Below are positions 1-63,326 of a stretch of DNA of 63,326 nucleotides, piece after piece (positions within the stretch are counted from its first letter, which is position 1; each line of letters begins with the position of its first letter). The notes beneath the pieces are model-generated. The model had not been told where the DNA came from. It searched no databases and worked only from the letters and a program-made list of their open reading frames with translations. This DNA comes from a candidate division WOR-3 bacterium (GTDB lineage Bacteria > Hydrothermota > Tepidihabitantia > Tepidihabitantales > Tepidihabitantaceae). Both the position numbers and the translations under genes were made by a program. The DNA lies in NCBI GenBank assembly GCA_026397595.1, contig JAPLUO010000214.1:1-63326 (forward strand). Reading direction: 5' to 3'.

Positions 1-805
1 GGGAAAAGGTACTGCAAGCGATACAGCCATGGCTGGTCCGGTTAATCGGACATTGCCCCTACTGCAAGACGCAATTCCCTCCACCTCTCATTGACTACAC
101 ATAACATAGTAATACTAGGAGCGATACTAGGCAAGATTCTAGCACTCCTATGTCCTGGCATAGACCCTGCCCATATACTTGACTCCGTCCCAATGGGACT
201 AGCCCCTGGGCTACCCCCGGGCTCCCCCCAGGGAGGCCCCAGGGTAGGCGGTCAGGACGTATGTCGTATACATCCTGCGGTACGCCGGCGCATACGCCAG
301 CAGCGTATACGTCGCCATCTACCACACTACTTATCGACCAATGTACCTTAGGTAGTAAGAGAGGTAGACATTGCAGGTCACCTGTCGCGTTCTCTTGGCT
401 GTCGGATTCGGTTGCCTATGTACCGTTCTTGCAGCCATTTATGTCGCCAGTGCGAGTCCAACTGCGATTGCTGCCCTGCCATATCTGGTTTTACCACGAA
501 CGTGCAGGATTCTGATTGATTCAGCGCCAGAAACGCCGATGCAGACGATGATAGCCCTGCTTTCAGCCTCGGCGTCGCGGTTCGCTCAACCAAGAGCAGC
601 TCGGGAGACAAGGGAATGCCCATCCCTCTCCGTCCTCCGTCCCCTTTCCTCCCCTCCGGCGTGCCATTCTGCACTCTGCATTCTGCATTCTGCATTTTGA
701 TTCGGTTCCGCCAACTTCCAGTCTTCAGTCCTCAGCCCTCCCCTCCGGCCTGCCGTCTTGTGCTCTGCGAAGCTCGCACAGGCCGGCGAACTGCGGCCCG
801 CGCTC

Positions 806-834
806 TTGACCTAACGCCGAGAAGAGGTTATATT
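806..834 (+). promoter_or_regulatory. sigma70-like promoter candidate for the first toxin-antitoxin pair
   Basis: TTGACC (806-811), 17-nt spacer, TATATT (829-834). It lies about 25 nt upstream of the ATG at 859, which follows a GAGGTAGG Shine-Dalgarno-like run. Confidence 0.4.
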
Positions 835-858
835 GACCCATGAAAAGTGAGGTAGGAA

Positions 859-1068
859 ATGAAGGCACTTGATGAAGTTGTTGAATACACTCGTGGGTTG
901 CCTGAAGACTTGCAGGAGCGCGTACGAGACTACGCGAAGTCACTCAGAGCGAAGAGGGCAAGGAGACCAATCGGCAAGATGCGCCTCGACTGGCGGGGGC
1001 TTCTTCGGGACATGCGCGACGAGTACACCTCGGTTGAGCTTCAGCACAAGATTAGCGAATGGCGGTGA
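859..1068 (+). CDS. small antitoxin (DUF2281/VapB-like) paired with the PIN toxin
   Basis: 69 aa. The C-terminal segment ...LDWRGLLRDMRDEYTSVELQHKISEWR is typical of antitoxins encoded just upstream of PIN genes. Its stop lies 3 nt before the vapC start. Confidence 0.6.
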   Translation: MKALDEVVEYTRGLPEDLQERVRDYAKSLRAKRARRPIGKMRLDWRGLLRDMRDEYTSVELQHKISEWR

Positions 1069-1071
1069 GCC

Positions 1072-1536
1072 GTGTCCTATCAGCTTGACACGAACATCCT
1101 TCTCGAGTTCCTGTTGGACCAGGAGAGGGCCGACGATGTCGAGCGTTTTCTGAGAGTCGTTCCCCAGGAATTGCTGTTCGTCACCGAGTTCAGCGTCCAC
1201 TCTATCGGGGTCCTGCTTCTGCGGCGCAAACTCCATGCCGGATTCATCCGTTTTGTCGAGGATATTCTGATCACCGGAGCAATCACGATTGTTCGGCTTG
1301 AGGTGGAGGACCTGCCTGCCGTCAGCAGGACCGCCGAGCGGAAGGGCCTGAGCTTCGACGATGCCTATCAGTACGTCGCGGCGGAGAAGCACAACCTGAC
1401 TCTGGTCAGCTTCGACTCCGACTTCGACCGAACCGACCACGGCAGAAAGACGCCCGCAGACATACTCGGTGAACCACCAGTTGCCCACGACAAGCCGCCG
1501 ACGAAACCTGCCCGCCGTCGAAGCCGCAAGCGGTGA
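1072..1536 (+). CDS. vapC: PIN-domain ribonuclease toxin VapC with an atypical basic C-terminal tail
   Basis: The conserved acidic PIN positions are visible (LDTNIL..., TEFSV..., FDDAYQ..., FDSDFD). The last ~16 aa (DKPPTKPARRRSRKR) are encoded by a 73-bp repeat shared with the ParE-like gene. Confidence 0.8.
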   Translation: MSYQLDTNILLEFLLDQERADDVERFLRVVPQELLFVTEFSVHSIGVLLLRRKLHAGFIRFVEDILITGAITIVRLEVEDLPAVSRTAERKGLSFDDAYQYVAAEKHNLTLVSFDSDFDRTDHGRKTPADILGEPPVAHDKPPTKPARRRSRKR

Positions 1537-1561
1537 GCCGTCCTGCTTGTGAATTGCCAAC
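1489..1561 (+). repeat. 73-bp direct repeat copy 1, forming the 3' end and stop codon of vapC
   Basis: gacaagccgccgacgaaacctgcccgccgtcgaagccgcaagcggtgagccgtcctgcttgtgaattgccaac. About 90% identical by eye to 2276-2348. Confidence 0.85.
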
Positions 1562-1727
1562 TGCAGATTGATACTTCGTACCTCACGCCGCTGGCGCGGC
1601 TTGGCCCCGTCCAGAACCGGCCTATCCTCATTCTGATGGAGACCACGTTCCTTCAGGTATTAGCGGGCAGACGACATTCCGTAGCTGCCGCTGGAAGGGA
1701 ACGTGATACCTGCGAAAGGAGCAAGAC

Positions 1728-1949
1728 ATGACACGACGTGCGCAGGACGTTGTTGAGCAAATCAAGGCGCTTCCTGATACCGAGAAACTGGCGGTGGTTG
1801 ACAGCATCCTGTACGAGCTGGACAAGCCTGACCCGGCAATAGACCGGGTCTGGGCCGATGAGGCCAGAGCCAGATGGCGGGCGTACCGGCAGGGCCGCGC
1901 TGACCATGTCTCTTACGCTGAAGTCATGGCCCGGTACCGGCGCAAGTGA
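1728..1949 (+). CDS. addiction-module antitoxin (putative addiction module component family, TIGR02574-like)
   Basis: 73 aa with ...QIKALPDTEKLAVVDSILYELDKPDPAIDRVWADEARARWRAYRQGR.... It overlaps the downstream toxin start by 4 nt. Confidence 0.7.
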   Translation: MTRRAQDVVEQIKALPDTEKLAVVDSILYELDKPDPAIDRVWADEARARWRAYRQGRADHVSYAEVMARYRRK

Positions 1950-2323
1950 CAATCCGCTTCCTCTCCGTAGCACGGCAGGAACTCGATGATGCCTTCGCAT
2001 GGTACGAACGTCAATCGGCCGGACTTGGCTATGAGTTCCTCGATGAGCTGGACCGGGTGGTTCGTCGCATCAATGCCTACCCTGACTCATGCGCGGAGTT
2101 GACTCACGGTCTGCGCCGGGCGTTACTCAGTCGCTTTCCATACGGCCTGGTCTATGGCAGAGAAGCTGACTCAATCGTGATAGTAGCCGTGGCGCACCTC
2201 CACCGCGAACCGCGTTACTGGATGGACCGCCTTGCGTCAGAGGGCGAGGAACAAGGTGGCGAGTTCCGAGCTTCAGACAAGCCGCCGACGAAGCCTGCCC
2301 GCGCTCGAAGCCGCAAGCGGTGA
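1946..2323 (+). CDS. ParE/RelE-family toxin (plasmid stabilisation type) with the same basic C-terminal tail
   Basis: IRFLSVARQELDDAFAWYERQSAGLGYEFLDELDRVVRRINAYP...RFPYGLVYGREADSIVIVAVAHLHREPRYW is ParE-like. The tail DKPPTKPARARSRKR comes from repeat copy 2. Confidence 0.75.
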   Translation: MTIRFLSVARQELDDAFAWYERQSAGLGYEFLDELDRVVRRINAYPDSCAELTHGLRRALLSRFPYGLVYGREADSIVIVAVAHLHREPRYWMDRLASEGEEQGGEFRASDKPPTKPARARSRKR

Positions 2324-2348
2324 GCCGTCCTGCCTGCAAACTGCCAAC
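2276..2348 (+). repeat. 73-bp direct repeat copy 2, forming the 3' end and stop codon of the ParE-like gene
   Basis: gacaagccgccgacgaagcctgcccgcgctcgaagccgcaagcggtgagccgtcctgcctgcaaactgccaac. Confidence 0.85.
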
Positions 2349-2418
2349 CGGGAACTGGAAACTCGCGCGCTAGCGGGTCTGCTTGACTCGCGCGGCGCTG
2401 CGCTTATTCTCTTGCCGC

Positions 2419-2652
2419 ATGGGTACGCCTGCCCCCGCACCGATTCTTGACCTTGTCGACCGCTTCGACCAAGACCGCAAGGTCTTCCTCTCCGGCGACT
2501 ACAAGGAAGAACAACTCCGCGCCGAGTTCGACCAGAGGACTTGCCATCTTCGATTCCTCAACCCCTTGTTGACTGTGCTCGGTCAGATCTACGAACAGTT
2601 CCTCGGCAAAGTCATCCGGCTCACTGCCGGCCATCAGGCCAAGGTCGAAGAA
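2419..2652 (+). pseudogene. 5' remnant of a type IIG RM enzyme / Eco57I-like N6-adenine methylase gene, with an internal deletion
   Basis: PILDLVDRFDQDRKVFLSGDYKEEQLRAEF matches the N-terminal motif of this family. It is fused directly to LGQIYEQFLGKVIRLTAGHQAKVEE, a motif that normally lies well downstream. No catalytic NPPY region follows. Confidence 0.55.
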
Positions 2653-2868
2653 AGGTCCAAGGGCCTTGTTCCCACCCGTGCACTTGACGGGTCGTCCGCC
2701 CCGCGTAAACTGTCCGCGATGCCATGCGAACCCCGTCCGGCATTGACGGAAGTAGAATTGTTTATCATGTCAACGGAATTGCCCGAGCTTGGCGAACGAC
2801 GCCACCCGGGCGCGTAATCGGAAAGGCGACGCGGACATGGACTGCGTCTCAAGCGATCCACTGGCGGG

Positions 2869-3819
2869 ATGCCGCGGCTAGGGCTCTCCAGGAACGTATC
2901 TATCAAAATCCACTTGGATACAGACATTGGCGGGGACATTGACGACCTATGCGCAATGGCAATGCTGCTGAAGTGGGATGACCTGGAAGTCACCGGGATT
3001 ACTACAACTGCGGACGACGGTGGTAGACGCGCGGGATACGCCAAGTACGTTCTGAAACTGGCCGAAAGAGAGGAGATTCCAGTCGCCGCCGGGGCAGATG
3101 TCTCCTCGTCGGACTATCGCTACAAGCCAGGCTATCCACCTGAAGAAGTGTATTGGCCTGAGCCGATTGACCCAGCACCGAATCCCGCTGATGACGCGAT
3201 TGAGCTTTTGAAGAAGAGCATTGAGAAGGGAGCACTTGTCGTTGGCATTGGCCCATACACAAACCTAGCTCTTCTAGATAGAAAGTACCCCGGGTTGCTG
3301 AACAAGACGAAGCTCTTCCTGATGGGTGGATGCATCTACCCCGCAAGAGAGGGCTTTCCCATCTGGGGCAACGATATGGACTACAATGTCCAGCTTGATG
3401 CTGCTTCTGCGAAACACTGTATTGAGTGTCTGAATCCAACGCTCATTCCACTTACCGTGACAATCGAGACCGCTCTTCGGAAAGCCTATTTACCCGAGCT
3501 GGAAAGATCAGGCCCTGTCGGCAGGCTCATCGCCAGACAAGCGCGGGCTTTTGCAGGAGACTGGGATAACGAACGCAGGTACGGAAGAACATGTGACGGG
3601 CTACCGCCGGACATGATCAGCTTCCAGCACGATTCTCTAGCCTGTGCCGTGGCGGCAGGATGGTGTGGCGCAAGAACTGAGATGGTCCCACTGGAACTGG
3701 AAGCAGAGGATGGATGGTTGTGCGAGAGCGTCTCGAAGTCAGGCAGACCGACTTCCGTGGTAACAGAGATCGACAGAGGAGCATTCAATCAGTTCTGGCT
3801 GGACACCGTCATCTCGTGA
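2869..3819 (+). CDS. nucleoside hydrolase (IUNH family)
   Basis: N-terminal DTDIGGDIDD aspartate cluster, with family-like similarity continuing through ...GPYTNLALL.... Confidence 0.8.
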   Translation: MPRLGLSRNVSIKIHLDTDIGGDIDDLCAMAMLLKWDDLEVTGITTTADDGGRRAGYAKYVLKLAEREEIPVAAGADVSSSDYRYKPGYPPEEVYWPEPIDPAPNPADDAIELLKKSIEKGALVVGIGPYTNLALLDRKYPGLLNKTKLFLMGGCIYPAREGFPIWGNDMDYNVQLDAASAKHCIECLNPTLIPLTVTIETALRKAYLPELERSGPVGRLIARQARAFAGDWDNERRYGRTCDGLPPDMISFQHDSLACAVAAGWCGARTEMVPLELEAEDGWLCESVSKSGRPTSVVTEIDRGAFNQFWLDTVIS

Positions 3820-3888
3820 GCGGGAATTCCAGTTCACGTGAGGGGGAAATGCGGGGGGAAATGCGGGACACTTCCCGTACTTCAGAGC

Positions 3889-3960
3889 GATGTCAAGGCG
3901 CGGCAGGAAGAGGTGGTCGAGTTGGTGGAAATGCGGCTGAAGTCGCACAAGGACTTGCCC
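3889..3960 (+). repeat. RM-tail repeat R1
   Basis: GATGTCAAGGCGCGGCAGGAAGAGGTGGTCGAGTTGGTGGAAATGCGGCTGAAGTCGCACAAGGACTTGCCC, reading DVKARQEEVVELVEMRLKSHKDLP. Homologous to 4985-5060. Confidence 0.8.
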
Positions 3961-3990
3961 CTGAGACAAGCGAGGGAGGGGTCGCACCCG

Positions 3991-4941
3991 GTGACGTTCG
4001 TTGACCGCCTTGTGTCAGGCGTGCTGGCGAAGAGAAGCCACGTTGTTGTTGGGCTCGACCCTGTGTACGAGGACATACCGGCACCTGTACGCCGTCGATA
4101 CGCCAAAACGCTTCGCGGAGCAAGCCTCGCCAGCGCCGAGTTCAACTTCCGCATCATAGACGCAGTATGCGACATCGTACCGGCTATCAAACCACAGATT
4201 GCTTTCTACGAGAGGTACGGCATCGAAGGAATCAAGGCATTCCTTCAGACCGTCATCTACGGGAAGAAGAAGGGGTTGGTTGTTATCGAGGATGCCAAGC
4301 GAAGCGACATTGGCTCAACTGCGGCAGCCTACTCGCAGGGCCACATCGGGCGGGTGAGCATTGCCGGTCGCAGCTTCTCGCCGATCGACGTGGATGCCAT
4401 GACAGTGAATGCATATCTGGGCAGCGACGGCGTGCTGCCCTTTGTAGAGGATGTGGTGAACCACGGCAAGGGCATATTCGTACTGGTCAAGACATCAAAC
4501 CCGACATCAATCGAGATACAGGATGTGACCGTTGTCGTTCGTGGAAAGCGCTTGAAGCTGTACGAGGTCATGGCGCATCTTGTCGACAACTGGGGCAGAC
4601 GTGCGATGGGGGATTGCGGGTATTCTTCTGTGGGAGCTGTCGTCGGCGCCACGTTCCCGGAGGAAGCCAAGAAACTGCGCGAGCTCATGCCCAGAGCGTA
4701 TTTCCTTGTCCCAGGCTTCGGTGCCCAGGGTGGCACAGCGGCTGATGTGGTTGGCTGTTTCAATAGCGACGGCCTCGGGGCCTTGGTTTCCGCCTCAAGA
4801 AGCGTGATCTATGCCTACAAGCGCACTCCCGGCTTGGCCGGGCAGCGTTTCGCTGACGCAGCCAGAGCCGCCATTGTCACGATGAACGAGGATGTGAACG
4901 GCGTGCTGGCCAGGGACAAGAAACTTCTTTGGCAGAGGTGA
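3991..4941 (+). CDS. pyrF: orotidine-5'-phosphate decarboxylase, type 2
   Basis: HVVVGLDPV..., IKPQIAFYERYG..., VIEDAKRSDIGSTAAAY..., FVLVKTSNP.... I trimmed the start to the in-frame GTG at 3991, after a GGAGG run. The ORF-track N-terminus (3838-3990) is repeat R1, not PyrF. Confidence 0.8.
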   Translation: MTFVDRLVSGVLAKRSHVVVGLDPVYEDIPAPVRRRYAKTLRGASLASAEFNFRIIDAVCDIVPAIKPQIAFYERYGIEGIKAFLQTVIYGKKKGLVVIEDAKRSDIGSTAAAYSQGHIGRVSIAGRSFSPIDVDAMTVNAYLGSDGVLPFVEDVVNHGKGIFVLVKTSNPTSIEIQDVTVVVRGKRLKLYEVMAHLVDNWGRRAMGDCGYSSVGAVVGATFPEEAKKLRELMPRAYFLVPGFGAQGGTAADVVGCFNSDGLGALVSASRSVIYAYKRTPGLAGQRFADAARAAIVTMNEDVNGVLARDKKLLWQR

Positions 4942-4975
4942 AGGGAAGAAGGGCAAGCCCTGAACGCTCCCCATA

Positions 4976-5224
4976 ATGCTGAGCGGTGTCAAGGCGCGGC
5001 ATGACAGGATGGTCGGTCTGGGCGAGATGATGCTGAAGCTGCACAAGGACCTGCCCAAGGCCAAGACGCCGCACGAGCAGGAATCCCTCCAGCGCCAGAT
5101 AGCGGCAACCGATAGGCAGATAGACACCTTCGTGTACGAGCTGTATGGACTGACGGAAGAGGAGGTTAGGATTGTGGAGGCAGTGCCAACTCGCGAGGCG
5201 AGCGTGGGAGGTAAGTCGAAATGA
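4976..5224 (+). pseudogene. 3' remnant of the type IIG RM/methylase gene (repeat R2, the most complete copy)
   Basis: VKARHDRMVGLGEMMLKLHKDLPKAKTPHEQESLQRQIAATDRQIDTFVYELYGLTEEEVRIVEA is the characteristic extreme C-terminus of TaqI_C/Eco57I-like enzymes. It is the only copy that is open to a stop codon, and that stop overlaps the next gene's start (ATGA). Confidence 0.6.
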
Positions 5225-5499
5225 AGATCTTCTTCTACATGAAGCGCAATCCCCGGAACATCAGCGGCGTTAGCTACAAGATATGGAAGATTGAGCGGAA
5301 AGGACGGAAGGTCACCACATGGTGGGCGCCGGCCGAGTGCATTGGTCGCAGGGTATGCCCAGCGCGAGCCCTTCAAACCCATGCACTTCGCTTCCGTTCG
5401 GAACGTGATGCTGTCGACGACGAACGGCGGCGCGTGCAGAGCAAGCTTGCCAAAGGCTACGAACGGTTGCCCCGGATTCGACCGTGGGCACGTTTGTAG
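5221..5499 (+). CDS. small WGR-domain protein
   Basis: YKIWKIERKGRKVTTWWAP...ERDAVDDERRRVQSKLAKGYE resembles the WGR fold pattern (W..G...f.s...A......K..KGY). Confidence 0.45.
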   Translation: MKIFFYMKRNPRNISGVSYKIWKIERKGRKVTTWWAPAECIGRRVCPARALQTHALRFRSERDAVDDERRRVQSKLAKGYERLPRIRPWARL

Positions 5500-5576
5500 G
5501 CTCAATGCAATGGGATAACCATGGACAGTCCCCTACTTGATGACGATATCAAGGCGCTGCGTGACGGAGCTGCTGT

Positions 5577-6029
5577 ATGACATGCTTTGAAAGCCTGAGC
5601 GTCTGGACTGCCGTCGCTTCAGCGCTCTCAGCCACTGTGGGCCTGCTACTGACTGCCAAAGCCCTCCGGGCCAACACTATACAGCGGAACTTGGACCTCT
5701 TCGTCAAGTACTACCAGCGAGTGGTCGATGCTGCCGACCGAATGACGCAAGCAGGCGATCCCAAGGAGCACCGGCGCTTAGTATTCGGTCTTGGCGTAGA
5801 GCTAGAGGGATTCGCGTTCCTCGTCAACAACGGGTACTTGAATGACCGCAAGATGATTGACTTCTGGAAGCCAACTCTGCTCGGCTGGCATGAGGAGCTG
5901 TTCCCGCCCCGCATTCCCGACTGGAGTGACCCCAAGAACTACGTTGAGTTCAAGAAACTGTGTCGTAGTCTGAAAGTCTCTGAGAACAACATGCCTGATG
6001 TTGACAGCCGGCACGGCACGACCGGGTAG
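5577..6029 (+). CDS. hypothetical protein with an N-terminal membrane anchor
   Basis: 150 aa with one hydrophobic helix (VWTAVASALSATVGLLLTA). No family recognised. Confidence 0.4.
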   Translation: MTCFESLSVWTAVASALSATVGLLLTAKALRANTIQRNLDLFVKYYQRVVDAADRMTQAGDPKEHRRLVFGLGVELEGFAFLVNNGYLNDRKMIDFWKPTLLGWHEELFPPRIPDWSDPKNYVEFKKLCRSLKVSENNMPDVDSRHGTTG

Positions 6030-6037
6030 TCGCGGCG

Positions 6038-6140
6038 ATGCTGAATCTGCACAAGGCCTTGCCCAGGGCCAAGACGCCGCATGAGCAGGAATCCCTCCAG
6101 CGCCAAGTCGTCGCTAGCGACAGCCAGACTGACTCGTTGG
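6038..6140 (+). repeat. RM-tail repeat R3
   Basis: Reads MLNLHKALPRAKTPHEQESLQRQVVASDSQTDSL. The DNA is clearly homologous to 5025-5130. It starts 9 nt after the upstream stop codon. Confidence 0.8.
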
Positions 6141-6239
6141 CATGTAGCCGGGAAGCTGCCACGGATGCGTGGCGGGAAAGAGTGTCATGATGAAGGACTT
6201 GACCCCGCTTCTCAGTACGTCCTATTGTGGTGTTGAGAG

Positions 6240-6692
6240 ATGACATTCCCGACTAGGCATGTCGCGCGTGTCATAATCATTGACGGTGCGGACTCCGTCT
6301 TGCTTTGCAGGTACTCGGAGACCATTGACGACCTCGCGGTCTGCTATTGGGTTCCTCCCGGAGGGGCGCTGGAGGCGGGAGAGGACCATCATGCGGCGGC
6401 TCTTCGTGAGACCAGAGAGGAAACCGGTCTGGTCGTGCAACTTGGCCGTCAACTCTGTGAGAGGCGGTTCATCTTACACATGCAGGATGGACCCGTTGAC
6501 CAGATCGAGCGCTACTTTCTTGCCCGACTCTCTTCAGTGAAGCCCGAGGTGGCCAACTCTCTCGGTGAGGACATTCAGGAACTGCGCTGGTGGCCGTTCC
6601 ACGACCTTCGGTTCACGACCGAGAGGATCTATCCGGAGGGTCTTGTGGAGCAGCTCTCGAGTCTGATGGCTGGGACCCGTATCTCCAAGTGA
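6240..6692 (+). CDS. NUDIX hydrolase
   Basis: Nudix box GGALEAGEDHHAAALRETREETGL. The stop codon lies inside repeat R4. Confidence 0.85.
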   Translation: MTFPTRHVARVIIIDGADSVLLCRYSETIDDLAVCYWVPPGGALEAGEDHHAAALRETREETGLVVQLGRQLCERRFILHMQDGPVDQIERYFLARLSSVKPEVANSLGEDIQELRWWPFHDLRFTTERIYPEGLVEQLSSLMAGTRISK

Positions 6693-6800
6693 TGTCAAGG
6701 CGAGGCATGACAAGATGGTCGAGTTGGTCGAGACGATGATGACAACCGATAGCTTACGGCTGACAGCTTGCGGCTTGCAGCTCACGGCTGACAGCCTCGG
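6691..6800 (+). repeat. RM-tail repeat R4 plus a low-complexity word tail
   Basis: GATGTCAAGGCGAGGCATGACAAGATGGTCGAGTTGGTCGAGACGATGATG (DVKARHDKMVELVETMM), followed by cggctgacagc/gcttgc word repeats. Confidence 0.8.
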
Positions 6801-6809
6801 CAAAGCGGT

Positions 6810-7553
6810 GTGAGTGAGATGTCTCCGAAATCCGGCCGGGTCGTGAAGCCAGCGACGGGCAGTTCGGAATCACCTGTTTCCGGTGAACTCGTAAGCGCCC
6901 GGGAGTTCTGGGACCGTTGCTTCAAGGAGGTCGCTCCCGATGTTAAGGATGCGCCTCCTGGCCGCGACCTCTCTGAGATCGTCAACCGCCTGCGAGCAGC
7001 GTCGGCGGTCGATGTGCTTGATGTGGGCTGCGGGCTCGGCCGCTGGAGCGTGACTCTGGCACGAGCCGGGTTTCGGGTTCTCGCGGTGGACGTGTCGTCC
7101 GAAGCGGTGAGGATCGTACGCGAGAGAGCGCAACGTGAGGGTCTGGCCATCAGCACGGCAGTCTGCGCCGCTCAGGAGCTATCTCGGCCGGGCGTCCATG
7201 TTGATGCGGTGGTGTGCAACTCGGTGCTCGACCACATGCGCCCGCATGATGCGGACATGGCCGCAACGAACATCATGCAGACGTTGAAGCCTGGCGGCCT
7301 GGCGTACGTATCGTTCGACGGCCTCGACATCGGAGACACCGGTCCTGAAGTGCGACAGAACTACCGTGTCGCCGCGGACGGTACATGGGAATACGTGCGC
7401 GGCCCGCGAAGAGGAATGATCTGGCGGTACTACCAGGACCCGGAGATACGCAGGCTGTTTCGGGAGTTCGAGGAAGTAGAGTTCTCTGTCTGGAATACCG
7501 GGCAGCGACGCACCTGGTTCCGCAAACCAATCAGGGACAGTCACCCGACATGA
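6810..7553 (+). CDS. class I SAM-dependent methyltransferase
   Basis: Motif I VLDVGCGLGRWSVTLARAGFRVLAVDVS, and later LKPGGLAYVSF. Confidence 0.8.
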   Translation: MSEMSPKSGRVVKPATGSSESPVSGELVSAREFWDRCFKEVAPDVKDAPPGRDLSEIVNRLRAASAVDVLDVGCGLGRWSVTLARAGFRVLAVDVSSEAVRIVRERAQREGLAISTAVCAAQELSRPGVHVDAVVCNSVLDHMRPHDADMAATNIMQTLKPGGLAYVSFDGLDIGDTGPEVRQNYRVAADGTWEYVRGPRRGMIWRYYQDPEIRRLFREFEEVEFSVWNTGQRRTWFRKPIRDSHPT

Positions 7554-7635
7554 AGACGGCGGCAAGGTGCGGCGGGTGACGCGTGCCGGAGTTGCCATAT
7601 CTGCTAAAAGCAGGAGAATAGACGCTCTGCTATCA

Positions 7636-8976
7636 ATGAAAGGAACGCGAATGCTCAGAACCTCAGTCTTTGGTCTGGCCCTGTTGTCCCTGGTCTTGGC
7701 CGGGCCGGCAGATGATTTCGAGTCCCGGGTGACCGAGTTCAAGCTTGCGAACGGCCTGCCGGTGCTGGTCTACACGGATTCCTCGGCGCCGGTAGTGACC
7801 GTCGCGGTCGCCTACAAGGTGGGCTCGAACTACGAGCCGGCCGGCAAGACCGGCCTGTCCCACATGCTCGAACACATGACTTTTCAGCACAGCGACATCT
7901 ACAAGCCGGGCGAGTTCTTCCGGACTATCCAGGCGAACGGAGGTGTGAACAATGGCTTCACCTCCGGTTACTATACCGCCTATTTCGAGGTCTTCGCGCG
8001 CGAGAAGTGGGAACTCGGAATGAAGATCGAGGCCTCACGCATGGGGCGCTGCGTCTTTCTCGATTCCGATTTCGCAAGCGAGCACCAGGTCGTGGCCGAG
8101 GAGCAGCGACTCAGCGAGAACAGCCCGTCCAGTGTCTTCTGGACCCAGCTCAACGCCGCGGCACTGCTTGCCCACCCGGCGCGCAACCCAACGGTGGGTT
8201 GGGCCGACGATGTCGCGCATTTCACGACCGACGCAGTGCGTGACTGGTACCAGCACTACTACAGCCCGTCCAACGCGTTGTTGGTCGTAGCGGGCGATGT
8301 CCGGCCCGACGAGGTGCGAGCGAAGGCCCAGCAGTACTTCGGCAAGTACAAGGCCCGGCCGGTCAGTCTGCCGGACTTCTACAACACTGAGCCGAAGCAG
8401 GTCGGCGAGCGTCGCATGGTGGTCCATAAGATCGTCACGCAGCCGTCTCTGGCCATCGCCTATCACTCGCCGGGTATCCTCGACTCCGCGTTTTACGCCT
8501 CGGTGGTGGCCGGCGGCGTACTCGGCCAGGGCCGGGGTTCCCGCCTGTACCAAAGGCTGGTGGTCGATTCCGGACTGGCCACCAGCGCATCGGCCTACTC
8601 CGAATCCGGGCGCGACCCGGGCCTGTTCTGGGTGAGCGTCACCCCGAAGGCTGAGAGCCTGATTCCGCGCATCGAACGGATCGTCTATGCCGAGATCGGC
8701 CGATTGGGCAAGGAATCGATCACCGACCGCGAGTTGCAGCGGGTGAAGAACCAGGTGGTTGCCGACTACATCTACAGCCGCGATGCCATCATGTGGATGG
8801 CTATCATCCTGGGCAGCTACCAGCTTACCCATGGTTCGTGGCGAGAATTCAAGCTGTATCCCGAGAAGATCGGCCGAGTGACCGCGGCCGAGGTGCAGAG
8901 CTTCTGCCGGGGGTTTCTGACGGCCGACAATCGTACGGTCGGGACGTTGCTCCCGATTGCGCAGGAGGAGAAATGA
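7636..8976 (+). CDS. M16 family zinc peptidase (catalytic subunit), secreted
   Basis: HxxEH zinc motif (LSHMLEHMTF). Signal-peptide-like N-terminus from the ATG at 7636. Confidence 0.85.
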   Translation: MKGTRMLRTSVFGLALLSLVLAGPADDFESRVTEFKLANGLPVLVYTDSSAPVVTVAVAYKVGSNYEPAGKTGLSHMLEHMTFQHSDIYKPGEFFRTIQANGGVNNGFTSGYYTAYFEVFAREKWELGMKIEASRMGRCVFLDSDFASEHQVVAEEQRLSENSPSSVFWTQLNAAALLAHPARNPTVGWADDVAHFTTDAVRDWYQHYYSPSNALLVVAGDVRPDEVRAKAQQYFGKYKARPVSLPDFYNTEPKQVGERRMVVHKIVTQPSLAIAYHSPGILDSAFYASVVAGGVLGQGRGSRLYQRLVVDSGLATSASAYSESGRDPGLFWVSVTPKAESLIPRIERIVYAEIGRLGKESITDRELQRVKNQVVADYIYSRDAIMWMAIILGSYQLTHGSWREFKLYPEKIGRVTAAEVQSFCRGFLTADNRTVGTLLPIAQEEK

Positions 8977-9035
8977 GACGCGGCCATTTCAGATTTCAGA
9001 TTGCAGATTGCAGATTGAGGAATTGCGGAAACCGA

Positions 9036-10361
9036 ATGACACGAGTGATTGTCGCGGCGTGCATTATGGGCGGCCTGGCCTCAGCCGTGCCGCTGTATCG
9101 CGATACCCTGCCGAACGGGCTGGCCGTTGTCAGCTACGTGGATCATCGCCTGCCGATGACCGACATCGCGTTTGTCTGCCGGTCCGGCTCGGCCAGCGAT
9201 CCGGAGGGCAAGTGGGGACTCGCCAACGGCACCGTGACCCTGATGACCCGGGGCACGAAGTCGATGACCGCGGATTCGATTGCGAGCATCGTCGAATTCC
9301 TCGGCGCTCAGTTCAACGGCTATGCGGGCAACGACAACAGCATGATCTCCCAGCGCGTTCTGGCCAAGGACCTCGTGACCGGGCTGGACCTGCTGACCGA
9401 CGCTGTGCGCAATCCGAGCTTCGAGGCGAAGGAGGTCGAGCGCGCCCGGGCTGAAGGGATGGCTCAAGTCCGGGAGATGTCCGACTATCCGCTGGCCCGG
9501 GTGATGGTGGACTTCTACCAGACGCTCTTACCCGGTCACCCGTACGCTCACCAGACCATCGGCGACACGGTATCGCTGATGGCGATTACGCGGGAAGACC
9601 TCATCGCCTTTCACAAGACCAACTACGTGCCCAACAACTGCTTCATCGTGGCGGTGGGCGACTTCGACCGGCCCGAGTTGCTGAAGATGATTCAGGCCCG
9701 GTTCGGCGACATGACCCGGGGTGAGGTTACGGAGGTCAAAGCTCCGGACATGCCTTTCCCGGCCAAGCTGCGAGTGAAGCTCATCGCCCGCCCGGACATG
9801 AACCAGACCTACATCATGTTCGGCCATCCCGGCATCGCGTACTCTGATTCAGACCGGCTGGCAACGAACCTGGCCGTCCACATCCTCGGCGGCGGCGCCC
9901 TCGCCTCTCGGATTGGTGATGCCGTGCGCGAAGAGGCCGGCCTGGCGTATGAGGTCCGCACCGTCTTCGACCAGGACCGTCTGCGTGGGGCATTCTGGGC
10001 CTGGGTGCAGACCGCCAAGCCCAAAGAGGCAATCGCCATCATGTTCCGGGAGATCGAGAGAATGCGGAAGGACGGCGCGAAGAAGAGCGAACTCGAAGAG
10101 GCGCAGAACTACTACGCCGGTAGCTACCCGATTCGGTTCAGCTCCAACCAGGGCAAGCTGTACGAAGCGGTCAATATCGAGTTCTACCAGCTCGGTCTGG
10201 ACTGGGTTGACAAGTACCCGGACAAGATCCGCGCCCTGACCCTTGACGAGGTCAACCGGGCCGCGCGCGAGCGCCTGCATCCCGGGCACTACGTTATGGT
10301 CGTCATGGGCAACGTGAAGAAAGAGGACCTTGGACTGAGCGACGTCGAATGGATTGAATAG
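9036..10361 (+). CDS. M16 family peptidase, non-catalytic partner
   Basis: M16 fold similarity throughout, but no HxxEH motif. Start trimmed to the ATG at 9036 (MTRVIVAACIMGGLASA). Confidence 0.8.
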   Translation: MTRVIVAACIMGGLASAVPLYRDTLPNGLAVVSYVDHRLPMTDIAFVCRSGSASDPEGKWGLANGTVTLMTRGTKSMTADSIASIVEFLGAQFNGYAGNDNSMISQRVLAKDLVTGLDLLTDAVRNPSFEAKEVERARAEGMAQVREMSDYPLARVMVDFYQTLLPGHPYAHQTIGDTVSLMAITREDLIAFHKTNYVPNNCFIVAVGDFDRPELLKMIQARFGDMTRGEVTEVKAPDMPFPAKLRVKLIARPDMNQTYIMFGHPGIAYSDSDRLATNLAVHILGGGALASRIGDAVREEAGLAYEVRTVFDQDRLRGAFWAWVQTAKPKEAIAIMFREIERMRKDGAKKSELEEAQNYYAGSYPIRFSSNQGKLYEAVNIEFYQLGLDWVDKYPDKIRALTLDEVNRAARERLHPGHYVMVVMGNVKKEDLGLSDVEWIE

Positions 10362-10625
10362 GCGCGGCGTGATAAGATGGTCGGGTTTCGTACATCGTTA
10401 CTTCGGCGGACTCGTACATCGTCCAACGCGGACCGCGAGGAATGATTCCGGCCAACGATGAACGTTGCAAGGTTTCTGCCGCGCTGTCGGACAGGGGCCG
10501 CCGAGGCCAACCAACGCGGCTGGTCGAGACGATGCGGGGTTCGTACATCGTTGCATCGAAGGACTCGTACATCGTTGAGAGCCTGACGTGAGATGCAGAC
10601 GATGCTGAAGCTGCACCGTGACAGC
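10362..10625 (+). repeat. composite RM-tail repeat R5 interrupted by 'cgtacatcg' word modules
   Basis: GCGCGGCGTGATAAGATGGTCGG ... CTGGTCGAGACGATG ... ATGCAGACGATGCTGAAGCTGCAC, separated by two ~45-bp modules of the form GTTCGTACATCGTT.C.TCG..GGACTCGTACATCG. Confidence 0.75.
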
Positions 10626-10667
10626 TCACGGCCAACGGCTAGCAGTTTCAAGCAGAAGGGGAGTCAG

Positions 10668-11666
10668 ATGAAGAGAAGGACGATTTCGATACTCGGGCTG
10701 TTGACGGCACTGCTAGGCATTGGTTGCAGCGACGCGAACAACCTGCGGATTACCCTCCGCCCGGCCGATACCACGCAGTACTCGGCCAGGGGCGCTCGAA
10801 GGCTCAGGGGCGACTCGAGCAGAATCCAGTTGCGCCTTGACTGGCTCTACGACGAACCGGGCTTTCGTCCGCCCAGTGAGAGGGCGAAGGTCGAGCCCAC
10901 GGACAGCACGATTACGGTCTCGGTCTCGGACACGTCCGGCGCGGCGCGGATCGAGTACCTGGCCTCGACGCGCGGGCTAATCACGTTCCGCCAGATTGCC
11001 GGGGATTCGATTGCAGGGGCGATACTCGACAGTGTTGACGGCTGGCTCCAGTTACACCCCGGGGCGGCCGCCGCAGGCCCGGGCTTGTTGGACAAATCGA
11101 TCTTCTACCGTAGTTACCAGTGCCGGGTCCTTGAACGGGATTATCCACTGGTCAGCAACGTTTTGAAGGCGGTTGATACTGCGGTCTACGATAGCTGGGA
11201 ACCGGCGTTTGGGGTGCTCGACGCAGGCAAGATCGACACGTCTCGAATCCTCTACTTCGTTGCACGGCAGCCGGAGATGTCGAACGCGAGGGGAAGGTTG
11301 GTCGCGTCCGCGGTTGCGCATCGGGGACGTGGCACTCGGCCTCCCAACGCTCCCCCGGTGGCGCGTGAGACCCAACCTTTCCTTGTGGACATGCAACTGT
11401 CCCATGACACGTTCTGGGGCCCCGACCCGGTTCTGAAACTGGCCGAGTTCACGGCTTCTCACGTAGGCCAGCGACTCGCCATGATGCTGGATACGGTTGT
11501 GCTCTCGGCGCCAATGATTCAGGATACGATTCGGGATGGGTCGTTCATGGTTGTAACCCGCGATACCCTGGGAGCCTATGCCCGGGACTTGACGACGATC
11601 TTCCTGAGCGGACCGCTCTACCCGCCGCTGGTCGTGGAGCGGGTCGAACGAGTCGGCGGGAAGTGA
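10668..11666 (+). CDS. lipoprotein with a SecD-head-like C-terminal region
   Basis: Lipobox LLGIGC after the ATG at 10668. The C-terminus ...FTASHVGQRLAMMLDTVVLSAPMIQDTIRDGSFMV resembles the SecD periplasmic head motif. Confidence 0.5.
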   Translation: MKRRTISILGLLTALLGIGCSDANNLRITLRPADTTQYSARGARRLRGDSSRIQLRLDWLYDEPGFRPPSERAKVEPTDSTITVSVSDTSGAARIEYLASTRGLITFRQIAGDSIAGAILDSVDGWLQLHPGAAAAGPGLLDKSIFYRSYQCRVLERDYPLVSNVLKAVDTAVYDSWEPAFGVLDAGKIDTSRILYFVARQPEMSNARGRLVASAVAHRGRGTRPPNAPPVARETQPFLVDMQLSHDTFWGPDPVLKLAEFTASHVGQRLAMMLDTVVLSAPMIQDTIRDGSFMVVTRDTLGAYARDLTTIFLSGPLYPPLVVERVERVGGK

Positions 11667-11684
11667 GGCGCCCGGGGCACCATG

Positions 11685-11802
11685 CAAGGCGCGGCGTGAT
11701 CGTATGGTCGGACTGGCGAGAGGATGCGGCCTCGTACAGCGTTGCATCGGAGGAATCGTACATCGCGCGGAGCCACCGCTAGCCGTGAGCCGTAAGCCGA
11801 GG
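11685..11802 (+). repeat. RM-tail repeat R6 plus word tail
   Basis: CAAGGCGCGGCGTGATCGTATGGTCGG..., then a third cgtaca(t/g)cg module, then gccgtgagccgtaagccgag words. Confidence 0.7.
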
Positions 11803-11946
11803 GTCCTCCCCGACGCGCTGGGGTTTCGGCGTGAGCGGTGAAGAGTTGACCGGACCACGTTCGAACCCTATGATTTGAGAGACCGTACGGCCCGTGCGTC
11901 GCATCGGGCCGGCGGAATGACCGCATCAGGAGGCACATTGAAGAAA

Positions 11947-12984
11947 ATGTCAGTATTGGCCGCTTTGCTGCTTCTGGTTGCCATGGCGCCGGCGTTCGAC
12001 CGCGTCGTGGTGGCCGAAGAGCCGTACTCTGAAAGCTGAGGGTCCTGCGCTGCTGCCAGCCGTGCGCTGGATCAGGTCCTTGAGGACTATGCCGGATCCG
12101 CCGTGGGTATCGAGTGGCACATAGTGAACGGCTCCCCATTGTACAGTCCCGAGGGGTGGGCCAAGTGGTGGCAGTATCCGCCGCCGTACGAGGGCGGCTA
12201 CGCCACGCCGTGGTGCTGGATTGACGGTAAGAGCCGCGGTTACCAGCCCAACTTGTGGGCCGGGTACGTAGCGGATGAGTTGCTCGTGCCGACCGAAGTC
12301 AGCTTGGCCCTGTCCGGGGAGTACAACCGATCCGCTCGGACGGGCACGCTCACTGCGGTCATCCACAACGCGGCGACATCGTCCCTGGATGCCGCGCTCC
12401 TCGTTGCCATCACCGAGGACAGCATCTACTACGTCGGCTCGAACGGCGACACCTGGCAGAACCACGTGCTCCGCGACTATGTACCCGACCAGAACGGCAC
12501 CACAATCTCGATTCCGTCGGGCGCGTACGACACGGTGACGATCAACTACGCACTCGACTCGACATGGGTCGAGCATTTCACCAAGGTCGTCGCCTACGTT
12601 CAGTCGTCGTCCACCCAGCCCGATTCGTCCCGGCCCTGCTACCAGGCCCAGGCCGCGCCGGTGCTCTCGTTCGTCGGTACCGCAGAGCCGCGGATTCCCG
12701 AGTCGTTCTACGACAACGCCACGGTCGCGGTCGGGCCGAACCCCTGCCGCGCCAATGCGCAGTTCCGGTTCACCGGCAGGGCCGGCCGAGGCTATCGTCT
12801 CGATATCTACTCGCGTGACGGCCGGCTCGTGCGCGAACTCGCCGGCACGATCAACCCGGGCATGAACACCCTCGCATGGGATCGGACCGACGTTCGTGGG
12901 CGGAAAGTCGCGGGCGGCGTCTACGGCTTCCGCCTGGTTTCGACCGGGACCTCGGCCCCGGGCAAGCTCGTTCTCACGGACTAG
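11947..12984 (+). CDS. candidate selenoprotein: secreted Omp28/thioredoxin-like protein with a T9SS C-terminal sorting domain; TGA at 12037-12039 read as Sec
   Basis: AGGAGG (11928-11933), ATG at 11947 and a signal peptide. An in-frame TGA at codon 31 sits in ...VVVAEEPYSES-U-GSCAAAS.... The frame then stays open for 315 more codons into the ORF-track ORF 12103-12984. The C-terminus is a T9SS/FlgD-Ig-like CTD (...LDIYSRDGRLVRELAG...WDRTDVRGRKVAGGVYGFRL...). Confidence 0.55.
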
Positions 12985-13048
12985 AACCGACAAAGATCCG
13001 AATACAGTAGTGAGCGGCGCAGGCATGGAACAAGGATAGGAGCCAGGA

Positions 13049-13681
13049 ATGAGAGTATTGCTGGTGAACGGCAGTCCCCGCGCCAAAGGGTGTACGCATA
13101 CCGCGCTGGAAGAAGTAGCCAAGTCGCTGAGTTCAGAAGGGATCGGAACCGAGATATTCCATATCGGAACCGAGCCTCTGTCCGGCTGCACTGCCTGCAG
13201 GAGCTGCCGGGAAACCGGGCGGTGTAAGATCCCCGACCGAGTCAATGAGTTCCTCGATATTGCGGGAGACGCGGACGGCTATGTGTTCGGCTCACCCGTA
13301 CATTATGCGGCCGCGGGAGGTGCCATTGCCTCATTCATGGCTCGCGTTTTCTATACCGCCGGCCTTTCCGGCAGCGGAATCTTCTACTTGAAGCCGGCCG
13401 CCGCTGTCGTCTCGGCCAGAAGGGCGGGAACGACCGCAGCGTTCGACCAGCTCAACAAGCTCTTCACCCTGGCCGAAATGCCGGTCATCTCGTCGAGGTA
13501 TTGGAACATGGTTCACGGCTCCACACCGGAGGAGGTAAGGAGAGACCTCGAGGGAATGCAGATAATGCGCATACTGGGAAAGAACATGGCCTGGTTCCTG
13601 AAGTGCAAGAAGGCGGGTATCGAGGCCGGTGTCCCGTTCCCTGAGCGAGAAGAGACCGTGTTTACCAACTTCATTCGCTGA
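13049..13681 (+). CDS. iron-sulfur flavoprotein-like / flavodoxin-family FMN reductase
   Basis: MRVLLVNGSPR.... Compact CX2CX2CX5C motif (CTACRSCRETGRC). ...GYVFGSPVHYAAAGG.... Confidence 0.75.
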   Translation: MRVLLVNGSPRAKGCTHTALEEVAKSLSSEGIGTEIFHIGTEPLSGCTACRSCRETGRCKIPDRVNEFLDIAGDADGYVFGSPVHYAAAGGAIASFMARVFYTAGLSGSGIFYLKPAAAVVSARRAGTTAAFDQLNKLFTLAEMPVISSRYWNMVHGSTPEEVRRDLEGMQIMRILGKNMAWFLKCKKAGIEAGVPFPEREETVFTNFIR

Positions 13682-13911
13682 CCAGCGCTGCTCAGGACCA
13701 TGACTCATGCTGCCTGGTACGGAAATGGCTGAAGCGGAATAGTGTAAGTGCACTGCCCGGGCAATCTCGGTGCCGCAATCCCCGATTGCCTCCGATGCGC
13801 GGCAAGCGACTTCGTCTGCCCGGACGACTCGGTCGCAGATCAAGCCCGGCCCGGCTCAAGCCGCATACTGTGAGCCGTCAGCCGCAGGCTATCGGACGAC
13901 CACCCCGCCCA

Positions 13912-13940
13912 TTTGACACGCCCGCACGCACGTCCTAGAA
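13912..13940 (+). promoter_or_regulatory. sigma70-like promoter candidate
   Basis: TTGACA (13912-13917), 17-nt spacer, TAGAAT (13935-13940). About 90 nt upstream of the ATG at 14030. Confidence 0.4.
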
Positions 13941-14029
13941 TCAGCCATGACCGGACCGGAATCAACCCTAGCGGATGCCGGAAACGCGGGAAGTATCCCC
14001 GCCGAAAACCAGGGCCGGAGCAAGCCACG

Positions 14030-14302
14030 ATGAAAAGGAAACAGCCCGAGACCCGGGAAGAATTCTACAGCGAACTCGATCGGCGCTGGCGGGTGACGGC
14101 CCAGCCGAAGCCGAAGGTGTTTACCGCAATCAATACCATCATTTTGGTCGTCGTCCTCGCGGTTCTGTGTGTCGCCGCGTACATGAACCGCGCGCGCATC
14201 GGCGCGCTCTGGCAGCAGGTGACCGGCAAGGCCCCGCCCATTTGGGTCATGCCCGAGAAACCGGAGCGCGAAGGCCCGGAAATCGAGGGCCGGGACTTCT
14301 AA
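14030..14302 (+). CDS. small single-pass membrane protein, hypothetical
   Basis: 90 aa from the internal ATG, with one TM helix (AINTIILVVVLAVLCVAAY). Confidence 0.35.
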   Translation: MKRKQPETREEFYSELDRRWRVTAQPKPKVFTAINTIILVVVLAVLCVAAYMNRARIGALWQQVTGKAPPIWVMPEKPEREGPEIEGRDF

Positions 14303-14514
14303 TCGCGCGGGGAATCCCGAGACGCAAACCGGATTCCGTCCGCGCCTTTTACTGCCTGTTCTCCAATCAGGACTGTGTTCCTGTCCCGCGGAGTCGTGCC
14401 GGAGAACGTGCCCGCAGCCGAGAGCCGTGAGCCGATAGCGACCCTGGACGTGTTGCTGCGGGAATTGTACGGAGTGATGGAAGAGGAGATCATGATTATC
14501 GAAGGAGAGCAAAG

Positions 14515-15072
14515 GTGACCGACGGTCAAGTCAACATGGGCATGAACCGGAAGGGTGGTGACGCTCGGCCACCTTCGCGCTGGTCGGAATTCGCTAATCT
14601 GCGGAACTACATTTTTGGCAGCTCGGCCGCGATCATCACAGACATCAGTCTTATCGTCGGACTGGGTTCGGCCCGGACCGGCAAGGAGCCGATTCTCGCC
14701 GGGCTCTTGACCATCGCCGTTGCCGACAACATCTCCGACTCCCTCGGAATCCACATGTACAAGGAGAGCGAAGGATATGGCCAGAAGCTGTCGCTGTTTT
14801 CAACCCTGTTGAACTTCCTCTCGCGTCTGCTGATTTCCTGCACCTTTGTCGCGATTGTCCTGGTGCTTCCCATGGCTCACGCCATTGTCGTGGGGCTGAT
14901 CTGGGGGTTGTTGCTGATCGTCCTCATCAGCTACCTTATCAGCCGCAGCAACAGAGAGAAGCCGCTCAAGGAAATAGTCATACACCTTCTAGTTGCGGTC
15001 GTCGTGATCGCGCTAAGTCTGTACCTGGGACGCGCAATAGCGACGTACTTCCATGCGACAGGGCGAGCGTAA
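14515..15072 (+). CDS. VIT1/CCC1-like membrane protein (short form)
   Basis: Polytopic. The segment ...FGSSAAIITDISLIVGLG...LAGLLTIAVADNISDSLGIHMYKESE resembles VIT-family membrane domains. Confidence 0.45.
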   Translation: MTDGQVNMGMNRKGGDARPPSRWSEFANLRNYIFGSSAAIITDISLIVGLGSARTGKEPILAGLLTIAVADNISDSLGIHMYKESEGYGQKLSLFSTLLNFLSRLLISCTFVAIVLVLPMAHAIVVGLIWGLLLIVLISYLISRSNREKPLKEIVIHLLVAVVVIALSLYLGRAIATYFHATGRA

Positions 15073-15115
15073 TTCCGGGAGGGAGGAGAAGCGGCTGCTT
15101 TCCATATTCCTGAGC

Positions 15116-15195
15116 GATGTCAAGGCGCGGAGTGACAAGACAGCCGAGTTGGTCGAGCGGATGGTGACGGCTGGCGGCTTGAGGCTTGTGGTTTG
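15116..15195 (+). repeat. RM-tail repeat R7 plus word tail
   Basis: GATGTCAAGGCGCGGAGTGACAAGACAGCCGAGTTGGTCGAGCGGATGGTG (DVKARSDKTAELVERMV), followed by ggcggcttgaggcttgtgg words. Confidence 0.8.
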
Positions 15196-15206
15196 AAACC
15201 CGCAAC

Positions 15207-18200
15207 CTACAACTTGGTCCGGCGCAGGCGGAGGGAGTTGGTGACCACGTTCACTGAGGAAAGGCCCATCGCCACTTCGGCCATGATGGGATGGAGCAGC
15301 CCGAGCATGGCCAGCGGTATCGCGACCACGTTGTAGGCGAACGCCCAGAAGAGGTTTTGCCTTATCTTCACAAAGGTGGCGCGGGAGAGCTTGATTGCGG
15401 AAACAACACCTGTCAGGCTGCCGCGCACGAGTGTGACGTCCGACGATTCAATGGCCACTTCGGTGCCGGTGCCGATGGCGATGCCGACGTTGGCGGCCTT
15501 CAAGGCCGGCGCGTCGTTGATGCCGTCGCCGACCATGGCCACGCTGCCGAACTCTTTCTGCAGGTCCATCACGACCTGCTGCTTCTGCGCGGGCAGGACT
15601 TCCGCGACCACGCGCTCGATTCCGACTTCGCGGGCAATCGACTCCGCAGTCTCATGGTTGTCGCCGGTCAGCATCACTGGCACGATGCCGAGCGCCTTGA
15701 GGCCGGCAATCGCCTCGGCTGAGTCCGGCTTGACCGTGTCGGCCACGCCGATGACGCCGAGCAGTTTTCCTCCGGCCGCGACGTAGAGCGCACTCCGCGC
15801 CCGCTTCTGGAGTTCTGTCGCCGCATCGGTGAGAGCACGGCAGTCAACCCCGCATTCCTTGAGCAGTTCCTCTTTGCCGACCACCACCTCGACGCCACTC
15901 ACCAGGCCTTTCACACCCAGGCCCGGAACAGCTTGAACTTCCGTTGCCTGCGAGAGAAGTTCTTTGGAGTGCGGCAGCGGAGCTGCCGCCTTTCCGGGCT
16001 CGTCCGTCCGGTTCGGAAAAGCGGGAGCTGCGCTCCCGCACTCCAAGGCCCCGGAAGCACCGCAATCCGGTACGGTCCCCACGATTTCGGTCATGTCCCG
16101 CGCCGCGGCGATTACCGCTCCTGCCAGAGGATGTTCCGACCCCTGTTCCACTGCAGCAGCCATCCTCAGTACATCGGCTCGCTGCACCCCGGCGGCCGGA
16201 ATCACGTCGGTGACCGCGGGCCGGCCCTGCGTGATGGTGCCGGTCTTGTCGAGCACGACCGCGCGGACGTCTTTCAGGGTCTGAATCGCCTCTCCCGAGC
16301 GGAAGAGAATCCCGCGCTCCGCGCCCATGCCGGAGCCGACCATCAAGGCGGTCGGAGTCGCAAGCCCCAAGGCGCACGGGCAGGCAATCACCAACACCGC
16401 GACTCCGGCAAAGAACGCGAGCGATACCACCGGTAATTGCGGGTTGACCCATGGCAGGAACTTCGCGGCCCATACGAGCATCGGCTTGAGGCTCGGCGTC
16501 AGGAAGAACCACGCGGCAAAGGTCACCGCTGCGACCAGCAGGATTACAGGTACGAAACGGGCCGTTACCTTGTCGGCAAACGCCTGAATGGGAATCTTGG
16601 TGCCCTGTGCCTGCTCGACCAGCTTGATAACCTGGGAGAGGAACGTGTCTTTGCCTACACGGGTAGCCTCGACCTTGATGAGGCCGTTGCCGTTCACTGT
16701 CGCGCCGATGACCTCGTCGCCGGTCTTCTTCTCGATCGGCAACGACTCGCCGGTCGCCATTGATTCGTCCACGCTGGTGCTGCCTTCGACAATCCGGCCG
16801 TCGGTGGGAATCTTCTCTCCGGGCCGGACAACCATCACGTTGCCGGGCGCGAGTTGCGCAACCGGCACTTCCTTCTCGACGCCCTCAGCCGTTTGAATCC
16901 GCGCGGTGCGCGCACCGAGGGCGACGAGCTTCTTGATCGCCTGTGAGGCCCGGCCCTTTGCGCGCGCCTCGATGTACCGGCCGGTCAGGAACACGGCCAT
17001 CACCATGCCACCGGCGTCGGCAAAGCTCTTTATCGGCAGCCCGGCCAGCACGGCGACCCCGGAAGCCAGCGCCGCGCTCACGCCGAGCACAATCAGCACG
17101 TCCATCGAAGCGGACCCGGCGCGCACCGAACCCCATGCCCCGCGTATCGTGGTCCATCCCGGGCCGAACAGCACCGCGGTGCAGAAGGCGACGTCAATCC
17201 AGACCATCCCCGGGATGTGGACCGCGTGGAGGCCGTGCAGCACCATCAGCAGCATCGGCACCAGCCCGAGAATCCAGGCCCAGACCAGCCGGCTGGAGGC
17301 ACGGCGAAGTTCGGCCTCGGCATGGTCTTCGCTGCCGGCCGTTTCGTGCCTGACTTCGTAACCGACGTCGGTAACCGCCTTCTCAAGCGCGGCGACCGGC
17401 GACACCTTGGGGTCGAACTCGACGATCGCCTTCTCAATGGCGAAGTTCACTGTCGCTGTCTTTACGCCCGGCAGCCGGTTGAGCGCCTTCTCCACGGTGG
17501 CCACGCAGCTCGCACAGCTCATGCCGCCGACCGCAAGTGTCACGGTCTGGGTCTTCCCCAGTTCCGCCTTGTCGAGCAGCACGGGCTCGGGCAAACCGCT
17601 GTCCGCGATTTGTCCTTCGTCCTTCGTCCTTTGTCTTTCTCCCTGCAAGAACCTCTCCGGTTCGGACTGGAACCGCTTCAGGCAGTTCGGGTTGCAGAAG
17701 TAGAAGGTAGTGCCCTTGTAGTCCCACTTCGCCGCCTCCTGCCCTTCCTGAACCACCATCTTGCACACCGGGTCAATGTGAGATTGCCGATTGACGGTTG
17801 CGGATTGTAGAATGTCCGGACCCTTTGTGTCTTCGAGTCTTGGTGGTAAGGTGCCGTCAGTTCTGACTTCTGACTTCCCCCGTACTTTCGTGTCCTTGTG
17901 TCTTTGTTGTGGGATTCCAGCAGTTCTGACCTCTGGACTCTGCATTCTGACTTCTGCCTTCGGTTGCGCTGCCGGCTGAGGTTTGGGCTTGAGTCCAAGG
18001 TACAGGTCCGGGTCAGCCTTGAACTGCTCAAGGCAGCTTTGGCTGCAGAAGTAGTACGTCTTTCCATTGTACTCCCACTTGCCCGCCTCACGGCCCTCGA
18101 TAACGTGCATTCGGCACACCGGGTCAACGTGCGACTTCGCCAGTCCCTCGGCCACCGGCACGACTTCAGGCGTCTTCTGCTCGACCGGCGGTTTCGTATC

Positions 18201-18356
18201 GAAGTGCGACTCCGGGTTCTGCTGGAACTTGCGGGCGCAGACCTTGGAACAGAAGTAGTACGTTACGCCGTCGTACTCGCGCCGGGCAGCCTCCTGCCCC
18301 TCCACAACTTCCATCTTGCAGACCGGGTCAATGTGTCGAATCGGAACTGTCTTCAT
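15207..18356 (-). CDS. copA: copper-translocating P1B-type ATPase with three N-terminal YHS/TRASH domains and one HMA domain
   Basis: Three copies of DPVC(K/R)M.V...YYFC.. modules. [11 protein letters not shown] motif, CPC (ACPCALG), [13 protein letters not shown]. Confidence 0.95.
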
Positions 18357-18382
18357 GTCGTGTTAACTCCTTGACCCATGGT

Positions 18383-19003
18383 CTAGTCCGCGCGCCGGAA
18401 CAGAGACCCAAGAGGGTCAAACAGCGCCCGGATTGGCGCCTTGTGGAAGAAATCCCGCTTCAGTCGCGGCATCAGGCCGATGACGCGGATTATCTCGCTG
18501 GGCGGGAACTCCTCGCGCTCGCCCACGGCGAGCACGTAACGTCCCTCGTTGCCCGGACGCGATACGGTTGCGGCGTACGTGCCCGGCCCGACGCGCAGCC
18601 GCTCCTCCGGGCCCATCAGGTACGAATCCCCACCGTGCGGTTCGTAGAACTCCGTCCACTTGTACGCGCGCCCGTCGAGCAGGACGATTGTATCCGGCCC
18701 GCTGGTCACATTGACTGAAAGGTCAGTGGGTATGCTGACCTCATCGGAAACAAGGATATTGACGTAGAGGTCGAACGAGTCCGGGCTCGCAATCTCGTAG
18801 ACCGCGGGCTTGCCGTGCAACTCCGCGTAGAACGCCTTCGACACCTCTGGTTTCTCCACCCGGGTGACGCCGGTGTCGGTCACCATGTGCGGCTGGTGCG
18901 CGTAGGCGGTCCCGGCAGCGCCCAAAGCTATCAATGTTGACACGAGGAAGAAGAGAGGGATTCTGGTACCGTCTCGCCTGACCCCGTCGTACTCCATCTG
19001 CAT
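18383..19003 (-). CDS. hypothetical exported protein downstream of copA
   Basis: Signal/anchor segment LFFLVSTLIALGAAGTAYA. No family recognised. The start was chosen at an internal ATG. Confidence 0.35.
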   Translation of the reverse strand: MQMEYDGVRRDGTRIPLFFLVSTLIALGAAGTAYAHQPHMVTDTGVTRVEKPEVSKAFYAELHGKPAVYEIASPDSFDLYVNILVSDEVSIPTDLSVNVTSGPDTIVLLDGRAYKWTEFYEPHGGDSYLMGPEERLRVGPGTYAATVSRPGNEGRYVLAVGEREEFPPSEIIRVIGLMPRLKRDFFHKAPIRALFDPLGSLFRRAD

Positions 19004-19125
19004 GGGGCCGCGCGGGGCCCGTTCAGCTCGTCCTGGCACGAACCTATTCATGCTACGCTATTAGACGCGGAAGTACGGGTTTGAGACTCTGCGCCGCCGG
19101 CCGGAAGCGCGGAGTCGACAGGCGC

Positions 19126-19722
19126 TCAATCATAGAGTGAATCGATGCCCGGCTTGCGGTTCTCGTGTGCCCGCCGGACCACCGCTGCTATCCGTCGTTG
19201 CCGTGTTTCAGACCGCTTCGCGTCCGTCACCCATCCGACGTACATCGTCCGGTAGGTCGGAGCGAACCGGCTGAAGTTGCGCCACACCTCAGCCACGGCC
19301 TTCAACGCTCTCCGCAGGTCCGGCGGTAGTGCGGGCGCTGTTCGTGACGTGTATGCGGCCTGCCATCTGCCGCTCCGCTTGGCGGCACGCGCCGCAGCCA
19401 TGCCGGCATCGGCCATCCTGCCGTCGGCAATCAGGCGCTTCACCCTGGCCTTGTTGACCTGTGACCAGATGCTGCCCTGCCTCCGGGGAGTCCAGCGTTG
19501 CCGGAACTTGTCACTGTCGACTGCCTTGATTTGGCCATCAATCCAGCCGAAGCAGAGTGCCTCGTCGAGCGCATCCTGGTAGCGTAGCCCGCTGCAACCC
19601 GCACCCTTCTTGTACATGTACACCCACTCGCCCTGCGACTTCGCGTGATTGCGCTGCAACCACCTGCGCCACGCCGCCGCGCTCTTGAAATCCAGCGGCT
19701 TCATTTCATCACGTCCACTCAT
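19126..19722 (-). CDS. YdeI/OmpD-associated family protein
   Basis: ...FKSAAAWRRWLQRNHAKSQGEWVYMYKK...LCFGWIDGQIK...RQRRIAAVV.... The ORF-track N-terminus overlaps the tRNA, so I trimmed to the ATG at 19722. Confidence 0.65.
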   Translation of the reverse strand: MSGRDEMKPLDFKSAAAWRRWLQRNHAKSQGEWVYMYKKGAGCSGLRYQDALDEALCFGWIDGQIKAVDSDKFRQRWTPRRQGSIWSQVNKARVKRLIADGRMADAGMAAARAAKRSGRWQAAYTSRTAPALPPDLRRALKAVAEVWRNFSRFAPTYRTMYVGWVTDAKRSETRQRRIAAVVRRAHENRKPGIDSLYD

Positions 19723-19832
19723 GGAGGTCACACCAGCCACGCGAATTCCCCATTCTGGCTTCGCGCCTGGTCTTGTATTGGGGTTTCGGGCTTGATTCGT
19801 CATTCGGACTTCGTCATTCGGACTTCTGCGAA

Positions 19833-19918
<86 letters not shown>

Positions 19919-19926
19919 GAGAAACT

Positions 19927-20015
19927 AAGGGGTCAGGGGGGCAGGGGGTCAGGGGTTCCGGGGTTCAAGGGTTCCGGTTCCGGCACCAGAACCCCAAGAC
20001 CCTCGAACCCGCTAA
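19927..20015. repeat. imperfect low-complexity palindrome (ggggt/ggttc words) between the tRNA and the transpeptidase operon
   Basis: gggttcaagggt on the left is complementary to accctcgaaccc on the right. The flanking arms are built from related words. Confidence 0.5.
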
Positions 20016-20063
20016 CCCCTCTGCAGCAGCATAACCGATGCTGCGCGAGTGTCAACGTGCGGG

Positions 20064-20717
20064 CTACTTGATGAGAACCAGGGTCCCCGGCTTGACCGCG
20101 TCCACGATGGTCTTGAGTGGCATCGAATCGAGCTCGATGTAGGTGTGGTCGATCGCCTCGGGCGGCACTTCGTCGCTCACCCGGCCGTGAATCACAAGGT
20201 TCCCGCCCAGATAGATCGCGCCCGCGCCGAAAGCGTCCCTCACGCAACGCGAGGCCGAGTCGGGCGCCGGCGCGACGCCCTCGAGCCGATACAGCCAGTC
20301 CGGCCGGCACCACGTTGTCCGGACCTCCTTGCTCAAGACCTCGAGCGTCGCCCTGGGCAGGGCCGCGAACTCATCCTCCTCATCTTTCGCCAGCCATAGC
20401 CGGAACTTCGTTTCCAGTATCGTCTTGTCCTGAAGCGCGAGCGTGAGCTTCTGGTCGGCCCGATTGATGACGAGATACGGCTCGCGCCTCGACAGCGAGG
20501 CGATCCGGTAGTTCAGGAACTGCTCGTCCTGAGCGAGCTTCTGCCTGACCGCCTGCAGGCTGTCGTACTGACGGGTGATGACCTGCGCCTCGACGTCTGT
20601 CTCCAGGGCCGCGCGCATCAACTCGCGCTTGCCCACCGCGTCGGCCAGCCGTACCAGCGCCAGGCTGCCGACCACGGTCGCGACCGCGGCGATGAAGCTG
20701 GTTGTTCTCCTGCCCAT
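20064..20717 (-). CDS. L,D-transpeptidase-like protein lacking the catalytic Cys (degenerate YkuD domain)
   Basis: The C-terminal half parallels the upstream paralog (RPDWLY..., GAIYLGGNLVIHGR...). The H-G-C-I-R position reads IDHTYIELD instead. Confidence 0.55.
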   Translation of the reverse strand: MGRRTTSFIAAVATVVGSLALVRLADAVGKRELMRAALETDVEAQVITRQYDSLQAVRQKLAQDEQFLNYRIASLSRREPYLVINRADQKLTLALQDKTILETKFRLWLAKDEEDEFAALPRATLEVLSKEVRTTWCRPDWLYRLEGVAPAPDSASRCVRDAFGAGAIYLGGNLVIHGRVSDEVPPEAIDHTYIELDSMPLKTIVDAVKPGTLVLIK

Positions 20718-21403
20718 CAGAAAATGAACACCTTGGTCCCGACCGGCACGGAATCGTAGAACACCTTCAGGTCCTCCCTGCCCACCCGGATGCAGCCGTG
20801 GGTGACGCTCCGGCCCAGCAGGTTCTCCTGTGGCGTGCCGTGAATCATCACGCCGCCACCGAGGTCAAGCATATACGCGCCCAGCACGCCCTTATCTCTT
20901 CGCAACGGCGAGTTGAGGGGCGGTATCGTCTCGCCCTTTTCAAGGAAAGCCCAGTCCGGCTTTATCCAGACCGGGTCCTTCTTCTTGCGGATGACGGTCA
21001 TGATTCCGCGCGGGGTCTGAAAAATCCACTTCTGGCCCCGGTACGTCAGAGTGTCGTTCTTGCCGGTCGAGATGGCGGCCTCCAGAATCACTTTCTGCCC
21101 GCGCCGCAAGTCGAGCCGGTTGCCATTGGGGATGACGACTATGTAGAGCTCATTGGTGAACGCAGTGGCAAACTGCTCGGACAGTTGTTTGACCGCACCG
21201 GTGAGTTCCTCTATCTCTGGCCCGAACTTCGGCATCTCGAGTCTCATCTTCATCGTGCGGGCACGGGTCCTGGACATCTGGAACGCCAGGCTGAAGATAT
21301 CGAGGCCCGCGCTCTCCCTGACCGGCAGGTAGAACTCGGCCCAGACCATGACCATGGCCGACAGGACGACTATGCCAATTGATTTTACCGGGCTCAGGCT
21401 CAT
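20717..21403 (-). CDS. L,D-transpeptidase (YkuD domain)
   Basis: ...GVMIHGTPQENLLGRSVTHGCIRVGREDL... catalytic His/Cys motif. Confidence 0.8.
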   Translation of the reverse strand: MSLSPVKSIGIVVLSAMVMVWAEFYLPVRESAGLDIFSLAFQMSRTRARTMKMRLEMPKFGPEIEELTGAVKQLSEQFATAFTNELYIVVIPNGNRLDLRRGQKVILEAAISTGKNDTLTYRGQKWIFQTPRGIMTVIRKKKDPVWIKPDWAFLEKGETIPPLNSPLRRDKGVLGAYMLDLGGGVMIHGTPQENLLGRSVTHGCIRVGREDLKVFYDSVPVGTKVFIF

Positions 21404-22413
21404 TGATGCCAGCGGGACGCCTTGCCGCGGACATCAACGTGGATGAACGCCCCGCGTGACCGGGTGCGGCTGTACCAGCCCACGCCGCCGACCAGTTCCG
21501 GGTGCTGCGCTTCCAGGTCATCAACGTAACCGGCCAGGAGCTTGGCATCCTTCCGGTTCGACTGGCCGTCGTGGTTCAGGTCGTCAAGCTGACCATCCTT
21601 GTTGCCGTCAAGGACTATGTCGGCCGCCCCACCGTAGATGTGCGCGCTGTTGCGGCCGCGCTCCACGCGGTAGTTGTGGGACGGGGGTCGATACCCGCTG
21701 AAGACCGTGAACCGATCAAACTTGACCCCCCGGCTCTGCACCAGGTCGGTCAACAATTCCAGCTTGACCAGCAATTCCTCGCGCAGGACCGTGTACTTGG
21801 GGAAACCCTCCATCGTTCGCGGCGTGAAGTCGCGAAGCGTGTAACGCGGCGATACCGGCGTGTCCAGGTTGTCGGGCGTCACGACGATGAACCCCTTTGG
21901 CCTCGTGAAGTTCGGGAACTCCGCGATAGGCTTCGGGTACTTCCCGATTCTGACACCTTTCAGGTACCCCTTCTTGTCAAGACTGTCATAGGGAATCATC
22001 ACAAAAGCGTTGATGCGCCGAACAGTAGACCCGCTCGTGACTATTATCGGGTACAGGCCCGGCTCCTGGGGCGCGACCCAGCAGGTCGCGTTTCCTTCGT
22101 CCACCAGTTCTCCGGCCGACGCGACCCAGCCGCTGCTGCTCGCGTAGTCCGAAGTTGCCAGCCGGAGCGTCTCGCCCGGCAGTACAAACCGGCCGATATT
22201 GTCCCAGTCGTAGACGTAGCCGTCGACGTCAACCGAGAGCTTCGGTCTAACCTGTCCCCTGACTGCTGCATCACTGAGGGTCGAGCCGGCTCCGACGCCG
22301 GCGAGAAAGATGAAGGAAACCAGTATCGCGCGCAATGTATTGCCTATTTTAGTCGACCGGCCCCGACTGGTTCGGACCGGGTCGAGGCCGAGGAAGTATA
22401 GCCGGGGCCGCAA
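21400..22413 (-). CDS. peptidase M15A-like (YcbK/DUF882-type) cell-wall peptidase
   Basis: ...FSGYRPPSHNYRVERGRNSAHIYGGAADIVL... and ...AFIHVDVRG.... Stop/start overlap (ATGA) with the transpeptidase gene. Confidence 0.6.
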   Translation of the reverse strand: MRPRLYFLGLDPVRTSRGRSTKIGNTLRAILVSFIFLAGVGAGSTLSDAAVRGQVRPKLSVDVDGYVYDWDNIGRFVLPGETLRLATSDYASSSGWVASAGELVDEGNATCWVAPQEPGLYPIIVTSGSTVRRINAFVMIPYDSLDKKGYLKGVRIGKYPKPIAEFPNFTRPKGFIVVTPDNLDTPVSPRYTLRDFTPRTMEGFPKYTVLREELLVKLELLTDLVQSRGVKFDRFTVFSGYRPPSHNYRVERGRNSAHIYGGAADIVLDGNKDGQLDDLNHDGQSNRKDAKLLAGYVDDLEAQHPELVGGVGWYSRTRSRGAFIHVDVRGKASRWHQ

Positions 22414-22513
22414 GCAGTGTCAACGTAGCCCCGCTCTTGCCGAACGCCGGCCATTCCTGTACAGTGTTAGCCGTTTCGAACGCCGACAATCAAATCCACG
22501 CTGTTGAGGAGGC

Positions 22514-24103
22514 TTGATGAAGTTAGCTGTCACGTTGGTAACTCTCTGTGGCATCGTTCTTGCCGCCGGGCCCGCGCTCCCGGTCGGCGTAGTCGACACG
22601 GTCGGCGGGACGACCTTCGACGACCAGAACTCCGGCCCGGCCCTGCAATGGGTCGCCTACGATCCCGCGTACGGGATCCACGTCACGTGGATGTACTCGG
22701 CCTCGGCCTCGAACTGGCCGGACCGCACTATGCGTTACAACTTCTATGATCGGAGCGCGGGTTCATGGAACTGGAACGACCCGGATTTCATGGCGTCGGG
22801 CGTTAACTCCCAGTTCCGCAAGACCGGGTACGGAACCCTTGAACTCGACCCGGCCGACGGCTCCGCTCGCATCGCCTGCCACTACTCTGCGGGCATGCCG
22901 GGCTTCACGCCGGTCGTGGTCGACGATATTGCCCCCGGCGGCGGGGCCTTCGACGAGTGCCTCGGGGCACCGAACCTGACCGACTACTTCCTGCCGGTGA
23001 TCGCCATGCCGCAGGACGGATCCATCAGCCTGCTCCTCATCCGCTTCTCGACGTCGGACAACCTGTACTACACGCGCGCGACGACGTGGTGCAACTGGGA
23101 CGCGCCGGTCTGGTGGGGCGTCACCGGCGGGTTCGGCCACAACATCGTCGCTTCCCACGCCTCGAACAAAGTGCTCGCGACTTGGATGAGCGGCACCAAC
23201 GACAGCCTGGCGCTCGGCTACCGGTTCTCCTCGGACGGCGGTGCCAACTGGGGCGATGCCCGGACCCTGACCCCGCCCTCGGCCTTCGGCGGGGACTCGG
23301 GCACGGTCTGCTTCATCGGTGCGACCGCCATGTTCGACAAAGACGACAACTGGCAACTGGTCACGACACTCGTGCCGCTAGTCGCCGACTCCGCCATGCA
23401 GAACCCGGCCCAACTCTGGCTGTACAACTCCGGCACCAGCGAATGGCATTTCATACACGGCGCCGGCGCGCAAAACCTCTCGGGCGAGATCGGTGGCAAC
23501 GCCGCGTACTGCGGCCGTCCCAGCATCGGCCAGAACCCGGCCGACGGCAGATTCTACGTGGCCTGGGAAGAATTCGACTCCACCAACTTCGAATCCAGCA
23601 CCGGGCAGCTCCGAGCCGACATCTTCCTTTCCGCCTCACTGAACGGAACAGACTGGTCCGACCCGATGCGCCTGACCAATGCCGACGAAACATCCAAGCG
23701 CTTCCCGTTCCTCGCGCGGAACTGCGCGGGCGACTCGCTCGCGGTTGGGTTCGAGCAGGACTCAATCGCCGGTTTCAACTCTAATGGCGTCGGCGCCATC
23801 TCAAACAACCCCATCTGCGTCTGGCACGGCGAGGTCAGCGGCATCTCCGAATCCCGGCCCTCGTCCCCCGCCCCTCGCCCGCTCCTCGCCCCCACCATCA
23901 TCCGCAGCGTCCTGTTCCTGCCCTCCTCCCTCCTCTCGCCTCCCTGCTTACTCCTTTCGCCCGATGGCCGCCGCGTCATGTCCCTTCGCCCCGGCCCCAA
24001 CGACATCAGCCGCCTCAGCCCGGGCGTGTACTTCGTACGCGAGGAGCCACAAGCCTCAAGCCACAAGCCGCAGGCTGTTCGGAAGGTCACGATAGCCCGC
24101 TAG
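22514..24103 (+). CDS. secreted beta-propeller-like protein with a T9SS C-terminal sorting domain
   Basis: Signal peptide, then W/Y-rich repeated blades. CTD ...LLLSPDGRRVMSLRPGPNDISRLSPGVYFVRE...VRKVTIAR. Confidence 0.6.
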   Translation: MMKLAVTLVTLCGIVLAAGPALPVGVVDTVGGTTFDDQNSGPALQWVAYDPAYGIHVTWMYSASASNWPDRTMRYNFYDRSAGSWNWNDPDFMASGVNSQFRKTGYGTLELDPADGSARIACHYSAGMPGFTPVVVDDIAPGGGAFDECLGAPNLTDYFLPVIAMPQDGSISLLLIRFSTSDNLYYTRATTWCNWDAPVWWGVTGGFGHNIVASHASNKVLATWMSGTNDSLALGYRFSSDGGANWGDARTLTPPSAFGGDSGTVCFIGATAMFDKDDNWQLVTTLVPLVADSAMQNPAQLWLYNSGTSEWHFIHGAGAQNLSGEIGGNAAYCGRPSIGQNPADGRFYVAWEEFDSTNFESSTGQLRADIFLSASLNGTDWSDPMRLTNADETSKRFPFLARNCAGDSLAVGFEQDSIAGFNSNGVGAISNNPICVWHGEVSGISESRPSSPAPRPLLAPTIIRSVLFLPSSLLSPPCLLLSPDGRRVMSLRPGPNDISRLSPGVYFVREEPQASSHKPQAVRKVTIAR

Positions 24104-24106
24104 ACC

Positions 24107-26401
24107 ATGCACCGGTTGCCGGCCGCAGGACTGCTCCTTTTGTCGCTAGCCATATCCTGCGGCACGACCACACCGCGCCTGCAAGCTGCGGACGAATCCG
24201 GCCACAATCAAACCACCGTCCTTCCAGCGGGTTCCATCGTACTGCCTGACTCCCTGGGGGGCCTCGCGGAGCCCAGCCGGATTGCGCTGAACCCGACAAA
24301 CAACCGGGTCTATGTCTGCGGAGTAGGCTTGGGCGTAGTCGTGATTGACGCGGCTACAGGCAAGCGGGTGGACATCATACCGGCATCAAACGCTGGCGAG
24401 ATGCAGTACAACCCGATTGCGAACGTCCTCTATGTCTGGGGTGGCCACGGTGAGTCCTACGAGTTGACAACCGTGGACTGCACAACTGACACGGTTGTAG
24501 CGCGGGAGTCGCTTACACTGTGGCCGACCTGCGTCAACCTGAGAGACAACAAGCTGTACGCGGCGATGGGAAAGGAGCACACATCGGCAGTTGCCGTGCT
24601 CGACGGCTACACTCGTCGGCTGGTCGCGACGGTGGGTAGCGCTCAACTATCCAAAGGAGCCATCGGATGGGAGGCCATCGTCTGGAACCCAGCAAACGAC
24701 AGGGTCTACTACTCAGACGGAGGTGGCGCGATCGTGGCGATTGACGGCCGCACCGATCGAGAGGTGGCTCGCATACCGAACAGCGCAGCCCTGCAGCCGC
24801 GTTGCGCTAACCCCAGAAACAACAAGATCTATGCGTCGTCGCCCCGCAATCCCGACTCGTCCCTCGCCGTTATCGACTGCGGAACCAACCGCATCGTCGC
24901 GTGGCTCCCGGTCAACGTCAACATCGCGGACGTTGTGTACAACCCGGTCGAAAACAAGGTCTACTGCTCGGGTGGCGGCGGTCTCTATGGTGGTATGCCG
25001 AGCGTCGCCGTGATCGACGGGAAGGATGACGCGATAGTCGAACGAGTGAACTTCCGTAGCCCGCCGGGCGAGCTGTGCTACGACTCGCTCAATGCCCGAG
25101 TCTACTGCTTGGCGTCTCACGGAGGGTGGATCGCAGCGATTGACTGCCGCCGGGACTCGGTGGTAACGACAATCCGTACCGATGCTCACCGGGCCGTTTT
25201 CTCTACCCGCGGCGACAGACTCTTCTGCCTCGACTGGTCACAGGGCGACGTCAACGTGGTGGACGGAGCAACTCTTCGCGTGATCGACACGCTCACGCTC
25301 GGCTACCGCGTCGAGTCAATGCTCTACAACCGCCAGCAAGACAAGCTCTACTGCGCCAACGACGGAGGGCACGCGCTGGCGGTCATCGACTGCGGGACGG
25401 GACGAGTGCGTAGCACAATCGAGGTGGGAAGGAAGCCGAGGGCACTCGCCTGTTCTCCTGACGGCGAAAGGCTCTACTGCGCAAACGAAGCCGACGGCAC
25501 TGTCAGCGTCATTGACTGTGAGTCTGACCAGGTCGTTGGATCAATCAAGACAGGAGGCGAACCGACTTCGCTGTGCCTCAGCCCTCCTAATCACCGCCTC
25601 TTCTGCGCAGCAAACAGTGGCGGGTATGGCGAGAAGTCGACGATTTCGGTCATCGACTATCGCACCGATTCTGTTGTCTCAAGACTCGTGGCTGGCAAAT
25701 ACCCGACCGTAATCTATGACTCGGTGAATGACCGTGTCTTCTGCGCCTCTCGTACCGATCGCCAGTGGAACCAGCCGATCGTGCGGATCAGCGCTTTCGA
25801 GGCGAATAGCCTTAGCCGCAGCTTCAGTGTGGAGTTCCAGGGCGGCTATCTTGTGGACATGTGCTACGACCCGATTCTCGATCGGATGTACGTCGCGCGG
25901 ACGGAGCCCGACGAAGTCTCAGCCATAGACTGCAAGACAGGCATCACAAGGTGGGTAATGCGAACAGCAGGTCAGCCCAGCAAGCTCCTCTGCAGCCCCC
26001 GCCAGCACAGGCTGTACGTAGCCAGCATCGAATGGACCCCAGGCAAGAGCAACCAAGAAAACGACAACTCGGGTCTCTTGGTGAGAAGAACTGCAGCCGG
26101 GACTGTCGAGGTCGTGGATCCGAACGCCGGTAGCTCCATTGCCAGAATCGAAGTCGCAGCCGAACCGAGAGATCTCCTCTATGTGCCGGAAGTGGACCGC
26201 ATCTACTGCGCGTGCGCAAGCTCGGACACAGTAGTAGTGATAGACTGTGCGACCAACAGGATCGTGGACCGCAAGCCCGTCGGAGCTCGTCCGGCCGCCC
26301 TCGCCTACTCGCCCAAACACGGAGTCGTGTACGTCGCCAATTCCGCGGCCAGCAGCATCTCGTACATCAGGGACGCGTCCGTTTCCGAGCCCAAACACTA
26401 G
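24107..26401 (+). CDS. lipoprotein with YVTN/YncE-type beta-propeller repeats
   Basis: Lipobox LAISC. More than 12 repeats of the N.(V/L)Y(V/C)....G.V.VID......V pattern. Confidence 0.75.
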   Translation: MHRLPAAGLLLLSLAISCGTTTPRLQAADESGHNQTTVLPAGSIVLPDSLGGLAEPSRIALNPTNNRVYVCGVGLGVVVIDAATGKRVDIIPASNAGEMQYNPIANVLYVWGGHGESYELTTVDCTTDTVVARESLTLWPTCVNLRDNKLYAAMGKEHTSAVAVLDGYTRRLVATVGSAQLSKGAIGWEAIVWNPANDRVYYSDGGGAIVAIDGRTDREVARIPNSAALQPRCANPRNNKIYASSPRNPDSSLAVIDCGTNRIVAWLPVNVNIADVVYNPVENKVYCSGGGGLYGGMPSVAVIDGKDDAIVERVNFRSPPGELCYDSLNARVYCLASHGGWIAAIDCRRDSVVTTIRTDAHRAVFSTRGDRLFCLDWSQGDVNVVDGATLRVIDTLTLGYRVESMLYNRQQDKLYCANDGGHALAVIDCGTGRVRSTIEVGRKPRALACSPDGERLYCANEADGTVSVIDCESDQVVGSIKTGGEPTSLCLSPPNHRLFCAANSGGYGEKSTISVIDYRTDSVVSRLVAGKYPTVIYDSVNDRVFCASRTDRQWNQPIVRISAFEANSLSRSFSVEFQGGYLVDMCYDPILDRMYVARTEPDEVSAIDCKTGITRWVMRTAGQPSKLLCSPRQHRLYVASIEWTPGKSNQENDNSGLLVRRTAAGTVEVVDPNAGSSIARIEVAAEPRDLLYVPEVDRIYCACASSDTVVVIDCATNRIVDRKPVGARPAALAYSPKHGVVYVANSAASSISYIRDASVSEPKH

Positions 26402-27159
26402 GAGTCTGTCGGAGAACCCCTCAACAGAGTCACGATGCTACGACCTATTGCGGTACTGCGCGAGGCCGGTGTCAACTGGTGGTGGTTGTGCGTCCAGAAT
26501 AGCCGGTTCTCCGACACACTCCTAGCCCAAGCCACCCTCAATCCTTCCGGCCGACGCCCTCCTCAAACGACCCAGCAGGGGCACTCTTGCGAGTGTCCCT
26601 GCTGTACTTTGCAGTAGGGTCTGCATCGAGAGAGGCGCTTCCCGATGCACCTTATTAGACGACGCCGGATTCAAAAGGGTGCGCCTGCCTGCAACCCCGA
26701 TTCCATCCGCGCCGGGAATCCCGACTGCATCCGAGTCGTCGCTCTACGGCTGACATCGCAGTTCGCCCGGCAACTCAAGTCGGGACTCGATTCAGGACTC
26801 AGCCACGAACTCAGCGAGGGGTTCGGCCCGCGCGTGAAACCGCCAGTCACGGCACGACTTGACCCCGATTCCAGCCTGCGCCTCAAGGCGCGGTTGAGCA
26901 TCCTATTCTGCCCGCGTCTGACCTCTCGATTCACCGCTCAACTCGTCTCTCGAATCGCGCCCTGTTTCGGACCGCGATTCACCCCGAAAGTCACCCCGGG
27001 GGTGACCCCCGGATTCCGGGCCAGAATCCACTAACACCTTCCCGCCGCATGGCCTAACCAACTGCCACAGCCACTGCGCATGATACTGAACAGTCTCACG
27101 CGTGGCCTATCGGCTGGATGTGTTGCCGCCGGCGATGCACGACGGAAGCTGGAGGAGAG

Positions 27160-28626
27160 CTAGTTCAGAATGACGACGGTAGAAGGCCTGGCAGCGGGCT
27201 GACGTACGATGAAGTAGACTCCGGCCGGCAGTCCCCGGATGTCGTTCGGGCCAGGAACGAGAGACGCGACGCGACGGCCGGATACATCCACCAGAGCGAT
27301 CAGCGAATGACGAGTGGCGCGCGGCGATTCGAGCAGAATGAAGCGGCCACGCACGATGGTCGCGTTGGGCGCAAAGCGTGTGGCGTCAGGCGCCTTACGT
27401 TCTTCCTCGACACCCAGACCCGGCATGACGCCGTGCAGGTAGTAGACGTCCTGGTTGCCGGAACTGTTGTCGTACCACACGATGTGGATGCCGCTGCCCG
27501 CGTCACAGGTGATTGACGGGTGGTTGACGCTGCCGGAGTCGAGCCCGGTGAGAATCATCGGCGAACTCCAGATGCCGTCCGTGTCTTTCTGCGCGTAGGC
27601 AAGCTGCAGATGCTCGGTGCCGCCTTTGCTGCACCAGACCGCGTGGCAGCGTCCCGCAGCGTCGCACGCGATTGACGGGTACTGCTGCTGGTAGGCCCGG
27701 ATCCCACTGATGCTGTCGATGCCCGACCAGCCAATCGAGTCCCGCTCGCGGTGGAACACCTGCTGGTAGATGTTCATCGGCGACCGGCCATGCCAGACAA
27801 CATGAACTGCGCCGCCCCGGTCTATCGCGACGCCGGGCGAGTACTGCGACATATCGCCGGGAATGTCCGATACCAGTTCGGCGTCCTGCCAGACACCGCC
27901 CGTCCGGCGGCGACAGCAGACCTGGTTGTGGCTGCCGCCGAAGTCCATCCCGCACCAGACCACGGTAACGTCGCCGTTCTTGCCGGCGGCGACCGAGACC
28001 TGGTCGTGATTGACGGACGCGGTCGAAGTCTGCATCGCCGAGTCCCAACCGCTTGATTGACTCCACTCCTTGAAGAACACCTGGGGCAGGCCGCCCGTGT
28101 CAGGGGTCCCGTACCAGACGACATCGACATCACCTGGGCCCGGCACGCACGCAACCGAGGGATACTGCTGGAGCTGCGATGTGCTCGCCGAATCGATCAG
28201 CGTGTCTGCCCTCCAGTGATGGGTGGTAGCATTGTAGCGCTTGGCCCAGATACCACAGTCGGGCCAGGTCCCTACGTGCCAGAGCACGTGAACATCGCCT
28301 GCTGAGTCACATCCGACACCTGGCTGGAAGCAGTTGGATTGGCGGTTCGTCAGCACCGTCTCGGCCTGCCATGTGCCCGTGCCTGCATCGTACCGGCGAT
28401 ACCAGACTTGGTAAGGCACGTTGCGCTGGTCCAGCCAAGCGACATGGACGTTGCCTGCGGCATCGACCGCGATGCTGTGCTGCCCACCATAACCGGTGTA
28501 CTGGCTGGCGGGGTTGGTGGTCAGGCGGATGATGGTATCCCACGTCACGTCGGCAGCGAACGCCGCCGCGGCGAGGGCAGGCAGCAGGATGAGACATATG
28601 GGTCCCATGTGTCCTATGCGTCGCAT
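27160..28626 (-). CDS. secreted BNR/sialidase-like repeat protein with a T9SS C-terminal sorting domain
   Basis: Signal peptide from the ATG at 28626. Repeated ...G.VHV.W... blades. CTD ...LVDVSGRRVASLVPGPNDIRGLPAGVYFIV.... The ORF-track 5' extension overlaps nikR and was removed. Confidence 0.65.
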   Translation of the reverse strand: MRRIGHMGPICLILLPALAAAAFAADVTWDTIIRLTTNPASQYTGYGGQHSIAVDAAGNVHVAWLDQRNVPYQVWYRRYDAGTGTWQAETVLTNRQSNCFQPGVGCDSAGDVHVLWHVGTWPDCGIWAKRYNATTHHWRADTLIDSASTSQLQQYPSVACVPGPGDVDVVWYGTPDTGGLPQVFFKEWSQSSGWDSAMQTSTASVNHDQVSVAAGKNGDVTVVWCGMDFGGSHNQVCCRRRTGGVWQDAELVSDIPGDMSQYSPGVAIDRGGAVHVVWHGRSPMNIYQQVFHRERDSIGWSGIDSISGIRAYQQQYPSIACDAAGRCHAVWCSKGGTEHLQLAYAQKDTDGIWSSPMILTGLDSGSVNHPSITCDAGSGIHIVWYDNSSGNQDVYYLHGVMPGLGVEEERKAPDATRFAPNATIVRGRFILLESPRATRHSLIALVDVSGRRVASLVPGPNDIRGLPAGVYFIVRQPAARPSTVVILN

Positions 28627-28679
28627 TACGACCTGAGCATATGACCGGACCGGCCGCCTGTCAATCCGTGCCGCTGCGC

Positions 28680-28707
28680 TTGACCTTTGGCCTTCCGGTG
28701 TTACGAT
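28680..28707 (+). promoter_or_regulatory. sigma70-like promoter candidate immediately upstream of nikR (possibly a leaderless transcript)
   Basis: TTGACC (28680-28685), 16-nt spacer, TACGAT (28702-28707). The ATG lies at 28714. Confidence 0.3.
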
Positions 28708-28713
28708 TTGCGG

Positions 28714-29196
28714 ATGCGTAACACTGAGAACCACGACGAGGAAGACGGTGCGACCCGGTTCAGCGTTTCGATGGAACCGGACCTGCTGGCCCGGTTCGAC
28801 GCGCTGCTCGGCCGCTCCGGCTCGAATCGCTCCAAGGCAATTCGCGACCTTGTTCGGCTTCGCCTCGCCCGACATGAACTCGAATCGGGCCGCGTCCCGG
28901 CCGTCGGCGTGCTCGCCTACATGTACGGGCACGATCAGCCGGACCTCGCGCGCCGGCTGATGGAGGTACAGCACGAACACCACACCGAGGTGGTCTCCTC
29001 TTCCCACGTGCACCTCGACCGGCATGACTGCATCGAGGTGCTGATTCTGCGCGGCACTGCCGACCGGCTGCAGAAGCTGGCTGACCGGCTGCTCGCGCTC
29101 AAGGGCGTACGCCAGGGCCAACTGACGCTGACCCCGGCGACCTGCCCGCTTGCCCGCACGCACCGGCACGGCGGCCACCGGCCGGGGAGTTCCTGA
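28714..29196 (+). CDS. nikR: nickel-responsive regulator NikR (RHH plus ACT-like metal-binding domain)
   Basis: RFSVSMEPDLLARFDALL...NRSKAIRDLVR (CopG/RHH). The C-terminal domain has a His cluster (VQHEHHTEVVSSSHVHLDRHDCIEVLILRG). Confidence 0.8.
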   Translation: MRNTENHDEEDGATRFSVSMEPDLLARFDALLGRSGSNRSKAIRDLVRLRLARHELESGRVPAVGVLAYMYGHDQPDLARRLMEVQHEHHTEVVSSSHVHLDRHDCIEVLILRGTADRLQKLADRLLALKGVRQGQLTLTPATCPLARTHRHGGHRPGSS

Positions 29197-29197
29197 C

Positions 29198-29998
29198 ATG
29201 GTAGGGAAGTTCTTCGTTCAATGGCTGCTGCTTGGAGTTGCCGTCTTCGGCTGCGCGCAGCCGAAGACGAGACGTATTCCCGTCGTTGCTTCGACCACGC
29301 TCATCAGCACAATTATCCAGTCGGTCGGCGGCGACCGGTTCGAGGTGACGACAATTGCACCGGCAGGACTCTGCCCTGGGCACTTCGACCTGAAGCCATC
29401 GGACATCACCGCGGCCAACCAGGCAAAGCTGCTGCTCAACCATGGCTGGGAGGGTTGGTTTCCCCGTCTGGAAAAGGCGGTGTGGACTACTGACCAGCGC
29501 CGGGTGACGCTTACGACCCAAGGCAACTGGATGATCCCCGACTTGCAGAAACGGGCGGCAGCCGAAATCACCGTCCTGCTGATGGAACTGGACTCGACTC
29601 GCGCGGACACTTACCGGCTGGCCTTGGGGCGGTATCAGACGGACGTTGACTCAGCCGCGGCGGCCGCGCTGGCGATGCTCGACGGGAAGGCTCTGCCCGC
29701 GGTCATCGCCACCGAACAGCAGGCGCCGTTCGTGGCGTGGCTGGGTCTGCGCGTGGTCGCGACCTACGGCCGGGCCGAGGACTTCACGGCGCAAGAGATG
29801 ACCCGGCTGGCGCGGGTGGCGATTGACTCCGGTGTGAAGCTGATTGTGGACAACCTTCAGTCCGGACCCGATGCCGGCGCGCCGCTGGCCGAAGCACTCA
29901 AGGTGAAACACGTAACGCTGACCAACTTCCCGATGGAGGGTTCGTACTCCCGGTCGCTGCTCGACAACACGGCGGCGCTGGCGCGGGCCATCGAGTGA
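29198..29998 (+). CDS. metal ABC transporter substrate-binding lipoprotein (cluster-9 ZnuA/TroA-like)
   Basis: Lipobox VFGC. ...VVASTTLISTIIQSVGGDRFEVTTIAPAGLCPGHFDLKPSD.... Confidence 0.7.
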   Translation: MVGKFFVQWLLLGVAVFGCAQPKTRRIPVVASTTLISTIIQSVGGDRFEVTTIAPAGLCPGHFDLKPSDITAANQAKLLLNHGWEGWFPRLEKAVWTTDQRRVTLTTQGNWMIPDLQKRAAAEITVLLMELDSTRADTYRLALGRYQTDVDSAAAAALAMLDGKALPAVIATEQQAPFVAWLGLRVVATYGRAEDFTAQEMTRLARVAIDSGVKLIVDNLQSGPDAGAPLAEALKVKHVTLTNFPMEGSYSRSLLDNTAALARAIE

Positions 29999-30738
29999 CG
30001 CCGGGCGACATCGCGGTTTCGGTTCGCTCGGTCACGGTCAGCTACCGCGAGCACATCGCCCTGCGCGACGTCTCGATCGACATCCGGCGCGGCGACTTCT
30101 GCGGCATCATCGGCCCAAACGGCGCGGGCAAGACCACGCTCCTCACGGTCATCAACGGCCTCGGTCACATCCACTCCGGCACGGTCCGCATCATGGACGA
30201 ACCGGCGACGCGCGCGAACTTCGGCCGCCTGCGCCGCCGTATCGGCTATGTCGCCCAGCAGGAACGCGTGGACCCGCGAGTACCCATCTCGTGTCTTGAA
30301 GCCGTGCTCGTCGGCCGCTGCGGTCGCGCCGGCCTGCTCCGACGGCTGAACGCCAACGACCGGGAACGCGCCCGGCAGATGATGGAACTCACCCGCACGT
30401 CCCATCTTACCGACCGGCCGGTGGGACGGCTGTCCGGCGGCGAGGCCCGCAAGATTGCGCTGGCCCGCGCCCTGGTCCAGGAACCCGAAATCCTTCTGCT
30501 CGACGAGCCGACGTCGAATCTCGACCCGCGCGCAGTCCACGAACTGAGCGAGTTGGTTGTAGACGCATACCGCCGCTTCAACCTGACGGTGGTAATGGTC
30601 ACGCACCAGCTTGACCACCTGCCGCCGGTCGCCAACCGGGTCATCATGGTCAAGAACGCCCGTGTCACCTTCTTCGGCGACCGCACCGCGCTCTCCGACC
30701 CGCGCCTGATTGCGGAACTCTTCGCCGATGCCGCCTGA
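29995..30738 (+). CDS. metal ABC transporter ATP-binding protein
   Basis: Walker A GPNGAGKTT, signature LSGGEARK, Walker B LLLDEPTSNLD. Confidence 0.9.
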   Translation: MTPGDIAVSVRSVTVSYREHIALRDVSIDIRRGDFCGIIGPNGAGKTTLLTVINGLGHIHSGTVRIMDEPATRANFGRLRRRIGYVAQQERVDPRVPISCLEAVLVGRCGRAGLLRRLNANDRERARQMMELTRTSHLTDRPVGRLSGGEARKIALARALVQEPEILLLDEPTSNLDPRAVHELSELVVDAYRRFNLTVVMVTHQLDHLPPVANRVIMVKNARVTFFGDRTALSDPRLIAELFADAA

Positions 30739-31537
30739 ACTCATCATCCTCTGGCGACCGCTGGTCGCCGCGGTGCTCGGCGGGCTGGTCTGCGGCGTGG
30801 TCGGCGTCTGGGTGGTGATGATGAACATCCCCTTTGTCGGCGTCGCGATGTCGCACGCGGCCTTTGCCGGCGCGGTCACGGGGCTCCTGCTTGGAATCAA
30901 CCCGCTCCTCACCGCCGCGGTCTTCTGCATCGCGGCATCGCTGCTCATCGGCCCGGTCGCCGAGCGCGCCGACATCGAACCCAACGTCTCGCTCGGCATC
31001 ATCTTCTCGGTCGTGCTGGGCTTCGCCTTCCTCGCCATCGGCCTGATGCGCGGCCCGCGGTCTGACGCTCTCAGCCTGATATGGGGAAGCATCCTGCTCG
31101 TCTCCGCGCGCGACCTCGCGCTGATGGCCGGCGCGACCGTGGCCGTGCTGCTCTTCCTCGGGTTGTTCTACAAGGAGATTCAGGCCGTACTGTACAACCG
31201 CGAAATCGCCCGTGCCGTCGGGATACCCGAGCGCGCGCTCTTCTTCGCGATGCTGGTCCTCTGCGGCCTGTCGGTCACCGCCAATCTGAGCACCATCGGC
31301 GGCCTACTCATCTTCAGCCTCATCGTCAACCCGCCGTCCGCGGCCTTTCAGTTGACCTACCGGCTCAAGACGATGTATTTGCTGTCGGCGCTGTTCGGGG
31401 TCCTGTCCTGCCTGGTGGGATTGTTCGTGTCGTGGCTGACCGACGCGCCGGCCGGCGCGGTCATCATCATCGCATCGAGTGTGGTATTTGTGGTGGCGTT
31501 GCTGCTATCGCCCAAGCGAAGTAAGTTAGTGAGTTAG
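30728..31537 (+). CDS. metal ABC transporter permease (ZnuB/TroC family)
   Basis: Polytopic with family-typical ...FVGVAMSHAAFAG.... The start overlaps the ATPase stop. Confidence 0.85.
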   Translation: MPPELIILWRPLVAAVLGGLVCGVVGVWVVMMNIPFVGVAMSHAAFAGAVTGLLLGINPLLTAAVFCIAASLLIGPVAERADIEPNVSLGIIFSVVLGFAFLAIGLMRGPRSDALSLIWGSILLVSARDLALMAGATVAVLLFLGLFYKEIQAVLYNREIARAVGIPERALFFAMLVLCGLSVTANLSTIGGLLIFSLIVNPPSAAFQLTYRLKTMYLLSALFGVLSCLVGLFVSWLTDAPAGAVIIIASSVVFVVALLLSPKRSKLVS

Positions 31538-31620
31538 GAGTTAGTAGGTTAGCAGTCCAGAGTCGGACAGAAGCCGGACAGGCTCCTAACTGCTAACTCC
31601 TAACTGCTACCTGCTAACTA
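31525..31620. terminator. bidirectional hairpin built from GTTAG/CTAAC words between convergent genes
   Basis: The left arm gttagtgagttaggagttagtaggttagcag is complementary, in several registers, to the right arm ctcctaactgctaactcctaactgctacctgctaac. It fills the whole gap between the permease stop and the pckA stop. Confidence 0.6.
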
Positions 31621-31624
31621 CCAG

Positions 31625-33280
31625 CTACTTCCCCGGGCACTCTCTCGCTACCGCGGGGTCTATCGCCTTCGCGCCGTACGCCTTGTCGAACTGAGCGCAG
31701 AACTCGGCCGCGAGCTTCTTGGCTCGCTCGTCGTAAGCCGCCTTGTCCGGCCACGTATTCCGCGGGTTCAGCACGGTCGGGTCGGACACACCCGGGCAGC
31801 TCTTCGGCACATCGAGGTGGAAGATCGGATCGGTGACGCAGTCGACCTTGGCGAGCGAGCCGTTTAGCGCGGACTCGACGATTTCCCGGGTCAGGCTGAT
31901 GTCCATCCGTGTCCCGACGCCGTACGGTCCGCCGCTCCAGCCGGTGTTCACGAGGTAAACGTTCGCGCCGTGCCGGTCCAGTTTCTCCCCGAGCAGGTGG
32001 GCATAAACGTCCGGGTTGAGCGGCATGAACGGCGCGCCGAAGAACCGCGAGAACGTACTCTTCGGGTCGACGATGCCGGTTTCGGTCCCGGCCAGCTTCG
32101 AAGTGTAGCCCATCAGGAACCAGAGCATCGCCTGGTTGCGGGTTAGACGCGCGACCGGCGGCAGCACGCCGTTCGCATCCGCGGTAAGGAACAGGATGGT
32201 CTTCGGGTGGCCGCCGACCGGCGGCGTCTTCACGTTGGACAGGAACGAAAGCGGGTAGGAACCGCGCGAGTTGGGCGTGTAGCGCTCATCGTCAAGGTCA
32301 AACCGGCCGTCCGGGTAAACCATCGCGTTCTCGACAATCACCCCGTGCTCAAGATACGGCGCTTCGTGGAAGCAGGCCCGGTAGATGTCCGGCTCTTTCT
32401 TCGGGTCCAGGTTGATGAGCTTGGCGTAGCAGCCGTCCTCGAAGTTGGCCACACCGTTGTCGCTCCAGCTATGTTCGTCATCGCCCAGCAAAGCCCGACG
32501 CGGGTCGGCTGACAGCGTGGTCTTGCCCGTGCCGGAAAGCCCCAGGAGCAACGCCACGTCGCCGTTCCGGCCCTCGTTGGCCGAACAGTGGAGCGGCAGA
32601 ATGCCCTGCAGCGGCAGCAGGTAGTTCATTACAGTGAACATGTGCTTCTTCACGCTGCCGCAGTAAGCCGAGCCGAAGACCACGCCGCAGCGGCGGTCCA
32701 TGTCCATCGCGATGACCATGCTTGAAGCCTTGCCGGTCTCCGGAATCGTCCGCAGCCGGCCGGCATAGCGGGCCGGGTCGAGCTTGTCGTAAGGGAGCAC
32801 GACAAGCGTGTAGGGCCGGGAGGCAAAACAGGACTTGCCGATGTCGGGCGGGACCCGCCGGAACATGCTGTCGGCAAACAGGACCGAGAGCGCCCGGTCG
32901 GAGACGACCCGCACCGGCAGTGCGTGACTCGGGTCGGCACCGAGCACACGGTCCGTGGCGTAGAGCCGCGGCTTCCTTGCGAGCGCGGCCAGCGCGTCCG
33001 CGACGACCATGTCAAACGTGTCCGGCGTAATCGGCAGGTTGTTCGGCGCGTCCCAGTCGATGTTCTTCTCGGATTCGACCCGGCGCACGGTGACCGTGTC
33101 CTGCGGGCTGCGCCCGGTCGATTCCGGCGGGGTCCATGTCGCGAGGCAACCGCACGCCGCGACCATCGCCTCGCGCCGCGCCACCGCGTCCGCGATCATC
33201 GCCTTGCGGTCCGGGTTGGCTTTCACGCCCCCGTGCCGACTGAGGAGCCCATCGAGCTTCTGCTTCAGTTCGCTTTCCAT
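31625..33280 (-). CDS. pckA: phosphoenolpyruvate carboxykinase (ATP)
   Basis: GLSGTGKTTLSADP kinase-1a motif, with full-length similarity to ATP-dependent PEPCK. Confidence 0.95.
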   Translation of the reverse strand: MESELKQKLDGLLSRHGGVKANPDRKAMIADAVARREAMVAACGCLATWTPPESTGRSPQDTVTVRRVESEKNIDWDAPNNLPITPDTFDMVVADALAALARKPRLYATDRVLGADPSHALPVRVVSDRALSVLFADSMFRRVPPDIGKSCFASRPYTLVVLPYDKLDPARYAGRLRTIPETGKASSMVIAMDMDRRCGVVFGSAYCGSVKKHMFTVMNYLLPLQGILPLHCSANEGRNGDVALLLGLSGTGKTTLSADPRRALLGDDEHSWSDNGVANFEDGCYAKLINLDPKKEPDIYRACFHEAPYLEHGVIVENAMVYPDGRFDLDDERYTPNSRGSYPLSFLSNVKTPPVGGHPKTILFLTADANGVLPPVARLTRNQAMLWFLMGYTSKLAGTETGIVDPKSTFSRFFGAPFMPLNPDVYAHLLGEKLDRHGANVYLVNTGWSGGPYGVGTRMDISLTREIVESALNGSLAKVDCVTDPIFHLDVPKSCPGVSDPTVLNPRNTWPDKAAYDERAKKLAAEFCAQFDKAYGAKAIDPAVARECPGK

Positions 33281-33304
33281 AGCCTCTCTCCCTTCAATGA
33301 CCGG

Positions 33305-36070
<2,766 letters not shown>

Positions 36071-36165
36071 GAGCTAAACTCCGTTCTGCGGTCTCGCCTC
36101 ATCGAACATCAAATCAATAGCTAGTCGTAATTCCGTCTGTGCGGCGTCGGCGCCGCAACGGTGGG

Positions 36166-36492
36166 CTACTCCTGCTTGCCGACGTCGCCGGCATCCGTGG
36201 CGAGGAAACCCTGGAGGAGCTCCTTGGCTCGGACCAGATTCTCCTCTTCTACCAGCACCTCTCCCCAGACCGACCGCATGATCTTCGCCAAGCCGTCATA
36301 AGCCGGAATCTGGAACGAACGAATCATGGCCGGTATGCCGTTATCCTCGAACAGATCGCGCACCGCATTCGCCATGAGTTCATTCGGAGGCCAATAGATA
36401 GCTTTAAGTGCCACGGAGTGAACAGTGTACGCCCGATCGCCGCTACAGTCAAACCAGCCGGAGGGTCCGGGCCGCGCCTCGCTTGGGCGCAA
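36166..36492 (-). CDS. DUF2007-type putative signal-transducing protein
   Basis: ...ELMANAVRDLFEDNGIPAMIRS...GEVLVEEENLVRAKELL.... The exact start is uncertain. Confidence 0.45.
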   Translation of the reverse strand: MRPSEARPGPSGWFDCSGDRAYTVHSVALKAIYWPPNELMANAVRDLFEDNGIPAMIRSFQIPAYDGLAKIMRSVWGEVLVEEENLVRAKELLQGFLATDAGDVGKQE

Positions 36493-36512
36493 CCGGTCAC
36501 CCGAAGCCGGTT

Positions 36513-38525
36513 TTATCGCACACTGCCAACGCGGCCGGTGTTCTTGATGTCATGGTGGAACTTGGGCCAGGCAGAGTTGGCCAGCGTGCCCGTGCCTCTC
36601 AGCGCGTACAGGTAGCCGTCATCGCTCACGAAATAGATCGTTCCATCAGGCCCGATGGTCGGTGATGACTCAACATGGGCGCCGGTCCGGTACCGCCATA
36701 TCAGTGTGCCGTCTGGACCCAGGGCGTAGAGGCAGTTGTCGTCCGAGCCGCAATAAACCGTGCCGTCAGAGCCGATGGCCGGCGAGGCATCAATGTTGCT
36801 GCCGGTCAGGTACCGCCACTTCAGAGTGCCGTACGGGTTCAGGGCATAGACGTAGTTATCCTGCGACCCAAAGTAGATTGTGCCGTCAGCAGCGATTACC
36901 GGGGAGGAGCTGATATTCCTGCCGGTCGAGTCGCGCCACTTGAGGGTGCTGTCCGAGTTCAGGGCATAGAGGAAGTTGTCGTACGACCCGACGTATATCG
37001 TGCCGTCAGCGGCGATGGCTGGCGAGGACCGCACATCGGAGCCGGTCTGGTACCGCCACTTGAGCGTGCCGCCGGTGTCCATGGCGTAGAAGTAGTTGTC
37101 GTCCGAGCCGCAATAGACCGTGCCGTCAGAACCGATGGCCGGCGAGGCAGCGACGGCCCTTGCTGTCGGGTAGCTCCATCTTAAAGTGCCGTCCGTGTTC
37201 AGGGCATAGAGGTAGTTGTCATCTGAGCCAAAATAGACCGTCCCGTCAGCCGCAATGGCCGGGGACGAAACGACATGGCCACCGGTCGGGTACCTCCACT
37301 TGAGAGTACCGTCATGGTTCACGGCATACAGGCAGTAGTCATATGAACCGAAGTAGACCGTGCCGTCAGCCGCGATTGCCGGGGAGGACTGCACATCGCC
37401 GCCGGTCGGATAGCGCCACTCAAGCGTGCCGCCGGAGTTGATCGCGTATAGCGAGTCATCCGGAGACCCGACGTATATTGTGCCGTCCGGACCGATGGCC
37501 GGCGATGAATTCATCACGAGATCTACGCCGTAGGCCAAACGGAAGCGCCACTTGCGCATCGTGTCCGGCGGCTGGATGACGATGGAATGCGGGAATGACC
37601 ATTGGGACAGCACATTGCCCGTGTCCTTTGCCTGCGCCCTTATTTCGTAGATGTCAGGCACCGACCAGGCGTGGCTATCCGTCACCGGTTCGCCGGAGGC
37701 AACGTAGCGGCTCCAGTCGGAAGTGTCGCCATCGCCCCAGGCAAACCTGATCGCCACCGTGATTCCGTCGGGATGGGAAGCAGCGGCGGTGAAGACGTAG
37801 GATGAGTCCCTCCCCCCTTCCTCCGGCCCGGTCGGAGCAGCCGGCGTATTAGGCGGCCTGCGGGGCACCACACAAACCGAGAGCGCGCCGGACCAACCGG
37901 AGCCGAGGAGCTTCTGGTCCCTCGCCTGAGCAGTGACCTTGTAGGCCCCGGTATCGGACCAGGCGTGGCTCATTGCCGCCGGTTCGCCGGAGGCAACGTA
38001 AGGGCCCCAGTCTGACGTGTCGCCATCGCTCCAGGCGAAGCGAACGGCCACGCTATCGCCGGCCGGATGGGTCGCGACGGTCGTGAAGGTATAGGTCATG
38101 CCCTTGAAACAGGTGTCGGGGCCGATCGGAACGGCCGGCACGTTCGGCGGGTGGAGAACCACTCGCACCGAGCGCACGCCGGACCAGTCGGAGCTGAGGA
38201 ACTTCTGGTCTCTTACCTGGGCAGTGACTTCGTAGGTCCCGGTGTCAGGCCACGCATGAGTCAGCGCGATCATGTCCCCGCTTGGGGACCAGCCTTTCCA
38301 GTCCGAAGTCGTCGAATCGCCCCAGTCGAAACGGACGGCCACGCTGTCGCCGTCCGGGTCGGTCGCGATTACCGAGAAGACGTAAGTTGTGTCTTTGAAA
38401 CAGAGTTGGGGGCCGGCCGGCACGTCCGGCACGTCAGGTGCGTGATTCTTCCTGCAGGAAGAAACCGCAACGAGCGCCAGCGCAGCAGACAGCACGAGAA
38501 ACGGTCGGACGTAATTTCGAAGCAT
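36513..38525 (-). CDS. secreted protein with four PKD-like domains and a PQQ/BamB-like beta-propeller
   Basis: Four copies of ...F.....DPDGDSVAVRF.WGDG.TSDW... modules, then ~8 repeats of GTL.WRY.TG..V.SSPAI..DGT(I/V)Y.GS.D..LYA. Confidence 0.75.
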   Translation of the reverse strand: MLRNYVRPFLVLSAALALVAVSSCRKNHAPDVPDVPAGPQLCFKDTTYVFSVIATDPDGDSVAVRFDWGDSTTSDWKGWSPSGDMIALTHAWPDTGTYEVTAQVRDQKFLSSDWSGVRSVRVVLHPPNVPAVPIGPDTCFKGMTYTFTTVATHPAGDSVAVRFAWSDGDTSDWGPYVASGEPAAMSHAWSDTGAYKVTAQARDQKLLGSGWSGALSVCVVPRRPPNTPAAPTGPEEGGRDSSYVFTAAASHPDGITVAIRFAWGDGDTSDWSRYVASGEPVTDSHAWSVPDIYEIRAQAKDTGNVLSQWSFPHSIVIQPPDTMRKWRFRLAYGVDLVMNSSPAIGPDGTIYVGSPDDSLYAINSGGTLEWRYPTGGDVQSSPAIAADGTVYFGSYDYCLYAVNHDGTLKWRYPTGGHVVSSPAIAADGTVYFGSDDNYLYALNTDGTLRWSYPTARAVAASPAIGSDGTVYCGSDDNYFYAMDTGGTLKWRYQTGSDVRSSPAIAADGTIYVGSYDNFLYALNSDSTLKWRDSTGRNISSSPVIAADGTIYFGSQDNYVYALNPYGTLKWRYLTGSNIDASPAIGSDGTVYCGSDDNCLYALGPDGTLIWRYRTGAHVESSPTIGPDGTIYFVSDDGYLYALRGTGTLANSAWPKFHHDIKNTGRVGSVR

Positions 38526-38744
38526 ATTATCTCCCGCGACACGCGAGTGTCATCGATTCAAGCCTCTGCCGTCAGATTGAGTCTAAGGCTGCCGGTCAGT
38601 TGTGTCAATCCGCTGCGGCCATGGAGACGCAACAGGAATCCACTACCAGGGCACAACTGGAACTGGTAGGAAATGTCGCGGTCTGCCCGGTGTCCCGGAT
38701 ATCCTGGCGGTTCCATGCCGGATTGCGGGGCCGGGCGGGCAGCC

Positions 38745-39932
38745 CTACTGCCTCGGGTCGAAGATAGCACCGAGAAAAAGCACCGAGCCGGTGACGTCGT
38801 CCCGGATTGCACACAGGAACGGATGGTCGCAGATAAAGGAAAACCGTTCGACTTCGCCCGGCATCGCTGTGGCAAGCATCTTGACCACGGTGACGGCCGC
38901 AGCCTCGGTTCCCTCTTCGTTAACTTCGACGAATGTCTTGTGCAAGACGTCGCTGATTGCAGCGGTCGTGGGCGGCACGACCATCTCGGAGAAATCGGCC
39001 GCCGGTGTGAAAGCCTGCCCCATGCCGAGGAGTTTCAGGACCTTCACGAGGCTCTGCTCGAACTCAATCTTGAACCGTGGCAGCACGACCTCGCCCTTCT
39101 TCTCCCCGAACCCTTCGAAGAAGCCGGCAAGCTCTTCCGGGTTCAGCCGGTCAATGAGCATGCCGATCCCTTGCTGTTCCCTGGGCAGAAAGACGTACAT
39201 GTTCAGCCGGCCGTCGCCGTAGGGCAGCGCCACGGCCTGCATCAGCTCGTCCGACTTGTACCGGAACTCGGCGTCTCGCCGCATCATCTTTCGCTGGGAG
39301 GAGCTGCCCGCGGCCAGTTGGAACTCCCGCTCCGACGTAAGCTTTGGGTCGAACGCTGTGGTCCAACTACCTTTGAAGTAGATGGCGTTGATGAGGACCA
39401 TGATTTCGTCCGGCATGAGCTGGCTCACTGCCTGTTTGATTCGGCCCTCGGTGTTCTGACTGACCCAGTTGTTGATGACCGTCACCGCGTCGGGCCGGTT
39501 GAAATCGAGCGCTGTGACCGATGCGGAGTAGTACTCTCTGCAGTCGCTGGTGAATCGCTTCTGGAGTTTCGTTCCTTTGCGCAGCCAGAGCGAGTTGGCG
39601 ATGTCAAGCCGCACCTTCTTGTCTGCGCCGGTGAGCTGGTCTCGTAGTGCCTGGTTGCCGACACCAACCGCGACACGGTCCTGGCCGGCCAGGTTCAGCG
39701 CGCCGGCCATGGCGTCGAACGTCTGACTGCCGGCGCCGTGCATGGTCATCTGGAGCGCGAGCGCGATGCTCAAGGGCGATATGAACACGTTCTCCTGCGG
39801 CCTCGAGACCGTGAGGTAGCTGAAGATGTCGAGGCCGAGTTTGTTGTCGGCCCGGACGAGTTCGGTCATTGGGGCCGGGGCGGGCTGCGCGCCGGCCGAA
39901 CTGACGATGGCAATCGCGAGCAATAGACTCAT
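38745..39932 (-). CDS. serpin family protease inhibitor
   Basis: Full-length serpin pattern, including the hinge/RCL ...VNEEGTEAAAVT... and C-terminal ...DHPFLCAIRD..TGSVLFLGAIFDP. Confidence 0.9.
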   Translation of the reverse strand: MSLLLAIAIVSSAGAQPAPAPMTELVRADNKLGLDIFSYLTVSRPQENVFISPLSIALALQMTMHGAGSQTFDAMAGALNLAGQDRVAVGVGNQALRDQLTGADKKVRLDIANSLWLRKGTKLQKRFTSDCREYYSASVTALDFNRPDAVTVINNWVSQNTEGRIKQAVSQLMPDEIMVLINAIYFKGSWTTAFDPKLTSEREFQLAAGSSSQRKMMRRDAEFRYKSDELMQAVALPYGDGRLNMYVFLPREQQGIGMLIDRLNPEELAGFFEGFGEKKGEVVLPRFKIEFEQSLVKVLKLLGMGQAFTPAADFSEMVVPPTTAAISDVLHKTFVEVNEEGTEAAAVTVVKMLATAMPGEVERFSFICDHPFLCAIRDDVTGSVLFLGAIFDPRQ

Positions 39933-40151
39933 GGTTCCTCCTGGCTGCTACTCCGGTGGCTTGCTGCCTGTTCCGGCATCGGACGTTCAGCGTGATACGC
40001 CGGACGTCCCTTGAGACAGGCTAACCGGGCCGTGGTACTCTGTCAAAGACAACTTACCGCGGGCAGGCGGCGACTATTCCCGGACGGAGGGCTCTTGCGG
40101 TCGGCGGCAAGGGACGGAAAGAGAACAGAGATGGGGGGTCGAGCGGCGGCG

Positions 40152-40263
40152 CTACGCGAAGACGGAAAGCAAAGCCGATGCGACGACGGGTATCTCGTCA
40201 CGCCGGATAGTACGGAAGTCGAGCACGTACTCACCGTGTTCGGCCCGGCCGAACACCGACGGC
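40152..40263 (-). pseudogene. duplicated, frameshifted 3' fragment of selA
   Basis: The minus strand reads ...GRAEHGEYVLDFRTIRRDEIPVVASALLSVFA*. The SelA C-terminus reads ...GRVERGEYVLDFRTIRRDEIPIIAAALLSVFHQ*. DNA identity to 57574-57690 is roughly three quarters by eye. Confidence 0.75.
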
Positions 40264-40279
40264 CGGCAGCCTTGAGTCG

Positions 40280-40675
40280 CTACAGCTTGATGAGTCGGGC
40301 GACTTCCCGCAGCAGTACTTCGGGCTCGACCGGTTTCTCAAGAAACCCGTCGACCGGCAGGTAGTCGCCGTCGGCGTTGGGGTCGAGGTGGAAGCTGCTG
40401 GCACCGGACTCCTTGTTGACCGCAGTGATCATCAGTATCGGGATGCCGCTGAATCGCTCGTCACCCTTGATTTTCTGGCCGAGCCAGACTCCGTCGCCGA
40501 TTGTCTTCATCATCACATCGAGCAGGATGATGTCGGGCTTTTCTTTCTGCAACTGGGCCAGCGCCTCGTTGCCGTTTGCGGCCGTGCGTGTTTCGTAGCC
40601 GCCTGATTCAAGGATGATCTTCGTGGTCTCGACAAACTCCGGGTCGTCGTCAACCATGAGTACCCGTTTCGCCAC
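40280..40675 (-). CDS. single-domain response regulator (CheY-like receiver)
   Basis: VLMVDDDPEF..., phospho-acceptor DIILLDVMM, ...PILMITA.... Confidence 0.9.
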   Translation of the reverse strand: MAKRVLMVDDDPEFVETTKIILESGGYETRTAANGNEALAQLQKEKPDIILLDVMMKTIGDGVWLGQKIKGDERFSGIPILMITAVNKESGASSFHLDPNADGDYLPVDGFLEKPVEPEVLLREVARLIKL

Positions 40676-41648
40676 CGGCTCCTCCTTTCGTGTATTCCAA
40701 GAACCGCACAGTCACCGTGGTTCCCAGGCCGAATCTGCTGTTTACCGAGATGGTTCCCCGGTGGTCGTCAACAATCCGCTTTACCAGGGAGAGTCCCAGC
40801 CCCATTCCTTCCGCCTTACTCTCGGCCCGGGCCCGGCTGCCGCGGAAGAAGATGTCGAAGACCTTGGGCAGCTCCTCGTCGGGAATGCCGACCCCGGTGT
40901 CAACCACGCGGAACAGGAATGTGTCGCCGTCCTTTCTGGCTTCGACCTCCACGGTTCCGCCCGGGTCGGTGTACTTGATTGCGTTGTCAACGATGTTTAC
41001 AAAGACCCGCTTCAGCAGCTCCGGGCTGCCGAACAGGACCGGCAACTCGTCGCCCCACTGCCACGAGAATCGGACCTGGCGCTCAGCCGCATACTCTTTC
41101 ATCTCTTCGTAGACCGGGACCAGAATCCCCTTCATGTCGAGCGGTTCCTTCTTCAATTTCCCGGTGCTCTCTTCGAGCAGCGACAGCATCAGGAGGTCGT
41201 TCAAGAGGGCGATAACTTCCCTCACCCGATACCGGGCCCGGGTCAGGAGGTCCATCTGTTTCTCGGGGTTGCCCTTGAGATAGCCGTCGACGACAACGTT
41301 CAGGATGTTGTAGACTGCGGCCAGCGGCGCTTTGATTTCGTGGGAGACTTCGTAGGTGAACCGCGTCTTGGCGCGGGTGAGGTCCGCAATCTTGGAGTAA
41401 TTACGGCTGCATTCGACGCGCGCCTGCTTGGACCGGCTGCTCAGGTCCTGAAGATAGGAGATGAGCGAGTCGATTCTCGTCTCAAAGTCATCGTGCCAGT
41501 CCCGCATCCGCGCGAGATGGCCGGCGGTATCGTAGGGCTCGCATTTGCCGGGCTGGGCCCGCTTCGCGGCGTCGGGCTTCTTGAGGGGATCGGCGGACCG
41601 GGAAGTCGGCCCCGGCGCCTCAGTGTCCTGCTGGCGGTCGTTCTTCAT
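40650..41648 (-). CDS. cytoplasmic sensor histidine kinase (no TM segments; short coiled-coil N-terminus)
   Basis: H box SHEIKAPLAAV, N box VDNAIKYT, G boxes DTGVGIP and GMGLGLSLV. Confidence 0.9.
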   Translation of the reverse strand: MKNDRQQDTEAPGPTSRSADPLKKPDAAKRAQPGKCEPYDTAGHLARMRDWHDDFETRIDSLISYLQDLSSRSKQARVECSRNYSKIADLTRAKTRFTYEVSHEIKAPLAAVYNILNVVVDGYLKGNPEKQMDLLTRARYRVREVIALLNDLLMLSLLEESTGKLKKEPLDMKGILVPVYEEMKEYAAERQVRFSWQWGDELPVLFGSPELLKRVFVNIVDNAIKYTDPGGTVEVEARKDGDTFLFRVVDTGVGIPDEELPKVFDIFFRGSRARAESKAEGMGLGLSLVKRIVDDHRGTISVNSRFGLGTTVTVRFLEYTKGGAGGETGTHG

Positions 41649-41702
41649 CCGCGCTATATCTTCGCGGACATTCTCGGACTGTCAACTATTTCCGGGGCGG
41701 GG

Positions 41703-43166
41703 CTAGCCGGAGTTGCGCAACTCGCGGATGAGCGAGCCGTCCGGGCCGCGGAGACTGACGACCAGCGGCGGCCGGCCCAGCACGTGCGTCGCGCAGGCGA
41801 AGCACGGGTCATACGCCCGGAAGAACATCTCGACCATGTTCAGCAGCCCGTCGTCCGCCTTGCCGCCGTGGATGAGCTCTTTTGCCGCGTTGCGGATTGA
41901 CTGGCAGATTGCGCCCGCGTTGTTGGTGGTTGCGACAATCAGATTGACCTTCTTGATGAGCCGGTCCTCGGTCAGCCAGTAGTGGTGGTAGAGCGTGCCC
42001 CGCGCCGCCTCGACCACGCCGATTCCCTGCTCCTGCATCCGGTAGTCCATGTTCCGGATGTCGGTGCCGGTGATGTCCGGGTCCCGGGCAAGTTCGAGCG
42101 CGTGCTCGGCCGCGTACAGCAGTTCAATCAATCGAGCCCAGTGGAACGCCAGGGTCGAGTTGACCGGCTTGGTGCCGAAAGTATCGAACATCGTCTTGTA
42201 GTGCACGTTCGCCTTCGGGGTCGCCATGCCGTCAGCGGCATTGAGCCGGCCCAGCGGCCCGACCCGGTAGATGCCCGAGTCCATGCCGTCGGTCAGCCCC
42301 TTGAACCCGACCGCCTTGAGATATGCAATCTTCACGTAGGTCCACTCGTACACGTGCTCGCGGATGTGTTCGAGATAGTCCTTGCCTTCGAACTTCAGGA
42401 ACTCCTTGCCGGCCGGGTCGGTCACCCGCACATTGCCGTCGTAGAAGTTGACGTGGTTGTTTGAGTCCACCATGCCCATGTTGTAGAGGGCGAGGCCGAG
42501 ATTCGGGTTCAAGACGAGTGCCATGTAGTCTTTGTTGGCGAGCACCAAGTCGGCGAAGAGCTTGAGCGTGAACTCCGCGAACCCGACGCACGACTCGGCC
42601 ATCGTTTCGATTTCCTTCCGCTCGGATTCGTTGATGGGCTTGGTCTGGCCGCCAGGGATACCTGAGACCGGATGGGTCGGCTTGCCTCCGAGTATCTCGG
42701 TTATCTTCTGGCCAAAGGCCCGGTGTTTGATGACCTCTTTGGCGACGTCGAGCCCGACCTTCTCGATGACCCCGAGGATGTTGCGCTTGGCCTTGGGCGC
42801 GGTCGGCCCGACCACGAAGTCGGGCGCGGCCAGGAAGTAGAAGTGCAGGATGTGGTCGTAGATGAAGTAACCGGAATAGAGCAGGTCACGGAGCTTGAGC
42901 GCGGTTGGCGTGGGCACCACCCCGAACGCCATGTCCAGCGCCTTGGTCGAGGCATAGTGGTGCGCGACCGGGCAGACCCCGCAGATTCGGCTCGTAAGCT
43001 GGGGCATGTCCTCGGCCTTGCGGCCGACGCAGAACTGCTCGAACCCGCGCAGCTCGGGCACCTGGAAGTACGCGTCGTCAACGTCGCCCTTGTCGTTCAG
43101 GAATATCTCGATCTTGCCGTGGCCTTCAAGCCGGGTAATCGGGTCGATCGTTATCCGGGAACTCAC
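41703..43166 (-). CDS. mvhA: [NiFe] hydrogenase large subunit, group 3c (MvhA/VhuA-like)
   Basis: RLEGHG, RICGVCPVAHH and C-terminal DPCFACATH motifs. Start set at the GTG after GAGGAGG, overlapping the mvhG stop (GTGA). Confidence 0.9.
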   Translation of the reverse strand: MSSRITIDPITRLEGHGKIEIFLNDKGDVDDAYFQVPELRGFEQFCVGRKAEDMPQLTSRICGVCPVAHHYASTKALDMAFGVVPTPTALKLRDLLYSGYFIYDHILHFYFLAAPDFVVGPTAPKAKRNILGVIEKVGLDVAKEVIKHRAFGQKITEILGGKPTHPVSGIPGGQTKPINESERKEIETMAESCVGFAEFTLKLFADLVLANKDYMALVLNPNLGLALYNMGMVDSNNHVNFYDGNVRVTDPAGKEFLKFEGKDYLEHIREHVYEWTYVKIAYLKAVGFKGLTDGMDSGIYRVGPLGRLNAADGMATPKANVHYKTMFDTFGTKPVNSTLAFHWARLIELLYAAEHALELARDPDITGTDIRNMDYRMQEQGIGVVEAARGTLYHHYWLTEDRLIKKVNLIVATTNNAGAICQSIRNAAKELIHGGKADDGLLNMVEMFFRAYDPCFACATHVLGRPPLVVSLRGPDGSLIRELRNSG

Positions 43167-44140
43167 GGCTGCCTCCTCAGGCTGAGCGTAGCCTTGGCCA
43201 GGCTGTACATGTACAGTGTGCCGGCCGGGTCGGCCAGCTTGTTCACGAGCCCGGCGGTATCCTGTTCTGACAGGTCTTTCTCGTCGTCCACCCTCAGGAT
43301 GCCGCTCAGGGCCGAGATCATCTTCGCGCCCTGGTCTGAGACCTCGGGGCTCGGGCCCATGCACCCGGTGCAGGGAGAGTTGCCGTTGATGCACCGGGTC
43401 TGGCACCCGGCTCTCGTAGCCGGGCCCATGCAGACAATGCCCTGCTCAAGGAAACACTTTTCCCGGTCGGCCTGGACTTCCCAGGTGCGCTTGAGGTCGG
43501 GCATTTTCTTGGCCACGTGTTTATTCCGCTCGCACTCGTCGCACAGGGTCTTGGCCGGAGCCAGCACCGTTCCCTTGGGCGGGAGCTTGCCCGAGAATAT
43601 CGCGGTGACGGCATTGAGAATCAGCGGCACCGGCGGCGGGCACCCGGGCAGGTAGTAGTCAACGTCCACGACCTGGTCCAGGGCAAACACCCGGTCGTAG
43701 AACTCAGGCAGGTGCAGCTCGCCCTGCTTCACTTGTAGCCTCGTCTGCGGTCTGGTCCGGTTCGGGTTCTCAGTAGACGCGGTCGACTGGTAGGCGGTCT
43801 CGATGATGTCGGACTTCCGGCAGAGGTTGGCGAGGCCCGGAATCGAGCCCTGATGCGCACAGGCGCCGAACGCGACCAGCGCCTTCGACTTCCGTCGCAT
43901 CAGGTGCGCCATCTCCTCCTGCTCCGAATTCCGCACCGAGCCGTTGAAGAAGCAGACGTCCATGAAGCCGTCCGCCATGGCCCGGACGTCGTCGTACTTG
44001 AAGTCCATCGCTACCGGCCAGAGTACGATGTCGGCGTGTGCCACCACGTCGAGAACCGCCTCGTTGATGTCAAGGACCGCAATCTCGCAGCCGCCGCAGG
44101 ATGCTGCCCAGTAAAACCCGAACTTGAGCTTATCCGCCAT
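43163..44140 (-). CDS. mvhG: [NiFe] hydrogenase small subunit (MvhG-like)
   Basis: ...YWAASCGGCEIAVLD..., ...FGACAHQG..., plus distal FeS cysteine clusters. Confidence 0.9.
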   Translation of the reverse strand: MADKLKFGFYWAASCGGCEIAVLDINEAVLDVVAHADIVLWPVAMDFKYDDVRAMADGFMDVCFFNGSVRNSEQEEMAHLMRRKSKALVAFGACAHQGSIPGLANLCRKSDIIETAYQSTASTENPNRTRPQTRLQVKQGELHLPEFYDRVFALDQVVDVDYYLPGCPPPVPLILNAVTAIFSGKLPPKGTVLAPAKTLCDECERNKHVAKKMPDLKRTWEVQADREKCFLEQGIVCMGPATRAGCQTRCINGNSPCTGCMGPSPEVSDQGAKMISALSGILRVDDEKDLSEQDTAGLVNKLADPAGTLYMYSLAKATLSLRRQP

Positions 44141-44690
44141 CTCTCTGCTCCTGTCCGACCAGTCCGACGTGTCCGACCGGTCCGACTCCGGACAGCGGTC
44201 CCAGACTCCTTATCTGGTCGGTGTACTCCCGCACGACCTGGGCGAACTTCGCACCCTCAGCCGCGGAAATCCACTCGAGCCGGAGCCGTTCCTCTTCGAC
44301 GCCCAGTTGCTGCATCAGCCGCTTGAGCATCATGGTCCGCTTCAGGGTCTTGTAGTTGCCGCTCTGATAGTGGCAGTCGCCCGGATGGCAGCCACCGATG
44401 AAGACTCCGTCCGCGCCGTCGCGGAAAGCCTGGAGCACGAGCGCGGGGTCCACGGAACCCGAGCACATTACCCTTATCGCCCGCATGTTGGTCGGGTACT
44501 GCAGCCGGGAGGTGCCGGCCAGGTCTGCGCCGGCATACGTGCACCAGTTGCACAGGAATCCGACAATCCTCGGTTCAAACACCTGTCCGCTGTCCGTTGT
44601 CCGCACCTCTGACTGCTGACTTCCGACCTCCGACCTCTGACTTTTGACTTTTGACTTTTGACCCTTGACTTCTAACTTCTCCGTTCCCAC
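44130..44690 (-). CDS. mvhD: methyl-viologen-reducing hydrogenase delta subunit (MvhD/FlpD family)
   Basis: IVGFLCNWCTYAGADLAG...MCSGSV...GGCHPGDCHY. The ~35 N-terminal and ~20 C-terminal residues are low-complexity word DNA, so the true start is uncertain. Confidence 0.85.
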   Translation of the reverse strand: MGTEKLEVKGQKSKVKSQRSEVGSQQSEVRTTDSGQVFEPRIVGFLCNWCTYAGADLAGTSRLQYPTNMRAIRVMCSGSVDPALVLQAFRDGADGVFIGGCHPGDCHYQSGNYKTLKRTMMLKRLMQQLGVEEERLRLEWISAAEGAKFAQVVREYTDQIRSLGPLSGVGPVGHVGLVGQEQRDGG

Positions 44691-44693
44691 GAG

Positions 44694-47600
44694 TTACTCC
44701 TTCAGGGCCGGCTCCGGTGCCGCCCGCAAAGCCGCGCGCAGCATTGCCCGGGTTTGCCGGCTGTTGAACCCGAGGTGCGACATCGCGCCGGACGGGCAGG
44801 CTGCGGTGCAGTTGCCGCAGCCTTTGCACAGCGCCTCGTTGACGCGGGAAACGGTCTTGCCGTCTTTTTCAACCAGCCCGGGAGCACCGTACGCGCAGAC
44901 TGAGACGCAAATCCCGCACCCGGCGCAGACAAGGTCGTTCACGACTGCGGTAGTCGCTCCGGCCTCGTACGTGTCCTTGGCGAGAATCGTGGCTGCGCGC
45001 GCCGCAGCAGCCTTGGCCTGGGCCACGGTCTCCTGGATGTTCTTGGGCGAATGAGCCAGGCCGGCCAGAAACACGCCCTCGGTCGCGAAATCCACCGGCC
45101 GCAGTTTGACGTGCGCCTCGAGAAAGAACCCGTCCTCGTTCAGCGGGATTTTCAGCATCCTTGAGACCACGGCCGCGTCGTCGTGCGGGACAATCCCCGA
45201 GGCCAGCACCACGAGGTCCGGGTTGATGCTCAGGGCCGCGCCCAGGATGGAATCCCGGGCCTTGACCACGAGCTTGTCGCCGTCGCGCTCGACCGTCGGC
45301 TTCTCCTCCGGCTCGTAGCGCACGAACACCACGCCTAAGTCTCTGGCCCGCTGGTAGTACTCCTCAAGGAACCCGTACGTCCGGACGTCCCGGCAGAGCA
45401 CGTACACGTTCACCTTCGGGTTGAGCTCTTTCAGCTTCAGCGCGTTCTTCACCGCGTCCTGGCAGCAGACGCGCGAGCAGTACGGCCGTTCCTCGTCGCG
45501 CGAGCCCACGCACTGAATCATCACCACGTTCTTCAGCCGGGCAAGCTGGGTCGCGTCCGCGTCGGCAATCCGCTGCTCCAGTTCGAGCTGGGTGATTACC
45601 CGGTCGTCCTCGCCGTACAGGTACTCCTTGGGCCGCGCCTCCCTGGCTCCGGTCGCCACGACCACGACTCCGTGCTCTACTTCGGGTTCGTAGTCCCGGC
45701 CGGCGAGCTTGATCTTAGTCTTGTAGTTGCCGATGTACCCTTGGATGGACTCCGCGCTCGCGCCCTTATAGACCTTGATACGCGGGTGGGTCTCAACCCG
45801 GGCCATCAGCGAGCCGAGATAGGCCTTGACGTCCGCGCCTTCGAGCGAGTAGCGCAGGTTCCGGGCGTTGCCGCCGAGCTCTTTCTCCCGCTCGATGAGC
45901 GTCACCTCGAACCCCTGCTCGGCAATAGACAGGGCCGAAACCATGCCGGCCAGCCCGCCGCCCAGCACCAGCGCCTTCTGGGTTACCGGCAGGACCACGC
46001 TCTTCAGCGGTTCCAGCAGCCCGGCCTTGGCCACCGCCATCTCGACCAGGCTCTTGGCCTTGGCCGTTGCCCGCTCCGGCTCCCGCATGTGAGTCCAACT
46101 GCACTGGTCCCGGATGTTCGCCATCTCGAACAGGTGCGGGTTCAAGCCCGCCTCGCGCAGCGTCTCCTGGAACAGCGGCTCGTGGGTTCTGGGCGTGCAG
46201 GACGCCACGACCACGCGGTTCAGCTTGTGCTCCTCGATGGCGGTCTTGATCTTATGCTGCGTGTCCTGAGAACAGGTGAACAGGTTCTCGTCCACGTGGA
46301 CCACGTCCGGCAGCGTGCGGGCGAATTCGGCCACGCCCGGCACGTCAACGGTGCTCGCGATGTTGATGCCGCACCGGCACACGAACACGCCGATTCTAGG
46401 GCGCTCGCCGGCCACGCTGCGCTCCGGCGGATAGGTTTTCTGAACGACCTCGGTCCCGCGGGCGTCGTGCATAATCTCGGCCGCGCCGCTTGCCGCCGCC
46501 GATGCCTGGGTCACTGTCTCGGGAATGTCCTTGGGCGCGGCCGCGGCTCCGCACACGAAGATGCCGGGCCTCGTGGTCTCGGTCGGGCAGAACCGCGCGG
46601 TCTGAAAGAACCGGTGCCGGTTCAGCCTGATGCCCAGCTTGTCCGCGAGTTCCGGCGCATCTGCGGGCGGGCTGAACCCGACCGACAGCACGACCATGTC
46701 GAACTCCTCGGTCTTCATCCCGCCGTTGCCCTCATTGGCGTAGTGCACGACGAGGTCGCCCGACTCCGGCCTCTCGTCCACCTTTCCCACCCGGGCCCGG
46801 ACAAACCTGACCCCCTGCTCCTTCTGCGCGCGCTCATAGTACCGGTCAAAATCCTTGCCGTGCGCCCGGATGTCCATGTAGAAGATGGTCGGCTCGATGT
46901 CGCGCGCGTGCTCCTTGGCGATGACCGCCTCTTTGATGCCGTACATGCAGCAGACCGAAGAGCAGTAGCTGTTGCCGGCTTCGTCGTCTCGGGACCCGAC
47001 GCACTGGACCCAGGCAATCCGCTTCGGGGCTTTCCCGTCGCCCGGGCGCTGGAGATGCCCGCCGAACGGCCCGGACGCGGCCAGAATGCGCTCGAACTGA
47101 ATGCTGGTGACTACGTTGGGGTACATGCCGAACCCGAACTCGTATTTCAGCCGCGGATTGTACTTCTCCGCCCCGTTCGCGAGGATGATTGCGCCAACGC
47201 CGATTTCCCGGTGCTGCGCCGGCATCTCGTGCACGACGGCATGCGCCTCGCAGACCCGCTCGCACTCCAGGCACTCTGAGCAGACTCCGCACTCAAGGCA
47301 GCGGCTCGCCTCAGCCAGCGCTTGCTCTTCGCTCAAGCCGAGCTCGCACTCCGCGAAATTCCTGACCCGCTTGCCGGCCGCCAGCACCGGCATCTGCTGC
47401 CGGGGCTTCTTCTCAACGAACTCCGGCAGTTCCTTCTCCGGCAATTCCTCGTTCGTTCGTCGTTCCTCGTCCTTTGTTCTTCGTCCTTCGCGCAGGTCCT
47501 CGCCCGCCAGATAGCGGCTGATGGAAACCGCGGCCTCGTTCCCGTGATGCACCGCCTCGACAATCGAAGCCGGCCCGCTCACAATGTCCCCGCCCGCAAA

Positions 47601-49358
47601 GACACCCGGAACGCTCGTCTCCAGCGTCACCGGGTCCGCCTCAATCCGACCCCGGGTCTGCTTGAGCGTCTCAAGACCTTCGAGCTGCGACCGCTGGCCG
47701 ATGGCGACGATGACCGTGTCGGCCGGGATGGTCTCACTTGCGCACTCCTTGTCGTACACCGGTGCGAAGCTGCCGTCGTCCGAGTACACCGAGGTACAGC
47801 GCATTGTCTCCACGCCGGTAACCCGGCCGTTCTTCGTGACGATTCTCTTCGGCCCGAGGCAGCAGCGGACCACAACGCCTTCCTCCTCGGCCGCCTCAAT
47901 CTCCCAGGCGTGCGCCGGCATCCGGTCCCGCGAATCGAGGTTGCGCGTCTCCAGGCACACCATGCTCACCTCTTCCGCGCCCAGACGGGCTGCGGTCCGC
48001 GCGCAGTCTACTGCCACGTTCCCGCCGCCGATAACCACGACCTTCCGGCCCAATCCCTCAATCTTGGCCCCGCGCTTCACCTGTCGCAGGAAATCCAGAC
48101 CCAGCAGCACGCGTGTCTTTGTTCCTCGTTCCTCGTTCTTCGTTCTTCCGTCTTCTCCTGGCAGCTCGGCCCCGGCCTGGCATCCGACCGCGACATACAC
48201 GGCGTCGTGGCGCTTCTTGAGTTCGTCAATCGTCACGTCACGGCCGACTCTCGTTCCCCGCTTCAACTCAATCCCGGCCTCAAGAATCCGTTCAATGTCC
48301 TGCATCGCGCACGCTTTGGGGATGCGGTACTCAGGCAGGCAGGACACGAGCATCCCGCCCGGCTCGCCGGCCTCGTCATACACCGTCACCGCATAGCCCT
48401 GGTCGCGCAGCCGCAACGCGCAAGTGAGGCCCGAGGGCCCCGCGCCCACGACGCCGACCGTTTTCTTGCTGGTTATCTCCGCCTTGGCGCTCTTCGCGGC
48501 TTCCCCTCCGCTCCTCTCCGCCCCTTCGTCATTTCCCCTTTCCCCTTCTCCCTTGGCACTCTTGGCGTCCTTGGCGGTTTCCCCTCCGGCGTTCTCCGTT
48601 CCTCGTTCTTCGTACTCCCTGTCCGCGATGAACCGCTTAATCGCCGCAATCGCTATCGGCTCATCGTACTCACCGCGCCGGCAGTTGGCCTCGCACGGAT
48701 GATGGCATACCCGGCCGCATATCGAGACGAACGGATTGTGCTTCCGGACCAGTTCGTACGCTTCGTGGTACTTCTTCTCACGCACCAGCGCCACATAGCC
48801 CTGGGCGTGAACCCCGGCCGGGCACGACACCTGGCACGCGGGCCGCGCCTTCTTGTCAATGGAGAACGCACTCGGGTAGGCCTGCGCGAAGAGGCGGTAT
48901 GCCGCCCGCCGGTCCACAAGCTGCTCGTCGAACTTCGACGGCAGCTTGACCGGGCAGACCTTCTCGCACTCCCCACACCCGGTGCACTTCGCCGGGTCGA
49001 CGAACCGCGGTCGCTTCAGCACCTTGACCCGGAAGTCGCCGGCCTCGCCGGTTACCGCTTCGATTTCCGCGCCCGACAACAGTTCGATGTTAAAGTGCCG
49101 GCCGCACTCCACCAGTTTCGGGGACATGATGCACATCGCGCAGTCATTGGTCGGAAACGTCTTGTCGAGCTGGGCCATGATGCCGCCGATTGCCGGCCCG
49201 CGCTCGAGCAGATAGACCTTGAACCCCGCGTTCGCCAGGTCGAGCGACGACTGGATGCCCGCGATTCCCGCGCCGACGACCAGCACCGCTCCGGGCTTGC
49301 CGCCTCGGCCTGACCTCTCCGTTCCGCCGGCCGTCATTGGAACTTGCTCCTTCGTCAT
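44694..49358 (-). CDS. HdrL-like giant fusion: an HdrA module split by a GltD/NfnB-like NAD(P)H oxidoreductase insert, followed by a second HdrA module
   Basis: The first HdrA module has an FAD fold (VVGAGIAGIQ) and TFPTNDCAMCI. The GltD-like insert has SCPAG...ICGRVCHHPCE.NCRRG and VVGAGPSGL...GGGNVAVDCART...AGGD. The first module continues with QCVGSRD...YCSSVCC. The second module has GVFVCRCG...ASCTPRTHE...QCVGSRD...CSRVCC and terminal ferredoxin motifs. Confidence 0.85.
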   Translation of the reverse strand: MTKEQVPMTAGGTERSGRGGKPGAVLVVGAGIAGIQSSLDLANAGFKVYLLERGPAIGGIMAQLDKTFPTNDCAMCIMSPKLVECGRHFNIELLSGAEIEAVTGEAGDFRVKVLKRPRFVDPAKCTGCGECEKVCPVKLPSKFDEQLVDRRAAYRLFAQAYPSAFSIDKKARPACQVSCPAGVHAQGYVALVREKKYHEAYELVRKHNPFVSICGRVCHHPCEANCRRGEYDEPIAIAAIKRFIADREYEERGTENAGGETAKDAKSAKGEGERGNDEGAERSGGEAAKSAKAEITSKKTVGVVGAGPSGLTCALRLRDQGYAVTVYDEAGEPGGMLVSCLPEYRIPKACAMQDIERILEAGIELKRGTRVGRDVTIDELKKRHDAVYVAVGCQAGAELPGEDGRTKNEERGTKTRVLLGLDFLRQVKRGAKIEGLGRKVVVIGGGNVAVDCARTAARLGAEEVSMVCLETRNLDSRDRMPAHAWEIEAAEEEGVVVRCCLGPKRIVTKNGRVTGVETMRCTSVYSDDGSFAPVYDKECASETIPADTVIVAIGQRSQLEGLETLKQTRGRIEADPVTLETSVPGVFAGGDIVSGPASIVEAVHHGNEAAVSISRYLAGEDLREGRRTKDEERRTNEELPEKELPEFVEKKPRQQMPVLAAGKRVRNFAECELGLSEEQALAEASRCLECGVCSECLECERVCEAHAVVHEMPAQHREIGVGAIILANGAEKYNPRLKYEFGFGMYPNVVTSIQFERILAASGPFGGHLQRPGDGKAPKRIAWVQCVGSRDDEAGNSYCSSVCCMYGIKEAVIAKEHARDIEPTIFYMDIRAHGKDFDRYYERAQKEQGVRFVRARVGKVDERPESGDLVVHYANEGNGGMKTEEFDMVVLSVGFSPPADAPELADKLGIRLNRHRFFQTARFCPTETTRPGIFVCGAAAAPKDIPETVTQASAAASGAAEIMHDARGTEVVQKTYPPERSVAGERPRIGVFVCRCGINIASTVDVPGVAEFARTLPDVVHVDENLFTCSQDTQHKIKTAIEEHKLNRVVVASCTPRTHEPLFQETLREAGLNPHLFEMANIRDQCSWTHMREPERATAKAKSLVEMAVAKAGLLEPLKSVVLPVTQKALVLGGGLAGMVSALSIAEQGFEVTLIEREKELGGNARNLRYSLEGADVKAYLGSLMARVETHPRIKVYKGASAESIQGYIGNYKTKIKLAGRDYEPEVEHGVVVVATGAREARPKEYLYGEDDRVITQLELEQRIADADATQLARLKNVVMIQCVGSRDEERPYCSRVCCQDAVKNALKLKELNPKVNVYVLCRDVRTYGFLEEYYQRARDLGVVFVRYEPEEKPTVERDGDKLVVKARDSILGAALSINPDLVVLASGIVPHDDAAVVSRMLKIPLNEDGFFLEAHVKLRPVDFATEGVFLAGLAHSPKNIQETVAQAKAAAARAATILAKDTYEAGATTAVVNDLVCAGCGICVSVCAYGAPGLVEKDGKTVSRVNEALCKGCGNCTAACPSGAMSHLGFNSRQTRAMLRAALRAAPEPALKE

Positions 49359-49368
49359 TGCCGCGCCC

Positions 49369-50505
49369 CTACGCCCTCAACTGGCTGAGCCGCTTCTCAC
49401 CGCGGCTCCGCTTCTTCTCGGCCGCGGCCTCAATCAGCCCCAGGATTCTGGCTCGCTCCGCCCGCTCGGCGTCGCGGCCCTTGCCCCGACCCTCTCCCCG
49501 GCGCTCCTCGATGTAGCCGCGGCGCACGGCTTCGGTGAAGACCCGCTTCCCGCCGATGCTCCGTATCAAAGTCGTGGTGTAGCCGTCGGGCGAGCCAAGG
49601 CCGCCGACCGCGATGTCCGCGTACTCGTTCGCGAAATCCACGCACGCCAGACACGCCGGCCGGGCAATCGTCTCGATCTCGTCCAGCGGGATGTGCATGG
49701 TGATGCCCGACTTCATCTTCAGGACGAAGTCGTCTTTGATGTTCACCTTGGCCACGTCCCTCATGTCCAACTGGTGTTTCCGGGCGAACTCTCTTTCCAT
49801 CAACTCGTTCAGGGCAAAACTCTGCATGCAGAACAGGCCCACGGCAAACGTGACCACGTCGGCCGGCAGGATTCGCAGCACCTGCATCTTCCGAATCGAC
49901 TCGATCTGGCACGGAGTCCCGACCACGGCCAGTTTGATGACCGACTTGGGCGCAAGCTCCCTGATGGTCGGGATAATCGAAACATAGGTCGAGTATTCGG
50001 ACCCGACGTGCTCAAGATGGCTGGTTTCCGCCCAGTGGGAACCGGCGGCGCGCAGCAGCGCCTCGCGCGAGGTCGCGACCACGGCCCGGCGGTCGAACAG
50101 CCCGGTCCGCTCTGATACGATGGCACCGTCGATCAGCCCGGACTCAAGCATGAACAAAAGCAGCCCGGTGACCACGCCGCCGTCGGTTGCGGCCTTCTGG
50201 ACCTCCGGGTCGGTCGCCCGGGCCGAGAGTACGTCTTGGCACAGGCCGACCGGCTCGCTCCAGCCGAACTTCTCCCGGACTTCCTCTTTCAGCGGGTGGG
50301 TCTGCGGGCAGATGAGGTAGCAGATGCCGCACTCCAGGCACTTGTCCCGGTTGGCATAGCGCGGGAATCCATCCTTGCCCATCTCCAGCGCGCCGATGCG
50401 GTCCGCGGAGCAGAACGATACGCACCCGCCGCAGCGATTGCAGAGCTTCCGCTCCACCACTTCCTTGAGCAGGGTGTCGAAACTCGCCTTCTCCTTCAGT
50501 TTCAT
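49369..50505 (-). CDS. FrhB/FdhB/FpoF-family protein (F420 hydrogenase/dehydrogenase beta-like FeS flavoprotein)
   Basis: N-terminal 2x[4Fe-4S] motifs (CNRCGGCVSFC..., CLECGICYLICP). ...ATDGGVVTGLL... and ...VVGTPCQI... family motifs. Confidence 0.75.
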   Translation of the reverse strand: MKLKEKASFDTLLKEVVERKLCNRCGGCVSFCSADRIGALEMGKDGFPRYANRDKCLECGICYLICPQTHPLKEEVREKFGWSEPVGLCQDVLSARATDPEVQKAATDGGVVTGLLLFMLESGLIDGAIVSERTGLFDRRAVVATSREALLRAAGSHWAETSHLEHVGSEYSTYVSIIPTIRELAPKSVIKLAVVGTPCQIESIRKMQVLRILPADVVTFAVGLFCMQSFALNELMEREFARKHQLDMRDVAKVNIKDDFVLKMKSGITMHIPLDEIETIARPACLACVDFANEYADIAVGGLGSPDGYTTTLIRSIGGKRVFTEAVRRGYIEERRGEGRGKGRDAERAERARILGLIEAAAEKKRSRGEKRLSQLRA

Positions 50506-50512
50506 CGTCGGC

Positions 50513-50983
50513 TCACGCCTTGGCGGCAATCCGCTTGTCCACCATCGCCTTGATCTTCTCGCCCTGCTTCTTTTCCGGGTTCAGCGCGTACTTGATGATG
50601 TTGCAGCGCAGGTCCTGGGTAAACCGGTCCAGGTCGTCAATCATCGCAAGCCGTTCCTTGGGCGCGTGGCCTTCCTTGACCGCCAGCTTGCGCAGCACCT
50701 CCATCACGTCGGCGAACTTGACGTTCTGCGGGCAGCGGGCATAGCAGGTGTAGCAGCGGGCGCACAGCCAGATGGTGTCCGAGGACAACACCTGCTTGCG
50801 CAGGCCGAGCACGGCCATCCGGATGATTTTGCGCGGGTCGTACTCCTCCATCACCTCCGCGACCGGGCAACTGGCGGTGCAGGTCCCGCAGGAGAAGCAG
50901 CGCTTGAAATTCTCGGCTCCCGGCTGGCTCGCAATCTCGTGTTTGAACTGGGAGTCGGATTCACTGAGGTTGATTTCTTCCAT
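50513..50983 (-). CDS. hdrC: HdrC-like 2x[4Fe-4S] protein
   Basis: CFSCGTCTASCP and CARCYTCYARCP motifs in an HdrC-sized protein. Confidence 0.7.
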   Translation of the reverse strand: MEEINLSESDSQFKHEIASQPGAENFKRCFSCGTCTASCPVAEVMEEYDPRKIIRMAVLGLRKQVLSSDTIWLCARCYTCYARCPQNVKFADVMEVLRKLAVKEGHAPKERLAMIDDLDRFTQDLRCNIIKYALNPEKKQGEKIKAMVDKRIAAKA

Positions 50984-50995
50984 TTTGGCTCCTCT

Positions 50996-51826
50996 CTAGA
51001 CCCCTTCCGGCAGGCTGGCCAGCTCGGCATAGGAGAATACCGGGCCGTCGGTGCAGACGTACCTGGGTCCGATGTTGCACCGGCCGCACTTGCCCACGCC
51101 ACACTTCATTCTGCGCTCGAGCGAGGTGTAAATCCGGTCGCCGGGGAACCCGAGGTCCAGCAGCACCGGCATTGTGTACTTGATCATCACCGGCGGGCCG
51201 CAGACTACTGCCCAGCCGTCTTTCGGGCTGGGCCTGACCTTCTCGGTCACGGTCGGCACGAATCCGACCGCCTTGTCCCAGCCTGCGGCCGGCTGGTCAA
51301 TCGTCAGGTGGACCTCGACGTCGCCGCGCTTTCCCCATTCGGCGAGCTCGTCGCGGTACAGGAGCAGTCCGGGCCGGCGCGCGCCGTAGATGACCGTGAT
51401 GTCGCCGTAGTCGCTGCGGTTTGCCAGCAGGTAGGCGGCCAGAGACCGGAGCGTGGTGAAGGCGAACCCGCCGCCGACCAGCACCACGTTCTGGCCCTTG
51501 AACTTCTCGACCGGGTAGTGATTGCCCAGGGGCCCGCGCAGGCCGAGTTCCTCGCCTTCCTTGAGATAGTGCAGCGCGGTCGTGACGGTCCCGACCCGGT
51601 TGACCGTGAACCGGAGGGACTCCCTTTCGGTCGGCGAGGACGCGATGCCGAACGCCGCCTCGCCCTTGCCCAGTATCGAAAGCTGGCAGAACTGGCCCGG
51701 CAGGTACTCGAACGGCTCGGTATCGTCCCCGAACGCAAGGTCGAACGTCCGCAGGGTCCGGTCGTCGGACTCGACCCGGACGTTCTGTACTCTCACCGGA
51801 ATCGGGACGTACGAATTATCCGGCAT
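50996..51826 (-). CDS. FAD/NAD(P)-binding oxidoreductase with a C-terminal 2Fe-2S motif (sulfhydrogenase gamma HydG / FlxA / AsrB-like)
   Basis: ...PGQFCQLS..., ...LVGGGFAFTTL..., ...CGPPVM..., C-terminal CGVGKCGRC. Confidence 0.8.
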   Translation of the reverse strand: MPDNSYVPIPVRVQNVRVESDDRTLRTFDLAFGDDTEPFEYLPGQFCQLSILGKGEAAFGIASSPTERESLRFTVNRVGTVTTALHYLKEGEELGLRGPLGNHYPVEKFKGQNVVLVGGGFAFTTLRSLAAYLLANRSDYGDITVIYGARRPGLLLYRDELAEWGKRGDVEVHLTIDQPAAGWDKAVGFVPTVTEKVRPSPKDGWAVVCGPPVMIKYTMPVLLDLGFPGDRIYTSLERRMKCGVGKCGRCNIGPRYVCTDGPVFSYAELASLPEGV

Positions 51827-52919
51827 GCCTGACGTCCTTCGTTCCCGCCTCTTGGCGTTCTTGGCGGCCTTGGCGGTTCTCCTGCTTTCCGGACTTGCCT
51901 TCGACTTTCACCCGCTCAAGCACCAGCCGCACGTCGAAATCTGCCGGGCACAGCCGGATGCACCGGCCGCAGCCGACGCAGGCCGTCTCTCCGAAATTGT
52001 CTACGAAGTAACTGAACTTGTGCATGACGCGCTGCCGGATTCGCTCTTTGGCACTCGGCCTGGGGTTGTGCCCGGAGGCCTCCTTCGTGAACAGGGCCGA
52101 CTGGCAGGTGTCCCAGATTCGCACCCGCCGTCCCTGCATGGTGCCGGGCGCGGTCTCGTCCTGGACGTCGAAGCAGTGGCAGGTCGGGCACAGATAGGCG
52201 CAGGCTCCGCACGACAGGCAGCCAAGCGCGACCTCGTCCCAGAGTGCGCTGTCCCAGAGCGTTGCCAGTGCGGCCTTGACCCCGGAGAAATCGGCCGCCG
52301 GCGCCAGCGATTCCAGTGCCTTGCCGCGCACCTGTCCGGCCTTGTCCAGGTCGGCCTGACTCGGCCGCTGCACCTGGGATTTGTACGCCGCCTTGAGGAA
52401 TCGCTCGCCCTTGTCCGTGCACGACTCCGCGAGGAACGCATCGCCGATGTCGGTGAGCATGATGTCCGACCCCTGGGAGTCGAACGGGCCCAGGTTCATC
52501 GAGTTGCAGAAGCAGGTCTCAAGCGGCGTGCCGCACCCGAGGCCGATTATCAGGCTGTCGTCATGCCGCCGCTGCCATAGCGAGTCCCGGTACTTGCCCG
52601 TGCCGAACACCTTGTCCAGCAGGAGCAGGCTTCGGGCATCGCAGGGCCGGACCCCGAGAACAGCCGTCGGTTTGTCCCTGCCCGGCGGTGGCTCGCTCGT
52701 GGTTCCGTCATAGGACAAGAGCATTTCGGTCTGAGGGAAAAACGCCGCCTTTACCGGCCCGTCAAGCGCCGCGTCGAGCGCAAGCTCGTCCGCGCTCTTG
52801 ACCTCGCGCAGCACGGTCGCGCCGTCAACGTCAACCGGCCCGAACAACCGGTAGCGCGACGTGAGCGCCGAAACCAGTTGGTCCATGTCCTGCTTGGCGA
52901 TTCTGAGCGACGAGCTCAC
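51816..52919 (-). CDS. FeS protein (sulfhydrogenase beta HydB / FlxB / AsrA-like)
   Basis: ...VRPCDARSL..., CLSCGACAYLCPTCHCF, CVGCGRCIRLCP. The C-terminal ~30 aa are low-complexity word DNA. Confidence 0.75.
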   Translation of the reverse strand: MSSSLRIAKQDMDQLVSALTSRYRLFGPVDVDGATVLREVKSADELALDAALDGPVKAAFFPQTEMLLSYDGTTSEPPPGRDKPTAVLGVRPCDARSLLLLDKVFGTGKYRDSLWQRRHDDSLIIGLGCGTPLETCFCNSMNLGPFDSQGSDIMLTDIGDAFLAESCTDKGERFLKAAYKSQVQRPSQADLDKAGQVRGKALESLAPAADFSGVKAALATLWDSALWDEVALGCLSCGACAYLCPTCHCFDVQDETAPGTMQGRRVRIWDTCQSALFTKEASGHNPRPSAKERIRQRVMHKFSYFVDNFGETACVGCGRCIRLCPADFDVRLVLERVKVEGKSGKQENRQGRQERQEAGTKDVRHAG

Positions 52920-53851
52920 AGTATGAACTCCTGCTTATCTTCTTCGCCGTAGGTGGCCAAGGCCGGTGTCGCTTCCATGCTCAGGCCAGCGGTGTACCCG
53001 AAACGTTCGCGGACTTCCTGCTCAATCCGTTTGTTCAGCAGCCCGAGCCGGACCCCGAGCGGGCAGGCGCGCTCGCACGCGCCGCAGTCAACGCACCGGC
53101 CCGCGGTGTGCAGGGCGCGCACGAGGTGGAACAGGGTGGTGTCCGGCCGCTCCGCGCTCTTGCCGAACCACTGCGGGTTCGTCTGGTCAACAAAGCACTC
53201 TTCGCAGTAGCACATCGGGCAGGCGTTCCGGCAGGCATAGCAGCGGATGCACTTGGCCAGCTCGCGCTCGAACCACGCCCACCGGTCTGCCGGTGCCAGC
53301 TTCTCGAACTCAGCGACCCCGGCGAATTCGTCACCGGTTCTGGCCTCAGCCGGCTCGCCGACGAATACGTCATACACCGGCGGATTCGGATACCGGCACC
53401 GTCGGCACGAGTCTGACAGAACGCCGGACGCTTCACGCTCGACGCTCGACGCCTCCTGCACAGGGCGTCTGGCGTCGGACGGATGGCGTCGTGCGTCAAC
53501 CACTCCGCCACAGCCGACGCCGATAATCACGACCTGGTCGCGCTTAAGCTGGCCCTCGGCAACCTGCTGCACCAAGGCCCGGCCGTCGCAGCCTTTGGCA
53601 ACAACCGCGACTCTGGTGCCCGGCTGCGCGGCCCGGAGCGCCTTGCGCACGAAGGGGACCAGGCTGAGGCCGCAGGTATTGTCGAAAATCAGGCGGTCCA
53701 CGTCTTTCTCGTCCGTGATGACCGCGGGCCGGGTGCGCCGCCCGGACGAACCGCGCTCATATCCGATGACGAGGTCGGCCTTCTTCTCCTTCAGGAGTCT
53801 GCCGGCCGTCTCTTTGAGTTGCTGCCCGGTATCGGGCGCGCCGCGCTTCAC
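52916..53851 (-). CDS. FeS protein associated with MvhD/HdrA (FlxC-like)
   Basis: CIRCYACRNACPMCYC and CVDCGACERACP motifs. Start set at the GTG that overlaps the upstream mvhD-like stop (GTGA). Confidence 0.65.
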   Translation of the reverse strand: MKRGAPDTGQQLKETAGRLLKEKKADLVIGYERGSSGRRTRPAVITDEKDVDRLIFDNTCGLSLVPFVRKALRAAQPGTRVAVVAKGCDGRALVQQVAEGQLKRDQVVIIGVGCGGVVDARRHPSDARRPVQEASSVEREASGVLSDSCRRCRYPNPPVYDVFVGEPAEARTGDEFAGVAEFEKLAPADRWAWFERELAKCIRCYACRNACPMCYCEECFVDQTNPQWFGKSAERPDTTLFHLVRALHTAGRCVDCGACERACPLGVRLGLLNKRIEQEVRERFGYTAGLSMEATPALATYGEEDKQEFIL

Positions 53852-54279
53852 TGCCCGCCCCCTGCGGCCTTGACCAGCCGCTTGGCCGGCCCCAGCTTCT
53901 TCACGTCGTCCGTGACCCGGGCGACGACCTGCGCGAACTTCTCGCCCTCGCCCGCAGAAACCCACGCGAACTGAACCCGGCCCGGCTCGACGCCGATGAA
54001 CTCCAGCGCCGTCTTCAGTGTCGCGAATTTCCGGCGTGCGATGTAGTTGCCCGAAATGTAATGGCAGTCGCCCGGATGACAGCCCGATACCAGCACGCCG
54101 TCAAAGCCGTTCTCAAGGCTCTTCAGGACGAAGAGCGGGCTCACCCGGCCCGAGCAGGGAACACGCACGACCCGGACGTTGGGCGGGTACTGGATCCTCG
54201 ACACCCCGGCCAGGTCCGCGCCCGCATACGAGCACCAGTTGCAGAGGAAAGCGACAATCTTCGGTTCCCAGTCGTTCAT
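53848..54279 (-). CDS. second MvhD/FlxD-family protein
   Basis: IVAFLCNWCSYAGADLAG...PCSGRV...SGCHPGDCHY. Confidence 0.85.
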   Translation of the reverse strand: MNDWEPKIVAFLCNWCSYAGADLAGVSRIQYPPNVRVVRVPCSGRVSPLFVLKSLENGFDGVLVSGCHPGDCHYISGNYIARRKFATLKTALEFIGVEPGRVQFAWVSAGEGEKFAQVVARVTDDVKKLGPAKRLVKAAGGGQ

Positions 54280-57200
54280 GTTCGAAGCGCGCTCACCGCC
54301 TCATAAATCTGGTCGTCGGTGAACCCCTTCAGATTCACCGCGCCGCACCGGCACGACGCCGCGCACACGCCGCACCCCTTACACAGCGCCTCGTTCACCT
54401 GCGCCACGGTCACGGTCTGCCCATCGCCCCGCTTCATCTCCTTCAGTTCCAAGGCCGCGTACGCGCAGGTCGCCACGCAGACTCCGCAGCCGGTGCACCG
54501 GTCCGGGTCAACCCACGAGACCGTGCCTTCGACCGCGACCTGCTTCTTGCACAGCACGCCCAGAGCCCGGGCTGCGGCTGCACGTGCCTGAATGATGGAT
54601 TCATCAATATCCTTGGGTGCATGGGCCAGACCGGCCATGAACACGCCATCAGTAGCGAAATCCACCGGCCGCAGCTTCATGTGCGCCTCGAGGAAGAATC
54701 CGTCCCGATTCAGCGGGACCTTCAGCATCTTGGCCAGTGCCTGGTTGCCGGCCGGGGGCGTGATGGCGCTGGCGAGCACCAGCAGGTCGGCGTCAATCAC
54801 AATCTCCTTGCCGAGCAGCCGGTCCCCGAACCGGACTCTGACCCGGCTGGTCACGTCACCCGGCTTCACCGGCTCGACCTTCGGCTTGCTGTCGAGCTCG
54901 TACCGTTCGAATATCACGCCCAGTTCCCGCGCCTCGGTGTAGTACTTCTCGGCCAGGCCGTAGGTCCGCAGGTCCCGGTACAGCACGTAGACCTCGGTAT
55001 TCGGGTGCTTGCGCTTTATCAGCGCCGCGTTCTTCACGGCCTCGGCGCAGCAGACCCGGCTGCAGTAGTCACGGTCCGGCTCGCGTGAGCCCACGCACTG
55101 AATCATCACCACGGTCTTGAGCCGCAGCAGCGCGTCCATCCGCCGCTCGAGTTCGAACTGAGTAACCACGCGCTGGTTCTTGCCGTACAGGTACTCGGCC
55201 GGCACCGCTTCCTTTGCCCCGGTCGCGACAATCACCACGCCATGCTCGACCTTTATCGGGGACGTGCCGTTTGGGGTTTGGGATTGGGGATTTGGGATTT
55301 CCACGGAAGTGGTGTACTTTCCGACGTACCCCTCGATGCTCTTCACGTCGGCGCCGGTATAGACCGTGATGAGCTTGTGACCCTTCACCCGCTCGACCAC
55401 CGAACGCAGTAACTCCTGCGGGGCCGCGCCGCTCAGCGTGTGGCGGATTCCCTTCAGGTTTCCGCCCAGCTCGTTCTCCCGCTCCAGTAGCACCGCTTCA
55501 TACCCGGCGTCGGCAATCGCCAGGGCCGCGGTCATCCCGGAAAGCCCGCCACCGATGACGAGCGCCCGCGGGTTGATGTCAATCAGCAGCTCCTCGAGCG
55601 GCCCCAGGTTCCGCGCCCGGGCAATTCCCATCTGTACCGTGTCCTTCACCTTTTCGGTCGCCGCTGCCGGCTCGTTCATGTGCGCCCAGGAACACTGGTC
55701 CCGGATGTTGGCCATCTCGAACAGGTACTGATTCAGCCCGGCCTCGCGCAGGGTTTCGCGGAACAGCGGCTCGTGCGTGCGCGGGGTACAGGCCGCAACC
55801 AGCACCCGGTTCAGGTCAAGCTCCCTGACCTTCTCCTTGATGGTCTCCAGCGAGTCCTGCGAGCACGCGTACATCACGTCCTGCGCGTGCTCGACGTTGG
55901 GCAGGGTCTTCGCGAACTCGACGACCGCGTTCACGTCAACCACGCCCGCGATGTTGGTCCCGCAGTGGCAGACGAACGCGCCGATTCTCGGCCGCTCGCC
56001 GACCACCACCTTTTCCTTCGGGAATTCCTTGGTCGAGGCCCGCTCGCGCCGCTCCAGGCCCAGGTACGGGGCGCAGCCTGCCGCCGCGGCCGAGGCCGAC
56101 ATCACCGACTCAGGGATGTCTTTGGGCCCGCCGGCTGCCCCGCACACGAACACGCCGGCCCGGCTGGTCGCGAGCGGCTCGAATGGCAGGGTCTTACAGA
56201 ACCCGTACTCATCAAGCTTGATGTCAACCTGGTCGGTGAGCCGGGCCAGCCGGCGCCGTGCCTCCAGCCCGACCGAGAGCACGACCAGGTCAAAGTCCTC
56301 GCTCTCGCGCTGGCCGTACTCCGGCATGAAATGCAACTTCAGGCTGCCGCCGTCAACCGGTTCGACCCGGCCGACCCGGGCTCGGGCGAACTTCACGCCG
56401 AAGTGCGACTCGGCCCGCTCGCAATACCGGTCGAAATCCTTGCCGAACGCGCGCAGATCCATGTAGAAAATCGTCGGCTCAATGCCTTTCCCGTGTTCCC
56501 TGGCAATGACCGCTTCCTTGACCGCGTACATGCAGCAGACCGAACTGCAATAGGCGTTCTTTTCAAGGTCTCGGGAACCCACACACTGGATGAACGCTAT
56601 CTTCTTCGGCTCCCTGCCGTCCGACGGCCGCACCACGTGCCCGCGCTGGGGCCCGCTGGCCGACAGCATCCGCTCGAACTCGATGGCCGACACCACGTTC
56701 GGGTATTCGCGGTAACCGTACTGGCCATAGCCAACCGGATTGTACGGGTCAATCCCGCTCGCGATGACCACTGCCCCGCAGTTCAGGCTGACAATCCGGT
56801 CCGCATCCTCGAAGTTGATGGCGTCGGCCGCGCAGGCCTTCTCGCACAGCCGGCACGCGCCCTTGGTCAGATAGAGACAATGGGCCGCGTCAATCAGATA
56901 GTTGGAAGGAATGCTCTGGGCGAAGTGCCGGTATATCGCCTTGCGCGACCGCAGTTCCACGTCGAACTCGTCCGGCACCTTGACCGGGCACTTCTCCGCG
57001 CACAACCCGCAGGCAACGCACTTCTCCGCGTCAACGTATCGGGCACGTTCCCGGATTGTGCACTGGAAGTTCCCGGGCGTGCCGGACACCGAAACTAGTG
57101 ACGAGTGCGTGTGCAGCGTGATGTTCGGATGACGGGCGCACTCGCTCATCTTCGGAGAGAGGATGCAGATTGAACAATCGTTGGTGGGGAATGTCTTGTC

Positions 57201-57347
57201 CAGTTGCGCCATCCTGCCACCGATTGACGGCGTCTCCTCAAGCAGATGAACGTCCGCGCCCAACTCGGCCAAGTCCAGCGCCGCTTGGATTCCTGCAATG
57301 CCGGCGCCGACCACAAGAGCTGACCTGCTTGATGAAGGTCGCTGCAT
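54276..57347 (-). CDS. hdrA: tandem-HdrA heterodisulfide reductase subunit A-like flavoprotein (two HdrA modules)
   Basis: Module 1: VVGAGIAGIQ, TFPTNDCSICI, QCVGSRD...YCSSVCC. Module 2: GAFVCHCG, ACTPRTHE, QCVGSRE...CSRVCC, terminal CTGCGVCVATC / CKGCGVCAASC. Confidence 0.9.
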   Translation of the reverse strand: MQRPSSSRSALVVGAGIAGIQAALDLAELGADVHLLEETPSIGGRMAQLDKTFPTNDCSICILSPKMSECARHPNITLHTHSSLVSVSGTPGNFQCTIRERARYVDAEKCVACGLCAEKCPVKVPDEFDVELRSRKAIYRHFAQSIPSNYLIDAAHCLYLTKGACRLCEKACAADAINFEDADRIVSLNCGAVVIASGIDPYNPVGYGQYGYREYPNVVSAIEFERMLSASGPQRGHVVRPSDGREPKKIAFIQCVGSRDLEKNAYCSSVCCMYAVKEAVIAREHGKGIEPTIFYMDLRAFGKDFDRYCERAESHFGVKFARARVGRVEPVDGGSLKLHFMPEYGQRESEDFDLVVLSVGLEARRRLARLTDQVDIKLDEYGFCKTLPFEPLATSRAGVFVCGAAGGPKDIPESVMSASAAAAGCAPYLGLERRERASTKEFPKEKVVVGERPRIGAFVCHCGTNIAGVVDVNAVVEFAKTLPNVEHAQDVMYACSQDSLETIKEKVRELDLNRVLVAACTPRTHEPLFRETLREAGLNQYLFEMANIRDQCSWAHMNEPAAATEKVKDTVQMGIARARNLGPLEELLIDINPRALVIGGGLSGMTAALAIADAGYEAVLLERENELGGNLKGIRHTLSGAAPQELLRSVVERVKGHKLITVYTGADVKSIEGYVGKYTTSVEIPNPQSQTPNGTSPIKVEHGVVIVATGAKEAVPAEYLYGKNQRVVTQFELERRMDALLRLKTVVMIQCVGSREPDRDYCSRVCCAEAVKNAALIKRKHPNTEVYVLYRDLRTYGLAEKYYTEARELGVIFERYELDSKPKVEPVKPGDVTSRVRVRFGDRLLGKEIVIDADLLVLASAITPPAGNQALAKMLKVPLNRDGFFLEAHMKLRPVDFATDGVFMAGLAHAPKDIDESIIQARAAAARALGVLCKKQVAVEGTVSWVDPDRCTGCGVCVATCAYAALELKEMKRGDGQTVTVAQVNEALCKGCGVCAASCRCGAVNLKGFTDDQIYEAVSALRT

Positions 57348-57353
57348 GACACC

Positions 57354-57382
57354 AGATTAGCAACCCCTCAACCGCATGTCAA
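57354..57382 (-). promoter_or_regulatory. sigma70-like promoter abutting the hdrA start codon (a leaderless transcript is plausible)
   Basis: On the minus strand: TTGACA (57382-57377), 17-nt spacer, TAATCT (57359-57354), then 6 nt to the ATG at 57347. No Shine-Dalgarno sequence is visible. Confidence 0.45.
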
Positions 57383-57399
57383 GCTTGGCAGCTAGCGAA

Positions 57400-57520
57400 C
57401 CATGTATGTTGTAACTGAGAACAATCAGGATAGTTGTAGTCTCAACTGATACATAACAACACTATAGTAACTAACATCTGTTGAGTACACCTCTTATGAT
57501 TTCGATGTGAATCTACTAGA
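57400..57520. promoter_or_regulatory. AT-rich island upstream of the hdr/flx/mvh operon
   Basis: The only conspicuously AT-rich stretch in the window (…tgtatgttgtaactgagaacaatcaggatagttgtagtctcaactgatacataacaacactatagtaactaac…), with partial inverted repeats around ctcaactga / tgtaactgag. Confidence 0.4.
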
Positions 57521-57570
57521 GGCGGGGTTGCCACAGGAAGTGGCGATTTGCGAGTGGCGGGAGGGGCGAG

Positions 57571-59028
57571 CTATTGATGGAAAACGGAGAGGAGAGCGGC
57601 GGCGATGATGGGGATTTCGTCGCGGCGGATGGTGCGGAAGTCGAGGACGTATTCGCCGCGCTCTACCCGGCCGAACACCGGCGGGCGATGCAGGCGCATC
57701 CGGCGGGCGAGTTCGTCAACGTGCATCGTTTTGGGCCGTATTGCGACCACGCGCGATTCGAGGCTCTCGGTCGCAAGCGACCCGCCGCCGATTTCCGATA
57801 GCGCGGGCTTGACGGTGAACCCTGCTCTGTCCTGCAGGTCGGCCTGCACCCGCCGCACAAGGTTTCTTGCCTCGCGCTGCATCTGGACCGGGGTCTTGAG
57901 CAGCAACTGGAACAGCGCGTGCTCTTTCACCAGCCGCTCTTCGTCAAGGAAGAGTTCGAGCGTCCGTTCGAGCACCGCATAGGTGAGTTTGCCGCAGCGT
58001 AGCGCGCGGGTGAGCGGGTGTTTCTTCAGGAGGTCGATGTGTTTCTTTTTGCCGACAATGATTCCCGCCTGCGACGCGGCAATCAGCTTGTCCCCGGAGA
58101 AGCAGATGACGTCCGCACCCGCCTTGACCGAGTCCTGCACCAAAGGTTCTTTGGGCAGGCCGTACTTCGAAAGGTCAACGAGCGCCCCTGACCCGAGGTC
58201 GTCAACCACGAGGACCTTGGACTCCCGCGCCAGCGCGACCAACTCATCGAGGCTCACTTCCTTGGTGAACCCGGTAATCTTGTAGTTGGAGGTGTGGACC
58301 CGAAGCAGCAAGGCGGTCTCGGGCGTTAGCGCATTCTTGTAGTCCCGCAGGTGGGTCCGGTTCGTGGTGCCGACCTCGACCATCTTGCAGCCGCTCTGCT
58401 GCATCACATCTGGGATGCGGAACGCGCCGCCGATTTCGATAAGCTGGCCGCGCGAAACAATGACCTCTTTGCCCCTGGCCATCGACGAAAGGATGAGCAT
58501 CGTGGCCGCGCAGTTGTTGTTGACGACCATCGCCGCCTCGGCACCGGTCAGTTCGCACAGCAGCGGCTCGATGTGCCGATAACGGCTGCCCCGCCGTCCG
58601 GTCTCAAGGTCTATTTCAAGGCTCGAGAAATGCTCGCTCACGTCAGCCAGGGCTTCTTGCGCGGCCTTGGCCAGGGGCGCGCGCCCGAGCCCGGTGTGCA
58701 GGATCACACCCAGCCCGTTGATCGCCCGCGTCAGCGTCGGCTTGCGCTCGCGTTCCAGCCGCCGCACCAGTTCATCCTGCGCGAATGCCGCGCTCTCGCC
58801 CGCCTGTATCTTCTGACGCAGTTCGTCGAGGTAAACCCGGATTGCCCGTACTGCCATCCGGCGATGCAGGTGCTCAAGCACCGGCTTCAACTCCTCGCTC
58901 TCGAGCAGCTTGTCCACCGACGGTAGCGCACGGAATCCGGAATCCGCACTCTGACTTCTAGCCTCTAGCTTCTGACTTCTGACTTCGCCCGACCCCTGAC
59001 CCCTGATCCCTGACCCCTTTCCCTTCAC
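57571..59028 (-). CDS. selA: L-seryl-tRNA(Sec) selenium transferase
   Basis: LPSVDKLL..., ...INGLGVILHTGLGRAPL..., ...NNCAATMLIL..., ...FSGDKL.... The GTG start overlaps the mcsB stop (GTGA). The first ~30 aa are word DNA. Confidence 0.9.
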   Translation of the reverse strand: MKGKGSGIRGQGSGEVRSQKLEARSQSADSGFRALPSVDKLLESEELKPVLEHLHRRMAVRAIRVYLDELRQKIQAGESAAFAQDELVRRLERERKPTLTRAINGLGVILHTGLGRAPLAKAAQEALADVSEHFSSLEIDLETGRRGSRYRHIEPLLCELTGAEAAMVVNNNCAATMLILSSMARGKEVIVSRGQLIEIGGAFRIPDVMQQSGCKMVEVGTTNRTHLRDYKNALTPETALLLRVHTSNYKITGFTKEVSLDELVALARESKVLVVDDLGSGALVDLSKYGLPKEPLVQDSVKAGADVICFSGDKLIAASQAGIIVGKKKHIDLLKKHPLTRALRCGKLTYAVLERTLELFLDEERLVKEHALFQLLLKTPVQMQREARNLVRRVQADLQDRAGFTVKPALSEIGGGSLATESLESRVVAIRPKTMHVDELARRMRLHRPPVFGRVERGEYVLDFRTIRRDEIPIIAAALLSVFHQ

Positions 59029-60071
59029 GGATGCACCAGCGTCTCTCTGACAAATGTCGCCCGGCGCTCGTCGCGCTCTGCCGCAGTCAGGCTTTCGCCC
59101 AACATAACCTGCAGGTTCGCCGGCCGGACCAGGATAAGCAACCGCGTCACCTCGGCGAGACTGATTTCGTTCACGATGCCGAGCGCGACCCCGAGCCTGA
59201 GGCTCGCAATCAGGTTTATTGCCTCGTCCGACGAAAGGACGCGCGCGCTCCGCAGCAGCCCGAGCGACCGAAAGACCTTGTCCTCAACCTCGACCCGCAG
59301 CTTGTTCATCAGGTACTCGCGCGCCTTGCGTTCGTATTGAATCACTTGCCGGCTGATGTCGGCAATCGTCTCGATGATTTCCCATTCGGTCTGGCCCACG
59401 GTCTTCTGGTTGGAAATCTGGAAGAAGTTGCCCTTGGTCTCGCTGCCCTCGCCGTACAAGCCACGCACCGCGAGCCCGATGTGCAGGGCCCCGCGCAGCA
59501 CCTTCTCAATCTCGCGGGTGATGACCAGCGCGGGCAGGTGCACGAGCACCGAGGCCCGCATGCCGGTGCCGAGGTTGGTCGGGCACGCGGTCAGGAAACC
59601 GAACTCGGTTGAGAACGCGTACTGCAACTGCGTCTCCAGCTTCTCGTCGAGCGCCGCTGCGGCGGTGAATGCCTCAGGGAAGTCGAGGCCGGAAGCCATC
59701 ACCTGGAACCGGAGGTGATCCTCTTCGTTGACCATCAGGCTAACGGTCTCATCCTTGCTGACGTACAGCCCGCGCCTCGCCTTGGAGGCGACAAAGTCCG
59801 GTGACGCCAGATGCCTCTCTACCAGGTACTGGCCGTGCGGTTCGGAGAGCTGCTCGTTGTCGAGAAACTGACCCTGGGTCAGGTAGCCGGCGTCGGAGAG
59901 CGCCCAGCGTACGCCTTCAACGGTACGCTCGTGGTCGCTCGGCCTTGCCCGGTGCGGGAACGGCACGTCCGACAGGTTCCGTGCGAGGCGCACGCGCGTC
60001 GAAACAACGACGTCGGCTTCCGGACCGGTAGCCGAGAGCCACTTGCCGACGACGTTGCTTGCGAGTTTCAT
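59025..60071 (-). CDS. mcsB: protein arginine kinase (ATP:guanido phosphotransferase)
   Basis: ...STRVRLARNL...PFP..., ...VNEEDHLR..., ...LTACPTNLGTGMRASV.... Confidence 0.9.
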   Translation of the reverse strand: MKLASNVVGKWLSATGPEADVVVSTRVRLARNLSDVPFPHRARPSDHERTVEGVRWALSDAGYLTQGQFLDNEQLSEPHGQYLVERHLASPDFVASKARRGLYVSKDETVSLMVNEEDHLRFQVMASGLDFPEAFTAAAALDEKLETQLQYAFSTEFGFLTACPTNLGTGMRASVLVHLPALVITREIEKVLRGALHIGLAVRGLYGEGSETKGNFFQISNQKTVGQTEWEIIETIADISRQVIQYERKAREYLMNKLRVEVEDKVFRSLGLLRSARVLSSDEAINLIASLRLGVALGIVNEISLAEVTRLLILVRPANLQVMLGESLTAAERDERRATFVRETLVHP

Positions 60072-60177
60072 GTCCGGAGTAGTGACCTAGTGGTCAAGTG
60101 ACCCAGTGCCCCAGTGAAGGAGATGCAGGCAGTGTCTGCGCGCCCGGCCACTTGGACACTAGACCACTGGACCACTT

Positions 60178-60666
60178 TCATTCGGTCTCTGCTTTCCGTA
60201 ACTGATCGCGCAGGGCCGCGGCCTTTTCGTAGTCCTCTGCCTGAATCGCGCTGGACAGGGCCTCGCGGATCTTCTGGACGTTCATCTTCACCTGTGCCTG
60301 CTTCCGGCCGCCGCTCGCGGTCCGGCCGACGTGCCGCACCGCGCCGTGAATCCGGCGCACCAGCGGCACCAGCTCGTCGTGGAACGAAACGTAGCACTCG
60401 CCGCAACCCAGCCGCCCCTGTCGCTTGAACTCGGCGTACGACATGCCGCACTTCCCGCAGACCAGCTTGGTGTCGCCTTCGTCAACGCGGTTCTTCAGCT
60501 CGGCAATGATCTCCGCGACCCCGGCCTTCAGCTTTTCGACTTCGGTGAACCCGCGCTGCCGCGCGCACGTGCCGCAGACCGAAATCTCCGTGACCTTGCC
60601 GTCCTTGTCGAGCTGGCTGACCTTCATGGTCGCCTCGCCCTTGCCGCACAGGTCACAGAGTTTCAT
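60178..60666 (-). CDS. mcsA: McsA-like protein (zinc-finger pairs plus a UVR motif)
   Basis: CDLCG...CGTC, CGKCG...GCGECY, and the C-terminal UVR motif ...AIQAEDYEKAAALRDQL.... Confidence 0.8.
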   Translation of the reverse strand: MKLCDLCGKGEATMKVSQLDKDGKVTEISVCGTCARQRGFTEVEKLKAGVAEIIAELKNRVDEGDTKLVCGKCGMSYAEFKRQGRLGCGECYVSFHDELVPLVRRIHGAVRHVGRTASGGRKQAQVKMNVQKIREALSSAIQAEDYEKAAALRDQLRKAETE

Positions 60667-60672
60667 AGGAAA

Positions 60673-60804
60673 GGATTCAAGGGGTCAAGGATTCCAGCAT
60701 TCAAGGGATCGGGCAAACGAGGGATCAGAGAATTGAGGGGTCGAGGATTTCGGGATTCGAGGGTCAGGACACTTGACCCCTCGATTCCTTGACTCCTTGA
60801 ATCC
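60673..60804. mobile_element. 132-bp MITE-like intergenic element with ~23-bp terminal inverted repeats
   Basis: ggattcaaggggtcaaggattcc (60673-60695) is complementary to cgattccttgactccttgaatcc (60782-60804) at about 20 of 23 positions. The interior consists of related gggat/gaggg words. The element fills the mcsA-lolD gap. Confidence 0.5.
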
Positions 60805-60812
60805 TCTCCTGC

Positions 60813-61586
60813 TCACTTCTCCTCGGCAAGCTTACCGTCGGCAAGCTGCAGCCGGCGCGTCGCCCGGTCCGCCACTGCTCGATTGTGGGTCACTACCAGA
60901 ATCGTCATCTTCCTTTCACTGCTAAGTCGCACCATCAGGTCAACCAGCGCCGCTGCCGAAGTCACATCGAGGTTGCCCGTCGGCTCATCCGCCAGAATCA
61001 CCGCCGGGTTGTTTACCAGCGCGCGCCCCATTGCCGCGCGCGCCTGCTCGCCGCCCGAAAGCTCAGCCGGCCGGTGAGTGAGCCGGGACACGAACCCAAT
61101 CTCCTCAAGCACCTGGTGCGCCCGGGCTGTGGCCTCGGGCCGCGCCACACCCGCGACCAGCAGCGGCATCGCTACATTCTCCAGAACTGTGAACTCAGAC
61201 AGGAGGTGATGAAACTGGAAAACGAAGCCCACTTTCCGGTTTCTCAGCTCGTGGAGCTGCGATTCAGAGTAGCTGAAAACGTCCAGCGAATCAAGAAACA
61301 CGCGGCCCCGGGTCGGCCGGTCGAGTGCGCCGAGCACGTGGAGTAGCGTCGACTTTCCAGTACCGGACGGCCCGAGAATCGCCAGCAGTTCGCCCCGCTG
61401 CACCTCCAGGTCCACACCCCGCAGGATTTCCAGCCGCTCGGGCCCGGTCTCGAAGACACGCCAGACGTCCTGCGCCTGTAGGACAGGCGAGTGGTCAAGT
61501 GGTCTAGTGGTCAAGTAGTCTAGTGCGGATTGTCCGGCCGGACACTGGTGCACTGAACCACTGGACCACTTCTTCTCTTTACTCAT
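60813..61586 (-). CDS. lolD: lipoprotein-releasing / MacB-type ABC transporter ATP-binding protein
   Basis: GPSGTGKST, LSGGEQARAAMGRAL, ILADEPTGNLD. The first ~33 aa are encoded by ccactggaccac-type word DNA. The ATG overlaps the lolC/E stop by 8 nt. Confidence 0.85.
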   Translation of the reverse strand: MSKEKKWSSGSVHQCPAGQSALDYLTTRPLDHSPVLQAQDVWRVFETGPERLEILRGVDLEVQRGELLAILGPSGTGKSTLLHVLGALDRPTRGRVFLDSLDVFSYSESQLHELRNRKVGFVFQFHHLLSEFTVLENVAMPLLVAGVARPEATARAHQVLEEIGFVSRLTHRPAELSGGEQARAAMGRALVNNPAVILADEPTGNLDVTSAAALVDLMVRLSSERKMTILVVTHNRAVADRATRRLQLADGKLAEEK

Positions 61587-62799
61587 ACCGGATCGCTTCC
61601 AGCGGCACCAGCCGCGCCGCCTTCAGTGCCGGGTAGACCGTGGCCGCAAACGTGATGACGATGGCGGCGACGCAGACTAATACGAAGTCCTGCGGCAGCA
61701 TCTGTACCGGCAGGTTCTTGATGAAATAGACGTCGCCGGGCAGCGAGACGAAACGGTACTTGTTCAGCAGCCAGCACGCCACGAGGCCGAAGCCAGCCCC
61801 CGCGAACGTGCCGATGATGCCGATGAACCCGCCGGCCAGCACGAAGATGCGCGTCACCGTCGATGACTTCGCGCCCATCGCCTTCAGGATGCCGATTTCG
61901 CGAGTCTTGCGGATGACCATCATCGTCAGCATGCCGATGATGTTGAACGCGGCAACGAGCACAATCAGTACCAGCACGATGAACGTCACGGCCTTTTCCA
62001 GCCGCAGCGCGGTGAAGAGATTGCGGTTCTGCATTATCCAGTCCGTTGCCCGGTAGGGATAGCCGAGTTGCCGCGTGATGCGCCGCGAGATGCGGTCCGA
62101 CGCATAGACGTCCTTCACCCGAACCTCGAAGCCGGTAATCATATCCTCCATGCCGAGAAACTGCTGGATAGCGGCAAGCGAGAGGTAGATGAAGCTCGAA
62201 TTGTACTCGTACATGCCGGAGTCGAAGATGCCGTTCACGCGGAAGTAGCGGGTACGGGGCATGAACCCGAGCGGCGTGCTGGTCCCGCCGAACGGCGAGG
62301 CGAGGTTCAGCCGATCACCGACCGAAAGGCCGAGCATTCGCGCCAGTTCCACGCCGATGACCACGCCGCTCGAATCGAAGGCAAACTTCCCCTGGACGAT
62401 GGTGCCCGAGATACCGGTGACCTCGCGCTCGTGCTGCGGGTCAACGCCCCGAATCACCACGCCTTCGACCCCGTTATCGGTCCGCACCAGCGTCTTGGCG
62501 TAGACGAACGGCGCGACCGACACGACGCCCGCAACCCGGGCAATCTGCCGGCGGAGCGAGTCGCCGGTCTCCGCGTACGGGATCGGCGCGTACGAGTACT
62601 TGGCCACGACGATATGGGGAGTCGCGCCGAGAATCCGGTCCCTCAGTTCCTGGTGGAACCCGTTCTCGACTGAGAGCACGATGAGGATTGCCGCAACGCC
62701 GACAAACACACCGCCCATGGCAATCGCGGTGATGCCGGATATGGCGCGCCTGCCCCGTCCGCGCAGGTACCGCCCCGCCATGAAAAGCTCAAAGCGCAT
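61579..62799 (-). CDS. lipoprotein-releasing system permease (LolC/LolE family, FtsX/MacB-type)
   Basis: FELFMAGRYLRGR..., a periplasmic MacB-PCD-like middle region, and a C-terminal FtsX domain. Confidence 0.85.
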   Translation of the reverse strand: MRFELFMAGRYLRGRGRRAISGITAIAMGGVFVGVAAILIVLSVENGFHQELRDRILGATPHIVVAKYSYAPIPYAETGDSLRRQIARVAGVVSVAPFVYAKTLVRTDNGVEGVVIRGVDPQHEREVTGISGTIVQGKFAFDSSGVVIGVELARMLGLSVGDRLNLASPFGGTSTPLGFMPRTRYFRVNGIFDSGMYEYNSSFIYLSLAAIQQFLGMEDMITGFEVRVKDVYASDRISRRITRQLGYPYRATDWIMQNRNLFTALRLEKAVTFIVLVLIVLVAAFNIIGMLTMMVIRKTREIGILKAMGAKSSTVTRIFVLAGGFIGIIGTFAGAGFGLVACWLLNKYRFVSLPGDVYFIKNLPVQMLPQDFVLVCVAAIVITFAATVYPALKAARLVPLEAIRYE

Positions 62800-62850
62800 A
62801 CGCTACCCCGGACAATTCAGAAGTCAGAATGCAGCTACCAGAATTCAGAA

Positions 62851-63210
62851 CTAGGACCTCGACTTTGCGGTGACGACCGACTTGACTACAATCCGAATGA
62901 GCTCGTCCGCCTCGACCAGCGGGGCAGTCAGCAAGTCCGCAGGCATCAGCTTCGTTCGACGGAGCAGCTTCAGCCAGTACTCAGCCTCGCGCAACTCCTT
63001 CAGGACGACCTGTAGCTTGTGTACGAAATCGGCCCGGCTCTCTGCGCCACGTGCCTCCTGGAAGTTCGCACCGGCAGAGGCGCTTGCCCGCACCAGTTGC
63101 CCGACCAGATGCCTGCCGGTCGGCGAACGCTGCAGACGCACGGTCAGCGCTATCACGTCGGCCGCAAAGTCCAGCAGCCTGTCCCCAAGGTCCTTCTGAC
63201 AATTCTGCAT
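62851..63210 (-). CDS. four-helix-bundle protein (23S rRNA intervening-sequence protein family, TIGR02436-like)
   Basis: ...LVRASASAGANFQEARGAESRADFVHKLQVVLKELREAEYWLKLL.... Confidence 0.85.
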   Translation of the reverse strand: MQNCQKDLGDRLLDFAADVIALTVRLQRSPTGRHLVGQLVRASASAGANFQEARGAESRADFVHKLQVVLKELREAEYWLKLLRRTKLMPADLLTAPLVEADELIRIVVKSVVTAKSRS

Positions 63211-63326
63211 TCTAGTCTCTGAATTCTGACTTCTGAATTCTCCGTGTCAACCCGCCAGCCTGCGTCCGAGTTCCTTCCGGTAGTTCTGCATTCTAGTCTC
63301 TGAATTCTGACTTCTGAATTCTCCGT
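63203..63326. repeat. two identical 43-bp direct repeats (63203-63245 and 63284-63326) separated by 38 bp
   Basis: ttctgcattctagtctctgaattctgacttctgaattctccgt occurs twice. Each copy carries an ATG on the minus strand (MQNCQKD... intact; MQNYRKELGRRLAG* truncated). Confidence 0.85.

Follow-up and report, generated by a model that had tools for sequence, protein, structure and literature searches.

Insertion with long target duplication is known from work on restriction-modification genes, and how it arises has yet to be explained (Furuta et al. 2010, PMC2853133). In T6SS effector-immunity, Rhs and CDI loci, the displacement of gene 3' ends has been explained by homology-facilitated illegitimate recombination (HFIR; Kirchberger et al. 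2017, PMC5361080), and in E. coli the insertion of prophage e14 or phage 21 in icd leaves a 163-bp pseudo-icd (PMC6379469). Dehalococcoides carries tandem islands at ssrA together with cis-mobilizable elements (PMC3146451). The selA locus described here is a case of such a known, poorly understood kind of insertion.

The window, that is, the whole 63,326-nt stretch of DNA that was analysed, is a contig of a candidate division WOR-3 MAG (G000; 494 contigs, 94% complete, 6.6% contaminated). Its selA gene encodes SelA (L-seryl-tRNA(Sec) selenium transferase), with a match to PF03841 over residues 103-467 and a second one to the N-terminal domain PF12390 (E 1.8e-07). The features of the locus are listed below in the direction of transcription.

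57571-59028, minus strand: selA, whole gene (PF03841, E 8.5e-148)
57688..59028, minus strand: selA body (PF03841), with a step in divergence from the empty-site relative at about 58350
57571..57687, minus strand: working selA tail (codons 448-485 and stop), proximal copy of the duplication, from the alignment
57348..57570, minus strand: left end of the insert, AT-rich spacer with a promoter-like TTGACA...TAATCT before hdrA, from GC content and conservation
40280..57347, minus strand: cargo of 13 co-oriented genes, from Pfam scans
54276-57347, minus strand: HdrA-like gene, first in transcription order
53848-54279, minus strand: MvhD, first copy
between MvhD and the FrhB-like gene, minus strand: two Fe-S proteins, an FAD/NAD oxidoreductase and a ferredoxin
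49369-50529, minus strand: FrhB-like protein
44694-49358, minus strand: HdrA/GltD-like fusion of 1554 aa
after the fusion gene, minus strand: second MvhD, [NiFe]-hydrogenase small and large subunits
40650-41648, minus strand: histidine kinase
40280-40675, minus strand: response regulator, last cargo gene
40266..40279, minus strand: right insert junction, 14-nt spacer from the response-regulator stop to the displaced tail
40152..40265, minus strand: displaced native selA 3' end (codons 448-483 and TAG), from homology and collinearity with the empty-site allele
38745..40151, minus strand: native selA downstream context, with a spacer (39933-40151) and a serpin gene (38745-39932)

The original prediction that a second selA 3' end follows the response-regulator gene was borne out. 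Positions 40158-40265 (minus strand) aligned without gaps over 108 nt to the selA 3' end at 57580-57687 (minus strand) with 78% nucleotide identity, and when the selA end was searched by blastn against the whole 4.7-Mb G000 MAG, as had been proposed, this fragment was the sole other match (E 2.6e-18), no third copy of the selA 3' end being present in that genome. By tblastn, the fragment was 83% identical to the SelA end over 36 aa (E 7e-14). It starts 14 nt past the response-regulator stop codon (40280-40282) and runs in a single frame from codon R448 to its stop as RPSVFGRAEHGEYVLDFRTIRRDEIPVVASALLSVFA, which extends the version first reported by 13 codons; the stop is a TAG (40152-40154) placed one codon before the position of the selA stop. 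The frameshift that had been reported further upstream was absent, as the alignment is ungapped and in one frame from R448 to the stop, and homology was not detectable upstream of this codon.

The two tails differ at 24 positions, with differences of all kinds, mostly C/T and G/A at third codon positions, and their longest identical run is a stretch of 15 nt at the boundary, CGGTGTTCGGCCGGG. In the fragment, two substitutions (P450S and V455A) fall at positions that are invariant among all other tails. The RNA fold of the fragment was no better than that of shuffled sequences (z -0.10), and neither an Rfam match nor a terminator-like site was found within it.

When selA was searched for in 40 relatives, it adjoined mcsB wherever the upstream flank had been retrieved. 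In the closest relative, a congener (G001; L043), and in a near-identical metagenome contig (L064), the site is empty, with selA followed by a spacer, a serpin gene and a beta-propeller gene. The serpin and beta-propeller proteins are 93% and 90% identical in amino acids to those of the window, where a PKD/beta-propeller gene lies beyond the serpin gene. A three-way alignment revealed that the tail, stop and spacer of G001 selA are collinear with the fragment, spacer and serpin gene of the window, whereas the working selA tail of the window runs into the AT-rich spacer and hdrA. Both tail copies of the window align to the single tail of G001, but the fragment agrees with it in the unusual ending ...EH...VFA and in the placement of the stop, while the working tail has the form ...ER...VFHQ and resembles the tails of other congeners. 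Given this collinearity and the shared form of the end, the fragment can be identified as the native selA end, still in place. The 17.4-kb segment is, as judged from these alignments, an insertion that brought a replacement selA end with it, with selA itself unmoved. The fragment at 40152-40265 is the distal copy of a long target duplication and probably a non-functional scar.

The insert of 17.4 kb, with 57687 and 40266 as its outer positions, separates the selA body from the native tail. It comprises a replacement end for selA, a promoter region, 11 Hdr/Flx/FrhB/[NiFe]-hydrogenase genes and a two-component system. Its cargo genes are tightly packed, and all 13 were assigned by Pfam to redox, hydrogenase or signalling families; GC content was 0.53 in the spacer at 57348-57570 and unremarkable in the rest. 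The selA gene is intact, as the block provides codons 448-485, ending in ...AAALLSVFHQ, and the old codons 448-483, ending in ...ASALLSVFA, are left before the serpin gene. The left spacer is conserved between G000 and a congener (G006), including CAAGCTTGACATGC..TTGAGGG, and the right junction, TAGCGACTC..GC/CGGCCG, is conserved in G000, G006 and a metagenome contig (L069) despite different downstream DNA. Segmental duplication together with the paralogous HdrA/MvhD modules of the block (44.1-47.5 versus 53.8-57.3 kb, 72-76% identity) was rejected as a source of the fragment, since the offsets disagree (9.6 versus 17.4 kb), the order is non-collinear and the empty-site allele accounts for the fragment.

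Nine more displaced selA tails were detected, from four congeners and three metagenome contigs. The window fragment and eight of these nine start no more than 3 nt from CGGCCGCCGGTGTTCGG (codon 448), which is part of an imperfect palindrome, CCGGCCG-N8-CGGCCGG, and is the same whatever precedes it; the exception, on contig C211 of G001, starts at about codon 373 and contains an in-frame TAG. All the orphan tails of the codon-448 type keep their frame and stop except that of G002. In G006, the same 13-gene block follows selA in the same order, with an orphan tail directly after the response-regulator stop, and further on there is a PD40 beta-propeller gene and then a second orphan tail. In G002, selA is followed by a 186-aa ORF, a PD40 gene and a decayed orphan tail, and in G008 and G010 the orphan tails lie at contig ends, that of G008 behind the tail copy of a xer-like gene. 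A pattern scan of metagenome contigs revealed the orders histidine kinase, response regulator and orphan tail (L069), HdrA-like gene and orphan tail (L078), and selA, a mazEF-like pair on the opposite strand and orphan tail (L075). The junction formed by the response-regulator stop, the spacer and CGGCCG is followed by a different 3' part of the tail in each of G000, G006 and L069. The selA locus occurs in empty, one-cassette and two-cassette states; the cargo is of four types or more, and an allelic-replacement tract is present.

The comparison of filled and empty alleles also bore on how the insert moved. The flanking genes of G000 and L064 are 91-98% identical, but the divergence within selA rises from about 5% to about 20% near position 58350 (27 mismatches in 500 nt at 58849-58350 versus 130 in 662 nt at 58349-57688). 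Identity stays low (77-79%) across the fragment and into the spacer for about 75-100 nt, after which it returns to 91-97%. The two alleles are therefore separated by a replacement tract of about 0.9 kb, from the middle of selA to about 75-100 nt past the tail, and not by a clean cut at codon 448, which is the signature of a RecA-type exchange with flanking homology. From this, we infer that the insert was moved by homologous recombination of the host.

An identity matrix with 14 other selA sequences indicated which of the two alleles is the unusual one. The 3' half of the G001 gene was the outlier, with 75-81% identity to everything else, whereas the 3' half of the G000 gene keeps the relationships of its 5' half (for G009, 87% and then 89%). 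An import of the selA 3' half into G000 together with the cassette was rejected on this matrix. The empty allele may be the imported one, or import and insertion may have been separate events; the most economical reading would be that, in the G001 line, a filled allele gave way to a foreign empty one.

Between G000 and G006, dS values were 0.25-0.60 for the 13 cassette genes and 0.63-0.83 for five flanking genes (selA, mcsB, the UvrB/C-motif gene, lolD and lolC), the cassette values being about half those of the flanks, a contrast that is read here as a sign of horizontal spread of the cassette. Close FrhB-like orthologues were found only in G000 and G006 among the 31 family genomes searched. 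In G006, the working tail and the first orphan tail show a single difference in the first 86 nt and diverge sharply after it, a pattern to be expected from gene conversion. ComEC and DprA were present and Ku was not found, which gives weak support for DNA uptake, ComEC and DprA being widespread proteins and no proof of competence.

The kinship with other gene-tail repeats of this genome, and the common mechanism that had been proposed for them, gained ground when G000 was compared with itself and the matches were inspected. At least ten further loci were found at which a gene is followed, 0.3-4 kb downstream and in the same orientation, by a second copy of its final 60-280 nt, and in all of them the similarity ends no more than 11 nt from the stop codon. 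A genome-wide count of downstream versus upstream tail copies could not serve as a statistic, given the noise from spurious ORFs and internal repeats, and individual alignments were inspected instead. The cargo at these loci is accessory, including VapBC, a lone antitoxin-like ORF, AAA/OLD-like ATPases, acetyltransferases, lipoproteins and a T9SS protein, and no common motif was seen at the 5' boundaries of the different tail duplications among the G000 loci inspected. At one of them (C118), the site is empty in G010, holds one VapBC cassette in G001 and has three tail copies in G000. The same VapBC cassette (80-95% nucleotide identity) is present in at least three other targets besides this locus, flanked in each by a duplication of that target (61, 65 and 116 nt), and the ends of the cassette are not constant. 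In G008, two copies of the tail of the xer-like gene enclose a toxin-antitoxin-like pair of genes, and the selA orphan tail lies 5 nt beyond.

No mobility gene was found by Pfam among the 13 ORFs of the insert, and no match to PF00589, PF00239 or PF07508 was present on the contig of the window. Two Xer-like genes (PF00589) were detected in each of G000, G002, G005, G006 and G008, none of them near selA, and G008 carries in addition a C-terminal PF00589 fragment. Serine recombinases (PF00239, PF07508) were not found in the incomplete MAGs G000, G001, G006 and G008. An unrelated large serine recombinase was present in G002, on another contig. Integrase-bearing mobile elements are often lost in MAG binning.

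An HFIR founding event followed by RecA-based spread through the orphan tail is likely to be the best explanation of these observations. In the founding event, donor DNA in which the cluster followed selA would have been taken up and anchored by homologous pairing inside selA, and its far end would have been joined illegitimately at the GC-rich palindrome CCGGCCG-N8-CGGCCGG of codon 448. The 3' edge of the duplication would lie at the stop codon because the homology between donor and recipient stops at the end of the gene. From then on, the displaced tail would serve as a portable right-hand homology arm, and RecA crossovers, on the left in selA and on the right in the tail, would carry the cassette across species whatever lies downstream. 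The same recombination would stack cassettes into arrays, or delete them through exchange with an empty allele. HFIR is favoured by the lack of a recombinase, the variable length of the duplications, their edge at the stop codon, the combination of a foreign proximal and a native distal tail, and the replacement tracts, and the orphan tail as a homology arm explains spread, stacking, conversion and loss.

Several other readings of the fragment were weighed against this one. It is scarcely tenable that a tail was copied behind the response-regulator stop by 3'-end capture or template switching, or that selA was relocated, as in the original prediction. Although the fragment does lie 14 nt behind the stop codon of another gene, and comparable tail copies follow stop codons elsewhere in the genome, the empty-site allele (G001/L064) places it at the native selA end, contiguous with the native spacer and serpin gene. 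The conserved mcsB-selA synteny in all relatives across the family refutes a rearrangement that moved selA. As for the suggested neighbourhood of selA and the two-component system, the histidine kinase and response-regulator genes are merely the last ones of the inserted block, and they hold this place before the orphan tail in G006 and L069 as well. Capture by a mobile element failed for want of a mobility gene, whereas template switching is conceivable for the founding event, with no specific support for it. That the fragment is itself functional, as a 38-residue peptide, a -1 frameshift extension of the response regulator, a structured RNA or a terminator, is exceedingly improbable. Orphan tails sit behind unrelated genes in other genomes, the G002 copy is disrupted by a stop and an indel, and the fragment has neither a start codon nor a ribosome-binding context and alters invariant SelA residues. 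Against this stand its retained open frame and stop, about four non-synonymous versus about six synonymous changes on its own branch, and a frame that is -1 relative to that of the response regulator in G000 and G006 alike. With a fold z of -0.10 and neither Rfam matches nor terminator-like sites, and in view of the tail comparison, the frameshift fusion, the structured RNA and the terminator were rejected as identities of the fragment. An assembly chimera, in which the MAG contig switched strains inside selA and again in the tail, would fit an assembly of 494 contigs with 6.6% contamination and the mosaic identity to G001 along the contig. However, the junction between response regulator and fragment, with 13-14 nt from the stop to CGGCCG, recurs in two other assemblies (G006 and L069), the longest exact match between tail alleles (about 15-26 nt) is below the usual assembly k-mers, and a second selA 3' half is absent from the bin. 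The substitutions at invariant residues (P450S, V455A) argue that the fragment is not the functional tail of a co-occurring strain, and the odd allele in the identity matrix is carried by G001, not by G000. A chimera of this form deserves almost no credence, and mis-assembly in general appears very unlikely.

Two further alternatives accept the insertion and differ in its mechanism. In site-specific integration, non-autonomous elements of the CIME or e14/icd kind would have used the selA-tail mimic as attP, leaving the fragment as attR, with a recombinase, unbinned or since lost, acting in trans on a core at codon 448. Its main support comes from the boundary shared at the GC-rich palindrome, as the fragment and eight of the nine other tails have the same 5' boundary regardless of the upstream context, with CCGGCCG-N8-CGGCCGG and the longest identical run (15 nt) lying there. 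The tandem arrays also resemble the accretion of islands at ssrA (PMC3146451), and the logic of the replacement tail is that of e14/icd (PMC6379469). We nevertheless regard it as unlikely. None of the cassettes carries an integrase, the genomes searched hold just two Xer-like genes each (plus the G008 fragment), and serine recombinases were not found in four of the five genomes searched for them (G000, G001, G006 and G008). Moreover, a 0.9-kb replacement tract, not a clean excision, separates the two members of the one filled/empty allele pair, and one selA fragment begins at about codon 373. More than ten other G000 genes have tail duplications of 60-280 nt without a common boundary motif, and a single VapBC cassette duplicates a different target at each site, with variable ends. 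A transposition-like origin of the duplication, in which staggered nicks 108 nt apart would have been filled in after ligation of a foreign fragment, is highly improbable. It would derive both tail copies from the same native sequence, but the selA tails are different alleles (78% identity, with many synonymous differences), the proximal one like that of other species (AAALL...F-H/Q-Q/H type) and the distal one like the empty-site allele. Ku was not found, and the 3' edge at the stop codon at nearly every locus is not predicted by it. The range of duplication lengths across loci (60-280 nt) and the presence of the same VapBC cargo in different targets, each with its own duplication, would suit staggered nicks, as would the 'long and variable target duplications' and the double-strand breakage suggested in the literature (PMC2853133).

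An HFIR founding event with subsequent RecA-based spread is therefore preferred here, although some observations weigh against it. The one boundary shared by the fragment and eight of the nine other tails, at a 7-bp palindrome with a 15-nt identical run, resembles the core of a recombinase, and under HFIR it demands a hotspot of breakage or microhomology, or descent from one founding event. A donor with the native adjacency of selA and the cluster and without a displaced tail was not found, and the source genomes are MAGs, which are prone to losing integrase-bearing elements in binning. The VapBC cassette, present in at least four targets with duplications of their own, needs either donors for each target or an additional primary mobility.

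More tentatively, and with doubt prevailing, the displaced gene ends might together represent a recombinase-free gene-capture system of this lineage, an 'integron without an integrase'. If so, the orphan tail would make a gene a docking site for the insertion, stacking, exchange and deletion of cassettes across differing gene orders, and the cassettes would be as small as 0.3-kb antitoxin genes and as large as a 17-kb hydrogenase/Hdr operon. For the selA locus, the preferred reading would mean that a complete 13-gene energy-conservation operon with its regulators can cross species of an uncultured genus without mobile-element machinery, leaving undamaged a target gene of an essential pathway. 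Orphan gene tails are easy markers of recently acquired accessory DNA in MAGs, of a kind missed by integrase-based island finders, and in annotation they should not be labelled as pseudogenes of a second selA.

Compared with e14 in icd, the selA insert is alike in lying in the last codons of a housekeeping gene, in providing a mainly conservative replacement end and in leaving the original end as a pseudo-tail on the far side. In contrast, e14 has its own integrase and excises precisely, whereas the selA insert is without an integrase and has a flanking recombination tract. The ssrA islands of Dehalococcoides likewise stack respiratory and metabolic operons behind a conserved gene, with direct repeats of its 3' end, and some of them are without integrase. 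Their repeats, however, are of 20 bp and many of them carry the serine recombinase DsiB, while the selA repeats are 108 bp of coding sequence and no cassette has a recombinase. Integron arrays share the one-directional cassettes, promoterless or with toxin-antitoxin genes, the copies of one repeat and the fixed docking site. The selA locus lacks IntI, attI and attC hairpins with R''/R' cores, its repeat consists of the coding 3' end of the docking gene itself, and its cassettes are up to 17 kb long. An integron was rejected, as only Xer-like genes were found, the repeat is coding and its fold is no better than that of shuffled sequences. A diversity-generating retroelement was also rejected, as the differences between tails extend beyond adenines and no RT was present among the neighbouring ORFs.

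The T6SS, Rhs and CDI loci have in common with selA that an incoming module finds its anchor in the conserved 5' portion of a gene and carries in a new 3' end together with downstream genes, that the old 3' end is orphaned downstream, that arrays arise by successive events and that a dedicated recombinase is absent. Unlike selA, their ends encode different toxins and their displacement is adaptive; in selA, a housekeeping gene, the 38 residues encoded by the two ends are almost the same, and it is the cargo that is the selected part.

Insertion with long target duplication, reportedly credited also to Nobusato et al. in 2000, matches the locus in most of its defining traits. The insert is absent in G001/L064, where the flanks are 91-98% identical; its direct repeat of 108 nt, above the 30 bp used for such repeats, exists in two copies only, both of which align to a single-copy target; and the 17.4-kb insert remains below 20 kb and has no mobility genes. 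Restriction-modification genes, a trait of the published survey and not of the mechanism, are not part of the cargo, which consists of Hdr/Flx/FrhB/[NiFe]-hydrogenase, histidine kinase and response-regulator genes. In both the published cases and those reported here, repeats differ in length from locus to locus, and some of them overlap the 3' ends of genes. The published cases concern restriction-modification genes and mostly near-identical repeats, whereas the selA repeats are 78% identical, the cargo is a 13-gene energy-metabolism block, and the site has been reused for arrays, with tails of the same start in several species. What sets the locus apart is this energy-metabolism cargo of 17 kb, the reuse of one selA boundary across species, and the record of homologous recombination that a filled/empty pair provides. 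The states of the selA locus are among the more informative natural data sets on the mechanism of long target duplication, and they suggest that a one-sided homologous recombination came first and that the orphan tail then served ordinary recombination.

Comparison of the nearest relative (G001) with the window at 57688-58350, using a near-identical metagenome contig with an empty site (L064) and the G001 selA locus (L043), revealed that G001 carries a mosaic selA gene. The 5' half matches that of G000, the genome of the window, at 95% identity. The 3' half reaches only 75-81% identity to every congener sampled and thus stems from a more distant, unsampled lineage. The heptamer-type repeats of this genome (TTCTGAC-like) make up the N-terminal part of SelA (KGKGSGIRGQGSGEVRSQKLEARSQS..., ~40 codons; window 58900-59030) as well as a stretch between genes (60150-60300). 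Both regions are hypervariable, with 59-68% identity between relatives that are otherwise 95% identical.

Within the inserted hydrogenase cluster, two paralogous HdrA-MvhD modules were detected (window 44130-47500 and 53848-57347). They are 72-76% identical in nucleotide sequence, their offset stays constant at about 9.6 kb, and one module forms part of a 1554-aa HdrA/GltD-like fusion protein.

A longer orphan selA fragment, starting at about codon 373, is present in G001 (L039, contig C211, 689-1042), with an in-frame TAG and the C-terminal end ...AQALLAAFA*. Upstream of the fragment lies a promoter-like sequence (CTTGACATGC...) resembling that in front of hdrA, the first gene of the inserted cluster. 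Downstream comes a gene for a 284-aa secreted protein, whose homologue in metagenome contig L075 is likewise placed after an orphan selA tail. Several selA tails from different lineages, working as well as orphan, share a spacer motif, cgcccgacccaacaca(t/c)c, 3' of the stop codon, which probably represents the spacer that originally lay downstream of selA in this genus. It was located as follows:
L075, from 5029 downward
L034, after 9913
L069, after 830

In the congener G008 (L037, contig C86, 8311-10344), the last ~135 nt of a gene for a Xer-like tyrosine recombinase are repeated at about 10087-10225, and just 5 nt separate the duplicated stop codon from the start of a selA orphan tail. The genes concerned are:
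8311-9402, Xer-like tyrosine recombinase
9513-9758 and 9725-10048, minus strand, two small toxin-antitoxin-like genes between the xer gene and its tail copy

Across five congeners, a VapBC cassette occupies at least four different targets (G000, contig C118, 14087-16302, L088; L096-L102). Its copies are 80-95% identical to one another in nucleotide sequence and vary in their ends, and each lies between direct repeats of 61-116 nt that duplicate the respective target. Among relatives, the C118 locus is empty, holds one cassette or carries three tail copies.

Further gene tails in G000 are repeated 0.7-4 kb downstream, with the homology ending at the stop codon:
C136, 3050-3946
C223, 6948-10420
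C294, 16252-17445
C399, 1760-6213
C431, 3085-3968
C442, 13059-14071
C125, 2107-3193
C185, 1953-5043
C211, 5870-7461

Among the products of the cargo genes at these loci are acetyltransferases, lipoproteins, unknown proteins and an OLD/SMC-like ATPase accompanied by an AlbA_2-like protein. The C185 and C211 tails are members of the restriction-gene tail family also represented in the window at 3.9-15.2 kb.

Follow-up and report, generated by a model that had tools for sequence, protein, structure and literature searches.

The window analysed was the whole 63,326-nt stretch of contig JAPLUO010000214.1 from a candidate division WOR-3 bacterium. ORF listing and Pfam assignment showed that positions 41703-57347 were filled by eleven co-directional genes on the minus strand, exactly matching the order and domains described in an earlier sequence-only reading of this DNA. 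In order of transcription, these genes and the two that follow them were:

54276-57347, minus strand: G1, 1023 aa, fused double HdrA by Pfam (PDB 5odc_A, E 4e-203 in three stretches)
53848-54279, minus strand: G2, 143 aa, MvhD/FlxD (FlpD) [2Fe-2S] connector (PF02662, E 3e-55)
52916-53851, minus strand: G3, 311 aa, FlxC-like, 2x[4Fe-4S] (Pfam Fer4_8/Fer4_2)
51816-52919, minus strand: G4, 367 aa, FlxB-like, Fer4_22 (PF17179, E 2e-34)
50996-51826, minus strand: G5, 276 aa, FlxA-like NAD(P)H:FAD [2Fe-2S] subunit (Pfam FAD_binding_6, NAD_binding_1, DHODB_Fe-S_bind)
50513-50983, minus strand: G6, 156 aa, HdrC-like, 2x[4Fe-4S] (PDB 5odc_C)
49369-50505/50529, minus strand: G7, FrhB-like, FrhB_N and FrhB_C (PF04432, E 2e-37; PF04422, E 2e-18), 378 aa from ATG 50505 or 386 aa from TTG 50529
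44694-49358, minus strand: G8, 1554 aa, HdrL, an HdrA with a Fer4_20 and Pyr_redox_2 insert
44130-44690, minus strand: G9, 186-aa ORF, second MvhD (PF02662, E 3e-55 over residues 42-164)
43163-44140, minus strand: G10, 325 aa, MvhG/VhuG-type [NiFe]-hydrogenase small subunit (PF01058, Oxidored_q6)
41703-43166, minus strand: G11, 487 aa, group-3 [NiFe]-hydrogenase large subunit (PF00374)
40650-41648, minus strand: sensor-less histidine kinase (Pfam), directly downstream of the eleven genes
40280-40675, minus strand: single-domain response regulator (Pfam), paired with the histidine kinase

The same eleven genes in the same order were found in the JGI contig Ga0315282_10006525 (L001; approximately 80% nucleotide identity) and in WOR-3 bacterium UBA2258 (DDXO01000076.1, L005; approximately 88%), both from related WOR-3 bacteria, the latter collinear with the window from 60461 to 40163. 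A chimeric assembly of two loci, against which the earlier reading had cautioned, was rejected on the basis of this identical gene order in three assemblies. The histidine kinase and response regulator, conserved behind the cluster in both L001 and L005, are candidate regulators of the operon. Fusions of FrhB to HATPase_c were present in related WOR-3 loci.

The ten junctions from G1 to G11 measured -4, -4, -4, -11, +12, +7, +10, +3, -11 and -4 nt, respectively, which bears out the operon-like packing proposed previously, except that the HdrL/MvhD2 spacing may be wider. The +3 nt gap at this junction hangs on a GTG that opens a tandem array of heptamers (GTCAAAA and variants, 44600-44679), and this array makes up the first 36 codons of the 186-aa G9 ORF. 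Since the G9 orthologues are 142 aa in L001 and 169 aa in L005, translation probably starts at the in-frame GTG at 44582, giving a product of 150 aa and a spacing of approximately 110 nt. Co-transcription of the hydrogenase genes is uncertain because of the possible width of this junction and its repeats.

The domain calls confirmed the three nucleotide or flavin modules expected from the first inspection (FlxA-like, NfnB-like insert and FrhB-like) and both MvhD connectors, G2 and G9. In G2, a cysteine occupies the position at which the Cloacimonadota orthologues have Sec (TGA aligned to a Cys of VSGCHPGDCHY). G3 combines an FdhB-like N-terminal part with an HdrC-type 2x[4Fe-4S] C-terminal part (CxxCxxCxxxC motifs at 201 and 253); its best PDB match was FdhB of the Fdh-Hdr complex (7bkb_E, E 1e-36), and it thus resembles the subunit that docks MvhD in that complex. 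G4 is a homologue of sulfhydrogenase beta and AsrA (9nez_B, E 1e-41; NCBIfam HydB/ShyB/AsrA matches all below cut-off), and G5 of sulfhydrogenase gamma, AsrB and NfnA (9nez_C, E 5e-51; NfnA 4ylf_A, E 5e-19). The matches of G6 to 5odc_C and 9sfi_E (both E 6e-24) and to TIGR03290 (E 6e-29, below cut-off) identify it as a genuine HdrC homologue.

Module 1 of G1 (residues 7-426) consists of a thioredoxin-reductase-like FAD domain and an inserted ferredoxin domain, with equivalents of Cys194 and Cys197. The fused double-HdrA layout was shared by G8 (53-56% identity), and the domain map and cysteine table showed that in both proteins the losses of domains and cysteines were complementary between the two modules. 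Each pseudo-dimer kept all the ligands of one N-terminal cluster and of one inserted and one C-terminal ferredoxin domain, and both thioredoxin-reductase-domain clusters retained all of theirs. The four HdrA modules counted in the sequence-only reading were therefore present, but as two fused pseudo-dimers, leaving at most two complete bifurcation routes instead of four. This pattern agrees with the principle reported for fused heterodimeric HdrA in ANME and Moorella (PMC9012536).

HdrL carries in addition a 512-aa NfnB/GltD-like NADPH-FAD module (residues ~169-680) within the inserted ferredoxin domain of module 1 (Pfam Fer4_20, 172-251, and Pyr_redox_2, 301-606, E 9e-59; PDB matches to HdrA, NfnB 5jca_L and StnA-like 8oh5_C). 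Its FAD and NADPH Rossmann motifs and its Fer4_20 cysteines were intact. At this site, the NfnB-like module was found in 16 loci and, in its place, a NADH module of NuoE/F/G-like genes in 38 related loci, never both together, which argues that the HdrL site is a pyridine-nucleotide port.

The hydrogenase large subunit G11 had complete NiFe ligands (RLEGH; CGVC, 62-65; DPCFACATH, 453) and was closest to the bifurcating Acetomicrobium mobile NiFe-HydL (7t2r_D, E 7e-118) and to MvhA (5odc_F, E 4e-108), followed by HoxH (5xf9_D, E 4e-96); its match to VhuA (NCBIfam, E 4e-119) was below cut-off, as was that of G10 to VhuG (E 2e-60). G10 contains 14 Cys and no Tat signal. The MvhD-G-A hydrogenase occurred in 8 of 87 loci, mostly of WOR-3, lying downstream of the other eight genes in the present lineage, upstream in others, and missing from most. 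This rarity and placement at either end is the pattern expected of a plug-in input module, and the hydrogenase is an optional, lineage-specific accessory.

The other eight genes, HdrA2x-MvhD-FlxC-FlxB-FlxA-HdrC-FrhB-HdrL, made up a complete, identically ordered set in 32 of 84 related loci, and the sub-order FlxC-FlxB-FlxA-HdrC-FrhB in 38. The taxa concerned were WOR-3, Cloacimonadota, Neomarinimicrobiota, KSB1, Krumholzibacteriota, the Fermentibacteria group, Eisenbacteria, Delongbacteria and one Desulfobacterales MAG, and the eight-gene order spanned at least nine bacterial phylum-level groups. These findings show an old, fixed-order but little-studied core that is spread across many candidate phyla and shared by numerous uncultivated anaerobes, and they overturn the view of the locus as a one-off merger of FlxABCD-HdrABC and MvhADG-HdrABC. 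They also bear on whether the eleven proteins form one supercomplex or two or three enzymes, such as an NAD(P)H-dependent HdrA enzyme (FlxABC-MvhD1-HdrA2x) and an NADP-coupled bifurcating [NiFe]-hydrogenase (HdrC-FrhB-HdrL-MvhD2-MvhGA). The two fused HdrA proteins have separate input modules and are each followed by a different MvhD, the hydrogenase was gained or lost independently of the core, and Bathyarchaeia arrange the same families in two differently ordered blocks (HdrC-HdrB-FrhB-HdrA... and ...HdrA2x-MvhD-FlxCBA). However, the fixed core order and the overlapping or near-abutting junctions in 32 loci favour a joint function, and a single HdrC is encoded for two HdrA pseudo-dimers. We regard separate enzymes as unlikely, though the most probable of the alternatives considered here.

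The lack of HdrB noted at first inspection was upheld. No CCG-domain protein was found by Pfam among the 39 larger ORFs of the window picked as likely genes, nor by a CCG-motif regex in all six frames of the window, while the same regex detected HdrB in the Bathyarchaeia loci. An adjacent hdrB, which would have refuted the earlier interpretation, was not found at any bacterial locus that keeps the core order, whether inside the cluster or next to it, except L086, in which a separate HdrA-MvhD/HdrC/HdrB set lay immediately downstream of HdrL. In the Bathyarchaeia relatives, HdrB was located exactly between HdrC and FrhB. Loss of HdrB is thus characteristic of the bacterial form of the cluster, whereas the Bathyarchaeia form keeps it. 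The L086 and Bathyarchaeia arrangements would suit a canonical HdrB or DsrC-reducing HdrBC encoded elsewhere in the genome, making this an ordinary heterodisulfide or DsrC reductase with extra input modules, but the validated detector found no CCG protein in the window or in the other bacterial core-order loci, and this explanation is improbable.

G7 has an N-terminal 2x[4Fe-4S] ferredoxin domain followed by an F420-reductase-type domain. Its best PDB matches, 8rja_E (3e-49) and 8riu_B (3e-41), come from Ca. Ethanoperedens, in which they serve Fwd and CODH, respectively, as F420-reducing subunits, and have the same domain layout; approximately 50% identical orthologues occur in the Bathyarchaeia clusters. 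G7 might accordingly exchange electrons with F420 or another deazaflavin, making the complex akin to the F420-linked Hdr of Methanosarcina, ANME and Ca. Ethanoperedens. We know of no F420 biosynthesis in WOR-3, Cloacimonadota, Fermentibacteria and the like. Moreover, FrhB-family members such as HCAR use ferredoxin (5dqr_A, a weak match to G7), and F420 (-340 mV) cannot be the high-potential acceptor. There is little likelihood of a deazaflavin partner.

Genes for sulfur or selenium carriers (TusA, DsrE, rhodanese, YeeE-like or YTD-like) occurred within or next to the cluster in 25 of 87 loci. In Cloacimonadota and Delongbacteria, TusA, a YeeE/YedE-like transporter and two to three rhodaneses lay exactly between HdrC and FrhB. 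DsrE-like genes were located between HdrA2x and MvhD (KSB1 L036, L086), between FlxB and FlxA (L021, L024, L025) and between HdrL and MvhD2 (WOR-3 L014), and a YTD-like cluster adjoined the Fermentibacteria loci. These genes offer a clue to the missing acceptor and hint at a substrate other than H2, NAD(P)H and ferredoxin. Protein-bound sulfane sulfur or thiosulfate could be the acceptor or donor through TusA, DsrE and rhodanese, the core acting either as a cytoplasmic sulfur reductase and electron sink of fermenters or as an Hdr-type sulfur oxidiser, the role that Williams et al. (2021) put forward for Cloacimonadota. The homology of FlxB/FlxA to sulfhydrogenase beta/gamma and AsrA/AsrB, and the earlier noted clustering of Hdr, TST, TusA and transporter genes (PMC8542988), are consistent with this. 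However, no such carrier genes were found in the window or its two closest relatives, sHdr sulfur oxidation is defined by HdrB and LbpA, neither of which is present, and S0/H2S (~-270 mV) is poorly suited as the high-potential partner in bifurcation driven by NADH. Furthermore, NCBIfam cannot separate sulfur from selenium trafficking for these genes (transporter scores of 100 bits for YedE/FdhT and 90 for TsuA, everything below cut-off), and the insertions co-occurred with Sec-containing MvhD, so they may serve selenoprotein synthesis. Sulfur chemistry is rather improbable, though slightly less so than an F420 partner.

The H2/NAD(P)H/ferredoxin bifurcating or confurcating assembly suggested by the sequence-only reading is still the best reading, and a modular oxidoreductase of this kind is most likely. 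That the eleven genes are one operon encoding a soluble, HdrB-less, multi-flavin iron-sulfur Hdr/Flx/Mvh-type oxidoreductase built around the fused pseudo-dimers G1 and HdrL we hold to be about evenly balanced. We infer complex formation, the electron paths and their direction, and what the FrhB-like flavin acts on, by comparison with the homologous Mvh-Hdr and Fdh-Hdr structures. NAD(P)H electrons would enter at FlxA (FAD, [2Fe-2S]) and pass through FlxB, the FdhB-like FlxC and MvhD1 to the C-terminal ferredoxin domain of G1, while H2 would be made or consumed at MvhA, wired by MvhG and MvhD2 to the C-terminal ferredoxin domain of HdrL. The HdrA flavin of each pseudo-dimer would split or merge electron pairs. 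One, low-potential branch would run through the cluster of the N-terminal domain, which the other HdrA module completes with its Cys197 equivalent, and the single inserted ferredoxin domain to ferredoxin, reaching in HdrL also the NfnB-like NADP(H) flavin grafted on that domain. The other may run from the thioredoxin-reductase-domain cluster through HdrC to the FrhB-like flavoprotein, which would replace HdrB. The predicted net chemistry couples H2 reversibly to both NAD(P)+/NAD(P)H and ferredoxin, possibly as a fermentative electron sink or in H2 uptake, analogous to HydABC and NiFe-HydABCSL, to which the eight-gene core would add Nfn-like NADH/NADPH/ferredoxin balancing. The thermodynamic logic of bifurcation is incomplete because no cluster protein has a known high-potential acceptor site.

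With FlxABCD-HdrABC of Desulfovibrio vulgaris (Ramos et al. 2015, via PMC7382037 and PMC5947623), the WOR-3 cluster shares the FlxA-like NAD(P)H flavoprotein, the FlxB/FlxC FeS proteins, FlxD (MvhD), and HdrA and HdrC in the same cluster. It differs in the lack of HdrB, the fused pseudo-dimeric HdrA, the reversed gene order (hdrA-flxDCBA-hdrC) and the added FrhB-like flavoprotein and HdrL. With MvhADG-HdrABC of hydrogenotrophic methanogens (PDB 5ODC, 8RVU) it has in common the mvhD-G-A order, the NiFe ligands, an HdrC homologue, an MvhD adjoining an HdrA with a C-terminal ferredoxin domain, and all HdrA FeS ligands. In contrast, it lacks HdrB and hence the heterodisulfide site, its HdrA is fused, asymmetric and carries an NfnB-like NADPH module, and the host is a bacterium in which CoM/CoB synthesis is not expected.

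A large HdrA with an inserted GltD/NfnB-like module, followed by MvhD, is also found as HdrL in Desulfobacterium autotrophicum and Syntrophobacter fumaroxidans (PMC2702500, PMC5947623), and ANME-1 HdrA9-11 likewise have the NAD(P)H module in the ferredoxin domain and a following MvhD (PMC9012536). Unlike these, the WOR-3 protein is without selenocysteine, lies inside a fixed eight-gene core with Flx and FrhB-like genes and is associated with a [NiFe]-hydrogenase; the S. fumaroxidans HdrL adjoins HdrABC. The fused HdrA of ANME (HdrA3/4) and of Moorella thermoacetica MetFV-HdrABC-MvhD (PMC9012536) also has two modules per chain, with the N-terminal domain and Cys197 distributed between them in a complementary way, but the WOR-3 fusion is reversed, with the Cys197 module without N-terminal domain first, and its partners differ. 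The proposed chemistry of H2, NAD(P)+ and ferredoxin is that of FeFe HydABC and of A. mobile NiFe-HydABCSL (PDB 7T2R), whose large subunit was the best G11 match, although the WOR-3 flavin/FeS scaffold is of the HdrA/MvhD and not the NuoEF (Bfu) type; NuoEF-like genes nevertheless take the place of the NfnB insert in the 38 related loci. Finally, the beta and gamma (NADPH) subunits of Pyrococcus furiosus sulfhydrogenase I (group 3b, PDB 9NEZ) are clearly homologous to G4 and G5, but these two genes stand apart from the WOR-3 hydrogenase genes, and the hydrogenase itself matches Vhu/Mvh far better than HydA/HydD.

The interval 41703-57347 was found to be filled end to end by eleven open reading frames on the minus strand (ORF listing), and their Pfam domains, from a double HdrA through to a [NiFe] large subunit, bore out the eleven-gene set claimed in the sequence-only reading.

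Genes of the minus-strand operon at 41703-57347, in order of transcription
G1, HdrA2x, 1023 aa, double HdrA (Pfam)
G2, MvhD1, MvhD (FlpD; Pfam E 3e-55)
G3, FlxC-like, two [4Fe-4S] motifs
G4, FlxB-like, Fer4_22 (Pfam E 2e-34)
G5, FlxA-like, FAD_binding_6, NAD_binding_1 and DHODB_Fe-S_bind (Pfam)
G6, HdrC-like
G7, FrhB-like, FrhB_N and FrhB_C (Pfam E 2e-37 and 2e-18) preceded by a ferredoxin domain
G8, HdrL, 1554 aa, HdrA carrying a Fer4_20 and Pyr_redox_2 insert
G9, MvhD2, second MvhD
G10, small subunit, MvhG-type
G11, MvhA, [NiFe] large subunit

For sensible choices of start codon, the operon junctions measured -4, -4, -4, -11, +12, +7, +10, +3, -11 and -4 nt. The sole soft junction was HdrL/MvhD2, where a heptamer tandem array makes up the opening 36 codons of the MvhD2 ORF and the orthologues are shorter; the true start may be the GTG at 44582, leaving approximately 110 nt to HdrL. 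Approximately 30 short period-7 arrays and several of period 8, the majority at gene boundaries, were present in the window and are reminiscent of the cyanobacterial STRR heptamer repeats. They lengthen the apparent N-termini of MvhD2 and SelA, their length varies among close relatives, and within HdrL some of them stand at the edges of the NfnB-like insert, coding K/E/R/T-rich loops.

Tandem arrays in the window
Period 7: 44600-44679, 58950-59018, 63201-63322, 665-696, 8986-9017, 31520-31619, 47452-47490, 48116-48155
Period 8: 60081-60117, 61490-61525

The same eleven genes were found in the same order in WOR-3 bacterium UBA2258 (L005, a GTDB representative), to which window positions 60461-40163 were collinear at approximately 88% nucleotide identity, selA/mcsB upstream included, and in a JGI metagenome contig (L001) at approximately 80% identity. 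The sequence-only reading had raised the possibility that two loci were merged in a chimeric assembly; this was ruled out by the collinearity of three independent assemblies. The closest named relatives of the FrhB-like protein also belonged to candidate division WOR-3. An Rfam scan of the window returned a tRNA-Ser only, with no riboswitch or SECIS-type match, and a promoter/terminator consensus scan gave counts equal to those of shuffled sequences.

Directly after the operon, at 40280-41648, were a histidine kinase devoid of a sensor domain and a single-domain response regulator, and this pair follows the eleven genes in L001 and L005 as well. In other WOR-3-like loci (L014, 9989-12025, and also L010, L011, L019 and L047) the FrhB-like protein was fused to a HisKA/HATPase_c kinase part (678-704 aa), with which the window kinase aligned weakly (25% identity, E 4e-14). 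These kinase fusions hint that the FrhB-like flavoprotein may also act as a redox sensor. Elsewhere in the window were a secreted PKD and PQQ-like beta-propeller protein, containing internal tandem repeats of 120/360 nt, adjoining a full-length bacterial serpin (36513-38525 and 38745-39932; Pfam Serpin E 9e-107), and a 1049-aa P-type heavy-metal ATPase with three N-terminal YHS domains and an HMA domain (15207-18356).

The claimed lack of a CCG-domain HdrB also held. Pfam detected no CCG domain in a set of 39 larger ORFs of the window picked as likely genes, and a CCG-motif regular expression had no match in the six frames of the window, while the same expression detected HdrB in the Bathyarchaeia loci used as control. 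A second detector, jackhmmer seeded with the HdrB of L086, agreed with it: HdrB was found by both in the Bathyarchaeia loci, and by neither in the window, nor in or beside the cluster of the bacterial core-order loci, except for L086, which carries a separate HdrA-MvhD/HdrC/HdrB set on its downstream side. An adjacent hdrB, the finding that by the sequence-only reading would refute its claim, was limited to that one set among the bacterial core-order loci. CCG proteins were present in L006, a bacterial MAG with another arrangement. Concealment of HdrB among the upstream FlxC-like genes of other phyla was ruled out, as these gave a weak FrhB_C match in Pfam, a Fer4_8 match and no CCG.

The gene order in the Bathyarchaeia loci (L056-L058, L064, L065, L067, L069, L074, L076, L078, L079 and L081) was HdrC-HdrB-FrhB-HdrA pieces-MvhD-fused HdrA-MvhD-FlxCBA. 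In the bacterial core HdrC abuts FrhB, with gaps of -37 to +59 nt. Since HdrB was found in Bathyarchaeia and in none of the bacterial core-order loci bar L086, the bacterial core is the archaeal gene set minus HdrB. The FrhB-like proteins of Bathyarchaeia were approximately 50% identical to that of WOR-3, which suggests inter-domain transfer.

To place the HdrA modules, G1 and G8 were mapped on the sequence of the solved HdrA from M. thermolithotrophicus (5ODC_A). Residues 7-426 of G1 corresponded to HdrA 143-562, that is, the FAD domain and the inserted ferredoxin domain including the Cys194/Cys197 equivalents, and residues 451-681 and 698-1017 corresponded to HdrA 2-233 and 317-645. In both G1 and G8, the cysteine table assigned C194/C197 to module 1, which lacks the N-terminal domain, and the N-terminal domain to module 2, which lacks C194/C197. 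This complementarity was perfect; the four thioredoxin-reductase-domain cluster cysteines and GxGxxG were kept in both modules, and all domains (N-terminal, thioredoxin-reductase, inserted ferredoxin and C-terminal ferredoxin) and Cys ligands occurred once per fused pseudo-dimer. G1 and G8 are therefore predicted to be self-contained asymmetric pseudo-dimers. With complementary losses of domains and cysteines in both G1 and G8, the four HdrA modules counted in the sequence-only reading would amount to two pseudo-dimers. The paralogous pairs HdrL-MvhD2 (44130-49358) and HdrA2x-MvhD1 (53848-57347) had stretches in common that were 64-80% identical in nucleotides and always approximately 9.59 kb apart (repeat families D1-D9 and D15).

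G8 was collinear with G1 (53-56% identity) apart from a 512-residue insert between residues 168 and 681. The insert is NfnB/GltD-like, with Fer4_20 cysteines, Rossmann motifs GAGPSG at 305 and GGGNVA at 444, and PDB matches that include NfnB (5jca_L, E 8e-62). It was missing in 38 loci and present in 16, window included. In L042 and L085, on both of which Pfam was run, the HdrL gene was split in three: the first gene joins the N-terminal part of HdrA to NuoE, the second is NuoF-like, and the third joins a NuoG N-terminal part to what remains of HdrA. An in-frame selenocysteine codon as the cause of the split HdrL of many loci was ruled out, as real NuoE/NuoF/NuoG-like genes stand in for the NfnB insert. 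The NfnB-like and Nuo-like forms interchange and never occur together in one locus, which argues strongly that the insert site is a pyridine-nucleotide entry or exit on the low-potential (inserted ferredoxin) branch of HdrA.

The remaining non-hydrogenase subunits were matched to proteins of known structure. G6 was a genuine HdrC homologue (PDB 5odc_C, E 6e-24). In the Fdh-Hdr-Fmd complex, FdhB passes electrons to MvhD, and it was this FdhB that G3 most resembled (7bkb_E, E 1e-36). G4 and G5 were homologous to the beta and gamma subunits of sulfhydrogenase I (9nez_B, E 1e-41; 9nez_C, E 5e-51), G5 being related to NfnA as well. G7 was most like the F420-reducing subunits on Fwd and CODH of Ca. 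Ethanoperedens (8rja_E, E 3e-49; 8riu_B, E 3e-41), in which, as in G7, the FrhB domain comes after a ferredoxin domain.

The spread of the cluster was surveyed in 80 GTDB loci, each surrounding a relative of the central gene, and four further fetched loci, all 84 annotated by the window's own 11 proteins; two later loci and the window brought the sources to 87. The core order HdrA2x-MvhD-FlxC-FlxB-FlxA-HdrC-FrhB-HdrL was found in 32 of the 84 loci and the sub-order FlxC-FlxB-FlxA-HdrC-FrhB in 38, and many of the remaining bacterial loci end at contig edges. This fixed gene set occurred in at least nine bacterial phylum-level groups, the locus labels including WOR-3, Cloacimonadota, Neomarinimicrobiota, KSB1, Krumholzibacteriota, Fermentibacteria/Aegiribacteria/Sabulitectum, Eisenbacteria, Delongbacteria and one Desulfobacterales MAG. 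Many non-WOR-3 loci had a third MvhD and two extra FlxC-like genes upstream of the core, the latter being FrhB_C-like and HdrC-like proteins by Pfam. A third context for the FrhB-like/HdrA pairing was seen in three MAGs of another WOR-3 lineage (L002, L003 and L004; FrhB 63% identical), where the FrhB-like gene follows HdrA, DUF749, MpsC, NuoE-like, NuoF-like and a 1087-aa Fer2/HdrA fusion and Flx genes are missing.

Every building block of the cluster is already known, and HdrA modularity is well documented: HdrL, fused HdrA, the NfnB insert and Hdr-TusA-TST clustering in Cloacimonadota are described in the literature. What is new is the fixed HdrB-less eight-gene combination and its breadth over uncultivated phyla, together with an NAD(P)H port that can be exchanged, a hydrogenase that is optional and sulfur/selenium carrier insertions that recur. 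No paper dissecting the eight-gene core, and no analysis of these further points, was found in the literature searched, and none of the 10 operon proteins tested against NCBIfam reached a model's curated cut-off.

Genes for [NiFe] hydrogenase were found in only 8 surveyed loci. They lay downstream of the core as MvhD-G-A in three WOR-3 loci (L001, L005 and L014), as in the window, and upstream as (D)-G-A in L010, L032 and L047; the other two loci were one of Verrucomicrobiota and one of Bathyarchaeia. All NiFe ligands were present in G11 (CGVC at 62-65, DPCFACATH at 453), whose nearest matches were the bifurcating NiFe-HydL of A. mobile (7t2r_D, E 7e-118) and MvhA (E 4e-108). As a proxy for HydDB class placement, with group 3c as the candidate, the best matches were HydL of A. 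mobile, MvhA and VhuA, with HoxH after them; the top NCBIfam models for the hydrogenase subunits were VhuA and VhuG, under the cut-off, and the precomputed Pfam of the L001 MvhA orthologue lists HoxH and NiFeSe_Hases. A group 3b sulfhydrogenase (HydBGDA), of which G4 and G5 are beta and gamma homologues, was ruled out, as the hydrogenase subunits matched Vhu/Mvh far better than HydA/HydD and the beta/gamma homologues are four genes away from the hydrogenase genes.

Sulfur-carrier-type genes were found in or adjoining the cluster in 25 of the 87 loci, with TusA, YeeE/YedE-like, rhodanese and DsrE-like insertions repeated at differing positions. In Cloacimonadota and Delongbacteria, TusA was inserted exactly between HdrC and FrhB along with a YeeE/YedE-like transporter and 2-3 rhodaneses, of which some bear signal peptides. 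DsrE-like genes separated HdrA2x from MvhD, FlxB from FlxA or, in the WOR-3 locus L014, HdrL from MvhD2, and the Fermentibacteria loci adjoin a YTD-like cluster. Hdr-TST-TusA-transporter clustering in Cloacimonadota was noted by Williams et al. 2021 (PMC8542988), who proposed sulfur oxidation.

Positions of carrier genes
Between HdrC and FrhB: L021, L022, L025, L028-L031, L035, L038, L046, L050, L054, L086
Elsewhere: L014, 17367-17720; L036, 5798-6160; L049, L052 and L053, downstream

In loci with the HdrC/FrhB insertion, MvhD1 was a selenoprotein wherever visible (in-frame TGA in L022, L035, L038, L046 and L086 of Cloacimonadota and Delongbacteria), with TGA at the Cys of VSGCHPGDCHY. As this TGA falls exactly at the Cys position of the window MvhD1, MvhD alternates between Sec and Cys across lineages. 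In the window, selA (57571-59028) lies directly upstream of the operon, MvhD1 has Cys, none of the 11 ORFs requires a Sec codon and tRNA-Sec was not found. The carrier genes may serve either sulfur or selenium handling: NCBIfam did not separate the two roles for the TusA, YedE, rhodanese and DsrE genes, the insertion loci have a Sec MvhD1, and the window is selA-linked and free of carriers. They are a lead on the missing partner of the cluster.

The evidence is best accounted for by a modular enzyme of flavin-based electron bifurcation or confurcation, its complex, electron paths and direction being drawn from homology and synteny. NAD(P)H would enter via FlxA, FlxB and FlxC and pass through MvhD1 to G1, and H2 would be linked via MvhA, MvhG and MvhD2 to HdrL. 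Ferredoxin and the NfnB-like NADP(H) flavin would lie on the low-potential branch, and HdrC and FrhB would form the other. The simplest balanced chemistry in the WOR-3 host would be a coupling of H2 to NAD(P)+ and ferredoxin that can run either way, together with Nfn-like balancing; HdrB would be needed for neither. Candidate partners of the FrhB-like flavin are NAD(P), deazaflavin, ferredoxin and sulfane sulfur.

A further-reaching proposal, to which we give a slim chance, is that the eight-gene core represents a widespread, as yet uncharacterised class of flavin-based electron-bifurcating enzymes of uncultivated anaerobic bacteria, in which the FrhB-like protein replaces HdrB as exit. Such an enzyme would couple NAD(P)H and ferredoxin, with H2 as well in WOR-3, to a non-disulfide acceptor, most plausibly sulfane sulfur carried by TusA/DsrE, and fermenters would thereby possess a cytoplasmic, energy-conserving, sulfur-reducing electron sink.

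To our knowledge, flavin-based electron bifurcation by HdrA is understood only for HdrBC disulfide reduction. The core keeps all HdrA cofactor sites and HdrC without HdrB, and has the FrhB-like gene where archaea have HdrB then FrhB. The phylum-level groups that bear the core are dominant in anoxic sediments, digesters and sulfidic waters. The swap of NfnB-like and NuoEF-like ports, the optional hydrogenase and the carrier genes embedded in some lineages are natural variations that offer an experimental handle on function. In metagenome papers the core genes are filed as "MvhADG-HdrABC" or "Hdr" (e.g. PMC12590816, PMC8542988) and, because HdrB is missing, metabolic models built on such labels (heterodisulfide reduction, sHdr-type sulfur oxidation) are probably wrong in detail.

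Compared with known systems, the cluster differs from the sHdr sulfur-oxidising system (HdrB1/B2, LbpA, TusA/DsrE3), as HdrB, TusA/DsrE and rhodanese are all missing from the window. Of FlxABCD-HdrABC it has an FAD- and NAD(P)H-binding, [2Fe-2S] FlxA (G5) with FlxB (G4), FlxC (G3) and FlxD (MvhD; G2), but not the HdrB with two CCG domains. Of MvhADG-HdrABC it has MvhA with the four NiFe cysteine ligands, MvhG, MvhD and, as seen from sequence, the HdrA domains and ligands with a predicted dimer-like folding; of the HdrBC pair for CoM-S-S-CoB, HdrC is present and HdrB absent. In the likeness of an F420-reducing FrhB-type module, G7 has the predicted fold (FrhB_N and FrhB_C, [4Fe-4S], FAD). As regards NfnAB, the cluster has an NfnB-like domain in G8 and an NfnA-family protein in G5 (4ylf_A, E 5e-19); the two genes are not neighbours, and by homology the partner of G5 is G4, the pairing known from sulfhydrogenase. 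G8 matches HdrL in carrying Fer4_20 and Pyr_redox_2 at residues 172-606 within HdrA, with MvhD as the next gene. The fused asymmetric HdrA design has been described for ANME HdrA3/4, Moorella HdrA and ANME-1 HdrA9-11 (PMC9012536) and for HdrL (PMC2702500), and the same complementarity of N-terminal domain and Cys197 was found in both G1 and G8, whereas the order of the fusion in the window proteins is reversed.

Follow-up and report, generated by a model that had tools for sequence, protein, structure and literature searches.

A four-helix-bundle gene enclosed by inverted heptamer arrays at an operon junction of a candidate division WOR-3 bacterium: a probable free-standing counterpart of 23S rRNA intervening sequences

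Introduction

The closest described systems to the locus reported here are the intervening sequences (IVSs) of 23S rRNA. The S23p IVS of Coxiella burnetii has a 28-bp stem with tandem heptamers (GACAGAT) before the ATG of its gene, and RNase III cuts in this stem (PMC4990558); the Leptospira IVS is another open reading frame (ORF)-bearing intervening sequence of 23S rRNA (Ralph & McClelland 1993, as cited in PMC4990558). The protein family concerned, a four-helix bundle (4HB; PF05635), is also named for Avd, the accessory protein of diversity-generating retroelements (DGRs) (PMC10053308), and 4HB genes inside cas operons have been noted, without their arms (PMC3936711).

Abundant heptamer repeats have been reported from several bacteria. 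The relevant passages give GGGAATC in Xanthomonas and GGGGAYT in Nostoc (PMC4692102), MTYCTGA (×5 paired sites) and GGACCGG (×4) in Geobacter metallireducens (PMC2700814) and TAACTGA in Beggiatoaceae (PMC4679880), and the 4HB/IVS protein family goes unmentioned in them. As far as these passages describe them, such heptamers resemble the arrays studied here in being abundant and intergenic, often in inverted pairs, with an orientation bias relative to genes and occasional in-frame copies within genes, and MTYCTGA, from Geobacter, is complementary to the unit of the present cassette. Unlike the heptamer arrays in those passages, however, the present arrays enclose a gene.

A further parallel is offered by REPIN–RAYT systems, which are said to have been described by Nunvar in 2010 and by Bertels and Rainey in 2011. 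RAYT is a HUH/Y1 transposase acting on a fixed palindrome. What the two kinds of system have in common is a gene between inverted copies of a short repeat, further copies of which are scattered without a gene over tens to hundreds of positions in the same genome, together with several families per genome, each gene having its own repeat. The present gene, however, matches only PF05635 and TIGR02436 and not a HUH/Y1 transposase, and its repeat is a tandem array; we know of no catalytic motif in the 4HB protein.

Here we analyzed a 63,326-nt stretch of DNA (the window), which is an entire contig (C415) of a metagenome-assembled genome (MAG) of a WOR-3 bacterium. The source genome (G000; 4.7 Mb, 94% complete) consists of 494 contigs with 6.6% contamination; relatives are given other G-numbers, and their 4HB loci L-numbers. 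At the end of the window lies a cassette that shares with the 23S rRNA IVSs a PF05635 protein, an ORF that fills the loop closed by a long terminal stem, tandem heptamers leading up to the start codon (GAAnnCA here, GACAGAT in the Coxiella IVS) and a suspected mobility for which no enzyme is encoded. Unlike the IVSs, which occupy helix 9, 25 or 45 of 23S rRNA, it is located between the protein genes lysS and lolE, and it departs from them in two defining features, the location in rRNA and the presence of RNase III, of which no gene was found in this lineage. We take the cassette to be a free-standing counterpart of the ORF-bearing 23S rRNA IVSs. No description of an arm-enclosed 4HB layout outside rRNA was found in the literature searched.

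Results and discussion

Structure of the cassette

The 4HB gene of the cassette (geneB; 62,851–63,210, minus strand, as are the other cassette features and lolE) encodes a protein of 119 aa, which in profile searches scored above the curated cut-offs of both PF05635 (56.1 bits, cut-off 33.8; E=4.8e-15) and TIGR02436 (74.3 bits, cut-off 24; E=8e-21). Its closest solved homolog is PDB 2RLD (E=9e-16 across residues 8–116), with five chains in the entry, and the four-helix bundle is homologous to Avd. A DGR/Avd identity was rejected, since no reverse transcriptase gene was found beside any 4HB gene; the three RVT_1 genes of the genome lie on contigs C142, C164 and C398, none of which carries a 4HB gene.

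The gene is preceded by a purine-rich leader (the 5' arm; 63,203–63,245; purine fraction 0.67) made of GAAnnCA heptamers, with the ATG (63,208–63,210) inside the last of them. The pyrimidine-rich 3' arm (62,809–62,853) runs from the stop codon TAG to a point 10 nt short of the start of the host gene downstream, a lolE-like permease in the ORF list (61,579–62,799); the upstream host gene, lysS, is on contig C97. The first-pass annotation had reported perfect 17-bp inverted repeats around the gene. These were confirmed (the 17-mer AATTCAGAAGTCAGAAT is present exactly at 62,814–62,830 on the plus strand and at 63,223–63,239 and 63,304–63,320 on the minus strand), and the full inverted repeat proved to be longer, with 42-nt arms of CAGAAnn heptamers (62,809–62,850 and 63,203–63,244) that are 86% complementary. 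We scored flank complementarity by local alignment of the upstream flank with the reverse-complemented downstream flank: geneB reached 60, and 300 random windows of the same geometry gave a mean of 18 and a maximum of 31. RNA folding paired the arms in a single terminal stem, present in the minimum free energy (MFE) and centroid structures alike (z=−3.4), and according to this prediction a stem of ∼42 bp can close exactly around the ORF. The profile matches, the inverted repeat and the fold all support the earlier proposal of an IVS-family gene inside a long potential stem outside rRNA.

The leader is present twice. The distal copy (63,284–63,326; 43 nt) ends at the contig end and is identical to the proximal one, as the first-pass annotation had stated, 38 nt away from it; both belong to a 71-nt direct repeat (63,175–63,245 and 63,256–63,326) of 87% identity. 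Between the two leader copies, and headed by the distal one, the ORF list gives a stump of 14 codons (63,247–63,291; MQNYRKELGRRLAG and stop). The distal copy is a second 5' arm, which also pairs with the 3' arm (62,809–62,853 with 63,281–63,325; 45 nt, 87%).

A search of Rfam with positions 60,000–63,326 gave no match, and an intrinsic terminator was rejected as the identity of the 3' arm, there being no T-run after it. The only ORF of the cassette with family support is the 4HB gene, no transposase being found, and the flanks (...taccggt/ACGGAG and GTCCGG/ggtagcgt) have no common direct repeat that would indicate a target-site duplication; the cassette thus shows neither of the two marks, an encoded transposase or a target-site duplication, by which a transposon or MITE is recognized. 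As a separate observation, three sigma-70-like hexamer pairs were found in the leader copies (63,209–63,318, minus strand; TTGACA-16-CAGAAT and, twice, TTCAGA-17-TAGAAT), compared with 0.1 expected in shuffles, and the −10-like TAGAAT overlaps the ATG.

Inverted flanks at other 4HB genes

The genome contains ∼26 PF05635 genes and five longer relatives. Inverted flanks, whose presence at other 4HB genes the first-pass annotation had left to be catalogued, proved to be the rule: 21 of the 24 short paralogs lay above the 99th percentile of the random windows in flank complementarity. A tandem repeat peculiar to the gene typically precedes each short paralog and reappears behind it in reverse complement, for example, GGAGTTA/TAACTCC, GTGAACC/GGTTCAC and GGATTTT/AAAATCC. 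Beyond this genome, 131 of 143 relatives of geneB from public genomes and metagenomes of many phyla had arms (score of at least 27), and the repeat unit shifted with protein identity, from CAGAAnn above 60% to CAAAAGn, then TGCAAAA and then CAACATC/GAACGCC.

The pairing is thus not a matter of chance. The 17-mer occurs only five times in the 4.7-Mb genome, and 88% of 4HB genes are bracketed compared with ∼0.3% of other genes (HypA-like, nitroreductase-like and so on), which lie between same-family inverted arrays at roughly the frequency expected from array density. Related arms were shared by the most similar paralogs (6 of the 15 top pairs above the 95th percentile), but a Mantel test of protein against arm similarity over 22 paralogs gave a weak correlation (r=0.08, P=0.13), common arms being confined to the closest pairs. 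Among orthologs, cognate arms paired modestly better than non-cognate ones (44.9 versus 33.4), the cognate arm being the best partner for seven of nine 3' arms but only two of nine 5' arms. It should be noted that duplexfold on 200-nt flanks was uninformative in this GC-rich genome.

The number of 4HB genes ranges from 12 to 31 per genome in the genus and from 0 to 10 in sister genera. Array density rose with this number (rho=0.50, P=0.03) in a small sample of 20-kb stretches from related genomes, whose points are non-independent. The five longer proteins (∼200–270 aa; C64, C122, C172, C196 and C359) have a weak N-terminal match to PF05635 and no bracketing arms; at least two of them (C122 and C172) have a small heptamer hairpin just upstream.

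A dispersed family of heptamer arrays

Tandem repeats of period 7 dominate this genome (1,184 arrays at a TRF score of at least 36, compared with 104 of period 6 and 284 of period 8), and gene-less heptamer or octamer arrays occupy ∼1,900 sites, 41 of them in the window. Arm-like copies were detected by blastn on ∼70 contigs, and 113 gene-less sites have an 11-mer in common with the cassette arms. The 3' arm is 87–90% identical to gene-less copies at C234:10,021–10,063 and C234:31,406–31,449. Judged by sequence, the cassette arms are copies of one ∼45-nt repeat family dispersed through the genome. In the window itself, the first-pass annotation had connected four loci with the arms by common words. 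Three of them, 17,861–17,877 and 17,939–17,961 (minus strand, in direct orientation) and 58,950–58,986, indeed have the cassette unit (TTCTGAC/GTCAGAA), but the fourth (44,618–44,671) has another unit. The further suggestion that solo loci are relatives of such cassettes is borne out by the 113 sites; that some may be footprints would fit the lone arms kept at a second slot (see below), with the direction unproven.

Inverted array pairs showed a bimodal distribution of loop length, with 70 gene-less hairpins of loops below 100 nt and a second mode at 300–600 nt, in which 11 of 25 pairs contain a 4HB gene. When solo arrays were matched to cassette arms as possible parents, 801 of 1,899 sites matched, compared with 685±88 under the null (P∼0.1), a comparison confounded by arm length, and cassette arms did not occupy a more central position among the repeats than solo arrays drawn at random.

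Several individual arrays deserve mention. A 1,049-aa open frame (15,207–18,356, minus strand) runs through four arrays at 17,612–17,961, both TTCTGAC arrays included, which are either translated or fuse adjacent frames. On C35 (∼17,490–17,560), a 63-nt array of GGTCTCC/CGTCCCC units forms an in-frame part of a Wzt/TagH-like ABC ATPase gene (minus strand, downstream of the C35 4HB cassette) and adds ∼21 residues (ERSPVPRPPSSVTGPQSSVSR) ahead of the Walker A region. A gene-less hairpin at C234:10,000–10,160 is 87.5% identical over 64 nt to the cassette 3' arm; the stretch in common takes in the position of the TAG and runs into the beginning of the gene that follows (GCGTATGCGYTTTGAG), both downstream genes starting with MRFE, and its 48-nt loop resembles the sequence after a lone arm at the der–LCP junction of G009 (see below). 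We considered this loop (C234:10,070–10,110) as a decayed 4HB gene, but the similarity was too weak to claim.

Arm polarity and transcription

The arms are oriented with respect to transcription. In 20 of 22 paralogs (P=1e-4) and 100 of 116 relatives, the first arm along the 4HB gene was the purine-rich one. Gene-less hairpins behaved in the same way: 50 of 72 were located between co-directional genes, and in 45 of these 50 the purine-rich arm came first (P=4e-9). We also considered replication direction as the cause of polarity and rejected it, as the sign of local GC skew predicted polarity in only 34 of 55 cases and thus did worse than gene direction. Transcription is therefore the better predictor, although GC skew barely tracked gene strand bias (rho=0.13) and is a poor proxy for replication here. 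One possible filter on polarity is that a C/U-rich arm transcribed first would be an exposed Rho-loading tract, whereas a purine arm would not.

In 21 of the 23 cases that could be called, the 4HB gene pointed the same way as the gene upstream of it. By this co-orientation, the present cassette would most likely be transcribed by read-through from lysS, and, given the shared polarity, cassettes and gene-less hairpins look like one class that is constrained by the host transcript.

A preference for co-directional junctions is also what would be expected if the hairpins were ordinary operon punctuation, that is, mRNA stabilizers or insulators evolving fast by slippage, in whose loops 4HB genes persist. 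Nothing would then be mobile, and slot diversity would reflect allelic exchange through conserved flanking genes. Hairpins do occur at many operon junctions: octamer hairpins of one family (AGTGGTCA) lie on both sides of lolD (60,081–60,176 and, at the lolE–lolD junction, 61,490–61,570, gene-less, minus strand), so that successive junctions each have a hairpin. (The lolD start as listed, 61,586, is probably over-extended through the array.) However, punctuation would not account for arms that travel with the gene and whose unit drifts with protein identity across phyla, for close paralogs at different sites sharing arms or for the marked excess of bracketing at 4HB genes over other genes, and in-frame arrays inside coding genes suit insertion better than selected punctuation. 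We regard this explanation as unlikely, and return to it below with the slot comparisons.

RNase III and the 23S rRNA gene

The layout of the cassette recalls the Coxiella IVS in its stem and in the tandem heptamers before the ATG. The arms might accordingly pair in a lysS–4HB–lolE transcript, from which a double-strand-specific endonuclease would excise the 4HB mRNA, in parallel with RNase III excising the Coxiella and Leptospira IVSs, and selection on the RNA stem would keep the arms complementary. The stem in the MFE fold, the arm polarity and the gene co-orientation along transcription are in favour of such an RNA-level mimic. On the other hand, no RNase III gene was detected in the source genome by PF00636, PF14622 or TIGR02191, although positive controls responded, which does not support the RNase III-type processing that the first-pass annotation had suggested looking for. 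By PF14622, 39 of the 41 genomes of the order (G000–G040) had none either, among them the 11 genomes of the genus, a genome in a single contig and another that is 100% complete. The two genomes with a PF14622 hit belong to one sister family; a lineage-wide loss of RNase III, if real, would bear on how rRNA is matured.

Selection on an RNA stem should also leave a wobble signature, and none was seen in the arm mismatches of 23 cassettes (47 sense-strand G:U, 68 A:C and 153 transversions); the difference between G:U and A:C (P=0.06) was in the direction opposite to RNA-stem selection. Moreover, several orthologs have a spacer of 20–70 nt between the arm and the ATG. IVS-style excision by RNase III is thus unlikely in this lineage, given the missing gene and the lack of G:U bias in the sequences compared, and we hold excision from the transcript in general to be improbable. 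The arms may rather owe their complementarity to copying from one to the other at the DNA level, for example, by template switching at quasi-palindromes. The 23S rRNA gene of the same genome (C422:25,071–28,070), a comparison proposed earlier, is 3,000 nt long against a model of 2,925 positions and contains no IVS-sized insert and no tandem arrays.

State of the lysS–lolE junction in relatives

In nearly all the relatives examined from the order, where the contig reaches, lolE comes directly after lysS, and the gap between them varies in content. Within the genus, G005, G007 and G008 have a cassette of 500–530 nt there, CACAAAGG octamers make up a 120-nt hairpin in G002, G004 and G006 (and in G009, by its 3' arm) and G003 has a 91-nt AGGATTC hairpin. 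In other genera the gap is mostly 5–137 nt without hairpins, and metagenome contigs provided further cassette-bearing copies of this slot, two of them from other genera (L167 and L169).

Close relatives may differ in slot state. In the lolE tree, which is poorly resolved overall, the hairpin-bearing G003 pairs with the cassette-bearing G008 (97/97 support); the sister of G000 is G009 (96/100), and this pair probably differs as well, the loop of G009 being unassembled. At least three classes of cassette gene, ∼70% identical in nucleotides, occupy the slot, compared with an identity of 79–89% for lolE, and in the most similar lolE pair (G000 and L164, 89%) the 4HB genes are only 69% identical. 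Leader copies are found in tandem (three in L165 and two in L166), and L162 and L166 have an extra 3' gene stump and a second 3' arm.

The der–LCP junction and probable movement between slots

In a nucleotide tree, geneB grouped with L086 (of G007) and L160 (of G005) with 94/96 support, apart from the lysS–lolE genes of the genus. Both L086 and L160 occupy a different junction, that of der with an LCP-family gene. A nucleotide AU test rejected the grouping that lolE would predict, of geneB with L164 and L159 (P=0.009); a protein-level AU test of genus monophyly at the slot did not reject vertical descent (P=0.34), and a sliding-window test of geneB for mosaicism gave no clear breakpoint. Given the protein-level result and the poorly resolved lolE tree, slot diversity could stem from homologous exchange via the flanking genes, which, like the lysS–lolE cassettes of other genera, would suit hairpins that are mere operon punctuation; the grouping of geneB with the genes of another slot speaks against it.

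The der–LCP slot is likewise variable. G005 and G007 have a cassette here, G000 and G009 have just a 5' arm and G008 just a 3' arm, and the slot is taken up by unrelated hairpins in G002, G004, G006 and G010. In G000 the junction (C234:31,358–31,560) has no gene; its lone purine-rich arm (31,406–31,449) is 90% identical to the lysS–lolE arm, and the structure is nested, this CAGAAnn arm lying in the loop of a GGGTTCA-family hairpin. These data fit a der–LCP-type cassette having been copied into the lysS–lolE slot in this lineage, the donor slot since having eroded to an arm. More generally, lone arms at the der–LCP slot fit cassette footprints, the direction being unproven. In G005, two leaders precede the gene at this slot and a third follows it, ahead of a short loop and the 3' arm, so that the gene lies between direct leader copies; one crossover joining a circle that carries a leader to a hairpin already in place would be expected to yield this product.

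The duplicated leader and the contig end

The window ends at 63,326, and the cassette is cut off there. At its end, C97 carries lysS followed by a variant leader and by the 5'-terminal 73 codons of a gene (geneA) 94% identical to geneB, and C97 is therefore the other side of the break. The two contigs represent either two tandem cassettes or two strain haplotypes in the bin, between which the break, at 6.6% contamination, allows no distinction.

The tandem copy of the 5' end might then be an assembly artefact, produced by a de Bruijn graph passing the leader twice or by the joining of strain variants: the contig terminates exactly where the repeated leader ends, the MAG is fragmented and contaminated as stated above and C97 has the near-identical 5' half. 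However, only 27 of the first 36 nt of the stump match geneB and 25 match geneA, and the stump is therefore a re-read of neither. In addition, double or triple leaders and stumps are found within single contigs of independent assemblies of relatives (L160, L162, L165 and L166), the stumps and duplicated arms of L162, L165 and L166 being like the present ones. An artefact is, in our judgement, highly improbable. The first-pass annotation had taken the truncated copy for a paralog. Its best match among orthologs of this slot is L158 (28 of 36 nt), about as close as geneB, and it looks more like a stump left by cassette turnover.

Proposed turnover of cassettes between slots

The explanation that we favour, with moderate confidence, is that of an IVS-like cassette turned over at the DNA level through its arms. 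Whole cassettes, gene and arms together, would be copied between a few fixed intergenic slots, where cassettes of other classes or hairpins without a gene would take their place and erosion would leave single arms behind; the probable cause would be recombination, or template switching, at these repeated arms. The duplicated leader and the 14-codon stump would be the scar of such an event, the stump being a remnant of an earlier occupant of the slot, and the transcript would constrain which insertions survive, as arm polarity indicates. Against this explanation, neither a mobility enzyme nor a target-site duplication nor a direct observation of movement was found.

Implications

The locus ties together two old loose ends, the origin of 23S rRNA IVSs and the meaning of abundant bacterial heptamer repeats. 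The IVS gene family lies almost always within inverted heptamer arrays, at ordinary operon junctions and in many phyla. Our analysis adds fixed slots whose occupants, be they cassettes, lone arms or hairpins without a gene, are exchanged for one another within one genus, a cassette gene that groups with the genes of another slot as evidence for movement, a strict arm polarity relative to transcription that is common to cassettes and gene-less hairpins, and a negative G:U test. Since RNase III is not detectable in the host lineage, the processing model of rRNA IVSs is not the general explanation.

By analogy with RAYT, the 4HB protein might also be a trans-acting partner of the arrays, an oligomeric bundle (homologs are pentamers) that would bind about five tandem units of its own family and both regulate and spread the hundreds of gene-less arrays of that family. 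We consider this doubtful; if true, cassette and arrays would form a RAYT/REPIN-like symbiosis in which the protein partner binds nucleic acid but is not an enzyme, and rRNA intervening sequences and bacterial heptamer repeats would have a common explanation for their origin.
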